Origin: a virus
Lineage: Duplodnaviria > Caudoviricetes
Reading direction: 5' to 3' (one strand)
Virus record (IMG/VR): IMGVR_UViG_3300028886_000001
Length of the DNA: 64,000 nt
Shown: positions 1 through 64,000 of the stretch, piece after piece
How the letters are laid out: the number at the start of each line of letters is the position of its first letter
How positions within the stretch are numbered: position 1 is the first letter of the stretch
The notes under the pieces: model-generated
What the model saw: only the letters and a program-made list of their open reading frames with translations
The model's database searches: none
Told to the model about the DNA's origin: nothing
Program-made: the position numbers and the translations under genes

Positions 1-1
1 C

Positions 2-228
2 ACTACTAATACTTATACACAAATGACAGGTATACCATATGGATTTTATTATGGTTCTGCTATAGCTATAGGTAATGATATATATTTATTAGGTGGAGCT
101 GATAGTAATTATAATAATTATAAATATAATACTACTACTAATACTTATACACAAATGACAGGTATGCCATATGGATTTTATTATGGTTCTGCTATAGCTA
201 TAGGTAATGATATATATTTATTAGGTGG
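2..228 (+). repeat. Near-identical 95-bp direct repeat (2-96 and 134-228), period 132 bp = one Kelch blade
   Basis: The copies differ at one position by my reading (ata/atg). Confidence 0.85.
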
Positions 229-736
229 GGATAACAGTAAAACCAATAATTATAAATATGATACTACTACTAATACCTATACTAAAATGGCTAATATACC
301 ATATAATTACCATAATGGTTCTGCTGTAGCTATAGGTAATGATATATATTTATTAGGAAGCTATAATGGCGATTGTTATAGAAATAATTATAAATATAAT
401 ACCACTACTAATACTTATACTAAAATGACTGATATACCATATGATTTCTATAATGGTGATGCTGTTATTATAGATAATAAAGTATATCTATTAGGAAGTT
501 ACTCATCTCCAAAGTTTAATTATAGAATAGATTTTACTATATTAGATAAGAACTCTATAGTATTTTTGAATTCTGACATGCCTTATAAATATAGAACAAA
601 AATGTTTAACACCCCTTATGGAGTATTAAATTATCAACATTTTGAAGATGTTATTATGACAGATGAAAACGGCAATAATGCTAACGTAGAAGTATATATA
701 GGTAATGGTACTGAATGGACTAAAATATCAGCATAA
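2..736 (+). CDS. Kelch-repeat beta-propeller protein (5' end truncated by window edge)
   Basis: Tandem ~44-aa repeats (GSAIAIGNDIYLLGG...NYKYNTTTNTYT.M..IPY). The frame is open from position 2. The C-terminal EVYIGNGTEW resembles EIYLGNSHNW in the Kelch protein at 41769-45077. Confidence 0.85.
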   Translation, partial: TTNTYTQMTGIPYGFYYGSAIAIGNDIYLLGGADSNYNNYKYNTTTNTYTQMTGMPYGFYYGSAIAIGNDIYLLGGDNSKTNNYKYDTTTNTYTKMANIPYNYHNGSAVAIGNDIYLLGSYNGDCYRNNYKYNTTTNTYTKMTDIPYDFYNGDAVIIDNKVYLLGSYSSPKFNYRIDFTILDKNSIVFLNSDMPYKYRTKMFNTPYGVLNYQHFEDVIMTDENGNNANVEVYIGNGTEWTKISA

Positions 737-740
737 TGTA

Positions 741-772
741 TTCCAGTATATCGTATAGATATACTGGATTTT
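741..772 (+). terminator. Intrinsic terminator
   Basis: TCCAGTATATC-loop-GATATACTGGA followed by a T tract. Confidence 0.7.
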
Positions 773-781
773 TACCACTTA

Positions 782-793
782 AACATATTAATA
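782..793 (+). promoter_or_regulatory. Late-type promoter AACA-N6-TA
   Basis: AACAtattaaTA upstream of the SD and ATG at 819. It matches the AR9 late consensus and is one of 24 such sites I located. Confidence 0.7.
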
Positions 794-818
794 TTATAAA
801 GAAAGGAGGAATTATATT

Positions 819-1556
819 ATGGCAAAACTTACTAAGAAACAAAGACAAGATATAGAAGCTTTAATATTAGAAGTGTTTTATACTATAGATAAATCAAATA
901 CTAATACAGATCATTATAAGAAACTATTTGCTAAGATGACAGATGATCAATTCTATAAATTTATATCTGCTAAATTCCCATATAGATTTCATGAGAAACC
1001 ATTTGTCACAGAACCATCTATGCATGAATGTAGAGTAGCTTTAGAAAAGATAGGAAAAGAACCTTTATATTGTAAAGTAAACTTACCTTATCTGTATACT
1101 AATAAAGATGGTGTACCAGTAAATACTAGAGAAACATTAGTAGTATGGATACCATTAAAGAAAGTTAAACAGTTTTTAACTAAGAAGAACTCTATGTCTA
1201 TAGATATATCTACAAGAGATATGAAGACTGGTTTATTAACTGGTGTAGATAAGAATGGTAAAACATCAGATAGAGAAATGGAATCATTAGCTGTTGCTGG
1301 ATTAGATGCTACTATAAATGAATTCTCTAAATATAGAGCAGATTCTATGAATGCTAAGAATGAACTATATAATTTAATAAATATAAATGGTACTGTTACT
1401 CAGAAAGAAGTACCAGTAGATATAGATGATTCTTTATCTAAGAATTTATTAAATACTTATCTTATTGGATCTGGATTCAATTCTAATTTAATCAATCAGG
1501 GTTATTACTTACCATATACTATAAAGAACAAGCAGAAGAAGATTGAAAGGAAGTAA
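819..1556 (+). CDS. Probable virion RNA polymerase beta subunit, C-terminal piece (phiKZ gp149-like)
   Basis: LKKVKQFLTKKNSMSIDISTRDMKTGLLTG.DKNGKTSDREMESL aligns by eye to the beta C-terminal KL.H...K..AR..G......QP..G...GGQRFGEME region. It follows a late-type promoter. Confidence 0.7.
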   Translation: MAKLTKKQRQDIEALILEVFYTIDKSNTNTDHYKKLFAKMTDDQFYKFISAKFPYRFHEKPFVTEPSMHECRVALEKIGKEPLYCKVNLPYLYTNKDGVPVNTRETLVVWIPLKKVKQFLTKKNSMSIDISTRDMKTGLLTGVDKNGKTSDREMESLAVAGLDATINEFSKYRADSMNAKNELYNLININGTVTQKEVPVDIDDSLSKNLLNTYLIGSGFNSNLINQGYYLPYTIKNKQKKIERK

Positions 1557-1561
1557 TATAT

Positions 1562-1813
1562 ATGCAGACAACATTGAGAATTTATAGAGAAAGAGCACAT
1601 AGACATGATTGTAATTCATCTGAATTTATTAGACTTCTTACATTAGCAGATACTATCTATAAGCAAGAAGAAGTTACAATATTTCAATTAAATTCATATA
1701 AACAAGAATTACAACGTTCTGATATAAGAGATTATGACAATGCATTAATGGATGCATATTATTATGCTAGAGAAGCTATATATGAATTAGAGAAGAAAGT
1801 AATTAAAGAGTAA
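1562..1813 (+). CDS. Hypothetical protein
   Basis: 83-aa ORF coupled to the upstream gene and followed by a terminator. Confidence 0.6.
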   Translation: MQTTLRIYRERAHRHDCNSSEFIRLLTLADTIYKQEEVTIFQLNSYKQELQRSDIRDYDNALMDAYYYAREAIYELEKKVIKE

Positions 1814-1836
1814 GTATTATACTTACTCTTATTTTT
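1806..1836 (+). terminator. Intrinsic terminator (AAGAGTA-stem family)
   Basis: AAGAGTAAGTA-loop-TACTTACTCTT then a T tract. Confidence 0.7.
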
Positions 1837-1858
1837 CTATGATACTGTAATATATTAT

Positions 1859-1910
1859 AGTATTTGTAAAACTTCTATATTTCAATTGTATATTATTATC
1901 TTGACATAAT
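1859..1910 (+). repeat. 52-bp early-promoter leader repeat, copy 1 (copy 2 at 20471-20522)
   Basis: Two mismatches between the copies. Contains AATTGTATATTAT at 1884-1896. Confidence 0.85.
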
Positions 1911-1939
1911 CAAATAATATATAAAGGAGGATGATTATT

Positions 1940-2152
1940 ATGTCACTTAAGGATAAAGCCAGTAAAGCAGCCTGGCTTTCAGACGAGTGTGCGAAGTTAT
2001 ACGACGCCACTTGTCGTCTTGCTGCTGGTCAATCTACAGTAGAGGAGGTGGAAGCTACCATTAATTTAACCTCTACTGCAACTGCTGATGAGTATTACGA
2101 TGTATTGGATTATGCCAATGCCGTAATCTCATCTGTAAAGAAAGAGGCTTAA
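1940..2152 (+). CDS. Small early hypothetical protein
   Basis: SD AGGAGG, own early-type promoter and own terminator. Visibly more GC-rich than its neighbours. Confidence 0.7.
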   Translation: MSLKDKASKAAWLSDECAKLYDATCRLAAGQSTVEEVEATINLTSTATADEYYDVLDYANAVISSVKKEA

Positions 2153-2244
2153 GTCTCTTTCTTTTTTGTCTTTATAACATTTTATACAATTATATATTAT
2201 TATCTTGTGTGTCGAGATAGTGACACAGTTTTTTATATTAGGAG

Positions 2245-3099
2245 ATGGTCGATATGAAGACATCAAAATTAAGACGTATTATAGATAGTATGAAACTAAC
2301 TATAATACCACTTAAAGAAGATATTATAACAGTAATGGAGGTGATTAAAGAAATACATAAATCAGGTGATTATACAAAATCAGATAAAATGCGTAACTTA
2401 ACAGATTCTGCAGCAATGCTATTAAGATATTTAATAGATAACTGCTATACTAGCAAATACTTTGATTATACATTTATAATGGAATCAAAAAATATACTTA
2501 ATGATTATTTTGATAATACACATATTGATGCATTTAATAAATATAAAGATGCATTGCATGAATACCTATTTGGTGAAAAATATAATAATACATATTTCTT
2601 ATGTAATGAATATCATATTCAACCACATAAACGATTATTACCATATCATTATAACGACACTTTATTAATACTAGCAATGAGTGATTTAATAAGAATATTT
2701 TATGATTACATATTTCTTCTTAATAGAACCATTAAGAGCAAATCACAAAAGTATAATTATCAAAGAGGAAATAAATTTATATTAGAAAAATTCTTTACAG
2801 AAACATATTCAGAAAATAAAGTGCAAGATCATTATTTATTTAGATTAGAGAAAAATGAAATAATAAGTAAATATGTAACATATGAAAATATAAGCAAATA
2901 CATAGAATCTAGCGAAGTGAATACTATTATATCAGACATAGAAGAAAATTCAATGATGCTTAGAAATACTAATGATTATGGAGTTAATTTTAAACAAATG
3001 ATGCTAAAGTTAAATATACAAGAAGATATTTGTGAATCTGATTGGTCATTTTATGAATCTATTTTATTATGTAAAAGTATAAAATATTATTATGCATAA
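2245..3099 (+). CDS. Hypothetical protein (early)
   Basis: 284-aa ORF behind AATTATATATTAT at 2188-2200. Confidence 0.65.
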   Translation: MVDMKTSKLRRIIDSMKLTIIPLKEDIITVMEVIKEIHKSGDYTKSDKMRNLTDSAAMLLRYLIDNCYTSKYFDYTFIMESKNILNDYFDNTHIDAFNKYKDALHEYLFGEKYNNTYFLCNEYHIQPHKRLLPYHYNDTLLILAMSDLIRIFYDYIFLLNRTIKSKSQKYNYQRGNKFILEKFFTETYSENKVQDHYLFRLEKNEIISKYVTYENISKYIESSEVNTIISDIEENSMMLRNTNDYGVNFKQMMLKLNIQEDICESDWSFYESILLCKSIKYYYA

Positions 3100-3157
3100 G
3101 TATAAAATAACCTATTTGATAACACATATGTAATACTTTTAAAGGAGGTGAATATTA

Positions 3158-3280
3158 ATGTACAATGAAAATGAAATAGGTGTTATCAATGAAGTTGGTG
3201 ATTTAGGATTAGGCTATACACCTTTAACTGAATCAGAAAAAGAAATGTTAAAAGAAAAAGACAACGGTAAAGAGGAATAA
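3158..3280 (+). CDS. Small acidic protein (40 aa), not in the ORF track
   Basis: AACAcatatgTA promoter at 3121, SD AAGGAGGTG, ORF MYNENEIGVINEVGDLGLGYTPLTESEKEMLKEKDNGKEE*. Confidence 0.7.
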   Translation: MYNENEIGVINEVGDLGLGYTPLTESEKEMLKEKDNGKEE

Positions 3281-3386
3281 ACCTCTTTACCCTATACCAA
3301 AGATTATTTAATTATATTATACACCTATAATAAAATAATCAAAGTCTAAAGCAGAGATTAATAATAAAAAGGGAGATGTTAACGAC

Positions 3387-4241
3387 ATGAAGTCAAAAGC
3401 AAAAGTAAAATCGGTAAAGATAAAAGAAACTATAATAAAAGGAATAATGAAAAGAAGAAGCATAATATCAGTAATGATATTAACTGGAGCACTTATATTA
3501 AGCTATAATGGTGTAATGAGTCTTAAAGACTTAGTACATGCTAAAGATAATAAAATAGCAGAATTAGAAGAACAAGTGCAAAATCTTCAAGAAGAAGTTG
3601 ATTTTAAAGATACAGAAAATCAAGCTTATATGGATTTATATAATGATAATGAATCTACTATAAAGACAATGAAGATGGACAAAGACAATTTAGAAGATGC
3701 ATTAGCATCAGCTAAATCTGAATTAGAAACAGCCAAGAAAACAATATCAGCATCCAAGAAATACTCTACAGATAATCTATCAAGAGGTGATGTATCTGAG
3801 AAATCTCTTAAAGATTATGAAATATTGAGTGTTGAAGAGATGAATGATTTTATAAATAGAAGAGCACCTGAGAATTCTCCATTTAGAAATAATGGTGAAA
3901 TATTCTTAGAAGCTGCTAAACAATCCGGATTAGATCCAAAATATATTGTTGCTATTGCAGGATTAGAGTCTTCTTGGGGAAGATCAACTATAGCTAGAGA
4001 GAAGAATAACTATTTTGGAATAACAGCTTATAATAATGATCCATATAATAGTGCTAAGTCATTTAGCTCAATGGAAGATGGAATAGTAAATGGTGCTATA
4101 TGGATTAAAAATAACTTTGTAGACAAAGGTAAGACTAATCTAGTATCTATGATATGGGGAGGTTCTGCTTATTGTCAAACAGATGCAGGTCAACCAAGTC
4201 AATCTTGGATTGATAATATAACAACAATAATAAAACCATAA
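3387..4241 (+). CDS. Membrane-anchored coiled-coil glucosaminidase (GH73-like peptidoglycan hydrolase)
   Basis: N-terminal hydrophobic segment, coiled coil, then AIAGLESSWGRS...KNNYFGI.AY. Confidence 0.8.
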   Translation: MKSKAKVKSVKIKETIIKGIMKRRSIISVMILTGALILSYNGVMSLKDLVHAKDNKIAELEEQVQNLQEEVDFKDTENQAYMDLYNDNESTIKTMKMDKDNLEDALASAKSELETAKKTISASKKYSTDNLSRGDVSEKSLKDYEILSVEEMNDFINRRAPENSPFRNNGEIFLEAAKQSGLDPKYIVAIAGLESSWGRSTIAREKNNYFGITAYNNDPYNSAKSFSSMEDGIVNGAIWIKNNFVDKGKTNLVSMIWGGSAYCQTDAGQPSQSWIDNITTIIKP

Positions 4242-4255
4242 GGAGTTGATTTAAG

Positions 4256-5170
4256 GTGTTTAATAATAATATTATACATGGAGATGGTGTAACTACAGAT
4301 AGTGTAGTTACACCTAAACAACCATTTGCTAATGATCCATTAGTAAATGATATTGAATTTGATAATCTTATACAAGAATACAAGTTTAATAAAATGAAGT
4401 TAGATGAGGCATGTGATTTATTATCAAAAAGAATGGATTACATTATATCTAAAGCATATATATCAGATGTAGGCAATATATATAAAAATGTATTCTCTAG
4501 TAATTATTTTTTGAAATGTTTCAGAGAGATAATATATAACCCAGAGAAATATGATGTATCTGGTATATATGCCCATTCTAAATATGAAATATATAGTTTA
4601 CTATTACGACCATTCAATGATTCTTTATTATATGATAATATCTATTATATCAATATTATAGATATATTAAAGAGATTTGATAATATAGAGTATATGAATG
4701 CATATAATATAATATTTAGCGATAAAACAACAACAGGTTTATTATTAACTAGATATTCTAGCTTTAATAAAAGAGAATGCGTACAAGTTACAATGGATTA
4801 CATTATAAATAAATGCCCATGGCAAAATAGACAAACAGAAAAGAATATCATACAAGCTTTGTTTACATTAGATTATTATGATGAGATATTCTTATATTTA
4901 ATGACACAATCATCATATAGAAGTACTAATTATAATAAATATGAATCTCAACTTGCTGTACTTAGATATATTATATCAGTAATGGAAGACTTACCAACAT
5001 ACGTTACAAAGAATATAATATTACCATATGCTGAATATTTAAAGATTAATGGAATAGTTGCTAAGATAAGAACATTTATAGATATAGACATTATAATGAA
5101 TGAGGAATCCACACCAAACTGTTTTAAAGCTTTAACTGCTTTAGAATATGACGGATACTCATTTAAATAG
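4256..5170 (+). CDS. Hypothetical protein
   Basis: 304-aa ORF with GTG start after SD AGGAG. Confidence 0.65.
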   Translation: MFNNNIIHGDGVTTDSVVTPKQPFANDPLVNDIEFDNLIQEYKFNKMKLDEACDLLSKRMDYIISKAYISDVGNIYKNVFSSNYFLKCFREIIYNPEKYDVSGIYAHSKYEIYSLLLRPFNDSLLYDNIYYINIIDILKRFDNIEYMNAYNIIFSDKTTTGLLLTRYSSFNKRECVQVTMDYIINKCPWQNRQTEKNIIQALFTLDYYDEIFLYLMTQSSYRSTNYNKYESQLAVLRYIISVMEDLPTYVTKNIILPYAEYLKINGIVAKIRTFIDIDIIMNEESTPNCFKALTALEYDGYSFK

Positions 5171-5256
5171 GAAGGATAGAGATATCCTTCTCTTTTTATT
5201 TTTTTATTTCAAATAGAACTTATAAGTATTAAATATATAAGGAGGTATGTATAGTA

Positions 5257-6504
5257 ATGAGTTTACTAGCAGAAAGATTTAGAGAACAAGTATCTAAACT
5301 AAAAGATTATAATATGAAAGTAGAGTCAGATTTCTCTGTTGGGTATTCAACTGGATTTCTATCATTTGATTTTAGAAATGGTACAATAGTACATGCAAAG
5401 AATGAAGCAGGAATACCATTGACTTATTATTCTGTAGGAATTACAGATGGTTCAATGGTAATGATTATAGGAAGGTCAGGTTGTGGTAAAACAACTTGGA
5501 CAATACAAGCAGCGGCTAATATAGTAAGACCTTTTAGAACTTCTTGCATATTTCATGATGACATAGAAGGTGGTATTAATGACTCTAGACTTGAACAATT
5601 AACAGGTTTTGTTGGAGAAGAGTTGAAAGGAAGATATATTATAAGAAATGTAGGTATAACTACAGAAAACTTATATCAAAGAATAAAGATAATATATGAT
5701 AATAAGAATGATCATAGAGAAGATTTCTTATATGATACAGGTTTGTATGATACTAGAGGTAATAGAATAATGAAACTAGAACCTACAGTATATATACTAG
5801 ATTCATTAGCATTATTAACACCAGAGAAATTTGCTCAAGAAGATGAACTAAGTGGTCAAATGAGTACAACTGCTACAGCTAAAGCTACAGCTATGGTATT
5901 TAGAAAGATAGTTCCAATGCTTAAATCTGTTAATATAATATTCATGGTAATAAATCATATCACTCAGAAGGTAGATATTAACCCTATGCAGAAGAAGAAA
6001 GCACAAGTATCATATCTTAAACAAGACGAAGCACTACCAGGTGGTAATACTCCAGTATATCTTGCTAATAACTTAATTAGATTTGATGATGTAACTAAGT
6101 TAAAAGAAAAAGATGGCTTTGGTGTAGATGGTTCTATAGTAGATTTAGGTTTAGTTAAATCTAGAACTAATAAAGCAGGACAAGCCGCATCTTTAGTATT
6201 CAATCAAGACATGGGATTTGACCAAGAGTTATCTTTACTACAATTATTAAAAGATAATGGTAGAGTAAATGGTGCAGGTGCTTATTTATATATAGGGGAC
6301 CATTCAGACATGAAGTTCTCTCAAAAGAAGTTTAAAGAGAAACTAGCTACAGATCCAGAATTTATGAGAGTAGTACAACAAGAAGTTATGGATGTATTAA
6401 GATTAATAATACCAGATACATCTCAAGAACAAGCTCAACAACAACAAATGTGTGCGGCTATGAGTTCTACTATATTAAATGAGATGAATAATGTTACAGT
6501 ATAG
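5257..6504 (+). CDS. recA: RecA/UvsX-like recombinase
   Basis: Walker A GRSGCGKTT, Walker B YILDSLA, INHI and PGG motifs, VKSR. Confidence 0.85.
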   Translation: MSLLAERFREQVSKLKDYNMKVESDFSVGYSTGFLSFDFRNGTIVHAKNEAGIPLTYYSVGITDGSMVMIIGRSGCGKTTWTIQAAANIVRPFRTSCIFHDDIEGGINDSRLEQLTGFVGEELKGRYIIRNVGITTENLYQRIKIIYDNKNDHREDFLYDTGLYDTRGNRIMKLEPTVYILDSLALLTPEKFAQEDELSGQMSTTATAKATAMVFRKIVPMLKSVNIIFMVINHITQKVDINPMQKKKAQVSYLKQDEALPGGNTPVYLANNLIRFDDVTKLKEKDGFGVDGSIVDLGLVKSRTNKAGQAASLVFNQDMGFDQELSLLQLLKDNGRVNGAGAYLYIGDHSDMKFSQKKFKEKLATDPEFMRVVQQEVMDVLRLIIPDTSQEQAQQQQMCAAMSSTILNEMNNVTV

Positions 6505-6518
6505 AGGGGGATTAAAGT

Positions 6519-7070
6519 ATGAAGATATTCTTCGATACAGAATTCACAGGACTTCATAAAGGGACAGAGTTAATAAGTATAGGAATGGTAGATGAAGTAG
6601 GTAGAACTTTTTATGCTGAATTCAATGATTATGATAAAAATCAAATAGAAGATTGGATAGAAGATAATGTAATATCTAATCTTCTATTTGAAGATCAAGT
6701 AAAGTTCTTTAGAGAAAGTCAAGATACTATGATTACTAATTGTAAAGGTAATAAAGAGTATATAAGAAAGATGTTATTAGACTGGCTAGAAGTATACGAT
6801 ACAATAGAATTTGTATCTGATGTATGTCATTATGACTTTGTATTACTTATAGATTTAATATCATTTAATGCGTTAGATTTACCTAAGAATATTGCACCAG
6901 TATGTATAGATATAAATCAAATGTTAATGGAGCATTATAGCATGGATGCTAATACTGCATTTGATATAAATAGAGAGAGAATAATAGAAGTAGATGATGA
7001 TAATAAGCATAACTCTCTACATGATGCTAAGGTAATAAAAGCAATATACAATAAAATTACCAATGAATAA
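6519..7070 (+). CDS. DEDDh 3'-5' exonuclease (Rv2179c/RNase AS-like)
   Basis: IFFDTEFTGL...LISIG...YD...HNSLHDA. Confidence 0.8.
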   Translation: MKIFFDTEFTGLHKGTELISIGMVDEVGRTFYAEFNDYDKNQIEDWIEDNVISNLLFEDQVKFFRESQDTMITNCKGNKEYIRKMLLDWLEVYDTIEFVSDVCHYDFVLLIDLISFNALDLPKNIAPVCIDINQMLMEHYSMDANTAFDINRERIIEVDDDNKHNSLHDAKVIKAIYNKITNE

Positions 7071-7073
7071 TTA

Positions 7074-7086
7074 AATTATATATTAT
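7074..7086 (+). promoter_or_regulatory. Early-type promoter AATTATATATTAT
   Basis: Exact motif upstream of the non-virion RNAP beta-C gene, followed by a hairpin. Confidence 0.7.
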
Positions 7087-7142
7087 ATACAAGTATGCAA
7101 GTACTTGTATATAATTTTGTAAAAAGGAGGATATAAATTTTT

Positions 7143-9335
7143 ATGGCAGAAGGAAATATGAACTTTGTTCAAGACATGGAAGAAGAAGCAAAAAGAATAA
7201 CAAGTTTAGAGCAAATGGCTGGAAAAGGATTGATGATGCCATTTAATCCATCAAATTCTGGTCCAAGAAAAATAATGCAATCAACCTTTGTAGAACATCT
7301 ATTATCATTAGAAAATCCAGAGCCACCATTAATTGGTACAGGTTATGAATTTAGATTTGGCGAACATTCTTCATCTTATAATATAGCTGAAGATGATTTT
7401 GCTATACTGCATAGAATAGAGAAGTTTAGTTTTGCACATGGTAATCATTATTTTCTAATTATTCAAAACCATAGGACAGGAGAATATGATGTTATTGAGA
7501 GAAAGTCTTATAAGTACATCGGAGAGTCTTATACCTATAGTTATAACAATTCTTATTTAGATAAGAAATCTGTAGGAGATGTTATACAGAAAGGAGATGT
7601 ATATCAGAAGAGTACTGCGTTTGATGAAAATAATAATAGGCAGGATGGTGTTAATCTTCTTACTGGATATATATCTTGCGAGCTTAATAAAGAAGATGGA
7701 GTCATAATATCTGAAACAGCTTCTAAGAAATTAGCAGCTCCTACAATGAAAATGGTAAATATCATTATTAATGATAATGATATACCAATAAACCTATATG
7801 GGGATGACAGTTGTTATAAATGTATGCCGAATGTAGGTGAGTATATTCAAAATGGAGTATTACTAGCGTTAAGAAGAAATAAGAAAGATGAAGCCTTATT
7901 CAGTCAGAGTAGAGAAAGACTAAGAGGAACATTCATCTCAGATGATCAATTCTTAGCACAAGGACAAGTAGTTGATATTGATATATATTGTAATAACCCA
8001 GAGTTATTAGCAACTTATGAATACAATGATCAACTAAGATATTATTATGATGATGATATGAGGTTTAGAAGAGAATTCAATTCTAAAGTAAGACCTTATA
8101 TCTTAGAAAGAAAGTGTAGTTATAGACTACAAAAGATATATTATAATAATGAAAAGATATTAAATGGAGGACAGTTTATAAGAGATGCTAAACCACCTTC
8201 TTTTGTATCACTTACATTATATGTAAAGGATGTAATAGATGCTAAACAAGGAGATAAAATAGCAAATAGATATGGAGGTAAAGGTGTTATATCTGTAGTA
8301 CTTCCAGATGAAATGATGCCTATGTTATCTAATGGAGAAAGGCTAGAATGTATACAAAATCCAGAGGGTTGTCCAAATAGAGAAAATCCAGGTCAGTTAT
8401 TTGAGCAAACTATAAATCAAGTTGGTTCTAGAATAATTGATTATATAGGAGAAGCCATATTACATCAAGATGAATGTCTAGAGCTATATCTAGAATATCT
8501 TAAAGAGGTATCTCCACAGCAATATATAGAGATAGTAAAGTATTTATCTGAATCAGATTTAACAGAAGATGATAAGCAATATTTATTAAATTCTGTTTTA
8601 GATGATAATGGAATAGCTGTATCTTTAAGACCTATTACAGATAATATGTCTTTAGATAAATTAGCATCTTTAATTCATAAGTTCCCATTTGCTAAGCCTT
8701 ATACTATTACTGTACCACAAAGAGATTCTAATGGTAATATAAGATATATCGAAGCTAGAAGACCAATAACCTGTGGTAGAATATATATGTATAGAATGAA
8801 GCAATATGCAGAAGAGAAATTCTCTGCTGTTAGTTTATCTGCTACTAATAATAAGAATGAGAATAGCAGAACTTCTAAGAAGAACTTTAAATCTATATAT
8901 GCTAAAACACCTATAAAGTTTGGAGAAATGGAGTCAGGAGACTTATCTCATATGGGTGTAGAGAATGTAATAACTGGTTTGATGCTGTATTCTGCATCAC
9001 CTTGGGGAAGACGTTTAACTGAAGAACTTATAACAGGAGACCCATTTGATGTAGACGTTAAATTAGATGATAGATCTAGAAATAGATCAGTAGAGATTCT
9101 TAATGCATATCTTACTACTATAGGATTAAAGTTAGATTTTGAGAAAGTTCCTAAGATAAAGAAAAAGATATGGAAGAGAAAAATACTTACTTTCCATAAA
9201 TCACCAGAGAATATTGGTAAGAAGAAGAAAGTATGGCATAAACTAAATGCTTGGGAAAAACCAGATATGAGTCTTGTTAAGGGAGACGGGAAGCTTCATA
9301 TTTGGAAGAAATCTGTATTTAAACATAAGAGGTAG
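7143..9335 (+). CDS. Non-virion RNA polymerase beta subunit, C-terminal half
   Basis: NKEDG, GDKIANRYGGKGVIS, NPEGCPNRENPGQLFE, YMYRMKQ, PIKFGEMES. Confidence 0.9.
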   Translation: MAEGNMNFVQDMEEEAKRITSLEQMAGKGLMMPFNPSNSGPRKIMQSTFVEHLLSLENPEPPLIGTGYEFRFGEHSSSYNIAEDDFAILHRIEKFSFAHGNHYFLIIQNHRTGEYDVIERKSYKYIGESYTYSYNNSYLDKKSVGDVIQKGDVYQKSTAFDENNNRQDGVNLLTGYISCELNKEDGVIISETASKKLAAPTMKMVNIIINDNDIPINLYGDDSCYKCMPNVGEYIQNGVLLALRRNKKDEALFSQSRERLRGTFISDDQFLAQGQVVDIDIYCNNPELLATYEYNDQLRYYYDDDMRFRREFNSKVRPYILERKCSYRLQKIYYNNEKILNGGQFIRDAKPPSFVSLTLYVKDVIDAKQGDKIANRYGGKGVISVVLPDEMMPMLSNGERLECIQNPEGCPNRENPGQLFEQTINQVGSRIIDYIGEAILHQDECLELYLEYLKEVSPQQYIEIVKYLSESDLTEDDKQYLLNSVLDDNGIAVSLRPITDNMSLDKLASLIHKFPFAKPYTITVPQRDSNGNIRYIEARRPITCGRIYMYRMKQYAEEKFSAVSLSATNNKNENSRTSKKNFKSIYAKTPIKFGEMESGDLSHMGVENVITGLMLYSASPWGRRLTEELITGDPFDVDVKLDDRSRNRSVEILNAYLTTIGLKLDFEKVPKIKKKIWKRKILTFHKSPENIGKKKKVWHKLNAWEKPDMSLVKGDGKLHIWKKSVFKHKR

Positions 9336-9345
9336 GTGAAAAAAT

Positions 9346-11625
9346 ATGGATGAAATGAGTTTTGTATGTAATATAAGAGATAGATTGCTGAAAGGCGATC
9401 TATCTTGTATTACATCAGAATCTATTAAAGATATAAATGATATTAGTATGAGATTTCTTAATGGAGAAGACAATCTAGCAGAAGTAGTAAGAGAGATTAT
9501 ATTGATATCTAATATATTATATAATAACACAGATAAATCTAGATTGCCTCTAGATGATGGGGTATATGATATATTATTAGAGAAGACTAAAAAATTCTGT
9601 GAAGTTCAAGTAGGAGCTCCTAATGTATACTTCGAACCATCAGAGCAAGAAAGATTCAACCTTAAGAAAGTATGGGTTCAAAAAGAGCCTATAAATACTG
9701 AAGGTATGATGTTTTATGAAGAGCTATCTCAAGCTCCAAAGCCTAATATGCTAAAAAAGATATGGAATAAATATCACGAGATACCTGTAAGAAGAGTAGG
9801 AGATGCTGTTCATCCTTATCCAGAATTAGCTGGTACTTTGGATAAGTGTAAGTTTGTATTAAATAAAGATGCAGTAGAAAAAGGAGTCTTTGAAGATAGT
9901 AATGTAAAAGTATTAGAAAGAGATTTCTTTGGAGCAAATATTATGAATGGGATACTAGATCCTAATAGAGTATATAATATGGACTTAGAATTAAAATATG
10001 ATGGTGTATCTGTAGAAGCAGATGTATCTAATCGTATAATATCAGCAAGAAGTAGAGGAGATGCTAATAAAGGAATAGCTACAGATTTAACTCCTCTTTT
10101 AGAAGGATACAGATTTAGAAATGCTGAAGGTAAAGTAGATGATAATGATGTATTCGGAATGCAGTTTGAAGCTGTAATGTCTTATTTCAATTTACAAGTA
10201 TTCAATGAAATGAAAGGGATACAGTATAAGAACTGTAGAACTGCTATATCTGCATTATTCTCATCTACAGATGCTCTAAAGTATAGAGATTTAATAACTC
10301 TAGTACCAATAAGAACTAGTTTAGGTATAGGTAGACAAGAAGAGGTAGAGTTTATAAATAAGTATTATAATAATGGAGAGTATCTAAGACATGTATTTAT
10401 CAAAGGTACATTATCTCAATTATTGTATTCTATCTATATATTTTCTAAAGATGCAGAATATTTAAGACCTTATATGCCATTTATGTATGATGGTATTGTT
10501 GTATCATTTATGGATGAAGATGTTATAGAAAGACTAGGTAGAGTGTCTAATGTAAATCAATATCAGATGGCAGTAAAGTTTAATCCTTTAAAGAGACTTA
10601 CAATCTTTAGAGGGTATGATTATACTATAGGACAAAATGGTAAGGTTACTCCAATGATTCACTATGATCCAGTAGAGTTTTATGGTACAATACATGATAA
10701 GTCAACTGGTCATTCTTATAAGAGATTCAAGGAATTGGATTTAAGATATGGAGATATAATAGAAGTAGAATATGTAAATGATGTTATGCCTTATGTATCT
10801 AAACCAATGAATAGCGAAAATCAACAGAATGCAGTAAATCCACCAATACCATTTATAGATACATGTCCATCTTGTGGAAGTAAATTAGTTATATCTGATT
10901 CTGGTAAGGAAGTCTTATGTATTAATAAAGAATGCCCTGCTAGGAATATTAAGAGAATAGCTTCTCTTATGGCTAAACTTAATCTTAAGGACTTCTCTGA
11001 AGCTCAAATAGCTAAGATAGGAAAATATAGTTTATCTGAGATGCTTAGTTGTACTAAAGAAGATGTAGAGTTCTTAGGAGATATAACTAGTGATAAATTC
11101 ATAGAAAGAATGAATTATATAAAGACAGCTCCAATATATGATTATAATCTTATAGGAGCTTTGGGTTTTGAAGATATAGCTGTGGAGAAGTGGAAACTTA
11201 TCTTACATCAATATAGCTTATTGGATTTATATAATATGTATCTATCTAATCCAGAACAACTAAAGTTAGACCTTACTAAGATAAAAGGTATTGGCCCTAA
11301 GATATCAGAGACAATAGTATCTGAGATGGAATTCTTTATGAAGGATATACAATATATATTACAAATGAATAATATAATAATATCTAAAGGAATGAAACTT
11401 GGGAAGAAGATAAGATTTACTGGTGTTAGAGATTCAGAATTAGTAAAAGTATTATTAGACAGAGGACATTCTGCAGGGGAAGGTGCTATAACTAAAGATA
11501 CAGATATTCTTATAGTACCAGATGTAAATCATGTAAGTTCAAAGACTAAGAAAGCAGTACAATATGGAATTCAAATTGTACCATTACAAGAGTTCATAGA
11601 GAATATGGATTCATACTTAAAGTAA
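9346..11625 (+). CDS. ligA: NAD-dependent DNA ligase
   Basis: D..YD domain Ia, ELKYDG adenylation motif, SRGD, DGIVV, AVKF, CPSC...C...C zinc finger, HhH, C-terminal BRCT. Confidence 0.92.
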   Translation: MDEMSFVCNIRDRLLKGDLSCITSESIKDINDISMRFLNGEDNLAEVVREIILISNILYNNTDKSRLPLDDGVYDILLEKTKKFCEVQVGAPNVYFEPSEQERFNLKKVWVQKEPINTEGMMFYEELSQAPKPNMLKKIWNKYHEIPVRRVGDAVHPYPELAGTLDKCKFVLNKDAVEKGVFEDSNVKVLERDFFGANIMNGILDPNRVYNMDLELKYDGVSVEADVSNRIISARSRGDANKGIATDLTPLLEGYRFRNAEGKVDDNDVFGMQFEAVMSYFNLQVFNEMKGIQYKNCRTAISALFSSTDALKYRDLITLVPIRTSLGIGRQEEVEFINKYYNNGEYLRHVFIKGTLSQLLYSIYIFSKDAEYLRPYMPFMYDGIVVSFMDEDVIERLGRVSNVNQYQMAVKFNPLKRLTIFRGYDYTIGQNGKVTPMIHYDPVEFYGTIHDKSTGHSYKRFKELDLRYGDIIEVEYVNDVMPYVSKPMNSENQQNAVNPPIPFIDTCPSCGSKLVISDSGKEVLCINKECPARNIKRIASLMAKLNLKDFSEAQIAKIGKYSLSEMLSCTKEDVEFLGDITSDKFIERMNYIKTAPIYDYNLIGALGFEDIAVEKWKLILHQYSLLDLYNMYLSNPEQLKLDLTKIKGIGPKISETIVSEMEFFMKDIQYILQMNNIIISKGMKLGKKIRFTGVRDSELVKVLLDRGHSAGEGAITKDTDILIVPDVNHVSSKTKKAVQYGIQIVPLQEFIENMDSYLK

Positions 11626-11733
11626 TAGTGAAGCGTAAAAAAATATTACGCTTCTCACATTTAAATAAGGTTATAATTATATATTATAATTAAGATAAAT
11701 AAATATCCAAAAAATAAAGGGAGGAAAATTAAT

Positions 11734-12333
11734 ATGGAAATTAATTTAAACGACACTGCAATACCAATAAATTATTTGCAGTTGCTAAACACAAAAAATA
11801 TAGATTGGGATAAAAAGGATACACAGGTAGTATACGATATAGTATTCACAACTATGGTTAATGTCTTAGTATCTAATAAGACTCCAGAAATCCCATTAAA
11901 GTGTGTAAAGATAGCAACATTAGAAGGTGAATTATTATTAGGAGCAATATTAAAATTCACTCCTAAAGATGATGAACCAACTCAAGGAACTTGGGAATTA
12001 GAATTCTCAACAAATGAAAAAGACTTTGATAAGATCACAAATATCTTATCTACTGATTTACAATTCCAAAGTGCATTTAGCTTAACTGCAATGAATGACT
12101 ATTCAGTATCTTTAGAAGGTCCACATTGGACAGAAGTTCTATGCGAATCAGCTTGTAGAGTTCTACTAAATTGGCTAGATGAAAATGCAACTAAGAAAGA
12201 AGAAGTATCAGTTATACTTCCAAATGTATTTAAAGCTACAGTTACAGTAGAAGGTGATTCTAAAGAAAACTTTAGAAAAGTAATTAGTATTATTCCATTA
12301 GAAAAATTGACTCATATAATTAAAGCAGAATAA
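11734..12333 (+). CDS. Hypothetical protein (early)
   Basis: SD GGGAGG, behind AATTATATATTAT at 11675-11687. Confidence 0.7.
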   Translation: MEINLNDTAIPINYLQLLNTKNIDWDKKDTQVVYDIVFTTMVNVLVSNKTPEIPLKCVKIATLEGELLLGAILKFTPKDDEPTQGTWELEFSTNEKDFDKITNILSTDLQFQSAFSLTAMNDYSVSLEGPHWTEVLCESACRVLLNWLDENATKKEEVSVILPNVFKATVTVEGDSKENFRKVISIIPLEKLTHIIKAE

Positions 12334-12385
12334 TAAATGTAAACAACTCGTATGTGTAAGCATACGAGTTTAATTTTTTATAGAG

Positions 12386-13036
12386 GTGAGAAATATTATG
12401 AAAAAGATCTTTATAAACGATGAAGTCTATGATGTAGTAGAGCCAGAGGCTTATTACAGTAATAAAAAGTACTATGAAAAATCCAATGTAGCTATAGAAA
12501 AGGATGGTATAGTATATCCTATTATACCTAAATATTCTAAAGAACCTGGTGCAGTAGATAAAACTGTATGGTTGGAATTTAGAGATCCACCAGAAGAAGA
12601 GAAAGATAAATATTCTACAAATAATATACTAGATTTTGGAGCAGCTAAAGACTTAGCAGATATATATAAATTAAATGAAGAATATTCTGCTATAGAAAGA
12701 AGAATAATGACAGACCCAGAAGATAACTTTAAGCCACCTGTTTCTAAACAAGATTCTCCAGAAATGATGGCTTTAAAACAAGCAGTTAGTGATAAGAATA
12801 TAAATATAAAAGCTTATGAGAGAAGGTTTGGACCTACTTATGAGAATGATATAAGAATATTTAATGGTCATAAAATCACTTTAAGAAAGTTAAGAGAGAT
12901 GTGTAATGCATTAGACATTCAAGCTAAATTAACTTTATGCGATATATCTCCTGATGTAGAGAATCCTATGGGCACTGAAATAACTGTTAATATTACAGGA
13001 AAGGGGAAAGATCCAAATGAGGGTAACTCAATCTGA
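12386..13036 (+). CDS. Hypothetical protein with possible HTH in the C-terminal half
   Basis: ITLRKLREMCNALDI resembles the end of a Cro/XRE-type HTH. Overlaps the RNAP beta-N gene. Confidence 0.55.
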   Translation: MRNIMKKIFINDEVYDVVEPEAYYSNKKYYEKSNVAIEKDGIVYPIIPKYSKEPGAVDKTVWLEFRDPPEEEKDKYSTNNILDFGAAKDLADIYKLNEEYSAIERRIMTDPEDNFKPPVSKQDSPEMMALKQAVSDKNINIKAYERRFGPTYENDIRIFNGHKITLRKLREMCNALDIQAKLTLCDISPDVENPMGTEITVNITGKGKDPNEGNSI

Positions 13037-14774
13037 ATTAATCAAAAGATACAATGATGAAAACCGAGAACAATTTAATCCTAAATTGTTTGAACGTAGT
13101 GATGACAAGTTAATAGAAGCTTTAGAAACAGCTATATTATCTTGCCAAAGAGAACAGAATTTTACTATAAAGGTGCAAAGCTTCACAGTAATAAAAGAAT
13201 ACTCAGCAATAATGGGTATTATGAAGTATTATGAAGATAAGCATGGACGTAATAGAAGAAAAAGAAAGGTCAATCAATATGATTATGTAGATCTTAAAGA
13301 TTCTGATGTTATACTTCTAGTAGTTACTTATCTTATAGGAGCTAAAGATCAATGGAAGACATTAACTTCATATATCTTAGTACCTATAGTTGTAGAGAAG
13401 TATTACTATAAGATATTTGGGAATATGTATTCTTCAATATATCAAATAGTAGATGGTTCTGTTTATAATAATTCTTTAAAAGCAAATAGGAAATATCCAG
13501 CTGTGATAATGAAAACATTGTCACATCCTGTTAATATAAAGAGAACTAAGTATAAATTAAATACTATGGATGGAAGTATTTTAGAAGTAAATAATTATGA
13601 AGTATTAGTATTTAGAAAGAACTTTGGTATAATGAAGTACTTCCTTGCTAAGTATGGTATATATGATGTATTATATTTCTTAGGACTAAAGTATATAAAT
13701 TATAGCTATACTGATGTAAAAGATGATAGTTTATATACATTCAAATTAGGTAGTATATTTATAACAGTTCCTAAGATACTATTTGATAATGATAAAGTAA
13801 CTCAATCATTCATATATACTATGGTTACAGAGACTGCAGGTTCTTATGACATAGATGATATAGCTAGAAGAGAATTCTGGTTAAAGAAACTAGGAAAAGA
13901 ATTTGGTAGCCCAGTACCTGAAAAAGGTATATCTATTCTTAATTCATTAGAAGCTATAAGAGATATCAATACAGTAAATGAATTAGGTATACCTTTAGAA
14001 TATAAATATGATATATATTGTATTCTAAGATGGATTATAAGAGAATTTGATACATTAAAGAATAGAGATGGATTAGATTTGAAGTATAAGAGAATAAGAC
14101 TAGAAGAAGTTATAGCTTCATTATATACTTTGAAACTAAATAAATCTATATATATGCTATCAGATTTAGGAAGTAAAGTTACTGTAGATAAGATAGAGAA
14201 GTTTATAAGAACAAGACCTACTTATCTAATAGAAGCTATATGCAAATGTAATCTATCTAGTTATAGAAACCTTGTAAATGATTTAGATGCTATAACAGCA
14301 TTGAAATATACTTATAAAGGTGAAGGTGGAATAACAACTCCACAAATTCAATATAGACATGTACATCCTTCTCATATAGGAAGAGTTGATCCAGATTCAT
14401 CAACTAAATCTGATCCAGGTATGAGTGGTGTATTATGCCCATTAGTAGAAACTTATAATGGTCATTTTAGTAATTTTAAAGAACCAAATGAATGGGAGGC
14501 TAATTATGCTAATTTATTAGCTATGTATGAACAAGATCATCATCCAATGAAGCGTATATTCCATTATAATGAAAAACAATTATTTGGATTTAAAGAAGTT
14601 CTTGAAAGGCATAATAGAGATTTAGAATTACTAAAACCAGTAGAAAGAAAAGTTGTTTTCAAGAGAACAGAAAATACTAATAGATACTGGGAAGAAGAAG
14701 ACTATATTGAGCAAATAAGAAAACAGAATAATGAATATTTGAAACATCAGGAGGTAAAGAAAGATGAGTGTTAA
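13017..14774 (+). CDS. Non-virion RNA polymerase beta subunit, N-terminal half
   Basis: [26 protein letters not shown] corresponds to beta [35 protein letters not shown] corresponds to INGTERVIVSQL. Confidence 0.85.
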   Translation: [585 protein letters not shown]

Positions 14775-14985
14775 ATATTATTATATGTTTTCTGATAGAC
14801 AATGCAAAGAGAAGACACAAATGAATAAAATTAATAAGAATATAGCAGTAACAGATAAAGTACTTGTCAATGGGAATTGGCAGTACTATACTGCTAGAAT
14901 AACAGAATCAAATGTAGATAATTATCTTAAGCGTTATTCTGATGCTAAAGTAGTTTTAATATCAGATAATGCTAGAGTACTTTAA
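14764..14985 (+). CDS. Hypothetical protein
   Basis: 73 aa, SD GGAGG, overlapping the upstream stop. Confidence 0.6.
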   Translation: MSVKYYYMFSDRQCKEKTQMNKINKNIAVTDKVLVNGNWQYYTARITESNVDNYLKRYSDAKVVLISDNARVL

Positions 14986-14998
14986 GGAGGTAATACTT

Positions 14999-15274
14999 AT
15001 GATTAAAGTAATGACTCCTATAGATTATAATGATATAAGATGTCCTATATGTAAAGGACATCTTTATTATACTAAATCTAATATGACAGCAACTAAAGCA
15101 GATAATTCTGGAATACTTTCAGATACTCCAGATTGTTCTGTAAGTAAAGAAAATGTAAGATGCCAAAGATGTGGAGATGTATCTGCATTTTTTATAGCAT
15201 TAAATGGAAGAATATTCTATAGAAATGCTGTATCTATTCCATATAAAGATACAGATAATCCATTCGGTAAATAA
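14999..15274 (+). CDS. Zinc-ribbon protein
   Basis: CPIC...CQRC. Start moved to ATG 14999 after SD AAGGAGG. Confidence 0.65.
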   Translation: MIKVMTPIDYNDIRCPICKGHLYYTKSNMTATKADNSGILSDTPDCSVSKENVRCQRCGDVSAFFIALNGRIFYRNAVSIPYKDTDNPFGK

Positions 15275-15295
15275 TATTTAAAGGGAGAGATTGAA

Positions 15296-15937
15296 ATGAT
15301 TGACTTTAACAATAATGGATTTAAAGACATACTTGATATACTTTATAAAATATTTGTATCACCACAATCTAAATATTCTAGACCATCAAATGAAATATCC
15401 AGGACCATATATAATATAACTAATGTAGATATATCAGAAGCTAATTATATTTATTATGGCAAAGCAGATATGCTAATATTTAGAGTTAATAATGATACAA
15501 TGAAAAATATTAATGAAAGTTATGGTGATTACTATAATGATAAATCAGTAATGATAGAGAAAGGATTCATGGCTGGTAAAGCCAGACCTATATTATTTTT
15601 AGATGAAAGTATATTAGAATACAATATGAAAGATTTTTATACTAATATCAAGACTGTTATATCACAATTACTTTCTGCTAATAAAGAATTAATAATATCT
15701 TTTGGAGATAAAGAAAGAGTACACACAATTTGTATGCTATTAGCTGTTATCTTTGTAGAATCTATATATGGTTCTGAATTTGATTTAGATGAATGTATAG
15801 ATGATGAAGATGATATTGATAAGAAGATTGTTAAAGAAGCTTTAAATGAAGATAGAGATGAGCTATTTAAATATGGTAAAATATTTGGTATAATTATGAA
15901 ATATACAAAAGAGCGAGGAGACAAAGACAATGATTAA
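15296..15937 (+). CDS. Hypothetical protein
   Basis: 213-aa ORF with SD. Confidence 0.65.
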   Translation: MIDFNNNGFKDILDILYKIFVSPQSKYSRPSNEISRTIYNITNVDISEANYIYYGKADMLIFRVNNDTMKNINESYGDYYNDKSVMIEKGFMAGKARPILFLDESILEYNMKDFYTNIKTVISQLLSANKELIISFGDKERVHTICMLLAVIFVESIYGSEFDLDECIDDEDDIDKKIVKEALNEDRDELFKYGKIFGIIMKYTKERGDKDND

Positions 15938-16394
15938 TATAGGATTTAATTCTAGATTATTATTTAATATAGCAGAAGAGGATAAGAGTTTTATAAAGAA
16001 TACTTTTAACTTTACCTCTCAATATGATAATTGTAAATTATTTGTATTGGTTACTGATAAAGATAAGAGTATTAAAGAAGTAAAACAAGCTATACGTGAT
16101 TTAGGTATTAATACAGATTCATATAAACTAGTAGATACTGATAATATAAAAGAAGCTATAAAGCATTATAATATAGTACAATATGTAGATACTAGAATAA
16201 ATGAAGATGTTAAAGATATAGATTCTTTAAATAAGATAGTATTATCTAAACTATTAGAGTCTAATACAGAAATAACAGTATTGAAAAACTGGATGCAAAT
16301 ATTTACATTATTGAATATGATAGTAGTTACAGATGCTTATCCTAATAGAGAAGGTGTTAAAGATGCTAAAGATATGGAAAGTTCAAAGATATGA
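15930..16394 (+). CDS. Hypothetical protein
   Basis: 154-aa ORF, translationally coupled. Confidence 0.6.
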   Translation: MINIGFNSRLLFNIAEEDKSFIKNTFNFTSQYDNCKLFVLVTDKDKSIKEVKQAIRDLGINTDSYKLVDTDNIKEAIKHYNIVQYVDTRINEDVKDIDSLNKIVLSKLLESNTEITVLKNWMQIFTLLNMIVVTDAYPNREGVKDAKDMESSKI

Positions 16395-16665
16395 TACATG
16401 TCACAATTGTAATGAACCTAGAGCTATAGAATGCTATGATGAATATGATGAACCTATAAGATATAGTATCTTATTAGATAAGTATCTTAAAGGGAAAGAT
16501 ATATCAGAAATAATAAACTCTAGAGTATTTACCATTATGAAGTGTTGTAAATGTGGAAAAGTTTATTGTATAGATTGGACTGGTGACTTTCCTAGACCAT
16601 TAACTAATCCAATGAAGTTAGATTGGTTCCTGTTAAACTATTATAATAATAACAATATATTGTAA
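16363..16665 (+). CDS. Zinc-finger protein
   Basis: CHNC...CCKC. Probable start MLKIWK after GAAGGTG. Confidence 0.6.
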   Translation: MLKIWKVQRYDTCHNCNEPRAIECYDEYDEPIRYSILLDKYLKGKDISEIINSRVFTIMKCCKCGKVYCIDWTGDFPRPLTNPMKLDWFLLNYYNNNNIL

Positions 16666-16696
16666 AAAAATATAATCAAAAAGGGGAGAATACACA

Positions 16697-17230
16697 ATGT
16701 TATTCACAAATAAAACTTTGGAAGTAATAAAATTAGAACAAGAAAGAGTAGTTGAAATGGTTAATGTATATGGTCATAACAATACTCTACCAGTAGATGA
16801 TTCTGTAAATGAAAAAGTTACTTATGTAAAAGATGGAGTTGTACATAAATATCTTGATATTAAAGATGGTGCTTTAGTAAGTACTAAGAATAACAAGATT
16901 ACTATGGTATTAGACTCTTTAGAATATAAGTGCTTTAAATGTAATGGTAGATTTGAAGTAGCTGCTAATGATAAAGATAAGTTTACTAAAGAAAGTGAAA
17001 TCAAATATAAGAATAGAACTGAAACAAGAACTTATGGGATTGATTTAGTATCTATTGATAAAGATGAGAAAATAGCTGTAGGTAAACTTACTATGACATC
17101 TGGTCTTACATTCTTCTTAATTAAGAATGGCAATGATTTAGTATTATTAACTCATAGAGCAGCAATTAGATATATAGATGATAATAAATTAGGTATAATT
17201 TTAAAAGATATAGAATTCGTTCAACTATAA
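16697..17230 (+). CDS. Hypothetical protein
   Basis: SD GGGGAG, AACA-N6-TG at 16651, terminator at about 17238-17268. Confidence 0.65.
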   Translation: MLFTNKTLEVIKLEQERVVEMVNVYGHNNTLPVDDSVNEKVTYVKDGVVHKYLDIKDGALVSTKNNKITMVLDSLEYKCFKCNGRFEVAANDKDKFTKESEIKYKNRTETRTYGIDLVSIDKDEKIAVGKLTMTSGLTFFLIKNGNDLVLLTHRAAIRYIDDNKLGIILKDIEFVQL

Positions 17231-17333
17231 TTAAGAAAAGACTAGGAGAGATCCTAGTCTTTATTTTTCCGTAAAAAATAAAATGATTATATACTATAAT
17301 AGTGTAATATGAATTGATAAGGGAGAGATTAAT

Positions 17334-17726
17334 ATGAAATTATACACATCCTATAAAGGATTCTTAGACAAATATTGGATTAGAAGTATTACATTTAGTA
17401 ATGGAGAAGATTCATTATGTCTATCATTTAAACTTAATGCGGGAATGACAGATAAGTATGGATTCTTTAATTCTGTATCTAGTAGAGAAGTGGTTAATAT
17501 GACTACATTAGATTTCGAAATAGGTAATAATAAAGAAACAAAAAGGTTTATTAAAGATTCTTATATATCTAGTATCTCAATAGTTAATACATCTGAATAT
17601 CCTACTCTTGATTATATAAGAATATCAGATATAGTATTAAAGATAGGAAATATATTCAGAAAACCATTTAATATATCGCATGCTACTAAGATAGAATTAA
17701 AACCTTCATATAATATAAAGGATTAG
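17334..17726 (+). CDS. Hypothetical protein
   Basis: 130 aa, behind a variant early motif at 17285-17297. Confidence 0.6.
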   Translation: MKLYTSYKGFLDKYWIRSITFSNGEDSLCLSFKLNAGMTDKYGFFNSVSSREVVNMTTLDFEIGNNKETKRFIKDSYISSISIVNTSEYPTLDYIRISDIVLKIGNIFRKPFNISHATKIELKPSYNIKD

Positions 17727-17784
17727 TTATAGGCTAATCCTTTATTTTTTATATGTTCCTTAACTAATCTATAGAGGTGATTAT

Positions 17785-20481
17785 ATGAGATTCTTATGGT
17801 TTAAAGCAACCAACTATATTGGAATATACAATGGTTTAGGACTAAATGAAATAGAAATAGATTTTACTAAATGTAAAAATAGAATAATAATTATTAGAGG
17901 AGAAAATGGTTCTGGTAAGTCTACATTAGAGAATATGATAAGTTTATTACCAGATAATAACTTCTGTTATTTACCAGGTTTACCTGCAGGTAAAGAAGGC
18001 ACTATAATAGATGGAGATATAATATATAATATGAAGATAATAAGTGGTATAAAGAGGAATGGCGATAGAGAGACAACTAAAGCTTATTTATCTAAGATAG
18101 TAAATGGAGAAGAAACGCAATTAAACCCTAATGGTAATGTGACTTCTTATAAAGAGATATTATTTGATGAGTTTGGATTAGACCCAAACTTTTTATCTTT
18201 GTCTTATATAGGATCAGAGAATAGAGGATTAGTAGATATGACCCCTTCAGATAGAAAGAAGTTTGTAAGTGCTATTATAAATACAGTAGAAGTATTTAAT
18301 AATATATATAAGAAACTATCTAAGAAGTCTGCTTCATATAGAACTTTATTGAATAATATAGTATCTAAACTTAATTCTATTGGAGATGAATCATCTATTA
18401 GAATGTATCTAGTAGATATAGAGAATAGATTAAAAGTGTTAAAAGAGAATAAAGACAAACTTATACAAGATAAAGCAGAAGCTACTTCTAAAGTAAAGAT
18501 ATTAGATCCAGATGGTTCTATACAAAATAAGTATAATGATATATATAAAGATATAATAGATATTAATGCTAAGCTTAAAGATAAACTATCATATCTTAAT
18601 ACAAGTCTTGTAAATCTAGGATGTGATAAAGATACTACAGTAGATACCATTACTGTTTTATATAATAAGATAAAAGAATGTATATCTATATCGGAATCTA
18701 GATATATGATAGAAGAGAATAAGATAAATGAACTATTATTATCTAGAGAAGAAGAAGCTAAATCAATACAATCTAAGTCAGCTAGACTTGTTGCACTGCA
18801 ATCAGACAATATAGCATCAAATCTAGATGATATGATTACAGATACACGTAATAAGGTAAGTATGTGTAAGAGTATTATAGACGAGATAGGAATACAAGAT
18901 ATAGATAATATATCTAAAGACGAATTTGTATTAGGACTTAATACTTTAAAAGAAGTAAAAGAAGCTATATCTGTATTTAAGTCTAATTATGACTCACAAA
19001 TAATATTAGATGCATTATATAAAGATACACCAGATGTAGATAGTATGAATATAGAATTAGAAAGGCTTAATAATCAATTACTAAAAGCTAATTCTCAATT
19101 ACAAGAGTACGAAACTCTAAAGAAGATAGCAAGTAAATTAGAATTAAGAGATTCTAAGTGCACTATAGATACATGCGGGTTTATAAAAGATGCTTTAGAA
19201 GCTGCTAAGTCTGAACCAGATAAGAATATATCTAGTTTGGTAGAAGAGATATCTTATCTAGAGGATGAGATAGCTAATAAGAATTTAGAATATAATGAAG
19301 CTTGTGATCTATTATCTTGTAAAGCTTCTATGAATTCATTCTTAAGAAATATAAATAATAGTATGAATATATTAAGAAAACTACCTGTAAGTGATATAGC
19401 TCTAGATAATGATAAACTTATTCATGCTATAGTAAATAACTATGATTTTAAAGAGATAGATAGGTTATATGGATATATAGAATTAGCAGATACTATAGAT
19501 GAGTATAAGAGATATAAGAATACGCTAAATAATCTTGAAGCTGATTATAAGATATATAAAGCTAAGAATGATATAATAGATGAGATCTTGAAAGATATAG
19601 ATGAACTTAATAAGAAATTAGATAGTATAAATCAATCTTTAGAAGATAAAAGAAATGAAGTAAATAAGCTTAAAGATGAAGTAGTTAGACACAAATCTAA
19701 TTTAGTAGAATGTGAAGTAGTTATTAATCTATTTAGAGATATAAATGATCTAAGAAAATCTAAGCAAGAGTTAGGTAGTTCATTTGATAAGATAAAATCT
19801 GATATGATAGTAATAAAAGATAGTTTAGACGTATTAGATAAGATAGATAATGATATAGATTATATTAATAAACAGATAGAACCTTTAGAGAAAGATAGAG
19901 AGATGTATAATCATAATCTTCATTTATTATATGAATATACTCAAGAATTAGAAGAGTATAAAAGTAAGAGTACTAAAGTAGATATAATAAGAAAATATGC
20001 TTCACCAACAAAAGGTATACAGACTTTATATATAGACTTATATATGGATAAAATATTAGGCATAGCAAATAATCTATTATCATATTTCTTTAGAGGAGAA
20101 TATACTTTAGGTAAGTTTATTATAAATGAGAATGAATTTAGAATACCATGTCTAAATAATGGTATAATGAATGATGATATATCTTCTATGTCTACTAGTC
20201 AGAAATGCATGATAAGTATGATTATATCATTTGCTTTATTACAATATTCATCTGGAAGATATAATATAATAAAACTAGATGAAATAGATGGAGGATTAGA
20301 TACAGCTAATAGAGCTCAGTTTATGTCTGTTATAAATACTTATATAGGAATAATGAATATAGAGCAGTTATTCATAGTAAGTCATAATATAGAAATGGAT
20401 TATTCTATGTGTGATGTAATACAACTTAGAAAGGTAGATAATGAACCTATAGACGGAAATGTAATATATGAGTATTTGTAA
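17785..20481 (+). CDS. sbcC: SbcC/Rad50-like SMC ATPase
   Basis: Walker A GENGSGKS, long coiled coils, central Cys pair, signature MSTSQ, Walker B/D-loop LDEIDGGLD, H-loop VSHN. Confidence 0.9.
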   Translation: MRFLWFKATNYIGIYNGLGLNEIEIDFTKCKNRIIIIRGENGSGKSTLENMISLLPDNNFCYLPGLPAGKEGTIIDGDIIYNMKIISGIKRNGDRETTKAYLSKIVNGEETQLNPNGNVTSYKEILFDEFGLDPNFLSLSYIGSENRGLVDMTPSDRKKFVSAIINTVEVFNNIYKKLSKKSASYRTLLNNIVSKLNSIGDESSIRMYLVDIENRLKVLKENKDKLIQDKAEATSKVKILDPDGSIQNKYNDIYKDIIDINAKLKDKLSYLNTSLVNLGCDKDTTVDTITVLYNKIKECISISESRYMIEENKINELLLSREEEAKSIQSKSARLVALQSDNIASNLDDMITDTRNKVSMCKSIIDEIGIQDIDNISKDEFVLGLNTLKEVKEAISVFKSNYDSQIILDALYKDTPDVDSMNIELERLNNQLLKANSQLQEYETLKKIASKLELRDSKCTIDTCGFIKDALEAAKSEPDKNISSLVEEISYLEDEIANKNLEYNEACDLLSCKASMNSFLRNINNSMNILRKLPVSDIALDNDKLIHAIVNNYDFKEIDRLYGYIELADTIDEYKRYKNTLNNLEADYKIYKAKNDIIDEILKDIDELNKKLDSINQSLEDKRNEVNKLKDEVVRHKSNLVECEVVINLFRDINDLRKSKQELGSSFDKIKSDMIVIKDSLDVLDKIDNDIDYINKQIEPLEKDREMYNHNLHLLYEYTQELEEYKSKSTKVDIIRKYASPTKGIQTLYIDLYMDKILGIANNLLSYFFRGEYTLGKFIINENEFRIPCLNNGIMNDDISSMSTSQKCMISMIISFALLQYSSGRYNIIKLDEIDGGLDTANRAQFMSVINTYIGIMNIEQLFIVSHNIEMDYSMCDVIQLRKVDNEPIDGNVIYEYL

Positions 20482-20522
20482 AACTCCTATATTACAATTG
20501 TATATTATTATCTTGACATAAT
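20471..20522 (+). repeat. 52-bp early-promoter leader repeat, copy 2
   Basis: Matches 1859-1910 and overlaps the last codons of sbcC. Confidence 0.85.
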
Positions 20523-20551
20523 ACATATAATATAAAGGGAGGATGATTATT

Positions 20552-20761
20552 ATGTTATTTACAAAAGAACAAATATTAGCTATAATGAAAAACATGTCAT
20601 CATATGGTGACATGAATACAAGTGTTATAGTAACACTTTTATCTCAGATGACAGCAAGAGATATGGCACATGTTGTATACAAGTGTTATATCGAAAACGG
20701 ACAGTTAAAAGATATTACTGATACAATAAAATCAGTAATGGAAGAAATAAAAGACGAATAG
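20552..20761 (+). CDS. Small early hypothetical protein
   Basis: Same GGAGGATGATTATTATG translation start as the gene at 1940. Confidence 0.7.
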   Translation: MLFTKEQILAIMKNMSSYGDMNTSVIVTLLSQMTARDMAHVVYKCYIENGQLKDITDTIKSVMEEIKDE

Positions 20762-20790
20762 GATATTTCCTATTCTCTTTTATTTTTTGT

Positions 20791-21738
20791 TTAATACTCA
20801 TTCATACTATTATTATTCAATACTACTAATTGATATGTAGTATCTAAGTCTGTATTTCTTGCTATTTGATTTCTTATATCTATTGTAGTATTCTCTAAGA
20901 ACATAGCGTCTGGTTTATCTACATTAGGAATACTTTCTCCTGTAGTAGTATCTATTACATCAAACCATCTATTTCCTGTACTAGCATCATATACTACTAC
21001 TGTTTTTACATTAGGATTGGACTCTAATCTCATCATATTTTGAGATGGATTTAAAGGTTCTTGTATATCATTTCCTATACCTACTGGAAGCATATTTATA
21101 CTACCAGATTGAAGAGTCATATCTTGTGTGTTAAAACCTAAAGGATTTCCTCCTCCACCAATAGGAGTATTAATAAATGCTTGATACATATCCATAATTT
21201 TCTTATCTTCATCTTGAGATGTAGCAGCTGACATTCTAAGATCCTTTAATCTCTTCATTTCTAAATTATGACAATCTGTCATAACTTTATTCATTTCTCT
21301 TATGGCTGATACTTTTGTACTAATAAGAGTACTAGCTGTAGAAGATATCTCTGATATATAATCATACTTCTTTTTTAATGTCTTAGATGATCTTATAGTA
21401 GTTAAATCTGTTTGTAAATCATTTTGCATCATATCTATTTGATTCACAGATCCCTTAAGCATATTATTAGTTTCAGCATAAGTATCTAAATATGGCTTAT
21501 TAGATTCAGCCATAGATAATTCTCTATCTGACTTTTCTACTTCTAAGAAATCATTCGCATTATCTAATTTCTTCTTTCTTGGTCTACCTCTTTTTTTCTT
21601 TTCTTCTATTGGTCCTGCAGTACTTACAACACCAACATCTTCATTCTGTAAAGACTTTGCATGTTTTAAAAAACCACCAGAGTTTCCTAGAGTAACTTCA
21701 GGTTCTGGAGATTCTTCTCTGTTAAATACTTTTTTCAT
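20791..21738 (-). CDS. Hypothetical protein with AT-hook-like motif and coiled coil
   Basis: KKKRGRPRKKK near the N-terminus. SD GGGAGG and late-type promoter at 21763-21774. Confidence 0.7.
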   Translation of the reverse strand: MKKVFNREESPEPEVTLGNSGGFLKHAKSLQNEDVGVVSTAGPIEEKKKRGRPRKKKLDNANDFLEVEKSDRELSMAESNKPYLDTYAETNNMLKGSVNQIDMMQNDLQTDLTTIRSSKTLKKKYDYISEISSTASTLISTKVSAIREMNKVMTDCHNLEMKRLKDLRMSAATSQDEDKKIMDMYQAFINTPIGGGGNPLGFNTQDMTLQSGSINMLPVGIGNDIQEPLNPSQNMMRLESNPNVKTVVVYDASTGNRWFDVIDTTTGESIPNVDKPDAMFLENTTIDIRNQIARNTDLDTTYQLVVLNNNSMNEY

Positions 21739-21941
21739 ATTATAACCTCCCTTAATATAGTATAATAGTATGTTGTACTATTAAAATTTTCTAAATTAGT
21801 TTTTAATTATATATTATTTAATAGAATGATGAATATAAATTATAAACCATATTACGAAGGAGTGATAAGAAAAAATGAATAAAAAGAAATTAGATAAGAT
21901 TAAAGCTAGAAAAAATAATAAGAATATATAAGAAAGGAGAA

Positions 21942-22466
21942 ATGGTAATGAGGTATTTGGCAAATGCATTCTCACTTCAAATGCTAAGTAGTAATAAAAT
22001 GTCAGATATACGAATTAAGAAGATTACAAAGGAAAGAGCGATAAATATACTAAAATCAAAAAGAAGTCGTGTAGATGATAAATTGCATATTGTATTTGAT
22101 GGTAGTACAGTTAAATCAACAATAGGACACGAAGAGTTAACAAAGTTTTTGACATGTGAATTAGGTACAGAAGTGCCTTACAACAGAGTAGGTCTTAATT
22201 TAAGACCAGAAGATAGTATAGTAGTAGCACAAATAACAGGTGGTAGAGTAAATGAAGATACAGGAATATCATTCGATACCATAGCATATTTCTTAGTAGA
22301 AATGAAAGCAGATTGGCATGCATATTTCTATAAGGATAATAAGTTAGTATTATGCGAAGATTTTAAGAGTATGACAAAAACAGATGCTTATAAGAAATTG
22401 AATAGCTATCTATTAAATAGTAAGATAAAGAACTATGATGATTTAGACTTTACTTATACTATTTAA
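21942..22466 (+). CDS. acrIII-1: AcrIII-1 / DUF1874 (STIV B116-like) ring nuclease with C-terminal extension
   Basis: YLANAFSLQML, STIGH (catalytic His), NR and R..E motifs in the same order as in SIRV1 gp29. Confidence 0.8.
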   Translation: MVMRYLANAFSLQMLSSNKMSDIRIKKITKERAINILKSKRSRVDDKLHIVFDGSTVKSTIGHEELTKFLTCELGTEVPYNRVGLNLRPEDSIVVAQITGGRVNEDTGISFDTIAYFLVEMKADWHAYFYKDNKLVLCEDFKSMTKTDAYKKLNSYLLNSKIKNYDDLDFTYTI

Positions 22467-22516
22467 CTACAGCTATAACAAAATAATGTAAATAAATATT
22501 TAGGAGGCTTTAAACA

Positions 22517-23200
22517 ATGAGTGAAGAATTTAATAATCAAGAAGAAGAATTAATAAAAGAAAGTATTAAAGAAGAAGGACAAGAGGAAATTTCTATATAT
22601 GAAGAAGTACCTGATGATGTAGAAGTTAAAGAAGAAGACAGATTAAAGTGTGAATACGCTGATAACTTGGGATTAGAAGTATATAATATAAAGGAATATC
22701 CACATGAAATTCCTGGAACAGATAAAATATCTACATTATGGGCTAGAAGTAAAGATATAGATGATAATAAATTTATAGCATTTTCTGGTATAAATTGTGA
22801 GCTTTCAATGAAAGTAGCTTTTGTTAATGCTTTAAGTGAAGATCATAAAGATATATCAGGATGTGTAATAGTAGAAGTATTTAGAAATGGCGATCTATTA
22901 TATAGACAACAAGATGCTAATCTAAATTTGTTAGCTATGTCTAGTCAAATCTTTGATAAGATAGCTAGTTCACCATTAAACTTTGCTGATGATGATTATG
23001 CTAAGAATATAAAATATAGAAAAGTATATTTTATGAATCAACCTGGAACTATAGTAGCATTTAATAATGATAATTATAATTTAGAACTAACTATAATTCC
23101 AGATAATGCAGAAAGATTTAGTATATATGGAAGAGAATTTGAAGATAAAGAAATTAAGATTTCTGCATTAGATGATAGATTACACATAGTAGAAAAGTAA
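22517..23200 (+). CDS. Hypothetical protein with acidic N-terminus
   Basis: SD AGGAGG and AACA-N6-TG at 22477. Confidence 0.65.
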   Translation: MSEEFNNQEEELIKESIKEEGQEEISIYEEVPDDVEVKEEDRLKCEYADNLGLEVYNIKEYPHEIPGTDKISTLWARSKDIDDNKFIAFSGINCELSMKVAFVNALSEDHKDISGCVIVEVFRNGDLLYRQQDANLNLLAMSSQIFDKIASSPLNFADDDYAKNIKYRKVYFMNQPGTIVAFNNDNYNLELTIIPDNAERFSIYGREFEDKEIKISALDDRLHIVEK

Positions 23201-23262
23201 TATATATAGAGTATGATAGAAATATCATACTCTTAATTTTTTATAAAAGGAGATAAATAATA

Positions 23263-23622
23263 ATGAGTGATATAAACCTAGAGAATAAGTATTTTAAGGA
23301 TATAAAGAAACTAAAAGATATTGCAGATGAAACTAAAGAAATGACTCAATCTAATATAGATGATATCAATACTCGTATGAATAATATGACAAATCTATTA
23401 GCACATATGCATACAGATATGGAAGATTTTAAATGTAGATATGAGAATACTGATATAAAGATAGATAGTGTTAAGAATATATATTTTAAGAATAAAGTAT
23501 CAGTAGATAGAAATATGCGTAGATTGAAAGATCAATGCAGACAATATAGAATAGTATTAATAATAGATACTATACTTATATTTGGATTATTAACAGCCTT
23601 ATTAGCAATGAAAGGGATGTAA
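23263..23622 (+). CDS. Coiled-coil protein with C-terminal transmembrane helix
   Basis: IVLIIDTILIFGLLTALLAM at the C-terminus. Confidence 0.6.
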   Translation: MSDINLENKYFKDIKKLKDIADETKEMTQSNIDDINTRMNNMTNLLAHMHTDMEDFKCRYENTDIKIDSVKNIYFKNKVSVDRNMRRLKDQCRQYRIVLIIDTILIFGLLTALLAMKGM

Positions 23623-23628
23623 TTATAT

Positions 23629-23955
23629 ATGTGTGATATTAAATATTATAGTGAGATAACTGATATATGCGATAAATATCTTAATGATAAAGCAAAAAGT
23701 ATAAGTAAGAGTCTAGACCTAAATCTAGCAAATTACATAATGTATTGGGGTACTTATAATGGAATAACAGAATGGGTTATAAGATTCCCTGGAGCTACTA
23801 GAGGTAAAATAGTAGTAGATAAAAATGATATTATAAAAGAGATATGTATATATGATGATATATATGATACAAATGACATATATGAAGAAGGACTAGATGA
23901 TGAGTTACAAAAGTTTATTGGGACTAAATTGAAACTTAAAGTTAAAGAAGAGTAA
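23629..23955 (+). CDS. Hypothetical protein
   Basis: 108-aa ORF. Confidence 0.55.
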   Translation: MCDIKYYSEITDICDKYLNDKAKSISKSLDLNLANYIMYWGTYNGITEWVIRFPGATRGKIVVDKNDIIKEICIYDDIYDTNDIYEEGLDDELQKFIGTKLKLKVKEE

Positions 23956-24051
23956 TAATTGTGCTCTTCTTTATTTTTTATGTCTCCAACAACATTTATA
24001 TAGATATCTAATCATATGATATTACATTAAATTAAGAAAGGAGCACACAAA

Positions 24052-26007
24052 ATGTTAAAAAGATTTCCAATAGGTTCAGATGTAACTTTAATGAATACAT
24101 TATACACATATCCAAAAAGAGATGATGAAACTGGTAAATGGGACAAAGGTTCTATGACACTTATATATAAAGATAATACTACTGGTAAGAAATATACAGA
24201 ATGTATAGAAGATCCAGATTATGAATTTTATATACAAGATACTAAATATCTAGAAAATAATGAATTCTTCTATGATAAGAAAGACTTGAAGATGATAAAG
24301 ACACCATTTAGAGAATTAGAAAAGACTATAGCTAAATTAACTAATAATGAAAATTTCTATAATAATAATGTAAAGAGTGGACAAAGAAGAGATAATAAGA
24401 AACTACATCTAGTGCACTCAGTATTTAATTCAGATATGAATATAGAAGATCATTATAGATTTAGATTTGATAAATTATATGAGAATGAAATAACTCCTAT
24501 ATCTAAATTCTATTTCGATATAGAAGCAGATACTATAAATATGGTTGGAGACTTTCCAGAACCAGGAGAGTGTCCAGTAAATGCAGTATCTACTATAGAT
24601 GATAGTACTAAGACTATTAAAGTATTCTTATTAAGAAATAAGAATAATCCATTGATAAATCAATTTGAGAAAGACATACAGACTGAAGAAATGTATAATG
24701 AACTAATAGAGTTTATTAAATATGCTGTTGGTGGATACAAACAATTTATCCGATTCGGATTAGATAAATTTCATGTAGAGTTTAAATTCTATGATGAAGA
24801 ATTAGAAATAGAACTTCTATATGATTTATTCTATTATATCAATACAATACAACCAGATTTTGCATTAGCATGGAATATGGCATTCGATATTCCATATCTT
24901 ATGGCAAGAATAGAAAACCTTGGAGGAGATCCAAAAGAATTCTTATGTCATCCAGACTTTGAAAATAAGATGTGTGAATATTATATAGATGAAAGGCATA
25001 AGAATGAATTTGCTGAAAGAGGGGATAGAGCTTATATATCATCATATACAGTATATCTTGATCAAATGATACACTTTGCATCAAGAAGAAAAGGTCAATC
25101 AGCATTTCAATCATTTGGATTAGATTACATAGGAGAAACAGTAACGCATGTAAGAAAGCTAGACTATTCTCATATTACTACTCAATTAGCTAAATTACCA
25201 TATTTAGATTATAAGACATTCGTATTCTATAATATAATGGATACTATAGTACAAAAATGTATAGAAGTTAAGACTGGTGATATAGACTATGTATTTAGTA
25301 AATGTATGGTTAATAATACTAGATATGATAAATGTCATAGGCAAACAGTATACTTAGTTAATAGAGCTACTAAAGAATTTAATAAGTCTGGTTTAGTTAT
25401 AGGTAATAATACTAATAAATTTAATGATAAGCCTACAGAAAAATTCCCTGGAGCTTTTGTAGCAGATCCTAGAAAGTTAAAAGATAATGCTAAGATGAGT
25501 ATTAATGGAGTAAAAGTTAATCTATTAAATAATCTAGACGATTATGATTATAAATCACTTTATCCTAGTATAATGAGAGAATTTAATACTGCTCCTAATA
25601 CTCAAATAGGTAGAGTGTATATAGATCAAAAAGTATATGATAAAGAAAATCCTTTTGATAATCCATACTATGTGAGAGGTGGAGCATTCTTAGAAGATTT
25701 ACAATGCGGGGTATATTTAGAATTCTGTAAGAGATGGTTACACTTAGCAGGATATGGAGATCTATATAAAGATGTATTAGATTATGCAAATAATATTAAA
25801 CCTTCAATGAAGATGCCTAGAAACTTTACTAGAGATGGAAAGATTAAGGTATTAAGATATCTTCCTAAAGGAAGTAAGAAGAAAGTAATGTCTAAACTTA
25901 GAGAGGGTGAAAAGATTAAAGTATGGCATTATTATAAGAAACCAGAGAACTTTGACATTATACTAAATACAATACCAAGAACAGGAGTTGTTTTCAATGA
26001 TTATTAA
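24052..26007 (+). CDS. Split family B DNA polymerase, N-terminal subunit (3'-5' exonuclease plus motif A)
   Basis: ExoI FDIEA, ExoII AWNMAFDIPY, ExoIII YNIMD, FPGAFV, motif A DYKSLYPSIM. Confidence 0.9.
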   Translation: MLKRFPIGSDVTLMNTLYTYPKRDDETGKWDKGSMTLIYKDNTTGKKYTECIEDPDYEFYIQDTKYLENNEFFYDKKDLKMIKTPFRELEKTIAKLTNNENFYNNNVKSGQRRDNKKLHLVHSVFNSDMNIEDHYRFRFDKLYENEITPISKFYFDIEADTINMVGDFPEPGECPVNAVSTIDDSTKTIKVFLLRNKNNPLINQFEKDIQTEEMYNELIEFIKYAVGGYKQFIRFGLDKFHVEFKFYDEELEIELLYDLFYYINTIQPDFALAWNMAFDIPYLMARIENLGGDPKEFLCHPDFENKMCEYYIDERHKNEFAERGDRAYISSYTVYLDQMIHFASRRKGQSAFQSFGLDYIGETVTHVRKLDYSHITTQLAKLPYLDYKTFVFYNIMDTIVQKCIEVKTGDIDYVFSKCMVNNTRYDKCHRQTVYLVNRATKEFNKSGLVIGNNTNKFNDKPTEKFPGAFVADPRKLKDNAKMSINGVKVNLLNNLDDYDYKSLYPSIMREFNTAPNTQIGRVYIDQKVYDKENPFDNPYYVRGGAFLEDLQCGVYLEFCKRWLHLAGYGDLYKDVLDYANNIKPSMKMPRNFTRDGKIKVLRYLPKGSKKKVMSKLREGEKIKVWHYYKKPENFDIILNTIPRTGVVFNDY

Positions 26008-26596
26008 TAAAGAAGAGTTATTATATCTACAAGACTCTGCAAAGATATTAAAGGCTAATTATATAATGGTAGATAATAATTGTATATATGGTTCAGACGA
26101 TGGACTCATATTCTTAAGAAGAATAATTATAGAGAATACTACTAATATAAGTCTATTATGCATATCATATAAAGACTTTGTTGCTTTTATAAAAGAAATA
26201 GATATAGGAGATACTATAACATTAGATGATAATGTACTATATTCTAACTCTAATAACTATGTATACTGTAATAATATAGATAAGATATATAGATTTAGAG
26301 AGATGATGAACTCTGTAAATGAGTCTATATTTAACTGTATATGTCATGAAGATAATTTAAAAGAGATCGATAGATTTAATGATATTTTAGCACAGAAGAG
26401 TGCAGATGGAATGACTATATTAAATATAGCAAATAATCTATTATCTATATATAGTAATATGCTTCCAGTAGTAAAATCTGATACTGTAGAATTAAACGTA
26501 TATAACTATAGGGTAGGTACAATATTAGTCCATTTTATTATTCATAAGAAAAAAAATATAAATGTGGACATATATATTCCATATAAAATATTATAA
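25988..26596 (+). CDS. Hypothetical protein coupled to DNA polymerase (possible accessory factor)
   Basis: Overlaps the polymerase stop. About 200 aa with a mixed alpha/beta pattern. Confidence 0.55.
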   Translation: MFSMIINKEELLYLQDSAKILKANYIMVDNNCIYGSDDGLIFLRRIIIENTTNISLLCISYKDFVAFIKEIDIGDTITLDDNVLYSNSNNYVYCNNIDKIYRFREMMNSVNESIFNCICHEDNLKEIDRFNDILAQKSADGMTILNIANNLLSIYSNMLPVVKSDTVELNVYNYRVGTILVHFIIHKKKNINVDIYIPYKIL

Positions 26597-26631
26597 TTTA
26601 ATTCTTTCGATTCCAAAATGTATAAGGCTGA

Positions 26632-27243
26632 TTGAGAAGTAGGCAAATGCTTACTTCTCAACTTCCTTGTCAAAAATTAATATTTGTAAGAATAGGTGGG
26701 ATAATATTGCTTAGTGAAAAAGATGTTATAGATTTATATAATGTAGGGATAACAAGAAAAGTAATGTCAAGTATATTGGGTATAAGTATAGAAGTAGCTA
26801 ATTATAGAGTAAAGAAAGCTATACAATATAAGCATCTTACTATAAAAAGACGTAGATATACTTATAATACAGAAAGAGAACTACTATTAGCTATGAAGGA
26901 TAGAAATATTAAACCTTCAGATAGTTTATTATTAAATATAAGAAGATACTATTCAACAATAGATGAACCTTATGGAGAACAATATGTAGCTATAATAAAT
27001 ATGTATGAGAAACATTATTCTAAGAGACAGATAATGAAAATAACAAAATATAATTATAAAACTGTATGTTGTGCTATAAGTCATTATATGTTATCAGAAA
27101 TTAAGAATGAAGAATTTCAATATAAGAAGATGGTTAAGAATGCTAAATACTTATATAATAATGGATATAGTATACAAGCTATAGCAGATTTCTATGGCAA
27201 GAATATAGAATGCATTAATAATATATTAAAGAGTAAGATATAA
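26632..27243 (+). CDS. Multi-HTH DNA-binding protein (start uncertain)
   Basis: Three HTH-like segments: GITRKVMSSILGIS, YSKRQIMKITKYNYKTV, GYSIQAIADFYGKN. Confidence 0.55.
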   Translation: MRSRQMLTSQLPCQKLIFVRIGGIILLSEKDVIDLYNVGITRKVMSSILGISIEVANYRVKKAIQYKHLTIKRRRYTYNTERELLLAMKDRNIKPSDSLLLNIRRYYSTIDEPYGEQYVAIINMYEKHYSKRQIMKITKYNYKTVCCAISHYMLSEIKNEEFQYKKMVKNAKYLYNNGYSIQAIADFYGKNIECINNILKSKI

Positions 27244-27323
27244 TAGTCTTACTCTTTATTTTTTCGCTTAAATACCTAATAGCTAAACATTACATTAATA
27301 CAAAGTTATAGGAGGTTTAAAGT

Positions 27324-29534
27324 ATGAAAGACGATGAACAAAAATTAAATAAAAGACGAACCACTTCGTTTATAGATGCTATAAAAAGTAATATGGGAAA
27401 TCTATATAAGAATACTTATTTCAATACTAATCGAAATAAGAATGATTTAATGCAAATAAAGAATGATATGGATGACACTATAGATAAGATTATATCAAGT
27501 AATATAAATGATACTGGTCAGCCTAATATATCTAATCTATATGCTAGACTAAGAGAAGAGAATAAAGAAAAGAGCATAGATGATATATTTAATGATAAAA
27601 ATAATAACGATGCATTACTAGGCACATTCACTCAAAATAAATCTATAGTAGATTTTGATAATGAAATAGATGCTATATTGAAATATATGCCTATGCTAGA
27701 TGATGCATTAGATGCTAAGAAGGATAATGTATTATCTGCTGACCATTTCTCTAAAGACTTTATTAATGTAGTAAATGATTCAGATATAAGAAATAGTGAG
27801 ACATTCATAGATAGAGCAGACTTTATTAAGAAGAAATATGACTTAATAAATAGATTTGATGAAATGTATGATGATACTGCTAAGTATGGTGAATACTTCT
27901 TATATATAAAACCATATAAAGAGGCTTTAGCCCAATTATTACAGAATAAGAATATGGGTAATATAACTATAGCAGAATCAGCAATAGATCAATTAGATGA
28001 TAACTATGGTATTATAACTGAATCTGTAAGTGATCTACCTAGTAAAGATTATGCTGTTAATAATCCAAGTTATAAAGAAACTAAATTAGAATTAAAGCTT
28101 AATACGACTGGTGTATTAATAGAATCTGTAAAAGAGATGAGAAATGCTAATAGGATTATAAAAGAGAATAAAGATAGACTAGAAAAGTTAAAAACAGACA
28201 AGACTACTATTAAAACAGATGATGTTTCTTTTGAAGGACTAGATGATAGTAGTAATGATGGATTTGTTAATACTGATAAGTTTACCGATCTAAAAGCACC
28301 TAAAATCGAGATTCCAGGATGCATAATGAAGAAAATACCAAGAGAAAATGTTATTCCTATATATATAGACGAAATATGTCTAGGATATTATATAATAGAA
28401 TATAATTATCAAGATATATTTAATGAGAAGACTATCAATGGAACTACAATATTCTCTAATGTATCTAATAAACTTACAAATCAACTTAATGAAGACAATA
28501 CAAGAGATAATCTTCTTAAAGGAATGGCTAAGAAAATATCTGACTTAATAGATGATAAGTTTATAAATGCTAATCAGGATTTAAGAGAAGAGATATATGC
28601 ATTATTAAAGTATAATGATACATATAATAACTCTATAAATGCACAAATGAAAGTATCATTTGTTCCTCCTTCAGATATGATTCATATGAATTTTAAATTA
28701 GACCATAATACTCATAGAGGTATATCTGATTTAGATAAATCATTATTACCAGCTAAGTTGTATACTTCAATATATATAACTAACTGGATAGGAATATTAA
28801 CTAGAAGTCAAGATAAAAGAGTATATTATGTAAAACAAACTGTAGATACTAATATATCTCAAGTATTACTTAATACTATAAATCAAATAAAGAAAGGTAA
28901 CTTTAATGCTAGAGAAATACCTAGTGTAAAGAATCTTTTAAATGTAGTAGGTAAGTATCAAGACTATATAATTCCAGTAGGACAGAGTGGAGATTCACCA
29001 ATACAAATGGAAGTTATGCAAGGACAAGATATAAACTTACAGACAGATATGCTTGATTTATTAGAACAAGCAGCTGTAAATGGAACAGATGTACCATATG
29101 AATATGTACAATCTAGAAAGAATGTAGACTATGCAGTAAGACTTACTATGTCTAGTGGTAAATTCTTAAGAAAAGTATTTAAGAGACAAGCACAATGTGA
29201 AGATTTCTTTAGTAGAATATTTACTATACTTTATAATTGTGAGTATGAAGAAACCTCTACAATGCAAGTTCAACTTCCACCACCAGCATTCTTAAATCTA
29301 TTAAGTACAAATAGTGTTATACAACAAACTAGCGAAACCGTTGATGCTATAGTAAATATGGAGTTAGCAGACGAACAAGATGAAATGATTAGAGCTATAG
29401 CTACAAGACAATTAAAGAGACATTATTTACAAGGATATTTAGATTTAAGAAATATATCTAATATAATACATGAAGCTAGAATGGAAGCACAAGAAAGTAA
29501 AGAAAAAGTTAAAGCATCTCAAGAACAACAATAA
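27324..29534 (+). CDS. Portal protein (jumbo-phage type)
   Basis: IDAILKYMPMLDDALDAKKDNVLSAD, KYGEYF, TRSQDKRVYYV and size fit phiKZ/AR9-type portals. Late promoter at 27286. Confidence 0.7.
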   Translation: MKDDEQKLNKRRTTSFIDAIKSNMGNLYKNTYFNTNRNKNDLMQIKNDMDDTIDKIISSNINDTGQPNISNLYARLREENKEKSIDDIFNDKNNNDALLGTFTQNKSIVDFDNEIDAILKYMPMLDDALDAKKDNVLSADHFSKDFINVVNDSDIRNSETFIDRADFIKKKYDLINRFDEMYDDTAKYGEYFLYIKPYKEALAQLLQNKNMGNITIAESAIDQLDDNYGIITESVSDLPSKDYAVNNPSYKETKLELKLNTTGVLIESVKEMRNANRIIKENKDRLEKLKTDKTTIKTDDVSFEGLDDSSNDGFVNTDKFTDLKAPKIEIPGCIMKKIPRENVIPIYIDEICLGYYIIEYNYQDIFNEKTINGTTIFSNVSNKLTNQLNEDNTRDNLLKGMAKKISDLIDDKFINANQDLREEIYALLKYNDTYNNSINAQMKVSFVPPSDMIHMNFKLDHNTHRGISDLDKSLLPAKLYTSIYITNWIGILTRSQDKRVYYVKQTVDTNISQVLLNTINQIKKGNFNAREIPSVKNLLNVVGKYQDYIIPVGQSGDSPIQMEVMQGQDINLQTDMLDLLEQAAVNGTDVPYEYVQSRKNVDYAVRLTMSSGKFLRKVFKRQAQCEDFFSRIFTILYNCEYEETSTMQVQLPPPAFLNLLSTNSVIQQTSETVDAIVNMELADEQDEMIRAIATRQLKRHYLQGYLDLRNISNIIHEARMEAQESKEKVKASQEQQ

Positions 29535-29544
29535 AAGACAAAAA

Positions 29545-29577
29545 AGAAGACTATACCTAAACGGTATAGTCTTTTTA
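29545..29577. terminator. Bidirectional terminator between convergent portal and tail genes
   Basis: A tract, AAGACTATACC-loop-GGTATAGTCTT, T tract. Confidence 0.75.
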
Positions 29578-30546
29578 TTATCTGTTATTTTCAGTACCAA
29601 AATCAAGATCAAGTGTTTCTTGTTGGTTATCCTTTAAGTTAACATCATACTTAGCATTCTTGTCTCCAGAAGATTGTGCTCTTTCGTTTCCAAGATATTG
29701 TGCATCATATGTATTATAGTTTCCACTCTTATCAGTGATTTCAGTAAGCTTAGCATATTTGTAGTTAGAAGAGTTCTTAACGAATCTAACTGCGTTTTGA
29801 GTATCTATCATCCAGTCTAGTATACTCTTTGCTGCTATATCTACTTGGTTATTTCTTACAGGGAAACAGTTTACAGAAACTGTAACTTCCTTAAATTCAA
29901 TTGAACCTTTTTCTCCATTGTAGATGTTTTCTTCAGCTTCTGTTGGTTGTGCTGCTAATAGCATATATGCAGCTTCAAGCTCTCTCATAGTAGGATCAGT
30001 TACAAAGTATAAGAAAGTAAATACTTCGTTTTCAAATCCTGCTGTTGACATAAGTGCATTCTTTGTATCACTCTTATCACCACTAGGATAATAGTCTAAC
30101 ATACCATGATATGTCTTAACTTGAGTCTTAGGATCTCTAATACCAGTAAGATAGAATCTTATAAATCTAGTAATAGGAGAACCTTTCTTTTCTTGGAATC
30201 TCATAGAAACTGTAGCAGCTGATTGCTCAGTAACTTTACCAATTACATTGATAGTAGAGATACCATCATTAATTTCTAGTGTATCAGAAGTTAAGTTATC
30301 TAATCCATCTAGACCTTTAAATTCATGTTCTATTATATGAACGAAGTTATATACTAAAGGTTCATATACAGCAGTATTATGTTTAGCTAATTCTTCTATG
30401 AACTTTGGTATTTGAATTACTTTTAAGAATTGGTATCCAGATTCATACATATTGAATTGTTCTAATTCAGAGAAATCAGTAACACCATACATTAAGTTAT
30501 ATTGCCTTAAATCGTCACATTTTTTTAAGTTAGAAAATAATGCCAT
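29578..30546 (-). CDS. Probable tail tube protein
   Basis: Directly downstream of the sheath gene, 322 aa, beta-rich tube-like pattern. Confidence 0.6.
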   Translation of the reverse strand: MALFSNLKKCDDLRQYNLMYGVTDFSELEQFNMYESGYQFLKVIQIPKFIEELAKHNTAVYEPLVYNFVHIIEHEFKGLDGLDNLTSDTLEINDGISTINVIGKVTEQSAATVSMRFQEKKGSPITRFIRFYLTGIRDPKTQVKTYHGMLDYYPSGDKSDTKNALMSTAGFENEVFTFLYFVTDPTMRELEAAYMLLAAQPTEAEENIYNGEKGSIEFKEVTVSVNCFPVRNNQVDIAAKSILDWMIDTQNAVRFVKNSSNYKYAKLTEITDKSGNYNTYDAQYLGNERAQSSGDKNAKYDVNLKDNQQETLDLDFGTENNR

Positions 30547-30563
30547 TGTATTTCACCTCCATA

Positions 30564-32744
30564 TTAAACTGTTGTATTTGAACTAGAATTTTCATTTCCT
30601 AGTACATATACTTTAATATATTCAGATTGAATGAAGTCTCTACATTGTACTTTTAATGCTGCATAGAATATCTTATTAGCTACCATAGTTTCATCTTGGA
30701 TATAAGTTAAAGCTAAAGTAGTAAAGTTAGTCATATAGCTATTAAGTAATGTATTTACATCATTTTGATAAGTTTGTAAATCTGTTTGGTCTAAGAATGA
30801 ATATCTATTCTTTGGACAATACTTTCTTATAGCTTTTACAACTTCTTGTATAGCAAGAACGTTATTAATATAAGAAAGTTGAGAATTTACATCTTGAGAA
30901 GTAAATATAGTTTCTAAAGTTAATGTATTATTAATATAAGAAGCATAGTTTACTCTCATATCATATAACTTTTCTTTATTATTCTTCTTAGGAGTAACAG
31001 TAGGAATGAAATTAACTGTTCCTTTAATTGCTTCAGGAATTGTAGCTCCATTTCTTGAACCAGCAGCTGGTAATATTCTACCATTTCTAAATATATTTAT
31101 CATGATTCTTGTTAAGCTATATCCAACAGTAACAGATATTTGTCTCTTACTGAAAGGATCTACTATATCATAAGATAAATGATAGTTAGCTATATATCTG
31201 CTCTTTGAGTAGTTTTCAGATATACTCTTTATAGCTTCTACTGTCTTTACATTTAATCCCATATCTCTAAGATATACGAAATCTTCTCTATAATCTGCTA
31301 AGTCAGCTATAGCTTTCTTAGTATTCTTAGGGAAGTTAGCATCAACACAAAGGTCAATTGGATAATTATCTAAATCATAGATATCATCAGTTACATCTCC
31401 ATTGAAGAATTTAGTCATTGCTCTTTCATATGGTGTATCATCTTCAGAACTGAATGGTGCATCTCCTAATTCACCATTATCACCATTATCTAAAGTTAAA
31501 CCATAAGTATAACTTAAGTTTACTGTATCAGTACCAACTTTTGAATCATCAGTATCTACAGTAATAACTGGTATAGCATCTCCATTTTTTGTATTACCGA
31601 ATAATATATCTTGATGTAAGAAATATTCAGCAGTATAATCAGTAGATACATTTGGTACATTAGCTACTAAATCTGCAATCTTAGTAGTAAATGCGTTTAT
31701 TTTATCTTCATATTCTTTAGCTTGAGATTGTTCTGAATAGTTCTTAATAACGTTTTGAATAGATTTATTTATACCTTCTGTATCAGATACAACTGCACAG
31801 TCTAGTGTAAAGTCTATCTTTTCAAGAACATCATTTCCTTCCATTATCCAGATATAGTATTTGATTTCATCAGAATACTTACTGTTTATATAGTCAGGAA
31901 TAATTCTGAATTTCTTAGCACTCTTACCTCTACCATTATCAGTTATAGTAAATAATGGATATAAGAATGTGCCTTCTTCAGTTTCACTTTCAGCTTTAGA
32001 ATATTTAGCTTTAATAGCATTAGCTACTTCATCAACATTTCTCATATTTTCAATAGAATCTGTAATATAAGATATATTAACTCCTGTAACAGTAGTTGAT
32101 TCTACTTGAATTGGATCTGCTGGAATCATTGGTCGTACTGTAGTTTCTAATCCTGTATTAGGATCTAGATATAATACATTATCTGATTCATTTGTCTTAG
32201 TAACAGCTAAAGGAACTGCATCTTCAGATGGTTTAACTGGTGTTCGTAATCCAGTTGAAGGATCAAGATATAATGGTTGTCCAGCTTCATTAACAACAGT
32301 TATTTTTATAGGATCTGCTCCTATAGTTGGTTGTGTTGTTGTTTCTAATCCTGTTACTGGATCTTTGTATAGTTTCTTACCATCAGCATCTACTTTATCT
32401 GTATAAGTCTTTTCAACTTTTTGAGATACTTTAGCAACAACAGTTTTGTTAGCTAGTGCAGCATCATCTGCTACTATTCTCTTTGCCAAAACAACTCCAC
32501 CATTGTTTACAATATAAGCAGCTTGTAGTAATGGTTGTCCATGTTTAGCAAAAGAAATATTATTTCCGTATCTATTGAAGAATGTATTTCTTGTACTTAC
32601 CATCATTTCTTCTGGACCTTTATCAGATGTAAAAGCTGTAAAGAACAATGGAACTTCATAAATACTTGTAGTATTTACATTACCGATTTGAGATTGGTCT
32701 ACCCATTCAATTTGAGTATTAGGGTATCTATAAATATTAGCCAT
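30564..32744 (-). CDS. Contractile tail sheath protein
   Basis: YP...IEWVDQS, SDKGPE, HGQPLLQA, AKRIVA.DA, C-terminal LYDMRVNY...SQ...SQLSYINNV. Late promoter at 32802-32813. Confidence 0.85.
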   Translation of the reverse strand: MANIYRYPNTQIEWVDQSQIGNVNTTSIYEVPLFFTAFTSDKGPEEMMVSTRNTFFNRYGNNISFAKHGQPLLQAAYIVNNGGVVLAKRIVADDAALANKTVVAKVSQKVEKTYTDKVDADGKKLYKDPVTGLETTTQPTIGADPIKITVVNEAGQPLYLDPSTGLRTPVKPSEDAVPLAVTKTNESDNVLYLDPNTGLETTVRPMIPADPIQVESTTVTGVNISYITDSIENMRNVDEVANAIKAKYSKAESETEEGTFLYPLFTITDNGRGKSAKKFRIIPDYINSKYSDEIKYYIWIMEGNDVLEKIDFTLDCAVVSDTEGINKSIQNVIKNYSEQSQAKEYEDKINAFTTKIADLVANVPNVSTDYTAEYFLHQDILFGNTKNGDAIPVITVDTDDSKVGTDTVNLSYTYGLTLDNGDNGELGDAPFSSEDDTPYERAMTKFFNGDVTDDIYDLDNYPIDLCVDANFPKNTKKAIADLADYREDFVYLRDMGLNVKTVEAIKSISENYSKSRYIANYHLSYDIVDPFSKRQISVTVGYSLTRIMINIFRNGRILPAAGSRNGATIPEAIKGTVNFIPTVTPKKNNKEKLYDMRVNYASYINNTLTLETIFTSQDVNSQLSYINNVLAIQEVVKAIRKYCPKNRYSFLDQTDLQTYQNDVNTLLNSYMTNFTTLALTYIQDETMVANKIFYAALKVQCRDFIQSEYIKVYVLGNENSSSNTTV

Positions 32745-32821
32745 GTTTATACCTCCTTTAATTTCAATTAATAGAATTAATCAACTTTATTAATTAAATC
32801 TTATTCTTATGTTATTTTACA

Positions 32822-33544
32822 CTAAGTAGTTAGCAAGTTCTCCAATGGAACATATCTTGTGTTTTTGTTCATAGATGCGTTTAGGATGCCTTCATCCCAA
32901 ACTTCACTAGTAATAGAGGTATAGGCAGTTATATATTTAGGTATAAGTCTAATATTAATACATATATATTCATTCATATTATTCATATTAGAATATCTAA
33001 ATGGTCTCTTTACATTATTAGGATCTCTAGCCATTTCTGATACTATAATACCATACATCTGCATATTTAATCCATAATCTCCTCCATTCATACGGACATT
33101 ATTAGGGAAATATTCATGTAGTTTATCATATGGTATAGTAGTAGGTAAATCGCCAGTCAATAATAATCTAAAAAATGTTTCTGCATTAGAAACCATCTCT
33201 GGTACATGTATAGAAGATATAACTTCATCACCTTTTTTAAACTTTAATATCCTATAGTCCTTAGCTTCTATATACTTTGTAAGCTTTACATTCTTTAATT
33301 TCTCTATACTATTAGGCTTACACATAAACATAGTAGGACAATTGAATCTTTTTAATCCTTTAGTCTTACCATTAGTATCAAATATAGCATAATCTAATAT
33401 ACCAAGTAAAGTTACATACTCACCATTTATTTCAGCTATATCTTTAGTAAAATAGCTTTCTGGTACATAGTATATAAGTTCTCCTTCTTGATTAAATAAT
33501 ATTCTCTCTCCATCTTTTTTTAAGAATGATGGTATCTTGCTCAT
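32822..33544 (-). CDS. Probable virion RNA polymerase beta' C-terminal piece (phiKZ gp96-like)
   Basis: GIIVSEMARD and TSITSEVWDEGILNA resemble beta' EVIVRQM and SAASFQETTRVLTEAA. Late promoter at 33576-33587. Confidence 0.55.
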   Translation of the reverse strand: MSKIPSFLKKDGERILFNQEGELIYYVPESYFTKDIAEINGEYVTLLGILDYAIFDTNGKTKGLKRFNCPTMFMCKPNSIEKLKNVKLTKYIEAKDYRILKFKKGDEVISSIHVPEMVSNAETFFRLLLTGDLPTTIPYDKLHEYFPNNVRMNGGDYGLNMQMYGIIVSEMARDPNNVKRPFRYSNMNNMNEYICINIRLIPKYITAYTSITSEVWDEGILNASMNKNTRYVPLENLLTT

Positions 33545-33658
33545 ATATATTCACCTTCCTTTTAATTTACTTATATAAATGTGTGTTAAATATTTAAACA
33601 TATAAATAAAATTGTAATTAATATAAAATGTTTAACTCCTTCCTTAATATTTTAAAAA

Positions 33659-33695
33659 CCCAGTAAGCTATTATAAGCTTACTGGGATATTTTTG
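33659..33695. terminator. Hairpin terminator
   Basis: CCCAGTAAGCT-loop-AGCTTACTGGG. Confidence 0.7.
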
Positions 33696-33697
33696 TC

Positions 33698-34693
33698 TTA
33701 TATAGAAGGTGTTGTCAATATAACGATATCTCTAATATTAGCTATAGGAACTCTAATCATAGAATGTTCAAAATGTTCTGAGCAATCTACTACTAGACTA
33801 TATAGCTTACTATTATCAGATGATCTTATTATCTTTACTATCTTACCATAAACATGTTGAAGTTTTAATAGACTTGTATCTACATAATACATTTCTATTA
33901 TGTTTCCTTCTCTTATTATGATTTCTTTACATTCATTAGAAGCATATACAAATCTTAATCTTACAGATAAGATTGTTTCTTGTTCTACAAACATAACTGC
34001 TGTCTTATAAGATTCATTATTATCATTCATAGGTCTATTATCAAATGGTGTATTTGGATTATGATATCCACAATTACTATCATAATCATGACAATGATTA
34101 TGGTGATGATGACTATGGCATTTATCATATCCATGTGCATCATTATGATATACTGTTCTTGTATATTGTTCTCCATAACCATTATAAGACTCTGGTGTAT
34201 GAGTATGACCTTCTTCATAATCACATCCATATACATTATTAGGATCAAACAATGTATCATTTCCATCTTTATCATATCTATGGAATTGATTATGTTCATT
34301 ATAATCGTTAGGTGGTGGTGGATTATGATCTAAGGGACATCTATGAGGTGGTTCTGAAGCATAGTGATCATGACTACAACCATACTTGCTACAGTCTGGT
34401 CCTAATTTGAATTCTTTCATAAATATAGGATCATTAGGCTTTGGTGGTTTACATCTTCTATGATGATCTCTATGTAATATATGCATATATTCTCTATGAC
34501 TTAATGGTCTCATAGGAGTGCAAGGTGTTTCTACTTTATAAGCACTTTCAGGTATTTCTATGTCCTCTATAATATCTTCTTTAGGAATAGGGTCTATTGT
34601 TAAATCTGTAGATCCTTCGTTATTATTTCCAGTAGATGGTTGTTCCTCGGTTGGGTTCTCATCTACTGGAGTATTTTTATTTTCTTCATCCAT
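33698..34693 (-). CDS. His/Cys/Pro-rich protein with globular C-terminal domain
   Basis: Start MDEENK after SD GGAGG. Central HSHHHHNHCHD and many further His/Cys residues. Confidence 0.7.
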   Translation of the reverse strand: MDEENKNTPVDENPTEEQPSTGNNNEGSTDLTIDPIPKEDIIEDIEIPESAYKVETPCTPMRPLSHREYMHILHRDHHRRCKPPKPNDPIFMKEFKLGPDCSKYGCSHDHYASEPPHRCPLDHNPPPPNDYNEHNQFHRYDKDGNDTLFDPNNVYGCDYEEGHTHTPESYNGYGEQYTRTVYHNDAHGYDKCHSHHHHNHCHDYDSNCGYHNPNTPFDNRPMNDNNESYKTAVMFVEQETILSVRLRFVYASNECKEIIIREGNIIEMYYVDTSLLKLQHVYGKIVKIIRSSDNSKLYSLVVDCSEHFEHSMIRVPIANIRDIVILTTPSI

Positions 34694-34794
34694 AATTTTA
34701 ACCTCCTTATAAATATATTTATAAGATCTTAAGACCTTTACTATATTGTTCACGTTTATATGCATGAATCAGTATAGTAAAGGTCTAGTTAAAA

Positions 34795-35916
34795 CTACTG
34801 TTTCTTTATTCCATTTTCTCTTATTAACTTAATTACTTCTTTTATATTATCTAATATTTCATTTCTAAAGTCACTCTTATCTGTCATGAATTCTAAATCT
34901 GCTATTAGTAATAGAGTATAATACATATAAGCATGCTCTACTAAATTATCTGGATGCATGTTTAATGTAATTCTCATAAATAAGATAAAGAATTCTTTTA
35001 TCTCATCTGCAGTATACTCTTCAACAGGTAATACTTTAGCTAATACTCTAGAAACAAGATTTATATCTTTAATTACCATCTTTGAATCTTTATATTTGTA
35101 ATTAAAGCTTGTACACATTCTATCGAAGTGTTTTAAATCCTTATCTAGTCTTCTTGCTACTTTATCTCCATTAGTTAAAGCTTCTTTTTGAAGTCTATAT
35201 GAATAAGAATCAATAAAACTAGCTTTTATCTCTCTAAACTTTTGAGCTTTATCAGGGAACTTCTCATCTAATTTCTTAGCATCATTTTCTAATGTAACAG
35301 TCATTCTTTCTTTTAATTCATCACCATACATATTAGCAAAGTTAAGTTTATCTATTTCATTAGTCAATGATTCTTGGAAGTCTATATATTCTTTATCCAT
35401 TAATAGATTAGATGCAAATTGTTCTATTAATATCTTAGCAGCAGCACCTAATTCTCTCATATCTGTAGATTGAGCCATGTTTCTTACTGTTTGTTGTAGA
35501 GATTCTGGCATAGCATTATATATACTAAACTTTTCTCCGTCTCTATATCTTTTTATTATACTTAGAATACAAGCAGCATCTTCATCTGATAAGTCATATA
35601 ACTTTTTATCATCATCAGATATTTCCATATCATCTGTAACTTGTTCCATCGGACTCTTATGTTCATCTACTAAATCTTCTAATGGTACTTGTTTAAAATC
35701 ATCAGCTTCATCTACAGGTCTAAATTGTTTTTCACCTGTTACTGGATCTACTGTTACTAATGCTTCTCCTTCTACTAGTTCTTTCTTAGTTTCTTCTTGT
35801 TTTACTTCTGGTTCTTTAGGACGACATTCAGAAGCAGTTTTTAATATTTCATTCATTTGAGCTTCTGTTAAATCATTAATATTAATTTGTCCTGCAGTAT
35901 TATTATTATTTTCCAT
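34795..35916 (-). CDS. Hypothetical protein
   Basis: 373 aa, SD AGGAG. Confidence 0.7.
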   Translation of the reverse strand: MENNNNTAGQININDLTEAQMNEILKTASECRPKEPEVKQEETKKELVEGEALVTVDPVTGEKQFRPVDEADDFKQVPLEDLVDEHKSPMEQVTDDMEISDDDKKLYDLSDEDAACILSIIKRYRDGEKFSIYNAMPESLQQTVRNMAQSTDMRELGAAAKILIEQFASNLLMDKEYIDFQESLTNEIDKLNFANMYGDELKERMTVTLENDAKKLDEKFPDKAQKFREIKASFIDSYSYRLQKEALTNGDKVARRLDKDLKHFDRMCTSFNYKYKDSKMVIKDINLVSRVLAKVLPVEEYTADEIKEFFILFMRITLNMHPDNLVEHAYMYYTLLLIADLEFMTDKSDFRNEILDNIKEVIKLIRENGIKKQ

Positions 35917-35931
35917 TTTCTGTACTCTCCT

Positions 35932-36711
35932 TTATATTAAACTATCTATATTCATATCTTCTACCATAGAGCAATTTTGTAATTCTAATTGTATATTAGA
36001 AAGTATAATTGATCTTATTGGAGATGATAGAATTGGAACTATTATTGTTTTATAGAAATCTCTATTAGGCATAAATATACTCTGTAAGAATTTAGATATA
36101 TTTTTATCGGCATATATTATATTAAGTATTATGTCAAATGATATATCTAAAGCCATCATTTGATTTACTACATAATCTATATTAGCAGATATAATAGCTA
36201 TCTTATTATTCTTATATAGCTTCTTAGAATAGATAGTTAGACTATCTTTTTCTTTTCTAAGTTCTTCTAATCTAAATGCTTCATATAAAGAATTCTTCTC
36301 TTTTATTATATAATTAGTATAGAATGCAGTTACATTCTTATCGAATGAAGATATTAATAAATCATATAAGTAATATGCAGCAGAATACTTATCTTGTATA
36401 TCATCTAAGTTATAGAATATATCAAATTTACTACATATTATCTCTATGCATTTACTATATACTTCATCTCTCTTATTTTTTATAGCTGCCATAGATTCTG
36501 TATCTGAATATATAGCAGATAGTTGTTTAAAGTAATCTTCAAATGATACTATTATATTTGGTTTATCTGTATTATAATATGTATACATGGTATTTATATT
36601 ATCCTCTATTAGACTATATAACAAGTCTTCATTTGATTGTGCTAGTATTATATTGATTTCGTTTTCTGTTTGTATATTGTACATTGTTGGATCTGACATG
36701 AATGAACTCAT
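35932..36711 (-). CDS. Hypothetical protein
   Basis: Start MSSFMS after SD AGGAGG. Late promoter at 36739-36750. Confidence 0.7.
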   Translation of the reverse strand: MSSFMSDPTMYNIQTENEINIILAQSNEDLLYSLIEDNINTMYTYYNTDKPNIIVSFEDYFKQLSAIYSDTESMAAIKNKRDEVYSKCIEIICSKFDIFYNLDDIQDKYSAAYYLYDLLISSFDKNVTAFYTNYIIKEKNSLYEAFRLEELRKEKDSLTIYSKKLYKNNKIAIISANIDYVVNQMMALDISFDIILNIIYADKNISKFLQSIFMPNRDFYKTIIVPILSSPIRSIILSNIQLELQNCSMVEDMNIDSLI

Positions 36712-36783
36712 AAATTTATATCCTCCTTTTATTAAATATATTAATGTGTTTATGCCATGGTAAAAAAAGACAAGCATAGAGAT

Positions 36784-38841
36784 TTACTCTATGCTTGATG
36801 ACTTATTAAATTTATCCATATATGCTGTTTCGTATCCTTTTCTATGAGCTTTTATAGAGAATTGGAATTCGAAGTTATCTACTGATGATTCTAATACGAA
36901 ATAATCTTTAGACTTTTCTTTGATTCTATAATCACCGAATGATATCTTATATATGTCTACTATATAATCATTCTCTAAATCTACACTCTCTTTAAACATT
37001 GGATCTATTTCTATTTTTATTTCCTTAGACTTTCCTGTATTACATGATTTTAATTTGTTAGTCCAAGTTAATAAAGACTCTGCATCTTCTGTACTATAGA
37101 ATAATATATCCCCATAAGACTCTGTATGTTGTACACAGTTCTTAGAACCAGTTACAGATAAACATCTAGCAGTTATAGAAGAACCTGTTAAAGTTAGCGA
37201 TGGAGCAGTAGCAGAATCATAATTACCTATAATTATTTCTCCAGGGTTACCAGATCCATGGTATAGTGTACGTATTACTGGTCCTATACCGTCACCATTT
37301 ATTGTTCCAGATAAAGTTATTGACTTAGCATTTATATTAAGATCTAAATTCCTATCACCTATAGTCCAAAAGTTAGGATATCTAGATGCTGTATTACTAC
37401 TATTATAATTATAATGTACATCTATTAACGTATTATTTGTATTTTCTACTCTATTATTAGCATTATCATAAGAAGGAGCTATTAGCTTATATCCATTATC
37501 AACATAGAATGAACCACTCATAGGTTTACCATTAGCATTACCAGATGATTTTATATAAGTATCGCCTATATAACCACCATAGTTATATTGAGTTAATATA
37601 GTTCCACTATTAACTCTTGCTGCTGTACAATCTAATTGAAGTTCTTTGCCTGATGCACCAACATGTAATACTCCAGAACTATATTGTAATAGAGTTCCAG
37701 CTCCATCATTACTACTAGAAGATATATAAGCATCTTCATCTAAAGCAATATAAGAATTAGAATCTATTTTTAAAGCACTTGAAACATTAATTTCTTTTTG
37801 AGTATTACCTAATTGGATATATTTATCTTTTTCTTCTAATAGTATATCATTTAAATTAGAACTCCTAATACCAGCATCCTTAGTTATATATAAAGCACCA
37901 TTAAATGGATTAGCAGCTCCACTATATACTCTATTAGCAGGTATTTTGGCTGTCTTAGATAGATATACATCATCTAAAGTACTATTATAGTTATTAGTAT
38001 TTAATATCTTATATCCATTATACTTTAGATCTCCACTTCCCAATATAGATGTATTTATAGAACTATTACCTAATTCTACAGTACTATTTATAAGAGATAA
38101 TGCCATATAAGTATTATCTCCATCAGCCATGTATAATTTAGATTTCTCCATAACTACATCATTTAATAAATGTAATGGTTTACTATTATTACCTAGATAG
38201 ATGTATTTATCTTTTTCTATTAAGATATCATTATTAGATGATGATTTAATACCAGTATTAGCATTAAAATATATATCTGAAGCTATATTAATCTTACTCT
38301 TATTATCTCCTATAGTTATATTCTTTTGATTATCTCCTGTAATAAGATTATATACCGATGTAGGATTATCTCCTACTACTATATCTCCACCATAAGATAG
38401 CATAACTCTTTGTATTTTAGTATTTCTTATATTATCTTCTGTAAGAAATACAAAATCTTTATTCATCTTAGGATCTTTATAGAATGGAGTAGTACTAGCA
38501 GATAAATATAATTTAGAAGAAGTATCTCCTAAATTTATAGTATTATTAGTAGAATCAGATTGTAATAAGATTAGATTAGTATTATCTGATTTAGCACCGT
38601 ATATAGTATTAATATCTTTATTAGCTAGATATAATTTACCAGTAGATATAGATACATCTCCAGATATAAGACCTCCTGTTTTATCATACTTTGTTTCCTT
38701 TAATTTATCCCAAGAAGTAGTTTGTTCATCTGTTACTAATCTATGATCTTTATCTTGAATAATATTTTCACCCTTAGTTATAGGGTAATAGATCTTATTA
38801 TTAGCTTTATTTCTTAATAAAGTATTTATAGAATTACTCAT
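36784..38841 (-). CDS. Tail fibre / receptor-binding protein A
   Basis: KYDKTGGLISG fibre motif, Gly/Asn/Ser beta repeats, C-terminal GSKNCVQHT.SYG domain of the kind found in Firmicute phage fibres. Confidence 0.7.
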   Translation of the reverse strand: MSNSINTLLRNKANNKIYYPITKGENIIQDKDHRLVTDEQTTSWDKLKETKYDKTGGLISGDVSISTGKLYLANKDINTIYGAKSDNTNLILLQSDSTNNTINLGDTSSKLYLSASTTPFYKDPKMNKDFVFLTEDNIRNTKIQRVMLSYGGDIVVGDNPTSVYNLITGDNQKNITIGDNKSKINIASDIYFNANTGIKSSSNNDILIEKDKYIYLGNNSKPLHLLNDVVMEKSKLYMADGDNTYMALSLINSTVELGNSSINTSILGSGDLKYNGYKILNTNNYNSTLDDVYLSKTAKIPANRVYSGAANPFNGALYITKDAGIRSSNLNDILLEEKDKYIQLGNTQKEINVSSALKIDSNSYIALDEDAYISSSSNDGAGTLLQYSSGVLHVGASGKELQLDCTAARVNSGTILTQYNYGGYIGDTYIKSSGNANGKPMSGSFYVDNGYKLIAPSYDNANNRVENTNNTLIDVHYNYNSSNTASRYPNFWTIGDRNLDLNINAKSITLSGTINGDGIGPVIRTLYHGSGNPGEIIIGNYDSATAPSLTLTGSSITARCLSVTGSKNCVQHTESYGDILFYSTEDAESLLTWTNKLKSCNTGKSKEIKIEIDPMFKESVDLENDYIVDIYKISFGDYRIKEKSKDYFVLESSVDNFEFQFSIKAHRKGYETAYMDKFNKSSSIE

Positions 38842-38923
38842 TATATTCCCTCCTTTTGTATATATATTATAAAAATGTTGAAAATAAAGAGAATGGGAGT
38901 TTAGCCCCATTCTCTTTAATATA

Positions 38924-40453
38924 TTAACTTACACTTAATCTTAATATTGTTACTTCTCCAGTTACACCGTAATAATATGAGCTATTCCAATAGCATACAT
39001 ATGTTGATTCTCCTTTATTCATTGTACGTTCAGTATATCCAGATTGATCTTGTGAGCTTGCAATAACAGCATAACTATAAGAATATCCACCTACGTGTAT
39101 TGTATGACCAGTATTTGATCCATTAACTCCAGTACAACGCACTAGAAATAAATATATACCTTTAACTGGAGCAACAAATTTCAATACTTTTTGAGATGAA
39201 TTAGCACTAGCTGTAACCGTAGAACAACAAGAATTATAATTATAATTAGATGTATTTATACCATTAGCATTAGTTACAGAACCAGCAAACATTAGTGTGC
39301 TTGTAGTATTTAATTTACTATTTATCTTATAATCAATATCTGATGGTGATTCTGTATAGTCAGTAACTTTATTTCCTTTTTCTAATTTTAAATAACGTAT
39401 TATAACTAAATATCCTCCAGCTGTACTATTTGATCCTTCATGTCTTAATCCGCCTTGTGCTGAAGTAAATCCATTATTAGGAGTTGTAAATGTATAACCA
39501 TGTACAGCACCATCAAAAGTTAAACCAAACTGCTGACTGCTTATAGTCTTTCCATCTTTCATATATTCAAATACCCAACTTGCACCTTTTACATTATTTT
39601 CTTTAGTACATATTAAAGATAATGTATATTGAGTATTTGGAGATAGAGCCATAGATGTCCATAAACCTCCAGGTGATGTTGAAGAGTTTTGAATAGCTGT
39701 ACCACCAGTTACAGCAAGGTTATAATGGCTACAACCACCCCACCACCAATATCCTCTAGGAGTAGCTACATTACCATCTGTAAAGTTACCATTGTTAATG
39801 TAATTTCTTCCACCGATATTAAGGTTTCCAGTGTGATAAATATCATGTTTATTACCGCTTGTATCTAAATATTGTGGTGTAACTGAACTTCTAATCCAAG
39901 TAGGAATATTGGTGCCTCCTAAATAACAAGCATCAGATATTACAGCTATTCTCTGTTCTGCACCATTAGAATCTTTACCATATATCCCTTTTCCATTAGA
40001 AAATGTTAATTCAGAATTATTAAATATTACCTTTTTCGAAAATGTTGTTTGCTTACCTACTTCAAAAGTCCAATCATTATTAACTTTCCAAATAGGTTCT
40101 TTGTTAGTAGGATCCCATAATCCTATTATAGTAAGAGAGTCTGTAGAATTTCCTTTGTAAAAATAAGTTTGTAACTTAGACTTACCACAATTATTAAAGG
40201 TTAAATGTTGTTCTGATGCAGCATTTAATACTAGATCACCAGTAAGGTTTCCTCCGCTTAATGGTAAATAATTATGCGTATGTCCTAATTTGCTATAAAC
40301 ACTATCATGGTTATGTGTGCTACTAGCTTTTGAATCTAAAGTAGTTTGAAGATTGTTTACGTCTGATATATTGTGTTTATGTGAATCTAATTTCTTATTT
40401 AATTTTAATATACGACTTAGTATATTCTTTATTGCATCTTTAGAAATTATCAT
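38924..40453 (-). CDS. Fibre protein with carbohydrate-binding-like domain
   Basis: HKH.ISDV..LQ, HNHD..Y, YLPLSGG.LTG, IYHTGN, IGGRNYI.N...KLEKGNK.TDY..SP.D. Confidence 0.75.
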   Translation of the reverse strand: MIISKDAIKNILSRILKLNKKLDSHKHNISDVNNLQTTLDSKASSTHNHDSVYSKLGHTHNYLPLSGGNLTGDLVLNAASEQHLTFNNCGKSKLQTYFYKGNSTDSLTIIGLWDPTNKEPIWKVNNDWTFEVGKQTTFSKKVIFNNSELTFSNGKGIYGKDSNGAEQRIAVISDACYLGGTNIPTWIRSSVTPQYLDTSGNKHDIYHTGNLNIGGRNYINNGNFTDGNVATPRGYWWWGGCSHYNLAVTGGTAIQNSSTSPGGLWTSMALSPNTQYTLSLICTKENNVKGASWVFEYMKDGKTISSQQFGLTFDGAVHGYTFTTPNNGFTSAQGGLRHEGSNSTAGGYLVIIRYLKLEKGNKVTDYTESPSDIDYKINSKLNTTSTLMFAGSVTNANGINTSNYNYNSCCSTVTASANSSQKVLKFVAPVKGIYLFLVRCTGVNGSNTGHTIHVGGYSYSYAVIASSQDQSGYTERTMNKGESTYVCYWNSSYYYGVTGEVTILRLSVS

Positions 40454-40480
40454 TTGTTGTCACCTCGTTTTACAAAATTT

Positions 40481-40513
40481 AAATGACTATAGACGAATCT
40501 ATAGTCATTTTTT
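40481..40513. terminator. Hairpin terminator
   Basis: AAATGACTATAGA-cgaa-TCTATAGTCATTT. Confidence 0.7.
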
Positions 40514-40528
40514 ATTTATATAGTTATC

Positions 40529-41272
40529 TTAAACTTGATTTTCATTTTGTACTTCAGCCCATAGACTATCTATAGTAGATGAAGTAATTTCAGTTGTATC
40601 TATATCTCCAACTTTAAGTAACTTAGTGCCACCATAAGTAGGATTTCCAGTTTCATCTTCAGATAATTTAGCTAATTGAGCTGCATTATCATGAGTATGA
40701 GAAGTTCCTTGTAATGTAGTGATATCAGTTCTTAATCCAGCTAGTTTATCAGTTAAATCTTTATTTAACTTCTTTTCTGCTATAGAACCATCTACTAATT
40801 CAGCAGAGATAGCTTTTGTACTGCCATCTACAGCTACTTTGATTTCAGTTCCAGTACTTCCTACATAAGTATCAATGAATGCTGACATAGATACTTCTTT
40901 AGTAGTACCATCTTCTAAAGTAAGAACTAATTTTTCTGATTCTGCATTGTAATCAAAATTAGTAACTACCTTTTCTAATAATGTATCAATAGTATCAGAC
41001 TTACCATCTTTCTTATTGATAGTAATTATACCTGTCTTACCATCTATAGATAATCCAGTTACATAGTCTGTTGGTACAGATGGTAATGCTATATTAGTAG
41101 CTTCTCCTGCTACAGGTGTAACTACTATACTATTACCATCTTCACTTAGTGCTACAGTATTTACAACACCATTAACTGTAGTTTGTAGAGCACCGATAGC
41201 ATCAGAATTGACTTTATCAGCCCCTTGAATCTTTCTTAACAAGCTCTTTAAAGCATCTTCAGTAATGATCAT
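40529..41272 (-). CDS. Fibre / decoration protein
   Basis: Beta-repeat fibre pattern (LVLTLEDGTTKEV, HTHDN..L.KL). Confidence 0.65.
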   Translation of the reverse strand: MIITEDALKSLLRKIQGADKVNSDAIGALQTTVNGVVNTVALSEDGNSIVVTPVAGEATNIALPSVPTDYVTGLSIDGKTGIITINKKDGKSDTIDTLLEKVVTNFDYNAESEKLVLTLEDGTTKEVSMSAFIDTYVGSTGTEIKVAVDGSTKAISAELVDGSIAEKKLNKDLTDKLAGLRTDITTLQGTSHTHDNAAQLAKLSEDETGNPTYGGTKLLKVGDIDTTEITSSTIDSLWAEVQNENQV

Positions 41273-41326
41273 ATAAACCACTCTCCTTTTATCTTATGTA
41301 TAAATTAAGGTTTATTTATAGATAAA

Positions 41327-41743
41327 TTATAGATTGTTCCATAATTTATCTATATACTCTGTTGTTATAACAAATTTCGGATTAGATATCAAAATATCTA
41401 AATTTACTTTACTATTAAAATACATAATAAATGAATTTTGTTTATATATTATCTGTTTTACCCCTGTAATACCACCAGTAGAATCTATTAGAGTTACATC
41501 TACATCTTGTATTCCCATATTGTGTTCTACTGTGCATTGATATAATGCATCTATACTTTTATCTGTATTAGATGTCCAATCTGCAATTTTAACTGACTTA
41601 GATATACTAGGTATATTTTCATTAGAAGTTAATTTCTTTAAAGATACATCTAAAGTTTCATTTCCATTAACAATATTAGTTGTTGATGTCTTTGGGTATA
41701 TCTCTTCTTTTTGATCGTTTCTTAATATAACTCTTTTTGCCAT
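41327..41743 (-). CDS. Small fibre-associated protein
   Basis: IYPKT N-terminal motif, TVEHNMG..DVDVTL.D motif. Confidence 0.6.
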   Translation of the reverse strand: MAKRVILRNDQKEEIYPKTSTTNIVNGNETLDVSLKKLTSNENIPSISKSVKIADWTSNTDKSIDALYQCTVEHNMGIQDVDVTLIDSTGGITGVKQIIYKQNSFIMYFNSKVNLDILISNPKFVITTEYIDKLWNNL

Positions 41744-41768
41744 ATTGCATTACCTCCTTTATAATATA

Positions 41769-44700
41769 TTAAGACCATTCATTGGTATTAAGTGTATTAA
41801 AATATGCTTTATTCTTTGGTCCATCCATCTCCATTGGATTTAGAGACATTGGAGTAAAGAAGTAAGCAAAGTTTTGTGCGAAGTATTCTGTAATATTTTG
41901 TAAGAAATAAGTATCATCTGAGAATATAGTAGAATAATCTGATTTAGCATTATATATTGCTTTATAATCATCTCTTTCTGATATCATTCCTCCTAAGTAC
42001 CTTCCATAATATTTATCTATAGCATGCCCTATTTCGTGTATAGTAGTTTGAGGCTTAATACTGTTACAAGTTAGATATATTTCATTTCTAGCATAATAAG
42101 TTATACCTCCCATATCATCCGTTATAGATGTACTACTATCTACTTTATTCTTTACGAATGTAGATAGTTTTATAGATGATGGTACAAATGTGATTATATA
42201 GTTATCTGTATACAAGTAATTTATTAATTTCAATGGTAATTTCTCAGATATAATCTTCTTTCTTTCGTCTATTACAGATTTATCATTGTCTGTAAGAGAT
42301 GAATCATCAGAAGTTCTTATAAAGTTATTTACATAGAAATCTCTTAAATTACTATATGATATATTATTTACCTTTATTACTTTCTCTATTACAATATTAT
42401 CCTTTGTAATAAGTAAGAACTTATAAGTTCCATTCTTTCTTACAATGTAAGTGAATTCATTATAACCAGTAAAAGTATTACTATTATTATCTGGTGTAAT
42501 AATCATAGATAGATTATTATTAAAAGCTCTGATATTTAAAGTTATTACACTATCTTGATTTATTTCTATAGAGCTAGCTATAATCTCTATACCATTATTT
42601 TCATCTATTTCTACTAGATTAGATGAGAAATTTATTCTAGATGTACTATCTTTTATACTAGATATATTACAGCTATACAAATTTGCAGTATTGTTTATAG
42701 TAGTTTGTAGAGCATATACTCTTGTAGATACTATATTTACATTAGGAGTAAGATTAGAATCATCAGATGGGGATACTATATCTCCATAAGTATTATTTAA
42801 TAACCTCCAGTTATGAGAGTTTCCTAAATATATCTCTGAACTTATTTCCATACTATTATTATTCACATAATGACAGTCTGTTATATATCTATAATCCATC
42901 GTGTCATTGAATACATTGTATAATTTAATATTATTGGTATGTTGTCCATTATCATTAATGAAAAGTGTATTCTTATATGGATATAAGAATTGTAATATAG
43001 TATAATCTCTATTAGAAGCTCCTCCTAATATATGGATATTTATACCATCTGATATTACTGCTCCATTATAAGTATTAATATCTATATCAGATATATCTGT
43101 AAATACATTATCTTTAATATCGTATACACATACTTTATTAGTAGATTCTTTTCCTCCTACTATATATATACTATCATGTATTCTTGCTACTCCACTAAAA
43201 TAAAAATTATATGGTATTTGTCCTATATTAGTATAAGTATCTTTATCTGTATTATATCTATATGCATAATTCTTAGTACCACTATTAGAACCAAATATGT
43301 ATATATACTTGCCATAAGTACATGTAGCACATCCAGTTCCAGAGAAAGGCATATTAGATACTTTACTATATGAATCTAATATAGTATCATATTTATAAAC
43401 AACATGGTTTTCATTATCATCTGAATTTAGATCAGTACATCCGAATATATAGATATCGGAGCCTACTGCTGAAGCAGATACAAATGATATTTGCTGTGGA
43501 ATAGTAGCTAGCTTAGTAAATTTATTAGTAGATGTATTATATTTATAAGCTACATCACCATCATCAGAATTAAAGCTTCCAAACATGTAGATACAGTCTC
43601 TTATAGTAGTAACTGCACTTCTAAATACATGCATTGGTAAATCATCTAGTTTAATATATTTATAATTATCATAATCATATTTATAGAAGTTCTTACTTAC
43701 ATTTGCAGAAGTACTTCCTCCCATTATATACATATAACCATCTATATATGCTGCAGAGCCTTTAGACATATCATAAGGAACACCAAGTTGACTCTCTAAT
43801 GTATAAGAATTTAATTCCAATTTATATGCATATTTACTATCATCTGGTCCACTAAATATATAGATATTTCTTCCAGAATATACTGCCAATCCATCATAGA
43901 AATTATATGGAACATTCTTTAATCTACAAAAGTTATTACCTTCAATATCATATTTATATACACATGATGGCAATGAATCACTTCCTAATAGATATATATT
44001 ATTATTGCCATCTACTATAGAAGTACCAGTAAAACATATAGGAGTTTCCTTTACCAATGTATAAGAGTTATTAGCTATGTCATATTCATATATATTATTG
44101 ACAGATGAACCATCTGACTTTGATACTATATATATTACACCATTACATGCAATAGCTCCATTATACATACATCCACCAGGAGCAGATGTTATCTTAGTCA
44201 TAGATTCATTCTTTACATCATATCTATATGATTTGCCACCAGAAGTAGCATTGAATATATAGATATAGTCATTATATACGCATAGTACTGATGATGTATC
44301 TATTCTTATATCATCAAATGCTACTTTTAAATTATATGTATCATTATAATATTTATAATCATATACATATGTACTAGTATCATTAGTACCAAATATATAT
44401 GTAGTTCCATTATAATATATTATTCTTTTATAAGTAGCCATTGAAGGAAAGTTTGTAAGTGCTTTATAATTATCAGATGATGTATTGTATAAATAAGCAC
44501 TAGTTATACAATCATCAGAATCATTCTTAAATAAAATAAATCCATCTCCAACATTACATATTCCCCCATTAGTATATGATATTGGACAATCGTGTATTCT
44601 AATATATTTATCTCTAGATGGAACACCATTAACAATTTGATCTACTTTACTATTAGTCTTAATCCATACACCATCTAATGTACTTGGTAAACTATTTGAA

Positions 44701-45077
44701 GCAAATACGTTTAAACCTGTAGCATTAGATTTAAGTATAAAAAAAGAGTTACCTATCCTCACCAATTGTATAGGTATGCCAGCTTTTATGTCGCCACTTT
44801 TTGCTGCTTTACCATTTATTAAAATACTACTACTACCTAAATTATTTATATTAAGCGTAGGATTATATCCACAGTCTTTATGTGGATTGATTATTATTAT
44901 AAGACCATCTTTGTATTCTGTAATATTAGGTAATGATACTGTATAAGCTAATTCTGAACCAGAAGTTATAGCATATGGGACTCCAGTATCACTTGTGACA
45001 TCTATATTTTCTACTTTTGTATCTATCGATTTTATCTTAGATAAAATTGTACTTACGGCATCTGTTGTGATTTGCAT
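41769..45077 (-). CDS. Fibre-anchored double Kelch propeller protein with C-terminal ATLF/PPEP-like zinc metallopeptidase
   Basis: Fibre domain (AYTV...Y.DG...PTLNINNLG), about 12 Kelch blades, HEIGHAID at 42024-42038 and downstream EYFAQNFAYFF. Confidence 0.75.
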   Translation of the reverse strand: MQITTDAVSTILSKIKSIDTKVENIDVTSDTGVPYAITSGSELAYTVSLPNITEYKDGLIIIINPHKDCGYNPTLNINNLGSSSILINGKAAKSGDIKAGIPIQLVRIGNSFFILKSNATGLNVFASNSLPSTLDGVWIKTNSKVDQIVNGVPSRDKYIRIHDCPISYTNGGICNVGDGFILFKNDSDDCITSAYLYNTSSDNYKALTNFPSMATYKRIIYYNGTTYIFGTNDTSTYVYDYKYYNDTYNLKVAFDDIRIDTSSVLCVYNDYIYIFNATSGGKSYRYDVKNESMTKITSAPGGCMYNGAIACNGVIYIVSKSDGSSVNNIYEYDIANNSYTLVKETPICFTGTSIVDGNNNIYLLGSDSLPSCVYKYDIEGNNFCRLKNVPYNFYDGLAVYSGRNIYIFSGPDDSKYAYKLELNSYTLESQLGVPYDMSKGSAAYIDGYMYIMGGSTSANVSKNFYKYDYDNYKYIKLDDLPMHVFRSAVTTIRDCIYMFGSFNSDDGDVAYKYNTSTNKFTKLATIPQQISFVSASAVGSDIYIFGCTDLNSDDNENHVVYKYDTILDSYSKVSNMPFSGTGCATCTYGKYIYIFGSNSGTKNYAYRYNTDKDTYTNIGQIPYNFYFSGVARIHDSIYIVGGKESTNKVCVYDIKDNVFTDISDIDINTYNGAVISDGINIHILGGASNRDYTILQFLYPYKNTLFINDNGQHTNNIKLYNVFNDTMDYRYITDCHYVNNNSMEISSEIYLGNSHNWRLLNNTYGDIVSPSDDSNLTPNVNIVSTRVYALQTTINNTANLYSCNISSIKDSTSRINFSSNLVEIDENNGIEIIASSIEINQDSVITLNIRAFNNNLSMIITPDNNSNTFTGYNEFTYIVRKNGTYKFLLITKDNIVIEKVIKVNNISYSNLRDFYVNNFIRTSDDSSLTDNDKSVIDERKKIISEKLPLKLINYLYTDNYIITFVPSSIKLSTFVKNKVDSSTSITDDMGGITYYARNEIYLTCNSIKPQTTIHEIGHAIDKYYGRYLGGMISERDDYKAIYNAKSDYSTIFSDDTYFLQNITEYFAQNFAYFFTPMSLNPMEMDGPKNKAYFNTLNTNEWS

Positions 45078-45156
45078 TATAACCACCCCTTTTTTAATTT
45101 AGTTTTATTAAGATGTTCACCCAAATAAAGAAAGAGAATAGCATTAAGCTATTCTC

Positions 45157-47256
45157 TTATAGTTTTACTATATTAGAGTAATTGTTATTATTGTTTATAG
45201 TATATAAACCTATAGAATCTAATGGGAATAATTTAAGATTATCATTTATTATAGTAGTATAATTTATGAAGTTTACTAACCACTTAGGTATTTCTACATT
45301 TCTAGGTACAGCTACTACATCTATACTACTAGTAAATGGTTTATTCTCCATAAGTTTTATACACTTATCTCTTATTTCTGGATCTTCTATTTGATTTATA
45401 TTATTCTTATTAATATCTATCTTTAATATATCTAATCCATTTCTTGCTTCTAAATCTATAGGTTCTAAATCTCCTCTTATTTCATTCCAAACTATAGCAC
45501 CTTTTATACCTTGAATTCTCATTGGGTCTTCATAAGCACCATAGCTTTTAATTCTAGTTGGTTTGTAGAATGTCTTTTCTCCTTTTTGAAGAGATTGATA
45601 TATTTCTTTCTCAAACTTAGATAATTCTTTTAATACCTTTACCTGGTCTACGTAATCACAGTTAAGTACGTCATTATAAAGTATCTCTTCTAATTTTTCA
45701 CGAGTTCGCTTATTAGTCCCACTCTTACGTAGCGGTAATCCTTTAATATCTAATGCTGTTCCTATATTATCTTCTATTATATTACCTTCTTGAAGTTCTT
45801 GTCTAGAAGCATAATTCTTACGAGCATCAGTAAGTAATAATCTCTTAAATTGGAATTCATTCTTCATATATATAAAGCAAGGTTTTTCTTCACTATATGA
45901 GAAACTATGTTTAGTATAATCAATCATATAGTCATTTATAATATTGCCTAAACAATATGCCATTATATTTACTATAGAATATCTTAGTCCTTCATGAGGT
46001 ATTACATGCATAACATCTAATCCTTTTTCTACCTGAACTAATTCATCATTATAGAAATCGTAATCATATTCATCTTCTATTTTACGCATTACTATATTAG
46101 GCTCTATTCTATCTCCGAATTCATCTCTTGCTAATACTTTCCATACTTTTATTTTACCATGTTTTATAGGCATATCTATATTAGCAACTCTATCATACAT
46201 GTATCTAAACCATCCATCAAAGCTAGCAAAAAGACTATCAGTATCAGTTACAATACATGCTTCTCTATACATATTACTATATCTATCCATTCTATCTATT
46301 ATCTGATGACCATAATATACATATTCTTTTAATAAAGAATAGAATTCATTTAAGTCATCTTTAATTTCTGGATTTACATCATTAGGACTTAGGAACGGAG
46401 TATTTAGTTCTTTAAGCATCTTAATGACTAAATTATTAGGAATAGCATTATCTACAAATGAATATAAGTTATTTTTATAGTATAATCTATTAATATCTTC
46501 TTGATGTAATTCACATATTATTTCCCATACTATATATAAATCATCTTCACTTGGTATATATCCATTCCAACCACAATTAATCATTATTTTATAGAAACAT
46601 TCTGCTCTATCTATATCTTCATCTAATACGTTTCTATCATCATATTTTCTATTAGGCTTCTCTTCTATTACATTGTGTATAAAAGTAATAATCTCATCTA
46701 AAGAACCAAATTTGACATTATTACACATAAACATTTCTACCTGTGTAGCCGCAGAAGATATTAAAGATCTTCCTTGTGTAGTAACAGAAGCCGCTACATA
46801 TAAATTATATAATAAACAAGCATAATTTCCGCAAGCACCATATATTCCGTTACAATCTATCTTATCTAGTAATTGCAATAAATTATACTTTTCAAACATC
46901 TCACTACCCTTAGGGTATTTGAACATTTCTTTCTTATGGATATTTCTATTATCCATAAATACACCAATCATTTGTGCTAGAGGATTAGGCACTTCAGCGT
47001 GCTTCTTAAACATAACTCCATATGGAGTTATGATAGGTTCTCTAGACAAAATATAATTAGCTAAATCTAATAGAGTGGTATCTATTCTCTTATCTTTATA
47101 ATTATTATGAATATATGCTGGACCATTCTTCATTCTCTTAATAATAGAATGATCTACAGCATCATTAATTTCTTCATACGTCATATTTGGAAATGACATA
47201 TGAAGCATCGGTAATACAGTTTCTTTATACTTAAGTATAATTTGACTATTATCCAT
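45157..47256 (-). CDS. Split family B DNA polymerase, C-terminal subunit (motifs B and C)
   Basis: Motif B QLLDKIDCNGIYG, SVTTQGR, motif C DTDSLF, KNE, RKNYA, IKGL. Confidence 0.9.
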   Translation of the reverse strand: MDNSQIILKYKETVLPMLHMSFPNMTYEEINDAVDHSIIKRMKNGPAYIHNNYKDKRIDTTLLDLANYILSREPIITPYGVMFKKHAEVPNPLAQMIGVFMDNRNIHKKEMFKYPKGSEMFEKYNLLQLLDKIDCNGIYGACGNYACLLYNLYVAASVTTQGRSLISSAATQVEMFMCNNVKFGSLDEIITFIHNVIEEKPNRKYDDRNVLDEDIDRAECFYKIMINCGWNGYIPSEDDLYIVWEIICELHQEDINRLYYKNNLYSFVDNAIPNNLVIKMLKELNTPFLSPNDVNPEIKDDLNEFYSLLKEYVYYGHQIIDRMDRYSNMYREACIVTDTDSLFASFDGWFRYMYDRVANIDMPIKHGKIKVWKVLARDEFGDRIEPNIVMRKIEDEYDYDFYNDELVQVEKGLDVMHVIPHEGLRYSIVNIMAYCLGNIINDYMIDYTKHSFSYSEEKPCFIYMKNEFQFKRLLLTDARKNYASRQELQEGNIIEDNIGTALDIKGLPLRKSGTNKRTREKLEEILYNDVLNCDYVDQVKVLKELSKFEKEIYQSLQKGEKTFYKPTRIKSYGAYEDPMRIQGIKGAIVWNEIRGDLEPIDLEARNGLDILKIDINKNNINQIEDPEIRDKCIKLMENKPFTSSIDVVAVPRNVEIPKWLVNFINYTTIINDNLKLFPLDSIGLYTINNNNNYSNIVKL

Positions 47257-47385
47257 ATTAAATAATCACTCTCCTTTAATATTCTTAATCATACCTATTT
47301 ACGTATATATAGATACATATATTTGTTATAGATAGAGTATTTTTATAAAAGAGTAACTTTAGAGTATATAAAGGAGGTAAGTATT

Positions 47386-47610
47386 ATGAATGCTATATTA
47401 GATTTTTTATTACAATACTTCTCTAAAGAAGAAATACTATGTGCTATAGGTGTATTTGCTTGTGGGTTGAGTTATAAATTAGGAAGATTAGATGAAGAAA
47501 AGAAATTAAGAAAGTTAATAAGTAAATACATACATGCAAAGAAGTTTATATATGACAACAAGATATATGATATATCAAAAGGGAGGGAACTAAATGAAAA
47601 AAAAGAATAA
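47386..47610 (+). CDS. Small membrane-associated hypothetical protein
   Basis: SD AAGGAGG, short hydrophobic segment, AACT-N6-TA at 47355. Confidence 0.6.
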   Translation: MNAILDFLLQYFSKEEILCAIGVFACGLSYKLGRLDEEKKLRKLISKYIHAKKFIYDNKIYDISKGRELNEKKE

Positions 47611-48157
47611 TAAACCATTATTAGTTTTAATAGCAGGAAAATCAGGTTCGGGAAAAGATTATGTAACTAATATCATAATAGATCATCTTAAACAATATAT
47701 GCTAGATGAATCTGAATATAAAAGATTAAGAAAAGTTAAATCAAGAACAACTAGACCTAGAAGATATCCAGAAGAAGATACACATGTATTTGTAGATTTT
47801 ACTACAGCTAGTAAAGAAATAGGAAGTGCTTTAGCATATACACATTTCCATGATAATTATTATTATGCTACAGTAGATGATACAGATAAAGCAATGTTTT
47901 ATATAATAGATAAAGATGGTATAGAATATTTTAAGACTACGGAATGGTATGATAGATATAATGTATTATCAGTAGAAATTACATGTCCAGCATTATTAAG
48001 ACTTAAAAGAATGATTAAGAGAGATGGACTATTTAAATCAGTATCTAGATTTATAAATGATATAAAAGCTTTTAAAGGATTAAAGACAGATATAAAGATG
48101 TCATATAAACAAGCTAAGAGTTATCTAATATTTGAAATACTCGATAAATTATTATAA
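47594..48157 (+). CDS. gmk: Guanylate kinase-like protein
   Basis: P-loop GKSGSGKD, SRTTRPRR..E...H.FV, YYY, ID..G. Confidence 0.8.
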   Translation: MKKKNNKPLLVLIAGKSGSGKDYVTNIIIDHLKQYMLDESEYKRLRKVKSRTTRPRRYPEEDTHVFVDFTTASKEIGSALAYTHFHDNYYYATVDDTDKAMFYIIDKDGIEYFKTTEWYDRYNVLSVEITCPALLRLKRMIKRDGLFKSVSRFINDIKAFKGLKTDIKMSYKQAKSYLIFEILDKLL

Positions 48158-48235
48158 GAAAGTTTAAAAAGCTTTCTTATATTTTCTGCGTCGCAACATC
48201 TAATTAGAAATCAATTTAAGGAGGAATGATTAAAT

Positions 48236-49810
48236 ATGGTAGGAAAAAGAATAAACAATCTGCCTAGTGTATCAGACTATACAGATGAAGATTATCTTAT
48301 TGTAGAACAAGAATCAGGTACTAGAAAAGGTACTTTTAAACAAGTTACAGATACAATAGTAAAGAAGCTAGCTGAAGATGATACTTTATCTTCAAATTTA
48401 ATAACTTCTTCAGGAGCATTATCAGCATTGGGTAATGCTAATGGTAAACCTATGAGTGGTTCATTCTATATCGATAATGGATATAAGCTAATAGCTCCTG
48501 CTTATGATAATGCTAATAATAGAGTAGAAAATACAGAAAGTGCTTATATTCCTACATTAATAGATATACATTATAATTATCAAAGTAATTATACAGCAGC
48601 TAGATATCCTAACTTTTGGACTATAGGTAATACGGATTTAGATCTTAATATAAATGCTAAAGATAATACATATATATCTAGCAATGTTAAATGTGATGGT
48701 AATTTAGACGTATGTGGTGGTACTCTTAAATTAAACTGTAAAACTAATGGATCTAATAATATAACAGGTGTAGACTTCTTCGCCAATCAATTCAACTTCT
48801 TATCTAATGTAAAGAATGGTAGAATGAACGAAATACATTTAGGTGATGCTAATGCTAAACTAAACGTATATTCAATGGAAGAACCTACATTCTATGATTC
48901 AAGTAAGATGCAAACATATAAATTCTTAACAGAAGGAAATATTGCTAATACAAGAATTAATGGAATTTGGCTTAATGAATTAGGTGGAGCTATATATGGA
49001 GGAACTAATACTGGTTCTGACGGCTCTTCTATAGTACCATTATATAAAATACTAGAAGTAGCAAACAATGGAGTTATAACTTTAGGTAGCTCTCAATACA
49101 ATACTCTTAATATTAATTGTAGAGCTACTATGCTTGGAAAAGAGTTAGTTACTAAAGATCAACTAAGTAATTTACCAGGAGGAAGTTCTAATATAATAAC
49201 TATAACTGGTGATGATGCTCATATTGCTTTAGGTGAAGATGCTTATATTTCTACTACTGCTATTGATGGAGCTGGAACTCTATTACAATATAGATCTGGA
49301 GTATTACATGTTGGAGCTTCAAGTAAAGAACTTCAATTAGATTGTACAACAGCGAGAGTTAATAGTGGAACTATATTAACTCAATATAACTATGCTGCTT
49401 ACATAAATTCTGATGTGACTTATGTTGCGGGTACTTATAATCCAGGTTCATCAGGATTGACATTAGATAGCTATAATGCTAATAACTGCTTAACTAAGTC
49501 TAATGATTTCTCTGGAGATGCATTTACATTTAAACCACCTGTTGCTGGTATATATGAAATATCAATGTCAACATCATCAGCTGGTGAAACTTCACCTAAA
49601 GTAGTAGAATATAGTGTTGGTTCTAGTCTTAATTCTGCTTCAAGAATTATATTAGCTACAGTAGGAAATACTAGTGATACTACATATCATCAATTATCAG
49701 GTAAAGCAATAATTAAATGCACTAGTACATCAGATACTACACATATACTAGAACCTAATCCTTCTACTGCTGCTGTAACAATAGTTATTAAATTATTAAA
49801 GAGACTTTAA
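48236..49810 (+). CDS. Tail fibre / receptor-binding protein B
   Basis: N-terminal KRINNLP...D.D.LIVEQ..GTRK anchor. Shares two DNA blocks with fibre A. Late promoter at 48195. Confidence 0.7.
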   Translation: MVGKRINNLPSVSDYTDEDYLIVEQESGTRKGTFKQVTDTIVKKLAEDDTLSSNLITSSGALSALGNANGKPMSGSFYIDNGYKLIAPAYDNANNRVENTESAYIPTLIDIHYNYQSNYTAARYPNFWTIGNTDLDLNINAKDNTYISSNVKCDGNLDVCGGTLKLNCKTNGSNNITGVDFFANQFNFLSNVKNGRMNEIHLGDANAKLNVYSMEEPTFYDSSKMQTYKFLTEGNIANTRINGIWLNELGGAIYGGTNTGSDGSSIVPLYKILEVANNGVITLGSSQYNTLNINCRATMLGKELVTKDQLSNLPGGSSNIITITGDDAHIALGEDAYISTTAIDGAGTLLQYRSGVLHVGASSKELQLDCTTARVNSGTILTQYNYAAYINSDVTYVAGTYNPGSSGLTLDSYNANNCLTKSNDFSGDAFTFKPPVAGIYEISMSTSSAGETSPKVVEYSVGSSLNSASRIILATVGNTSDTTYHQLSGKAIIKCTSTSDTTHILEPNPSTAAVTIVIKLLKRL

Positions 49811-49826
49811 TAAGGGAGGGATATAA

Positions 49827-50411
49827 ATGAAATACATTCGTAATGGATCATTTGGAGAATATTCAGTAATAAATCAAAAGGTTGATTTAGATAATATACA
49901 TTCTTTCTGTATATTAAAGACTCAATCAGATGATATAGTAAATAAATTACAATCAGATAATTATGTACTTAATATGGCATTCTTCAATGAAGAAAAACAT
50001 AGATTAGAAGATAAGGCATTTGAAATGTATTGTAAGACTAATCCATTACCAGAAATTACTGAACCAGTATATTCTTCTTATACAGAAATAGTAGACGAAG
50101 AAGGTAATACTATAAAGCAAGGTAGTGGAGATATAATCTTGGGCATAGAAGACTTAAAGATTAATAGAAGGTATGAGATAATATTAAATAAAATACTACC
50201 TACATTAGAAATAGAATTAACTAATGATAATTTCTCTAAGTTCTTTACTGAAAAAGAAAAGACTGAGTTTCAAGTTTTAAAAGAACAATTTGAAAATGAA
50301 GTAAAGACTAGAAAAGATTTAGAGAGCAAACTTGCAGAAGAAAAACAATATAGAGAATCATTAGAAGAAGCTGTTGCCGAATTATCAGTTCAACTATCTA
50401 GTGTAGAATAA
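49827..50411 (+). CDS. Probable tail fibre assembly / chaperone protein
   Basis: Follows the fibre gene. C-terminal coiled coil ending LEEAVAELS and followed by a CD1375-like gene. Confidence 0.5.
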   Translation: MKYIRNGSFGEYSVINQKVDLDNIHSFCILKTQSDDIVNKLQSDNYVLNMAFFNEEKHRLEDKAFEMYCKTNPLPEITEPVYSSYTEIVDEEGNTIKQGSGDIILGIEDLKINRRYEIILNKILPTLEIELTNDNFSKFFTEKEKTEFQVLKEQFENEVKTRKDLESKLAEEKQYRESLEEAVAELSVQLSSVE

Positions 50412-50432
50412 TTATGAAGGAGGAATATTCAT

Positions 50433-50591
50433 ATGGTAAATTTATATGTAAGAATGATTAAAGAAGGAAGATGGAATCTAAATAAAGTTCCAAATAAATT
50501 CGGATGGTATGATGCTGTTAAAGCTAAACTAGAAGAAGAAGGTTATACAATAAACGAAGATGGTACTGTTACAGCACCAGAACAAGCATAA
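50433..50591 (+). CDS. CD1375/XkdX-like small protein (52 aa), not in the ORF track
   Basis: SD AAGGAGG. MVNLYVRMIKEGRWNLNKVPNKFGWYDAVKAKLEEEGY... Confidence 0.75.
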   Translation: MVNLYVRMIKEGRWNLNKVPNKFGWYDAVKAKLEEEGYTINEDGTVTAPEQA

Positions 50592-50602
50592 TAATTAAAA
50601 AT

Positions 50603-50635
50603 AAAGGCTATAGGGTTATCCTATAGCCTTTTCTT
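50603..50635 (+). terminator. Intrinsic terminator
   Basis: AAAGGCTATAGG-loop-CCTATAGCCTTT. Confidence 0.75.
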
Positions 50636-50683
50636 ATTGTTCAACATTTAAATAAAATTATTAATAAAGGAGTGTGAATATAA

Positions 50684-52666
50684 ATGGCTAGAAAAGGTAT
50701 GAGTTTAAAAGATATAGATATCTCTAGTAGTATTGATGATAATGATAAGATACTATTACAATCTGGTGATAAGACTTCTTCTACCTCAGTATGTAATCTT
50801 AAAGATAAAATACTAGATAGTACTATTCCTTCTGATGATATATCTAGAATAGTATCTGATTCTATTAATGGTATAAATAGAGCTTATGATAGTGGTAAAG
50901 AAACTGTAGATAGATATGGTATTAAATCAATATCAGATAATATACTTGAATATATAAACAATAACTTCATGGTATCTACATCTAGAATATGTAATAGTAA
51001 TACAATAAAACCATATGATAGTAATATAACAAGTGATCAAATAAATGAATCATCTAAACTTAAGTCTATAGTATTAGCTAATTTTTCTCCAATATCTATA
51101 GATGTAAATATATCTAAAGCTAATACAAGTATAAGTGGTTATAAGATGTTTGGTAAGTTTGATCATATAGCAAACTTGAAATATACATTCAAATTCAATA
51201 TAGAATCTAGTATGGCTAATGGTAAGACTATAAGAATAATAGATAAAACTGGTAAAGATTTATCAGTATATGGATTAGCCAAGCCTACAACAGAACCTAA
51301 AACAGTTACAATATCTGTACAAGCTATAGATGATGATATGTATATCATTTATGATGCTAAATGCACTAGATTTGATTTTGTTGGTTCTTATATAAATTAT
51401 GATGATGCTTTGACAAGTTGTACTGCTAATATTGTAGATAATAGATTTACTAATAATATAAAGTCTAATTATATTATAAATGCTCATTATAAGAACATGC
51501 TAGATCCTAATACTTTACCTAATAATAAATATTATGACTTTGATTCTAATGCATATAGAGTAATAGATCATACTATAACTGAAATGGATGGTTCTGTTCC
51601 TAAGAATGCTCAAGTTATAAGAGTAGACTTAGAACCCGATAAGTATTATACTATATCAGGATTACCACAATGGAGACAAAGTAATATATTAAGAATAGTA
51701 CAAGAAACAAAACAAACTAGATTAGCAGTATATAAAGAAATAGGTATAAACGATTCAGGATATGCTACATTTTATTCTTCTGCTAACTATGTAAATCCTG
51801 TATTATATCTAGTATTGTATGATGGTTCAGAAGGTGAAAAAGACTTATGTACATCTATACAATTAGAAGAAGGTACACAAATTACCGAATTCTATAATTA
51901 TAGAGATACAATGTGGCAGATAAATCCTAAAATACAAGTTAATGAAAAAGAAACATTAGAAGATGATACAGAAGATTATAGAACTGTAGCTAAATTAAAC
52001 TCTCTTGGTTGTATAAGAGATGAATTATTTAGTAATGGTAAACTTATAAGCAATGTATCTATTTTAGATAAAGAAGCTCTATCTAGAATAGAAGTAAAAA
52101 AGAAAGATACTAATAAATATCCTAATTGTGATGTATATGAAATCAGAGTAAATGATGCTCCATCATATGCTATGGAGAATGGTCTTATAAATATCATAAT
52201 GTATGATAATGTAAATAATAAAGTAATCCTACCTAAAGTAGTAAATGAGTATAAACCAGGTTTATATATAATAGCTAATACTATTACATGGGTAGTAGAA
52301 GAAGATACTGATATTAGTAATCTAGGTACAGACTTAATAATAGTATATAAGAAGTATATGCCAACTACTTCTATGAATATTAATGCTTTAGAACTATCTT
52401 CTGATTTAAGAAAGATAGATATAAGTTCTAATGTATTACCAATAAAGTGCAATTATTTATCTCCATATACAGAAGTTGTAGGTACATCTAGCGAATCTGC
52501 TGTAAATATACTAGATGGTATAATAGATGATACTGTAATGGGATATATAGATTATAAGAGCTTTGCTATGGTAGTTACTAATCTTCTGGAACGTATAAAT
52601 ACTCTTACAGAAAGGGTATCATACTTAGAAGATTATTCTACTTTGGTACCTGAAGACAACGTATAA
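50684..52666 (+). CDS. Probable tail / baseplate-associated fibre protein
   Basis: N-terminal anchor like that of fibre B. KNMLD...LEPDKYYTISG...IQLEEGT..TEF carbohydrate-binding-like module. Late promoter at 50643. Confidence 0.6.
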   Translation: MARKGMSLKDIDISSSIDDNDKILLQSGDKTSSTSVCNLKDKILDSTIPSDDISRIVSDSINGINRAYDSGKETVDRYGIKSISDNILEYINNNFMVSTSRICNSNTIKPYDSNITSDQINESSKLKSIVLANFSPISIDVNISKANTSISGYKMFGKFDHIANLKYTFKFNIESSMANGKTIRIIDKTGKDLSVYGLAKPTTEPKTVTISVQAIDDDMYIIYDAKCTRFDFVGSYINYDDALTSCTANIVDNRFTNNIKSNYIINAHYKNMLDPNTLPNNKYYDFDSNAYRVIDHTITEMDGSVPKNAQVIRVDLEPDKYYTISGLPQWRQSNILRIVQETKQTRLAVYKEIGINDSGYATFYSSANYVNPVLYLVLYDGSEGEKDLCTSIQLEEGTQITEFYNYRDTMWQINPKIQVNEKETLEDDTEDYRTVAKLNSLGCIRDELFSNGKLISNVSILDKEALSRIEVKKKDTNKYPNCDVYEIRVNDAPSYAMENGLINIIMYDNVNNKVILPKVVNEYKPGLYIIANTITWVVEEDTDISNLGTDLIIVYKKYMPTTSMNINALELSSDLRKIDISSNVLPIKCNYLSPYTEVVGTSSESAVNILDGIIDDTVMGYIDYKSFAMVVTNLLERINTLTERVSYLEDYSTLVPEDNV

Positions 52667-52742
52667 TAATGAATATAAGTAACATCTAAATAAAATATTA
52701 ATTATTGATATTTGTTACTGTAAATATAAGGAGGAATTAAGA

Positions 52743-53174
52743 ATGAGTATATTCGGACAAAATAATAAGCCTGATAATGTAGTTTTCGAACAAGAATTAC
52801 AAGGAGCTTCTGAATTACAAGAAGCATATATCTATGATGAATTATCAAGATTACCAGATGACAAGAGAAAAGAATTCTTAGAATCAGAACAATGCCAATC
52901 TATGCTTGAAGCTGGATTAATTGGTAGAAAGACTTTAGTAAGACTTTCTAAATCTGATGATATGGAAAGAAGAATAACTATGGCAGCTATGCAATTAGCT
53001 AAAGACCATAATGATCCATTATGGGATAAACTTGCTGTAAACAGAGTTAGAGAAAGAGACTTATTGAGCAAGATTACAACTAAATATGGAGCTAAAGCTC
53101 AAAGAGTTGCTAAAATGGGTCAAAAAGAATATCTTAAACATAATAAGATCTTAGGTGGTAATTATACTAGATAA
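52743..53174 (+). CDS. Late hypothetical protein (possibly virion-associated)
   Basis: SD AAGGAGG, AACA-N6-TA at 52681. Confidence 0.65.
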   Translation: MSIFGQNNKPDNVVFEQELQGASELQEAYIYDELSRLPDDKRKEFLESEQCQSMLEAGLIGRKTLVRLSKSDDMERRITMAAMQLAKDHNDPLWDKLAVNRVRERDLLSKITTKYGAKAQRVAKMGQKEYLKHNKILGGNYTR

Positions 53175-53246
53175 GTAATGTAAGCAATAGTTATTATACT
53201 ATTGCTTAAATGCTGTTTAACATTTTAGTGAACAAATGAAAGGAGT

Positions 53247-53606
53247 GTGATATGTATGAGAATATATCCAGAAGGCTTTAATCAAAACACTAATAAAGAA
53301 TTAAACAAAGTATCTCTTAAAGGAGATATAGGTAAAGCTGACGTAAGTTATATAAATATATATAGACCTACAACAGAAATAGAATTAACAGAAGCTATAA
53401 AAGATAAGCAAATCGTATTAGTTTCTATTAATAGTATTCTTCTTGAAGAAGGAAAAGATTACAAAGTATCTGAAGATAAAAAGAAGATAGTATCTTTAAC
53501 TCCAGATAAACCTTGGTGTCCTAATGGTGTAACTAAGACTGCTATAGTTGAAGTATATACTATTAAGGAAACAGAAAAAGCTTTAACTGTTGGTGACAAT
53601 GTATAA
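53247..53606 (+). CDS. Late hypothetical protein
   Basis: AACA-N6-TG at 53219. V.IN...L.EG.DY motif seen in virion proteins. Confidence 0.6.
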   Translation: MICMRIYPEGFNQNTNKELNKVSLKGDIGKADVSYINIYRPTTEIELTEAIKDKQIVLVSINSILLEEGKDYKVSEDKKKIVSLTPDKPWCPNGVTKTAIVEVYTIKETEKALTVGDNV

Positions 53607-53715
53607 TTATGTAAGAGTATAGCAAAATGCTATACTCTTAATTTTTCCGTCAATTATATATTATATATTAGAATAATACTATAGAAGAAACAAATAGTTA
53701 GTATAATATAAAGGA

Positions 53716-55839
53716 GTGATATATAAAGTGTTTTACTTAGAGAATTATGGCGATTATTCAGAGTTAATAAAGAACAAGCATATTACTATTGATATGAAAA
53801 CTATCAATAGAAATACTTGGCAGATGCATTATCAATCATTATTAAATATAATGAAAGATGGAATTGAAACTGAGTATATGAGACATCCAATCATTACATT
53901 ACATTTTGATGTAATAGATGTAGATATGGCTATACCAGATGTATGGTTTAATATGATGCTATGGTATGTATTAGTAGCAGTAGATAAAGAAATTAGACCA
54001 TGTGATATAGTATTTGAAGAAGATGGTACTACTGGTAATACTATAAAAAGATTTATGGATGATAAGTTCATAGATAATTATAGAACTATGATTGATAATG
54101 TCCAAATGAATAATATAATAGATGATTGTATGTATACATTTAGACATATAGATGATTTTAGTTTCTATATAGCAAATACTGTATCATTAGATGACTTTGT
54201 AGAATTAATGGATAAGAATCCAGAATTCTATGATCTAATGCATGCAGATTTATCTCATTTACCAATAGATCAAGTTAAGATAGAAGGTACTAAACTAGCA
54301 AATCGTTCTATTGAAATAATAAAGAACTCTGATCATTGTATGTCTAATTACTTTTTAGCAGGTGAAGGTATCAATCCAAAACAATATAAAGAATTAGCTA
54401 TACATATAGGTCCTAAACCTAATGGATTAGGAGGTGTATTCCCTACTATAATAAATCATAGTTATATAAATGGTGGGGTTAAAGATCCAATGGATTATGC
54501 TATAGAAGCTAGTACAGGAAGATTAGCACAGATTATAGTAGAAGGCAATGTTGGTACTGCAGGTGACTTTGCTAGATTATTAGGATTGAATTGTATGGAT
54601 ACTACATTACACAAAGATCCTAATTATATATGTGATACTAAACATTTCCAAGAAGTAACTATAACTGAAAGAACTTTTAAGTTATTCTTAAATAGATATT
54701 TCAGATTTAGAAAAGATGGATTGGAATATAAGATTACTAAGAAGATGAAGAAAGATCTTATAGGAAAAACTATACTTCTAAGAAGTCCAATGACTTGTGC
54801 TTCCGCTGCTAGAGGAGAAGGAATATGTTATAGATGTTATGGTGATTTAGCATATACTAATAAAGATATAAATCCAGGAAGATTATCTAGTGAAGAATTA
54901 TCATCTAGATTTACTCAAATGATGTTATCTGCTAAGCATTTATTAGAAGCATCTATAAGAAAGATTATATGGAGCAAAGACTTCTGGAAATATTTCGATG
55001 TAGAGTATAATATAATAACTTTAAAAGATGATTTTGACTATACTGGATATAGTATAAAGATCAATTTAGAAGATATTACATTAGAAAGAGATACAGAAGA
55101 AATTTCAGAAGGTCAATATAATGAATATATAACTTCATTTAAATTAATCTGTCCAGACGGAGACGAAATAGTATGTAATACAGCTAATGCAGATAATCTA
55201 TATATAGCTAATTCTATAAGCTCAGTTATGCAAGAATACGAAAAATCAACAAAAAAGCTTAAAGGAGTATATTCTGACGGAGAAGATATTATTATAAATC
55301 TAAATTTAATTCAAGAAAGAGACGGAATATTATTTGTAATGAATATCTTAAATAGTGATTTATCTTCTAATCTAAAGAGAGTTAAAGATATAATCAATAA
55401 GATAGAGATTACAAAGAATCTATCTAGACATGAATTATTAGAAAAGTTTAATGAAGGATTATTAGATAGTAAGATTAATCTTCAATCTGTTCATGCTGAA
55501 GTTATATTGATGAATCAGATGCGTAATGATGAGGATATTTTAGGAATGCCTAAATGGGAAAATCAAAATCCTCATTATCAGATCTTAACATTGATGCAAT
55601 CATTAGAGAACATACCTTATGTAACTAAGAGATTAAGTTATGCTAAAACAGCACAAGCATTAAGATCGCCTGTTACTTATAGATGCGAAAAACCATCTGC
55701 TATGGATGTATTCTATATGATAAATCCTCAGAAGTATATTAATAGTAAGATAGTTCCTGCTAAAGAACCAGAGTATGCTGAAAAAGGATTAAGAAAGATC
55801 TGGAATAAGATTGATAAAAATAAAGAAGAAGACGAATAA
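53716..55839 (+). CDS. Non-virion RNA polymerase beta' subunit, C-terminal part
   Basis: Bridge helix GRLAQI...VGTAGDFARLL, LRSPMTC...GICYRCYG zinc site, trigger loop FTQMMLSAKH, VHAEVIL. No DxDGD, so the catalytic piece lies outside the window. Early motif at 53652-53664. Confidence 0.88.
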   Translation: MIYKVFYLENYGDYSELIKNKHITIDMKTINRNTWQMHYQSLLNIMKDGIETEYMRHPIITLHFDVIDVDMAIPDVWFNMMLWYVLVAVDKEIRPCDIVFEEDGTTGNTIKRFMDDKFIDNYRTMIDNVQMNNIIDDCMYTFRHIDDFSFYIANTVSLDDFVELMDKNPEFYDLMHADLSHLPIDQVKIEGTKLANRSIEIIKNSDHCMSNYFLAGEGINPKQYKELAIHIGPKPNGLGGVFPTIINHSYINGGVKDPMDYAIEASTGRLAQIIVEGNVGTAGDFARLLGLNCMDTTLHKDPNYICDTKHFQEVTITERTFKLFLNRYFRFRKDGLEYKITKKMKKDLIGKTILLRSPMTCASAARGEGICYRCYGDLAYTNKDINPGRLSSEELSSRFTQMMLSAKHLLEASIRKIIWSKDFWKYFDVEYNIITLKDDFDYTGYSIKINLEDITLERDTEEISEGQYNEYITSFKLICPDGDEIVCNTANADNLYIANSISSVMQEYEKSTKKLKGVYSDGEDIIINLNLIQERDGILFVMNILNSDLSSNLKRVKDIINKIEITKNLSRHELLEKFNEGLLDSKINLQSVHAEVILMNQMRNDEDILGMPKWENQNPHYQILTLMQSLENIPYVTKRLSYAKTAQALRSPVTYRCEKPSAMDVFYMINPQKYINSKIVPAKEPEYAEKGLRKIWNKIDKNKEEDE

Positions 55840-55889
55840 TCTTCTTCTTTCTTTTTTGTAATTGATAAATATTTCAATTATATATTATA

Positions 55890-56100
55890 TATTTGCTGTA
55901 TAGATAATAATAAGTCTATATAGCATGCTTTAACTACTTAGAGATAAGACCAAGATATACATAAGATAATTAAATACTAATCAAAAGACATAATGAATTT
56001 ATACTAAACAGCAGATAAGATTATATTAAGTTATCTTATAATGTATATCTTGGTTTTTTCGAGTAAGAAATATATGGGGGTCATCCCCATATTATTTCTT
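55890..56100 (+). ncRNA. Candidate structured non-coding RNA
   Basis: Early-type promoter at 55876-55888, 5' hairpin, long imperfect stem (55949-55962 pairs perfectly with 56041-56054), terminal hairpin at 56065-56100, and no SD-led ORF. Confidence 0.5.
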
Positions 56101-56183
56101 GTCAAAAATCAATATAATTATATATTATATATGTGTCATAAGAGTCATATGACAAATACAAATATTATGGAGGGAATTTAACC

Positions 56184-57830
56184 ATGAATAAAGTCGTAAA
56201 AGCCTACAATAAAATTGGCAATGTAGTAAGAAGAATAAGAAAGGAGAAGATAACTCCAATGATGCTTGCTAGTGAGTATGATGGAGCATTAGAAGAGTTT
56301 AAGAATGAAGCTGTAAAAGAAGCAGGAAATGGTGCATATAGTGTATATATAAGTGATTTAATCTGTTCACTTAAGAGTGCTAGAGATATGATGAAATCTT
56401 TACAATCTAACGCAACATCTATTATATATAAAGTCGATATGCAATCTAAACGTATATTAACAATAATCCAGAAACTTAGTTTTGTTAATCCAGAAATAGC
56501 AGATGAGATGAAGTTTAATAAGAATATCAGATTTACTTGTTTTGACGTAAATGTATCTGCTTTAAATAAATGCAACCATTTATATATTGTATATAAATCT
56601 AATGCTAGCATGGATAATGAAGAAAAGAATAAAGTCTATATATCTTATTTAGTAAGAAACTGGATGGGACTAAAAGAAAATGACAATATAGATGTAACTA
56701 TAAATAATGCTTCTACAAAAGAATTTATGATAAATAGACGCTTTCTTAATAATATAAATAGTTTGAGTACTATATCTATATTCAATGAAAATTCTGAAGA
56801 AGATACAGAAAAAGAAGAACCTGGAGAATTAACAGCATTTGAAAAGTTCTTAGAGGCTTCAAAAGAAGTAGATAGTATTAAAACTGTCATAGAGAGACAT
56901 TACAGAAAAAAGATGGAACTTACTGAAGATGTTTTAAGCTCTTGGGATGCAGCAGTAAAGGCATTTAATGAATCTGTAGAGAAGTGTTTAGAAGAAATAC
57001 ATATAACAAATGAGTTCTTTAATCGTAAGGAATATCTTTTACAAGATATAGACACTATGCGTAATATACCAAATTTTAATACTATATATTCCCCTTGCAT
57101 AAGGAATAATATATTAGCTAGAAAAGTAACTTATGCATTATGTATATTATACTCTTACATCAATAATGATGAAACAATGGTAACACAGATAAGAAATTAT
57201 AAACTTTTGAATAATACTACAGATATAAATATATATGATATACATGGTGTTACTGTAGTAATAGCAGATGATCTTATAGATACTATATCAGAAGAATATA
57301 AAGATTATTTCCGTAATATAAAACCTGCATTTACTATAGAGGAATTACCATATTCAACAAAGTATATTAATGCAAATACAATGCTTAGCATATGTAGTGT
57401 CTTTAAAGATGATGATTCTAGATTATCATTAGGAGCTAATATAAATAAAATTATCACAGATGCGATTATAGAATATAATATAGAAGCACAGAAACAAAAA
57501 AGAGCAAAAGAAGAATTAAGAGGAGATATTGTGCAGACAGATGAATTCTTTGCTAATATACCAGAAGCAAATCCATTTGTACCAGTAGAAGAAACTAATG
57601 AAATTAAAATTGAACCTTTATTTGATAATCATTTAAATGAATTAAAGAAAGAAGAAAACTCTTTAGAAACTTATGTAATTTCTATAAATGGTGAAGAAAT
57701 GGAAGTCAAAACAGATGGAGAATTAGTTCTTAAAGATATAGTTGATGATATCAATTCTAATGATTATATTTGCATAGGTAATTCTATACTAGTAAGATCT
57801 AAAGATGTAGATTATATTATAAAGAAATAA
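56184..57830 (+). CDS. Hypothetical protein (early)
   Basis: 548 aa, SD GGAGGG, early motif at 56116-56128. Confidence 0.7.
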   Translation: MNKVVKAYNKIGNVVRRIRKEKITPMMLASEYDGALEEFKNEAVKEAGNGAYSVYISDLICSLKSARDMMKSLQSNATSIIYKVDMQSKRILTIIQKLSFVNPEIADEMKFNKNIRFTCFDVNVSALNKCNHLYIVYKSNASMDNEEKNKVYISYLVRNWMGLKENDNIDVTINNASTKEFMINRRFLNNINSLSTISIFNENSEEDTEKEEPGELTAFEKFLEASKEVDSIKTVIERHYRKKMELTEDVLSSWDAAVKAFNESVEKCLEEIHITNEFFNRKEYLLQDIDTMRNIPNFNTIYSPCIRNNILARKVTYALCILYSYINNDETMVTQIRNYKLLNNTTDINIYDIHGVTVVIADDLIDTISEEYKDYFRNIKPAFTIEELPYSTKYINANTMLSICSVFKDDDSRLSLGANINKIITDAIIEYNIEAQKQKRAKEELRGDIVQTDEFFANIPEANPFVPVEETNEIKIEPLFDNHLNELKKEENSLETYVISINGEEMEVKTDGELVLKDIVDDINSNDYICIGNSILVRSKDVDYIIKK

Positions 57831-57976
57831 AATAAAGGGTGGTAAAACACCCTTTATTTTTTCTATGTTACACTATGCCATTGTATAGTATTTTAATTAT
57901 ATATTATTATCTTGTCATAATACATATATGTATATATCCTGAAGTATACATAAATAAAATAATGGAGGTGATTATT

Positions 57977-58828
57977 ATGACAAATTTAAAGATAAACGAC
58001 ATCAAGGAAATGACCGAAGTGTTTACACATGGGGGTGTATTCCATGCAGACGATGTATTTTCATCTGCATTGTTATTATTAATCAATCCAGACTTAAAAG
58101 CCATCATCAGAGGATTTAAAGTCCCTGATGGCTTTTCTGGATTAGTATTTGACATCGGTGGTGGTGAGTTTGACCACCACCAACCTGATGCTGAAAGAAG
58201 ACCAGATGGCAGTAAGTATGCTGCCTTCGGTCTTCTTTGGAAGGCTTTAGGTAGTCAAATCGTCGATGAAGTTGGAGCTAAAATCATCGACGAATCGATT
58301 GTAGCTCCAATTGATCACACAGATAATGGCGAATCTGATGTGGTCAATCCGTTGGCAGTAAGCATCTCTATGATGAACTGTCAATGGGATGAACCTAATA
58401 GCAATGATAATTTCTTAGAAGCTGTGGAAATAGCTAAGAAGATTTTATCTTCTGCTATTAAGGCTCAATTGTCTAGAGCAAAGGCTAAAGAAATTGTTCT
58501 TAGTGCCTTTGCCCAATCTGATGACGGAAAAATTGTAGTACTAGATAAGTTCTGCCCATGGCAGGATGTTCTAGTAAATACTACTGCCGAAGTAGTAATC
58601 TTTCCAAGTTTAAGAGGAGGATACAACGCTCAAGTTGTGCCAGTTAAACCTGGCTCATTTACTGCCAAGGTATCCTTCCCTGAATCTTGGGCTGGACTTA
58701 CTGGTGGTGACTTGGTATCTGCTAGTGGTATAGAAGGTTTGACCTTCTGTCATGCTGGTAGGTTCTTAGTAGCTGGTGCTACTAAGGAAGCAGTTATTAA
58801 TGCTGCTAAGTTAATCATCAGTAAGTAA
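57977..58828 (+). CDS. MYG1 family (UPF0160) DHH-superfamily exonuclease
   Basis: THGGVFHADDV, DIGGGEFDHHQ, FGLLWK, ID..DNG, FCHAGRF. Start moved to 57977 after SD GGAGGTG. Confidence 0.88.
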   Translation: MTNLKINDIKEMTEVFTHGGVFHADDVFSSALLLLINPDLKAIIRGFKVPDGFSGLVFDIGGGEFDHHQPDAERRPDGSKYAAFGLLWKALGSQIVDEVGAKIIDESIVAPIDHTDNGESDVVNPLAVSISMMNCQWDEPNSNDNFLEAVEIAKKILSSAIKAQLSRAKAKEIVLSAFAQSDDGKIVVLDKFCPWQDVLVNTTAEVVIFPSLRGGYNAQVVPVKPGSFTAKVSFPESWAGLTGGDLVSASGIEGLTFCHAGRFLVAGATKEAVINAAKLIISK

Positions 58829-58895
58829 AATAATAAGAGGGATTCGCCACCCTCTTATTATTTTTTTGTATGTACCTTAACACATTAATAAAGGA

Positions 58896-60536
58896 GTGAT
58901 AAAGCTTATGGAAAATTATAAAATTGTGGTTAAGCATACATCAATAATTATTAATGATTACGAATGGGGAGATAATAAAAAACTAGAGAACTATTTCTCT
59001 GTATATAATCCTGTGACTCATTCATGTTTTTATAAGGGATTAGAATATGACGAAGTAAATAAACGATTAATATTACCAAGAGGATTAGATGTTTATTTTT
59101 TGGAGAACGAATTTAATACTAAAGCATATATAGATAGAAAGTATGATGAATGTGATAATGTAGATTTAATAAAGATAAAATATAAACCTAGGGATGAAGT
59201 ACAAAGAGAGTCATTAAACTTTATGTCTGGTAGTACTGCTCAATATAGAAACAATAGATATTACTCTCAATTATCTTTAAATCTTAATACAGGTAAAGGT
59301 AAGACATATTGTTCTATCGCTAATGCGGCGGCATATTCATTAAGAAGTATTATAATTACATCTACTGTCGGTTGGTTAGAACAATGGAGAGATTGTATAT
59401 TAGAATATACTGATGTAAAACCTAGAGAAATATACTTTATAGAAGGATCTCCTTCTATACATAGATTATTAAAGAGAGATATATCTCAATATAAATTTAT
59501 ATTGGTTACTCATGCTACATTAAGATCATATGGAGAAAATCAAGGGTGGGATAAGATAACAGAGTTATTCAAATATCTTAGAGTTGGTATAAAGTATTAT
59601 GATGAAGCACATAGAGATTTTGATAATATATGTAGAATAGATTTCCATACTAATACCTATAAGACATACTATATAACAGCTACTCCATTAAAGAGTGATG
59701 AAGCAGAGAACTTTATATATCAGATGTATTTAAAGAATGTACCTTCTATAAACCTATTTGATGAAAATAATGACCCTCATACTAAGTATATAGCTATACA
59801 ATATACATCAAAGCCTACTCCATTAGAAATATCTAAATGTAGAAATCAATATGGATTAGATAGAAATAGATATACTAATTATCTAGTAAGAAAAGAGAAT
59901 CCATATAAAGTATTGATGATATTATTAGAGATGCTTATTAATAAACCTGGGAAGATATTAATCTATATAGGAGTAAATGATGCTATAGAAGTAGTAAGAG
60001 AATGGATAGTGAGTACATATCCTTATTTAGAACCTCATATAGGAGTATATAATAGTCTAGTAAAAGATAATAAAGAACAACAATTAGAAAAGAAGATAAT
60101 ATTATCTACCACTAAATCATGTGGTGCGGCTGTAGATATTAAAGGATTGAAATCTACTATAGTATTTGCAGAACCATTTAAATCAGAAGTATTAGCAAGA
60201 CAAACTCTAGGTAGAACTAGAGATCCTAATACCTATTATTATGATATGGTAGATATGGGATTTAATCAGACTAAGAAATACTATTATCAGAAGTTACCTA
60301 TATTTAATAAGTATGCTACAGAATGTTCTAATATAAAACTATCTCCTAATCAATTAGATGAGCAAATAGACCTTATTAATAGAAGTAGAGAATATCCATT
60401 TAAAAGAAAGATATGGTTGAGATTACCTAAAGATGAAATTGATATAAATAATCCATACTTTGGAGATAGATATAGAAATACTCTAAAGAAACAAGTTATA
60501 TGGCATAAGTGCGATGAAAATAAAAATCTAAAATAA
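58896..60536 (+). CDS. SF2 DEAH helicase (UvsW-like)
   Basis: TGKGKT, DEAH, TAT, QTLGRTR. Confidence 0.88.
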   Translation: MIKLMENYKIVVKHTSIIINDYEWGDNKKLENYFSVYNPVTHSCFYKGLEYDEVNKRLILPRGLDVYFLENEFNTKAYIDRKYDECDNVDLIKIKYKPRDEVQRESLNFMSGSTAQYRNNRYYSQLSLNLNTGKGKTYCSIANAAAYSLRSIIITSTVGWLEQWRDCILEYTDVKPREIYFIEGSPSIHRLLKRDISQYKFILVTHATLRSYGENQGWDKITELFKYLRVGIKYYDEAHRDFDNICRIDFHTNTYKTYYITATPLKSDEAENFIYQMYLKNVPSINLFDENNDPHTKYIAIQYTSKPTPLEISKCRNQYGLDRNRYTNYLVRKENPYKVLMILLEMLINKPGKILIYIGVNDAIEVVREWIVSTYPYLEPHIGVYNSLVKDNKEQQLEKKIILSTTKSCGAAVDIKGLKSTIVFAEPFKSEVLARQTLGRTRDPNTYYYDMVDMGFNQTKKYYYQKLPIFNKYATECSNIKLSPNQLDEQIDLINRSREYPFKRKIWLRLPKDEIDINNPYFGDRYRNTLKKQVIWHKCDENKNLK

Positions 60537-60663
60537 GAGTAAGCGTAATTTGCTTACTCTTATTTTTTTGCCATTATAATATATTTCAATTATATATTAT
60601 TATCTTGTCATAGAAAATTAATTAAGCAAATAAATTAAAAAAATATAAAAGGAGATGATTACT

Positions 60664-61965
60664 ATGACAATGAATAAAAAGGTAGATTTCCAAGCAGTAA
60701 AGACAGGATTGGTATTCTTCCCAGAAGAAGTTAAAAATGAGATCATGAAAGGTCTCAAAGCTACAAGATATATCTTTAACGGGTGTGTTGACGAGCACCC
60801 AATGGTAATGTATACCAATAAGATAGATTACATAAATAGTAATCTAGCAGGCACTACATTTAAGATAAAGTCTTTGGATATCAATGATATCAATAGAGAG
60901 TTTATCAATTTTATGGCAAACTTTTTTGAGAAATATTCTCAAAAACTTGCTTCTGCAACTAGGGCAATCAACAACTTTAGTGATGATGAAGTTGCCGATT
61001 GCATTAATAAATTTACAGGTGATGCTTGTATTGCAGAGGTACTTTTCGATGCTTCAGCATTAGACAAAATTATAAACGAAGCATTAAAAAGTCAAAGTAA
61101 GAAAAAACTTTTAGAGGAAACTCCAGACGTTATTGATGTTGAAAATGCCATCGACATCAATAAGGAAATTGACAAAGAAGCTTCTGAAGGAGAGCTTCCA
61201 GTTCCAGATGAAATTATAGATACAGAAGAAATTCCAGATGAAGAAGTTATGAATGATGCAGAAATAAAAGAAGAAAAGAAAGAAGAAACAATAGTTTCAT
61301 CATCTTCTGAAGCTGCAGAAGGATTTATCACTGATGAAAAATTGCTTGAAAAGGTAGGTGATAAATTCTTTGAAGAGGCTAAAGACAAGATTAACAGAAT
61401 TGTCAAAAATAAATCTTTAACAAGAAAACAAAAGAAGAATAGGATTAATAGAATTGTTAGATCCTATTCTCATAAAGCTGAAGATTTTGATCCTATAAAA
61501 GAAGAAGAAATAAAAGAGAAGATCATTACAGAAACAGTAGAAGACATAAAGAAGCCTGAGACTACTATAGAAGAAAAAAATAAAGCTGTTATTGATTCTT
61601 TCCAATACCCTGAAACTAAAGACAACAGTTTTATTAAAAAGATACTTAGAGATAATATTAAAAATATTATTCTAAGTAGAGTAGATGAAGACATCTACAA
61701 AATCGAAATGCCAAGAAAGAACGGATTTACCGATATGTGTTATATCAGTTTCGGAAAGAAATCTTTCGAGATTGGTATAAGACATCAAATGACACAAGGT
61801 GCTATTATAATAGTACCTATGCCAAGCAATCCAGCTCTTGGTAACATTTCAGTGCTTAATGAACAAGTGTTTAAGGAAGTTATAGAAGTTGGCACTATGG
61901 GAATAACACAATATTCAAATTCATTCATTTCTATACCTTTCAATGTAAAAAAGAGAGCTTCATAG
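60664..61965 (+). CDS. Hypothetical protein with acidic central region (early)
   Basis: Early motif at 60588-60600, terminator after the stop. Confidence 0.7.
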   Translation: MTMNKKVDFQAVKTGLVFFPEEVKNEIMKGLKATRYIFNGCVDEHPMVMYTNKIDYINSNLAGTTFKIKSLDINDINREFINFMANFFEKYSQKLASATRAINNFSDDEVADCINKFTGDACIAEVLFDASALDKIINEALKSQSKKKLLEETPDVIDVENAIDINKEIDKEASEGELPVPDEIIDTEEIPDEEVMNDAEIKEEKKEETIVSSSSEAAEGFITDEKLLEKVGDKFFEEAKDKINRIVKNKSLTRKQKKNRINRIVRSYSHKAEDFDPIKEEEIKEKIITETVEDIKKPETTIEEKNKAVIDSFQYPETKDNSFIKKILRDNIKNIILSRVDEDIYKIEMPRKNGFTDMCYISFGKKSFEIGIRHQMTQGAIIIVPMPSNPALGNISVLNEQVFKEVIEVGTMGITQYSNSFISIPFNVKKRAS

Positions 61966-62028
61966 CTCTCTTTTATTTTTTGACTTGACCCATAACTATT
62001 AAATAATAAATATAAGGAGTTTAATATT

Positions 62029-62763
62029 ATGGATATCAATAATTACAATAAAATATCAGAGCAGATAACGATATTAGGAAATAATGCAAGTTTAAGAATG
62101 TGTACTGTCTTAACGAGAAAGACACAAGAAGGGTATAAGAAGTCATTTTATAATGAATACGAATATGGAACAGAGAAATATGTAGATGCTTCATCTATGA
62201 GAACTATAAAGAAAGATTATGATTATTTTTTGTCTTTAGAGATATTTGATACTAAAGATAATGTAATATTAAGAACTGGAGATGTATTTAGATTAAAACT
62301 TCTATTGAAAGATATATATAAATTCTATAATGATAATTCGTATGATATATTATTTGATAAGTCATCTACAAAAATATCTAAAGTGTTTAGATTAAATAAT
62401 CTACCCATGGGTAGATATGTATCATTTAAATTTTGTTTTATAAATATTGGAGATGATACAGAAGAACTAGGATTGAGAATAAGTATATCAGAGGATTCAT
62501 ACACTGATTGTACAATGAATGATTTATTTGGCTTATTATATACTATGGATTCATTAAACATGTTTCAATCTGCTCAGATAGCTGTATCATCATTACATAT
62601 AGAATTAGAAACAAATCTAAATATTATAGGAGATACATCATCATCTTCTAAAGTAAATCATAATATAGAAGAGAGAAATCAACAAGAGTTATTAGTATCA
62701 AAGAAAAGACAATTACCTAAGAAGCAATCAAGATCATTCTTCGATAAAATGGATGATATGTAA
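62029..62763 (+). CDS. Hypothetical protein
   Basis: SD AAGGAG, AACT-N6-TA at 61994. Confidence 0.7.
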   Translation: MDINNYNKISEQITILGNNASLRMCTVLTRKTQEGYKKSFYNEYEYGTEKYVDASSMRTIKKDYDYFLSLEIFDTKDNVILRTGDVFRLKLLLKDIYKFYNDNSYDILFDKSSTKISKVFRLNNLPMGRYVSFKFCFINIGDDTEELGLRISISEDSYTDCTMNDLFGLLYTMDSLNMFQSAQIAVSSLHIELETNLNIIGDTSSSSKVNHNIEERNQQELLVSKKRQLPKKQSRSFFDKMDDM

Positions 62764-62817
62764 AATTATCATATGTAAACATATTAGTACTTATTAATAT
62801 AAGGGGGTTATAAATTT

Positions 62818-63138
62818 ATGGGAGTAAGAAAAGACGTAAGAACATTATTGAAAGGGTTAAAACTAGATTTACTGACTATTAGATATTTTACTATAGCAGT
62901 TGATTATTGTATATCTAATGATATAGATCCTTTAGAGATATCATTAATTAAAGATGTATATCCAATAATAAATAAGGAGATTAAGAATACTACTGAAGGG
63001 GCTATAGAATCACATATGATTAAAGCCGTATTGAAGAGTAGAAAAGCTGTAGATGAATATACTTACTATGATAAATTAGGAGTAAAGAAGCCTACAGTAA
63101 GAAGACTTATGATTAAACTTGTAGAAATATTAAAATAG
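62818..63138 (+). CDS. Stand-alone Spo0A C-terminal (effector) domain homolog
   Basis: LIKDVYPIINKEIKNTTEGAIESHM..AV...KPTVRRLM aligns to Spo0A [28 protein letters not shown]...KPTNSEFI. No receiver domain. Confidence 0.7.
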   Translation: MGVRKDVRTLLKGLKLDLLTIRYFTIAVDYCISNDIDPLEISLIKDVYPIINKEIKNTTEGAIESHMIKAVLKSRKAVDEYTYYDKLGVKKPTVRRLMIKLVEILK

Positions 63139-63326
63139 ATAGATTGAGTTATATAGCTCAATCTATTTTTTATTTATATATTATTACATTGCTATAAGAA
63201 TAATATAGTAATATAAATATTAAGGATAGCTTAGACAATGAATTATTGTCAAATGATGGTATACATGACAGTATTTTTGAAATAAAATAAGAGTAAGCAT
63301 AATGCTTACTCTTTTATTTTTTTGTA

Positions 63327-64000
63327 TTATACTGTATACATTAATGGTTGTGCGTCATTAGCAGCAGATACACTAGCATCCTTCAAGTCAGCTACTACAT
63401 CTTCTCTTTTATCTACATACTTTTCTAAATCTCCTAATTTGATATCTATATTACCAAATGCAGATTCCATACCATCAAAATATTTCAAATGATTATATAA
63501 GAATATAGCTACATCGCATATAGCTAATTGTTCAAATATCTCCATTTTAGTAGGTGGAATAGTATTTAAATTATCAGCATGCTTTATAAGTAAGTCTATC
63601 TTAAAATTAGGTAGGCATGTAAGATACTCTATATTAGTAGCACCTTTTAATCTTATTTTATTAGGTGGTTCCCATTCTGGATATATACCATAATTGAATA
63701 ATGATACATGGTTAGCTTGCATTTGTACCATAGCTAAATCACCCATATCAAATCCAACGTTAAAGAAATCAAAAGAACCAAATGGTTGTGCATTTACAGC
63801 CATTGCATTTTCAGTAAACTCTTCCCATGCTATATCTCTTAATCCTAATATTTCTATATTACCTGGAATCTTATCTTCATCTATAAGACAATAATCACCA
63901 CGTCTATCCTTCTTTACATCTACAGTATATCTTATTTTCATAGGAAAATATCTAGAAAATGTAGTTAAAGAATCTTCTATAATGACTTTTGCCCATTCGT
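63327..64000 (-). CDS. Probable virion structural protein (5' end truncated by window edge)
   Basis: The frame is open to the window end (EWAKVIIEDSLTTFSRYFPMKIRY...). The structural role is a guess from context. Confidence 0.5.
   Translation of the reverse strand, partial: EWAKVIIEDSLTTFSRYFPMKIRYTVDVKKDRRGDYCLIDEDKIPGNIEILGLRDIAWEEFTENAMAVNAQPFGSFDFFNVGFDMGDLAMVQMQANHVSLFNYGIYPEWEPPNKIRLKGATNIEYLTCLPNFKIDLLIKHADNLNTIPPTKMEIFEQLAICDVAIFLYNHLKYFDGMESAFGNIDIKLGDLEKYVDKREDVVADLKDASVSAANDAQPLMYTV

Follow-up and report, generated by a model that had tools for sequence, protein, structure and literature searches.

The late promoters of Bacillus phage AR9/PBS1, AACA-(6N)-TA/G, are read by a five-subunit non-virion RNA polymerase (nvRNAP) holoenzyme with gp226 (PMC5312081; PMC5449584; PMC9209446), and 94 mapped transcription start sites (TSSs) of AR9 carry the late motif (PMC5312081). 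The early promoters of AR9, AAATATATATTAT-(6N)-G(+1), are read by an injected virion RNAP (PMC5312081). The DNA of AR9 contains deoxyuridine (dU), in common with other dU-DNA phages of the PBS1/AR9, phiR1-37 and DSS3_VP1 type, and the AR9 nvRNAP is the textbook case of a polymerase whose -10 element is read in the template strand and must contain uracil; T at template positions -11/-10 abolishes recognition. A valine of gp226 was called absolutely conserved in dU phages, and an AR9 holoenzyme with V206G, a single change in the 2.1bis helix, reads T at -10 (PMC9209446). In a 2026 review of jumbo phages, uracil was presented as the way in which nucleus-less jumbo phages direct their own polymerases. 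The PhiKZ nvRNAP works on thymine DNA with gp68, a distant homologue of gp226 (PMC7618050; PMC12809450).

The window analysed here, a stretch of 64,000 nt, is part of the complete genome of a jumbo phage (213 kb, 72% A+T). The phage is a distant relative of AR9, with protein identities of just 23-47%. A preliminary description had listed 24 AR9-type late promoters of the form AAC[AT]-N6-T[AG] in the window and offered two alternatives, namely that the phage also has uracil DNA or that its sigma-like subunit reads the same element in thymine DNA. All 24 12-mers were found at the given coordinates and strands, each with an SD-like GGAGG downstream. The 20 sites of AACA type lie upstream of gene starts and were retained as predicted late promoters, whereas the four AACT sites belong to a class at background level. 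Five further AACA sites in the window (6443, 14722 and 53689 on the plus strand; 30562 and 41355 on the minus strand) had been missed. The sites, with one gene that the first of them precedes, are as follows.

782-793, plus: predicted late promoter AACATATTAATA; start 37 nt downstream, at 819
819-1556, plus: AR9 gp078 homologue (virion-RNAP subunit), a late-promoter gene
3121-3132, plus: predicted late promoter AACACATATGTA; small ORF 37 nt downstream, at 3158
5217-5228, plus: AACT variant, 40 nt before a UvsX-like gene (5257); possible weak variant of an unenriched class
6443-6454, plus: AACA-N6-TG, newly added, 76 nt before a DnaQ-like exonuclease gene (6519); weaker candidate
14722-14733, plus: AACA-N6-TG, newly added, 42 nt before the ORF at 14764, within the 3' end of the betaN gene
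16651-16662, plus: predicted late promoter AACAATATATTG; start 46 nt downstream, at 16697
17762-17773, plus: AACT variant, 23 nt before an SbcC-like gene (17785) and adjoining its SD; probably chance
21763-21774, minus: predicted late promoter AACATACTATTA; start 36 nt downstream, at 21738
22477-22488, plus: predicted late promoter AACAAAATAATG; start 40 nt downstream, at 22517
23991-24002, plus: predicted late promoter AACATTTATATA; DNA polymerase N-part gene (24052, AR9 gp132 homologue) 61 nt downstream
27286-27297, plus: predicted late promoter AACATTACATTA; portal gene (27324, AR9 gp128 homologue) 38 nt downstream
30562-30573, minus: AACA-N6-TA, newly added, 27 nt before the virion-protein gene at 30546 (AR9 gp127 homologue)
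32802-32813, minus: predicted late promoter AACATAAGAATA; tail-sheath gene (32744, AR9 gp126 homologue) 69 nt downstream
33576-33587, minus: predicted late promoter AACACACATTTA; virion-protein gene (33544, AR9 gp125 homologue) 43 nt downstream
34739-34750, minus: predicted late promoter AACAATATAGTA, 57 nt before an SD-supported start at 34693
36739-36750, minus: predicted late promoter AACACATTAATA; start 39 nt downstream, at 36711
38868-38879, minus: predicted late promoter AACATTTTTATA; start 38 nt downstream, at 38841
41355-41366, minus: AACA-N6-TA, newly added, a weak candidate whose distance to the start at 41272 (94 nt) is non-canonical
45106-45117, minus: predicted late promoter AACATCTTAATA, 40 nt before the start of a 1102-aa ORF at 45077
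47316-47327, minus: late-type site AACAAATATATG, about 71 nt before 47256, the 699-aa DNA polymerase catalytic-part ORF (AR9 gp152 homologue), which the gene caller truncated
47355-47366, plus: unsupported AACT variant; ORF 31 nt downstream, at 47386
48195-48206, plus: predicted late promoter AACATCTAATTA; start 41 nt downstream, at 48236
50643-50654, plus: predicted late promoter AACATTTAAATA; start 41 nt downstream, at 50684
52681-52692, plus: predicted late promoter AACATCTAAATA; virion-protein gene (52743, AR9 gp153 homologue) 62 nt downstream
53219-53230, plus: predicted late promoter AACATTTTAGTG; start 37 nt downstream, at 53256
53689-53700, plus: AACA-N6-TA, newly added, 39 nt before the nvRNAP beta'C gene and downstream of an early element
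58879-58890, plus: predicted late promoter AACACATTAATA, 29 nt before an SF2 helicase gene (AR9 gp156 homologue)
61994-62005, plus: AACT variant, 35 nt before the ORF at 62029, directly after a T-tract; possible weak variant
62778-62789, plus: predicted late promoter AACATATTAGTA; start 40 nt downstream, at 62818

The degenerate motif AAC[AT]-N6-T[AG] is rarer in the window than expected by chance (149 copies versus 262 +/- 14 in shuffles) and therefore only its position can support a promoter function. Genome-wide counts were made on the whole 213-kb phage with 204 called genes. The zone 15-100 nt upstream of called starts makes up 4.1% of the sequence, and it holds, on the sense strand, 60 of the 172 copies of AACA-N6-TA (35%) and 17 of the 74 copies of AACA-N6-TG. 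The upstream share was 5-19% across the other spacings from N3 to N10, with a mean of 8.5% for N4, N5 and N7-N10 (binomial p 4e-22). A late site is carried by 73 genes, against 19.1 +/- 3.8 (maximum 31) in 300 shuffles of the upstream regions, and the distance from the first base of the motif to the start codon has a sharp peak at 35-44 nt, with 43 of 77 cases (p 9e-21). The enrichment is specific in strand and in distance. AACA is enriched upstream and most of its one-base variants and scrambles of similar composition are not; within genes AACA-N6-TA is depleted about twofold on both strands. An EM motif search without prior yielded aaCat.....Ta. The positional consistency invoked in the preliminary description accordingly holds for the AACA form, and the late motif proper is AACA-N6-T(A/G). 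The degenerate fourth base found no support as a class, since only 13 of 255 AACT copies (5%) are upstream. Five of these 13 sit at the canonical distance, where 16% would be expected, and for this reason one or two AACT sites may be weak variants.

Treated identically, the AR9 genome gave a similar picture, with 25% of AACA-N6-TA upstream versus 3-12% for other spacings. The sites of the present phage resemble the AR9 late promoters in consensus, in the 6-nt spacing, in their placement before virion and other late genes and in the number of sites per genome. The late motif precedes 15 of the 21 homologues of AR9 virion proteins, and the early motif described below just one of them (Fisher p 0.011 against other AR9 homologues). 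Together with the nvRNAP homologues, including a gp226 homologue, these agreements bear out the designation as AR9-type late promoters.

A second element, AATT[A/G]TATATTAT-6N-G, was recovered de novo by EM and matches the AR9 early consensus, including the 6N-G. Exact copies lie upstream of genes in 28 of 33 cases, and the G follows after 6N in 30 of 42. The TATATTAT core, the spacing and the G are common to both phages, whereas the upstream half is AATT[A/G] here and AAATA in AR9; a TATCTT spacer after the element, seen in 5 of the 8 gene-assigned window copies, is likewise unlike AR9. The element stands upstream of the genes for the gp226-like subunit, betaC, beta'C and GyrB and of small early ORFs. 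The copies in the window, predicted early promoters of the virion-RNAP type, are listed below.

1884-1896, plus: AATTGTATATTAT-6N-G
2188-2200, plus: AATTATATATTAT-6N-G
7074-7086, plus: AATTATATATTAT-6N-G, before the nvRNAP betaC gene
11675-11687, plus: AATTATATATTAT-6N-G, before the ORF at 11734
20496-20508, plus: AATTGTATATTAT-6N-G, before a small ORF at 20552
53652-53664, plus: AATTATATATTAT-6N-G, before the nvRNAP beta'C gene
57895-57907, plus: AATTATATATTAT-6N-G
60588-60600, plus: AATTATATATTAT-6N-G

Some genes carry both elements, as do those of the continuously expressed class of AR9; the early and late elements before the beta'C gene have this arrangement. Neither motif was found upstream of 100 of the 204 called genes, many of which probably lie inside operons.

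The preliminary description had proposed a search for a gp226-like subunit. Homologues of AR9 gp089, gp105, gp154, gp270 and gp226, i.e., of all five nvRNAP subunits, are encoded in the genome, and three of the genes lie in the window.

7143-9335, plus: nvRNAP betaC gene, AR9 gp089 homologue (32% identity, E 1e-84)
13017-14774, plus: nvRNAP betaN gene, AR9 gp105 homologue
53716-55839, plus: nvRNAP beta'C gene, AR9 gp154 homologue

The gp226 homologue was found by tblastn (E 1.5e-11), and the homology extends over the full length: with a profile of the clade, AR9 gp226 was the sole match in the PDB (7s01_A, E 1e-27, residues 10-459), and PhiKZ gp68 was not reached. The gene order primase-gp226-gp227-GroEL is the same as in AR9. 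With PhiKZ the phage shares a split-subunit RNAP and a sigma-like fifth subunit, which would likewise work on T-DNA here, but the late promoters of PhiKZ are of the TATG type and not AACA-N6-TA.

The polymerase differs from that of AR9 in its pocket residues. The equivalent of gp226 V206 is P and varies across the clade, so that the 2.1bis helix reads P-I-W instead of the V-I-W of dU phages, with the W conserved; in betaN, M stands at the equivalent of R363 and K375 is retained. The thymine-excluding residues of AR9 are replaced, and the pocket for the -10 base is remodelled. The clade resembles the engineered V206G enzyme (PMC9209446) in lacking a conserved valine; V206G is a laboratory mutant, whereas the position is naturally P or variable here, and -11 must also accept T. 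Proline retains the C-beta, and admission of T was demonstrated for V206G alone. The position is V in six ThyX-positive relatives and does not track ThyX or Dcd status, and the V206 residue is thus an unreliable predictor.

Based on these results, the reading that we favor, at a probability of about 0.72, is that of late AACA-N6-T(A/G) promoters served by an AR9-like nvRNAP in an early-to-late cascade on thymine DNA. The injected virion RNAP would read AATT[A/G]TATATTAT-6N-G and transcribe many small early genes along with those for the nvRNAP and the gp226-like subunit. The phage's own nvRNAP, with a split beta/beta' core and the gp226-like specificity subunit, would then read AACA-N6-T(A/G); late transcription would start at the final A/G of the motif and give a 5' UTR of about 25-33 nt that bears the SD. 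The two elements together would make up the AR9 early-to-late cascade. The DNA would contain thymine, unlike that of AR9, and be read through the remodelled -10 pocket.

The gene content bears on the last of these points. A ThyX is encoded with scores above cut-off (PF02511, 104.7 bits; TIGR02170, 106.3 bits), and across 60 homologues the conservation of its catalytic motifs is 95% or higher. The phage also has a trimeric Dcd (PF22769, 137.5 bits), which is closest to the bifunctional DCD-DUT of M. tuberculosis (2qxx/2qlp, E 2e-19, versus 6e-6 for E. coli Dcd 1xs1); by this relative similarity it would be bifunctional and form dUMP. In the phage, dCTP would be converted to dUMP by Dcd and dUMP to dTMP by ThyX, which suits a genome so rich in A+T. 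Neither this thymidylate route nor the DCD-DUT-like enzyme is a feature of AR9, whose dU pathway is missing here.

The main alternative is that the DNA contains uracil as in AR9/PBS1 and that the nvRNAP needs template dU in the AACA element; the trimeric Dcd would then supply dUTP, and unrecognised proteins would inhibit the host dUTPase and UDG. In its favor, the closest cultured relatives of the RNAP (AR9/PBS1, S6-like phages, LPJP1 and phiR1-37) form the dU-phage group, the promoter letters are identical to those of AR9, an enzyme of the dCTP deaminase family is encoded, and no dUTPase or UDG of its own was found in the phage; a monofunctional Dcd would therefore yield dUTP. However, ThyX, with its catalytic motifs conserved, occurs in 29 of 42 large relatives and in none of the five reference dU-group phages. 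The trimeric Dcd is missing from all five references, belongs to a family different from that of the characterised dU-phage Dcds and co-occurs with ThyX (15 of 17 Dcd-positive relatives). The zinc Dcd (PF00383), present in all five references, had no six-frame match in the genome at E <= 0.1. No genome match was obtained for the three known families that remove dTMP or dTTP (dTMP phosphatase/dTTP pyrophosphatase; PF06941, PF12917 and PF01725), nor by tblastn for AR9 gp151. AR9 Ugi, Dcd and Dtm gave no tblastn match at E <= 5, a search that fast-evolving small inhibitors (Ugi, dUTPase inhibitor) could escape. The gp226 valine regarded as absolutely conserved in dU phages is not conserved here, and this, the M at R363 and the ThyX are proxies that point against a need for dU at template -11/-10. 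Because the phage is predicted to make its own thymidylate and gave no match to the known uracil-DNA proteins (zinc Dcd, Dtm/Dtt and Ugi), ordinary thymine DNA is most likely and a uracil genome is considered unlikely. Of the two alternatives offered at the outset, a sigma-like subunit that reads the same element in T-DNA is the better supported.

It is also conceivable, at a still lower probability, that a long-form ThyX-like enzyme or a downstream pathway yields a product other than dTMP and that the remodelled pocket reads another 5-substituted pyrimidine. Such a reading would account for the conserved insertion of about 130 aa with a GGSxRG patch, which is absent from the solved ThyX enzymes aligned, and for pocket residues unlike those of AR9. 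Against it, the ThyX passes the TIGR02170 thyX equivalog cut-off with all canonical catalytic motifs conserved, and no ThyA-type hydroxymethylase was found in the phage. That the motif is not a promoter but an AT-rich intergenic by-product, an RNA processing or stability site or a host-RNAP element is likewise improbable: the motif is short for such an AT-rich genome and many sites directly follow terminator-like T-tracts, but its dependence on AACA and the exact spacing, its strand and distance specificity, its depletion within genes, the AR9-like partition of gene classes, its conservation in 80 related loci, the lack of a -35/-10 sigma-70 architecture and the two RNAPs encoded by the phage itself all speak against it.

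The related clade comprises at least 98 IMG/VR contigs, 42 of which are 200-342 kb in length. In the 80 related IMG/VR loci (1.64 Mb), 24% of AACA-N6-TA copies are upstream versus 5-8% for other spacings, and this promoter is kept in all subgroups of the clade. Among the 42 large relatives, 26 have ThyX without the zinc deaminase and five the zinc deaminase without ThyX. As the clade is mixed and the promoter is kept, switches between U-DNA and T-DNA may have occurred within one lineage with the promoter letters unchanged. AR9-like promoters or a Dcd are by themselves insufficient to infer dU-DNA. Moreover, with the two motifs at hand, the transcription units of hundreds of uncultured jumbo phages can be annotated as early or late. 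We give even odds to the broader view that the phage and most of this uncultured clade possess natural thymine-reading versions of a supposedly uracil-obligate polymerase, in which the gp226-like/betaN pocket would accept template 3'-TTGT-5'. If so, the natural variation at gp226 V206 and betaN R363 would offer a ready series for the study of how the pocket discriminates the 5-methyl group. If this gut-associated clade does use the AACA letters and a gp226 homologue on thymine DNA, uracil dependence would be a lineage-specific refinement and not an intrinsic property of these polymerases.

Its called proteins relate the phage distantly to Bacillus phage AR9: 54 of the 204 proteins of the complete contig (G000) match the AR9 genome, at 20-47% identity and in long syntenic runs. 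The window covers bases 149203-213202, read on the reverse strand, of this single contig of 213,202 bp (28% G+C). IMG/VR classifies the contig as viral and notes direct terminal repeats, and its CheckV completeness is 100%. No close DNA-level relative was found among deposited phages by megablast, single-protein searches likewise gave none, and related viral contigs were reached only by family alignment. The betaC subunit of the non-virion RNA polymerase (nvRNAP) is nearest to those of AR9/PBS1 (32% identity), Staphylococcus S6-like phages (30%), Listeria LPJP1 (29%) and Yersinia phiR1-37 (25%). No homologue of the AR9 NrdE/NrdF ribonucleotide reductase was found in the whole genome, and the window holds no tRNA genes. 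One gp226-like homologue and one ThyX homologue carry the label of Paraclostridium sp. MAGs, a hint that the host may be clostridial.

The preliminary description had listed 24 sites of the form AAC[AT]-N6-T[AG] and likened them to AR9 late promoters. All 24 were located as reported, each with an SD-like GGAGG downstream. The loose pattern is under-represented in the window (149 copies observed vs 262 in shuffles), and the case therefore depends on position. When the upstream zone was defined as 15-100 nt before called starts on the sense strand (4.1% of the sequence), it contained 60 of the 172 genome-wide copies of AACA-N6-TA (35%) and 17 of the 74 copies of AACA-N6-TG; the share was 5% for AACT-N6-TR and 3-11% for scrambled or re-spaced controls. 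The upstream excess of AACA-N6-TA over the pooled other spacings (8.5%) had a binomial p of 4e-22. A late site, AACA-N6-T(A/G), is carried by 73 genes, compared with 19.1 +/- 3.8 (maximum 31) in 300 upstream-region shuffles, and in 43 of 77 cases the motif begins 35-44 nt ahead of the start codon (p 9e-21). Within genes, copies with the N6 spacing are about half as frequent as those with neighbouring spacings (66 vs 105-178 in sense, 28 vs 45-84 in antisense), as would be expected if stray promoters were selected against. When all upstream regions were searched by prior-free EM (ZOOPS, used instead of plain 8-mer enrichment, which T-tracts and AT-rich words swamped), aaCat.....Ta was recovered. 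With the same gene caller and statistics, AR9 as positive control gave 68 of 274 AACA-N6-TA copies (25%) upstream and 3-12% at other spacings; 94 late TSSs with AACA-(6N)-TA/G have been mapped in AR9, +1 being the last base (PMC5312081). The motif is real, and it very probably serves as the late promoter in a transcription programme of the AR9 type with two polymerases.

Twenty of the 24 sites are of the AACA type, all upstream of gene starts, and five further AACA sites were absent from the original list.

Late-type sites of the window discussed individually
47316, minus strand: late-type site ahead of a 699-aa DNA polymerase ORF, shortened by the gene caller
6443, 14722 and 53689, plus strand: AACA sites absent from the original list
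30562 and 41355, minus strand: AACA sites absent from the original list
5217, 17762, 47355 and 61994: the four AACT-type sites

The freedom allowed at the fourth base of the pattern held only in part: AACA is enriched, but AACT stays at background as a class, although single AACT sites may still be real. Because upstream AACT sites occur at the canonical distance more often than expected (5 of 13 vs 16%), and because AR9 has 17 off-consensus late promoters (PMC5312081), sites 5217 and 61994 may be weak promoter variants. A few CACA and GACA sites are also present at this distance. Site 17762, directly adjoining the SD and 23 nt ahead of the start, is probably a chance match.

The top motif of the EM search was aATTaTATATTAT. 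The annotated early promoters of AR9 yield the consensus AAATATATATTAT, and the AR9 early promoter has been published as AAATATATATTAT-(6N)-G(+1) (PMC5312081). In the present genome AATT[A/G]TATATTAT has 33 copies, 28 of them upstream of genes, and 30 of 42 TATATTAT sites are followed by a G at 6N downstream. The 6N-G arrangement is found in 8/8 of the early copies in the window that were assigned to genes, five of which share an extended spacer TATCTT before the G. All 11 exact elements in the window are on one strand.

Exact early elements in the window
1884, 2188, 7074, 11675, 20496, 21805, 53652, 55876, 56116, 57895 and 60588, plus strand: AATT[A/G]TATATTAT

The early element lies ahead of the gp226-like, betaC, beta'C and GyrB genes and many small ORFs, and the products of early-element genes have a median length of 154 aa, those of late-only genes 283 aa. 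Homologues of the portal, sheath, major head, prohead protease, tape measure, virion RNA polymerase (vRNAP) subunits and other virion proteins have the late motif upstream. This motif was found at 15 of 21 virion-protein homologues vs 11 of the remaining 33 homologues of AR9 proteins (Fisher p 0.011), and the early element at only one of those 21. Seven genes have both motifs and resemble the continuously expressed class of AR9.

The gp226-like subunit proposed as a check on the promoter reading was found, together with homologues of every AR9 nvRNAP subunit.

Homologues of the AR9 nvRNAP subunits
Window 7143-9335, plus strand: betaC (AR9 gp089 homologue)
Window 13017-14774, plus strand: betaN (AR9 gp105 homologue)
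Window 53716-55839, plus strand: beta'C (AR9 gp154 homologue)
G000 45385-46782, minus strand: beta'N (AR9 gp270 homologue)
G000 132608-134131, minus strand: promoter specificity subunit (AR9 gp226 homologue), 507 aa

The gp226 homologue has 23% identity to AR9 gp226 (E 1.5e-11) and is placed within a conserved gene order, primase-gp226-gp227-GroEL. The gp226-like family comprises at least 257 metagenomic proteins, and a 25-member profile matches one solved protein only, AR9 gp226 (7s01_A, E 1e-27, residues 10-459). Homologues of the vRNAP subunits gp078, gp145, gp189 and gp264 are also encoded. If the polymerases are assigned to the motifs by homology, the injected vRNAP would transcribe from early promoters, by which the nvRNAP and its specificity factor would be made, and these would then read the late promoters, as in the AR9 cascade. 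Two separate ORFs (G000 45385-46782 and 48470-49342) match the AR9 gp270/gp271 region, i.e., beta'N and an intron-encoded HNH endonuclease, and, as in AR9, a homing endonuclease may interrupt or accompany the beta'N gene. The gp226-like match ends near residue 270-310 in about a dozen relatives (loci L078, L079, L083, L085, L090-L093 and L095-L097), in which an intron, an intein or a homing endonuclease may split the gene.

The preliminary description had also asked whether the AR9-type element implies a uracil-containing genome or is read in thymine DNA by a sigma-like subunit. In the three characterised phages with uracil-for-thymine DNA (dU phages), dUTP is produced by a zinc-dependent member of the dCMP-deaminase family, and dT nucleotides are removed by Dtm or Dtt of PF06941, PF12917 or PF01725 (Li et al. 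2025, PMC12697855). The zinc deaminase PF00383, present in all five reference phages (AR9, BpSp, LPJP1, S6 and phiR1-37), is absent from G000, as are all three dT-removal families; ThyX (PF02511) and a trimeric Dcd (PF22769) are present in G000 and in 0/5 reference phages. A dUTPase is absent from the whole genome, as had been anticipated for uracil DNA, and no UDG was found there. The anticipated Ugi did not appear, AR9 Ugi, Dcd (gp221) and Dtm (gp151) having no tblastn match in G000 at E <= 5, and the anticipated dCTP deaminase is represented by a trimeric family member but not by the zinc type of dU phages. The PF00383 match of LPJP1 (MZ422438.1, 5336-5764, minus strand) contains two in-frame TAA stops, which may reflect a broken or interrupted Dcd or a sequencing error.

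Nucleotide enzymes encoded outside the window
G000 75257-76435 (locus L014, 886-2064), plus strand: ThyX, 392 aa; PF02511 104.7 bits, TIGR02170 106.3 bits (cut-off 87.9)
G000 117050-117820 (locus L121, 1159-1929), minus strand: trimeric Dcd, 256 aa; PF22769 137.5 bits, TIGR02274 106.9 bits (cut-off 92.8)

The ThyX protein aligned with solved ThyX enzymes across the motifs RHR...SQRY, ARxxLPN and R....AQxxIR, which are at least 95% conserved among 60 homologues. It is a long form, in which ~130 aa with a conserved GGSxRG patch are inserted after the N-terminal GHESILEH segment and ahead of the RHR motif; at least 164 long homologues (360-500 aa) were found, some on contigs of 208-244 kb. The nearest solved structures to the trimeric Dcd are 2qxx/2qlp (E 2e-19), the bifunctional dCTP deaminase-dUTPase of M. 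tuberculosis (PMC4827122), followed by 4xjc and the dUMP-forming enzyme 1ogh of M. jannaschii (2e-14), and E. coli Dcd 1xs1, which is monofunctional, matches far less well (6e-6). This relative similarity suggests a bifunctional, dUMP-forming enzyme, which would supply ThyX along the usual path leading from dCTP to dTMP and would suit a genome of 72% A+T. The protein extends ~85 aa at the C-terminus past the part aligned to solved enzymes, and a late promoter lies 47 nt upstream of its gene.

In AR9, the -10 template uracil is held between gp226 I207 and betaN R363, with 3.9 angstroms from uracil C5 to the C-beta of gp226 V206; the V206G mutant takes thymine, and the valine has been called absolutely conserved in dU phages (PMC9209446). 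In gp226 alignments by MAFFT and HMM, with the invariant W208 as anchor, the pocket read V-I-W in all five reference phages and P-I-W in this phage. The betaN R363 is R in AR9, LPJP1, S6, phiR1-37 and 9 of 14 relatives, and M in this phage, where K375 is retained. With V206 replaced by P and R363 by M, both walls of the uracil-specific pocket are therefore substituted. This would be a weak pointer against uracil, because the V206-equivalent does not follow ThyX/Dcd status and proline keeps the C-beta. The V206-equivalent varies across the gp226-like family (P, G, V, K, T, I, L, A and others), and six ThyX-positive relatives have V at this position; its use to separate ThyX-positive from deaminase-only relatives was dropped, as it does not separate them, and it is treated only as not conserved.

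With ThyX present, and the zinc deaminase, the dT-removal families and a Ugi match all missing, a uracil-DNA genome is unlikely. Thymine DNA is the best reading and a probable one, and we give a probability of roughly 0.7 to the joint reading that the motif is an AR9-type late promoter and that the DNA contains thymine. Thymine-DNA relatives using the AR9 promoter were not described in the literature searched, the coverage of which was limited, and novelty is thus not proven.

Family alignment led to 98 related IMG/VR contigs, from which 80 loci (1.64 Mb) were kept. Across these loci 24% of AACA-N6-TA copies are upstream vs 5-8% at other spacings, and TATATTAT is upstream in 24%. Whole-record searches of 42 contigs of 200-342 kb detected ThyX in 29, the zinc deaminase in eight and the trimeric Dcd in 17, and 15 of the 17 Dcd-positive contigs are also ThyX-positive. 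Every subgroup shows enrichment of the late motif, and the AACA-N6-TA enrichment is kept in all five contigs that have the zinc deaminase without ThyX (G001, G002, G005, G035 and G037; loci L022, L024, L029, L080 and L087). From their gene content, true dU-DNA members of an otherwise ThyX-bearing clade would best be sought among these five.

Follow-up and report, generated by a model that had tools for sequence, protein, structure and literature searches.

Genes and tag copies in the window

The window, a stretch of 64,000 nucleotides, was part of the complete 213-kb genome of an uncultured AR9-like phage from the animal gut. A short word, K-[IV]-W, recurred in it on replication and transcription enzymes (Table 1). 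The peptides listed in the earlier note were all in frame and correctly placed, and its identification of nvRNAP beta-C, NAD ligase, nvRNAP beta-N, PolB-N, PolB-C, nvRNAP beta'-C and SF2 helicase was borne out.

Table 1. Genes, tag copies and other features of the window (p values are for concordance of the protein family)
Feature	Position	Strand	Details
nvRNAP beta-C gene	7143-9335		
nvRNAP beta-C added tail	9159..9332	+	Three copies: 9159-9179, 9222-9242, 9291-9311
nvRNAP beta-C tail, weaker fourth copy	9309-9323	+	
NAD ligase (LigA) gene	9346-11625		
LigA linker, two copies	9661..9771	+	9661-9684, 9751-9771; p = 0.001
nvRNAP beta-N gene	13017-14774		
nvRNAP beta-N tail, two Phe variants	14547..14666	+	Held-out p = 3.5e-4
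Small zinc-finger protein, N-terminal tag	16363..16386	+	ORF 16333-16665; held-out p = 0.002, 8 genomes
315-aa conserved protein	20791..21738	-	N-terminal tag variant 21721-21738; p = 5e-5
PolB-N gene	24052-26007		
PolB-N added tail, three copies	25840..25932	+	25840-25860, 25876-25896, 25912-25932; p = 0.004
Predicted two-domain DNA-clamp-fold protein, about 199 aa	25997..26596	+	Candidate tag reader; start overlaps PolB-N stop
PolB-C gene	45157-47256	-	
PolB-C loop tag following motif C	46135..46158	-	Held-out p = 5e-5
nvRNAP beta'-C gene	53716-55839		
nvRNAP beta'-C tail tag	55789..55809	+	p = 1e-4
SF2 helicase gene	58896-60536		
SF2 helicase added tail, two copies	60402..60509	+	p = 5e-5
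244-aa conserved protein	62029..62763	+	Family N-terminally tagged in relatives, p = 0.0015; no clear tag here

K[IV]W matched 19 times in the 205 ORFs of the whole genome, above the background of 300 per-protein shuffles (4.6 ± 2.2, maximum 12), and 0 to 11 times in 12 other genomes. Comparison with AR9 placed most of the sites in added or lengthened tails or loops, absent or shorter in AR9, as had been proposed. The proposed absence of the tag from virion proteins did not hold for the bare tripeptide, which had five virion carriers outside the window (major capsid, virion RNAP beta'-N, tape measure and two paralogous virion proteins) and for which the comparison of DNA-acting with virion proteins gave a Fisher p of 0.054. 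It did hold for a longer basic form, a pattern picked post hoc from the matches (7 of 21 DNA-acting against 0 of 35 virion proteins; p = 5e-4).

Carriers had one to five copies, many of them a single one. The beta-C tail was not present in AR9, and most of 120 beta-C homologues had tails of repeated words; the SF2 helicase tails were restricted to closer homologues, and PolB-N of AR9, SA1, BpSp and phiR1-37 terminated without the added tail. The 315-aa protein, a newly recognised carrier, combined a disordered extension bearing a basic AT-hook-like patch with a helical hairpin and a small beta domain. Shorter proteins of related structure occurred in AR9 and probably in phiR1-37, and a fold search matched generic helical hairpins only; that it is a small terminase is a guess. 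Carriers beyond the window were the sigma-like nvRNAP subunit and SbcD (N-termini), DnaB (C-terminus) and two proteins of unknown function.

Concerted respelling across relatives

At these positions, 11 related genomes carried other words (NPFIH, PFTI, IAER, VMC, LFHK), each common within its genome. Relatives at 55-60% identity had K-[IV]-M instead of K-[IV]-W, so that the Lys/Trp chemistry, by which the earlier note described the tag, is the spelling of one lineage. The conserved feature was the position together with the sharing of a word within a genome, and the clade-wide motif was approximately (G)-x-x-x-h-h-x-h, which about 12-15 non-virion proteins acting on DNA or RNA carried on added loops or termini. 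The convergent acquisition proposed there, taken as a recent gain in the studied phage, was contradicted: across the clade the tails occupied homologous positions, and they had been rewritten together.

Concordance was tested with a motif trained, genome by genome, on the RNAP beta-C tail alone and then applied to the other proteins of the same genome. It was significant for SF2 helicase and DnaB (both p = 5e-5), beta'-C (p = 1e-4), LigA (p = 1e-3), PolB-N (p = 4e-3), sigma (p = 5e-3), beta-N (p = 6e-3) and PolB-C (p = 9e-3). Refining the motif brought 12 of 95 held-out families, RNase H among them, past a 5% false-discovery cut; the refined motif additionally flagged SbcD, HNH nucleases and several unknown proteins, which the tag word, as an annotation tool, marks as DNA-transaction factors. 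Among the 95 families it gave no signal in portal, capsid, terminase or the four virion-RNAP pieces, nor in RecA, SbcC, primase, Dda or both topoisomerase subunits. The resolvase had no tag.

Synonymous codon identity between tag copies was 0.573 in the studied genome (0.553 expected) and close to background in most genomes, except for an excess in one genome (0.63 against 0.53). Selection thus acts on the peptide, and the motif was concentrated in the coding frame. Both the free synonymous positions and this frame preference argue against a translated DNA or RNA element. Together with a membrane anchor and a host-protease degron, such an element is a very remote and largely refuted explanation. 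Lys-Trp patches can bind anionic membranes, and the tags were close to gene ends; against these, the words that relatives carried at the corresponding sites were of different chemistry. The K-[IV]-M word in relatives speaks against membrane anchoring and against a fixed host partner of any kind, and a conserved host partner would be incompatible with respelling in each lineage.

The core of the earlier proposal, a multivalent short linear motif by which unrelated enzymes bind one hub, was strongly supported by the concerted respelling in 12 genomes. Very probably a single site on one partner encoded by the phage receives all copies: no explanation but a common reader that itself changes accounts for the joint rewriting of a dozen genes. 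With several copies, a client could still bind while its spelling drifted, and the peptide would probably be bound as an extended strand. It is highly unlikely that the tags are instead homotypic stickers, pairing as in-register beta strands and condensing the enzymes on DNA with no separate reader. Stickers would account for identity within a genome and for multiple copies without a co-varying reader, none having been found, and the hydrophobic residues do alternate; the tags of the studied genome were however strongly basic (mean +2 per site) and would repel each other, many relatives had Pro at the core, and many carriers had a single copy.

The set of carriers also bears on a role in localisation. 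A linear address label for a chimallin-free DNA compartment or scaffold, read by a shell pore, an import factor or a DNA-bound organiser, is an unlikely explanation of the tag. Its private spelling would admit the phage's own enzymes and bar host and competitor proteins, and rapid lineage-private change fits such sorting of self from non-self. The carriers span nearly all DNA transactions, with sites at extreme termini like localisation signals; they include mobile HNH nucleases and the AT-hook-like protein, and a tubulin/FtsZ-family protein adjoined recA in 11 of 11 relatives. RecA, both topoisomerase subunits, Dda and the resolvase were nevertheless untagged, although a closed compartment would need them; the studied complete genome had lost the tubulin and retained the tags, and known phage nuclei import by surface features, not terminal signals (PMC13282480). 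Tubulin was rejected as the tag reader, being absent from the studied complete genome. That the label sorts enzymes into a chimallin-free compartment or a private DNA-bound hub, excluding host defence and differently spelled co-infecting relatives, is conceivable if rather doubtful; were it true, resident homing nucleases would have to copy the label for entry.

A predicted clamp-fold protein next to PolB-N

Structure prediction showed a DNA-clamp fold for the product of the gene coupled to PolB-N, whose longest ORF begins with TTG at 25988 (AF2 pLDDT 91.4). The model aligned with T4 gp45 (Z 10.9, rmsd 4.0, 180 residues aligned), with 9-1-1 and beta clamps (Z 10.7) and with UL42/UL44 (Z 7.1-7.3). 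The best 39 rows of the structure search were clamps or processivity factors throughout, and the next, unrelated row had Z 3.5; the second domain and the linker were atypical (rmsd about 4). Sequence searches with the protein gave no match in Pfam, PHROG or PDB. The family was found in 12 of 12 genomes, overlapped or directly followed PolB-N in 10 of these and lay near it at 166 of 190 PolB-N loci, and no natural PolB-clamp fusion occurred among the 190. In divergence it ranked fifth among about 100 core families (25%, against 47% for PolB), as expected for a continually changing reader.

The jumbo-phage group of the studied phage was reported to be without a classical sliding clamp (PMC7824862), and the present protein supplies a clamp-fold candidate for it. 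AR9, BpSp and SA1 had an ORF of similar size between PolB-N and portal and had no tails, so a clamp can probably exist without tags. Homology of these ORFs to the clamp family was undetectable by sequence (E = 0.12); they are probable counterparts by gene order and by the equal length of two unnamed BFVD matches (259 and 255 aa), the AR9 candidate being the ORF at 106726-107442. No AAA+ loader of the RFC/gp44 type was conserved, RecA, DnaB, Dda and SbcC being the only universal P-loop families, and a PF00004 search gave nothing above cut-off in 5 genomes (detected in 14 of 14 controls). No description of such a linear motif or of a clamp was found in the literature on AR9- and phiKZ-like phages.

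Of the hubs proposed in the earlier note, the clamp gained a concrete candidate and the other named ones did not. The chance is even that the clamp-fold protein is the tag-reading partner, in a toolbelt like that of T4 with a private spelling. In T4 the clients of gp45 are polymerase, ligase and a sigma-like factor; their terminal motifs are interchangeable (PMC2988020), and the ligase has its motif in a loop (PMC6212786). Here polymerase, ligase and transcription factor, the same client set, were all tagged on flexible ends. The protein would be bound to phage DNA, probably needing no loader, like UL42/UL44 of herpesviruses, and would serve polymerase, ligase, RNase H, helicases, SbcCD and the late RNA polymerase. 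Untagged proteins may be brought in by a tagged subunit, SbcC by SbcD, primase by DnaB and the other RNAP subunits by beta' N. The clamp reading predicts late transcription by the phage's own multi-subunit RNA polymerase that would be coupled through the clamp to replicating DNA, as with T4 gp45.

Co-variation across about 60 lineages, scanned with hand-assigned tag classes on an alignment of about 20% identity, showed no clamp column that tracked the size or class of tag residues more closely than in the PolB-core control (maximum |r| 0.40 against 0.46), and charge complementarity between clamp and tag was weak and not significant (r = -0.19); tags extracted automatically from PolB tails were noisy. 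Complex prediction for the clamp-fold protein and the beta-C tail scored 0.16 (mark 0.32; controls not folded) and weighs on neither side. Clamps do not usually have DnaB, SbcD, an SF2 helicase, three RNAP core subunits or small unknown proteins as clients, which counts against the clamp as reader, and several other universal fast-evolving families (e.g. 34795-35916) are possible readers.

That another DNA-binding hub, an SSB or a universal protein, reads the tag while the clamp-fold protein serves the polymerase only is distinctly unlikely. An SSB typically partners with helicases, SbcD, ligase and RNase H; the pace of evolution in several unfolded universal families matches that of the clamp, and a clamp-like ORF seems older than the tags. 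Known SSB hubs are however reversed, the SSB tail binding pockets of its clients; RNAP subunits are not SSB clients, and no such hub protein was identified.

Comparison with known systems

AR9/PBS1 and SA1 share the orthologous split PolB, five-subunit nvRNAP, LigA, SbcCD and DnaB in a similar gene order, but their orthologues are shorter and without tagged tails. The PicA/Imp1 import of Chimalliviridae (PMC13282480) likewise gathers DNA-acting phage proteins selectively in related jumbo phages; it relies on surface features, whereas the tag lies on termini or loops. Chimallin was not matched by phmmer, phrog_4795 or a 5-sequence profile among 64 families, a search that likewise missed its positive control (phiKZ gp68 against the sigma family); PicA/Imp1 was not matched either, at the same limited sensitivity.

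Herpesvirus UL42/UL44 (PMC10320598) share the clamp fold with the model of the present candidate; their ligand is a B-family polymerase tail and they need no loader, as would probably hold for the candidate. They are known mainly as polymerase partners, and the literature examined describes no genome-wide respelled client tag for them.

The clients of T4/RB69 gp45, the best structural match of the clamp-fold protein, resemble the tag carriers in that polymerase, ligase and late-transcription proteins all bear a single kind of short hydrophobic motif in flexible ends or loops: the C-termini of gp43, gp55 and gp33 (PMC2988020) and a ligase loop (PMC6212786). The T4 motifs are acidic-hydrophobic, single-copy and conserved across the family, whereas the present tag was lineage-private and multi-copy and, unlike in T4, also on RNAP core subunits, DnaB, SF2 helicase and SbcD. 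T4 has the gp44/62 loader, and none was found here.

The proposed toolbelt logic is shared with the PIP box of PCNA and QL[SD]LF of the bacterial beta clamp. The sequence pattern differs: the tags were h-h-x-h words with basic or neutral flanks and no acidic LDFL-type, QxxLxxFF or QL[SD]LF consensus. PIP-box and beta-clamp docking is also exploited by mobile elements, and the tagged HNH nucleases suggest a like use of the tag. The PIP box and QL[SD]LF have been conserved over very long times, and docking motifs in general, T4 clamp epitopes included, are known as conserved; here the whole code between hub and clients was rewritten, in step in about a dozen genes and dozens of times within one phage clade. 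Such respelling is a natural experiment in the co-evolution of multi-partner interfaces, and hints at conflict over access to phage DNA.

Genome and relatives

The window was the reverse strand of the first 64 kb of a complete virus record of 213,202 bases with direct terminal repeats, and near-identical DNA was contained in bovine and pig gut metagenomes. Orthologues in the Bacillus phage AR9 (split B-family polymerase, multi-subunit RNA polymerases, NAD ligase, SbcCD and DnaB) were at about 30% identity; no closer cultured phage was found. A large metagenomic clade was at 40-60% identity to the genes of this genome, and 11 related genomes were assembled and compared with it (12 in total).

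The K-[IV]-W tag

All of the peptides named in the earlier note were in frame at their positions. K[IV]W occurred 19 times in the 205 ORFs of the whole genome, compared with 4.6 ± 2.2 in shuffled controls. The proposed confinement of the tag to non-virion enzymes held for a longer basic form, a pattern chosen post hoc (7/21 DNA-acting non-virion versus 0/35 virion proteins). It did not hold for the bare tripeptide: five virion proteins encoded beyond the window contained it, so it is not diagnostic alone (DNA-acting versus virion proteins, p = 0.054). Additional carriers outside the window were the sigma-like subunit of the non-virion RNA polymerase, SbcD, DnaB and two unknown proteins. The tagged segments were additions, as had been proposed: AR9 beta-C, beta'-C, helicase and PolB-N ended soon after the conserved core, and the tail was missing from helicase homologues of less than about 39% identity. 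Two ORFs had possible weak variants at the N-terminus (Table); the family test for the 216-aa one was not significant (p = 0.09).

Synonymous codon identity among tag copies was 0.573 in this genome (expected 0.553), and synonymous codons were near background in most genomes, with an excess in one. Tag copies were enriched in the coding frame. Both results make a DNA repeat, operator or gene-conversion tract an unlikely source of the tag, and selection acts on the peptide.

Table. Coordinates of tag variants, candidate readers and neighbouring features
Feature	Position (strand)	Remarks
304-aa ORF	4256-5170	At the site of the tubulin's usual neighbour in relatives
recA	5257	
Possible weak tag variant	12401-12415	N-terminus of universal 216-aa ORF 12386-13036
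Possible weak tag variant	15002-15016	N-terminus of small zinc-finger ORF 14969-15274
Universal 315-aa carrier	20791-21738 (-)	Added disordered N-terminus with tag and AT-hook-like basic patch
Promoter-like sites (two)	23933, 23991	AAC[AT]-N6-TA, AR9 type, upstream of PolB-N
Clamp-fold ORF	25997-26596 (+)	Start overlaps PolB-N stop
Most divergent universal family	34795-35916 (-)	23% mean identity, no known family; possible alternative reader or assembly protein
MYG1-family exonuclease	57839-58828	PF03690, E = 3e-41; adjoins helicase; AR9 has a DHH phosphoesterase nearby
Probable AR9 counterpart of clamp-fold ORF	AR9 record 106726-107442, also L093:6727-7443 (-)	Unannotated, between PolB-N and portal
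Probable SA1 counterpart	L424:4177-4956	As for AR9
Probable BpSp counterpart	L425:4535-5302	As for AR9

Respelling across relatives

About three repeated sites were retained in the beta-C tail of most of 120 homologues, and the repeated word varied: K-[IV]-M in the nearest homologues, and PLF, PIxF, PFIH, AF[ST], MC and others farther away. Within a single genome, the beta-C word reappeared in the tails of PolB-N and beta-N and in the linker of the ligase. In a blind concordance test, a 5-residue motif learned per genome from the beta-C tail only was used to rank the orthologues of all other families. The cognate orthologue ranked near the top for SF2 helicase and DnaB (p = 5e-5), beta'-C (p = 1e-4), the 315-aa carrier (p = 3e-4), HNH nucleases and LigA (p = 1e-3), and PolB-N, sigma, beta-N and PolB-C (p = 4e-3 to 9e-3); permutation p-values are approximate throughout because the genomes are related, and virion families served as internal null. 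After refinement of the motifs on five families, a 5% false-discovery threshold was cleared by 12 of the 95 held out: SbcD, PolB-C, beta-N, beta'-C, sigma, RNase H, HNH, zinc finger and four unknowns. The threshold was missed by portal, capsid, terminase, virion RNAP pieces, GroEL, RecA, SbcC, primase, Dda and topoisomerase.

In most lineages the first PolB-N copy lay four residues past a semi-conserved Gly, and this gives every spelling one register, h-h-x-h (h, hydrophobic). On the PolB tree the word was stable inside subclades and changed many times between them, with some words recurrent. In the subclade of relatives G030, G026 and G028 the PolB-N tail was longer, built differently and had one copy, and the tag was lost from several usual carriers. 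HNH nucleases, free-standing and intron-type, had their own genome's tag at the N-terminus in G010, G016 and other relatives, which suggests that selfish elements copied the label; the HNH of the present genome (outside the window) had no clear tag.

The feature is thus real and larger than first described, a clade-wide, co-evolving docking code. The proposed motif serving one hub is strongly supported as a multi-client docking tag, and K-[IV]-W itself was only one dialect.

The tag might instead be an address for a phage DNA compartment, a reading with its own problems: RecA and topoisomerase were untagged, and searches for chimallin and PicA, of limited sensitivity, gave no match. A further problem was that a tubulin/FtsZ-family protein, encoded just upstream of recA in 11/11 relatives, was absent from the complete present genome. 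Beyond its N-terminus, the 315-aa carrier had a long helical hairpin and then a small beta domain, a layout that recalls small terminases or nucleoid proteins; its structural relatives were a 228-aa AR9 protein and a 301-aa protein, probably of phiR1-37.

Candidate reader

A word changing in a dozen genes at once would need a shared, co-changing partner, and such concerted change points to a phage-encoded one. Docking to a single phage-made partner is very probably the role of the tag, and the chances that this partner is the clamp-fold protein are about even. The ORF was found in 12/12 genomes, directly after PolB-N in 10 of them, and beside PolB-N in 166/190 further loci. Searches of Pfam, PHROGs and PDB with the sequence of its product gave no match, and the protein was the fifth most divergent among about 100 core families. 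The AlphaFold2 model (pLDDT 91.4, pTM 0.87) best matched T4 gp45 with ligase peptide (Z 10.9, rmsd 4.0, 180 residues). Other best matches were all DNA clamps (9-1-1, beta clamps, PCNA), herpesvirus processivity factors came next, and the first unrelated match was at Z 3.5. BFVD A0A8S5VGH1, an 881-aa phage 'DNA polymerase', weakly matched the model and could be a natural polymerase-clamp fusion; no fusion occurred in the 190 PolB-N loci.

A comparative review described the jumbo-phage group as having no classical sliding clamp (PMC7824862). No universal AAA+ clamp loader was found among the related genomes, so a clamp would depend either on direct DNA binding, as with herpesvirus UL42 and UL44 (PMC10320598), or on a loader taken from the host. 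DnaB, SbcD and RNAP core subunits would be unusual clamp clients, and in about 60 lineages no clamp column or charge patch followed the tag more closely than the control did, with low power at 20% identity. AR9, BpSp and SA1 had a syntenic ORF of similar size but no tails, so the tags probably arose after the clamp; gene order and agreement in BFVD lengths were the only grounds for taking these ORFs as probable counterparts.

Comparison with known systems

No paper describing the tag system was found. The closest known logic is that of T4 gp45: polymerase gp43 and the late-transcription proteins gp55 and gp33 dock on it through interchangeable motifs at their termini (PMC2988020), and the ligase does so through a loop (PMC6212786). 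Although the tag system fell outside the T4 clamp family in consensus and loader, and is therefore not classed as a member, it resembles the T4 clamp toolbelt in its working.
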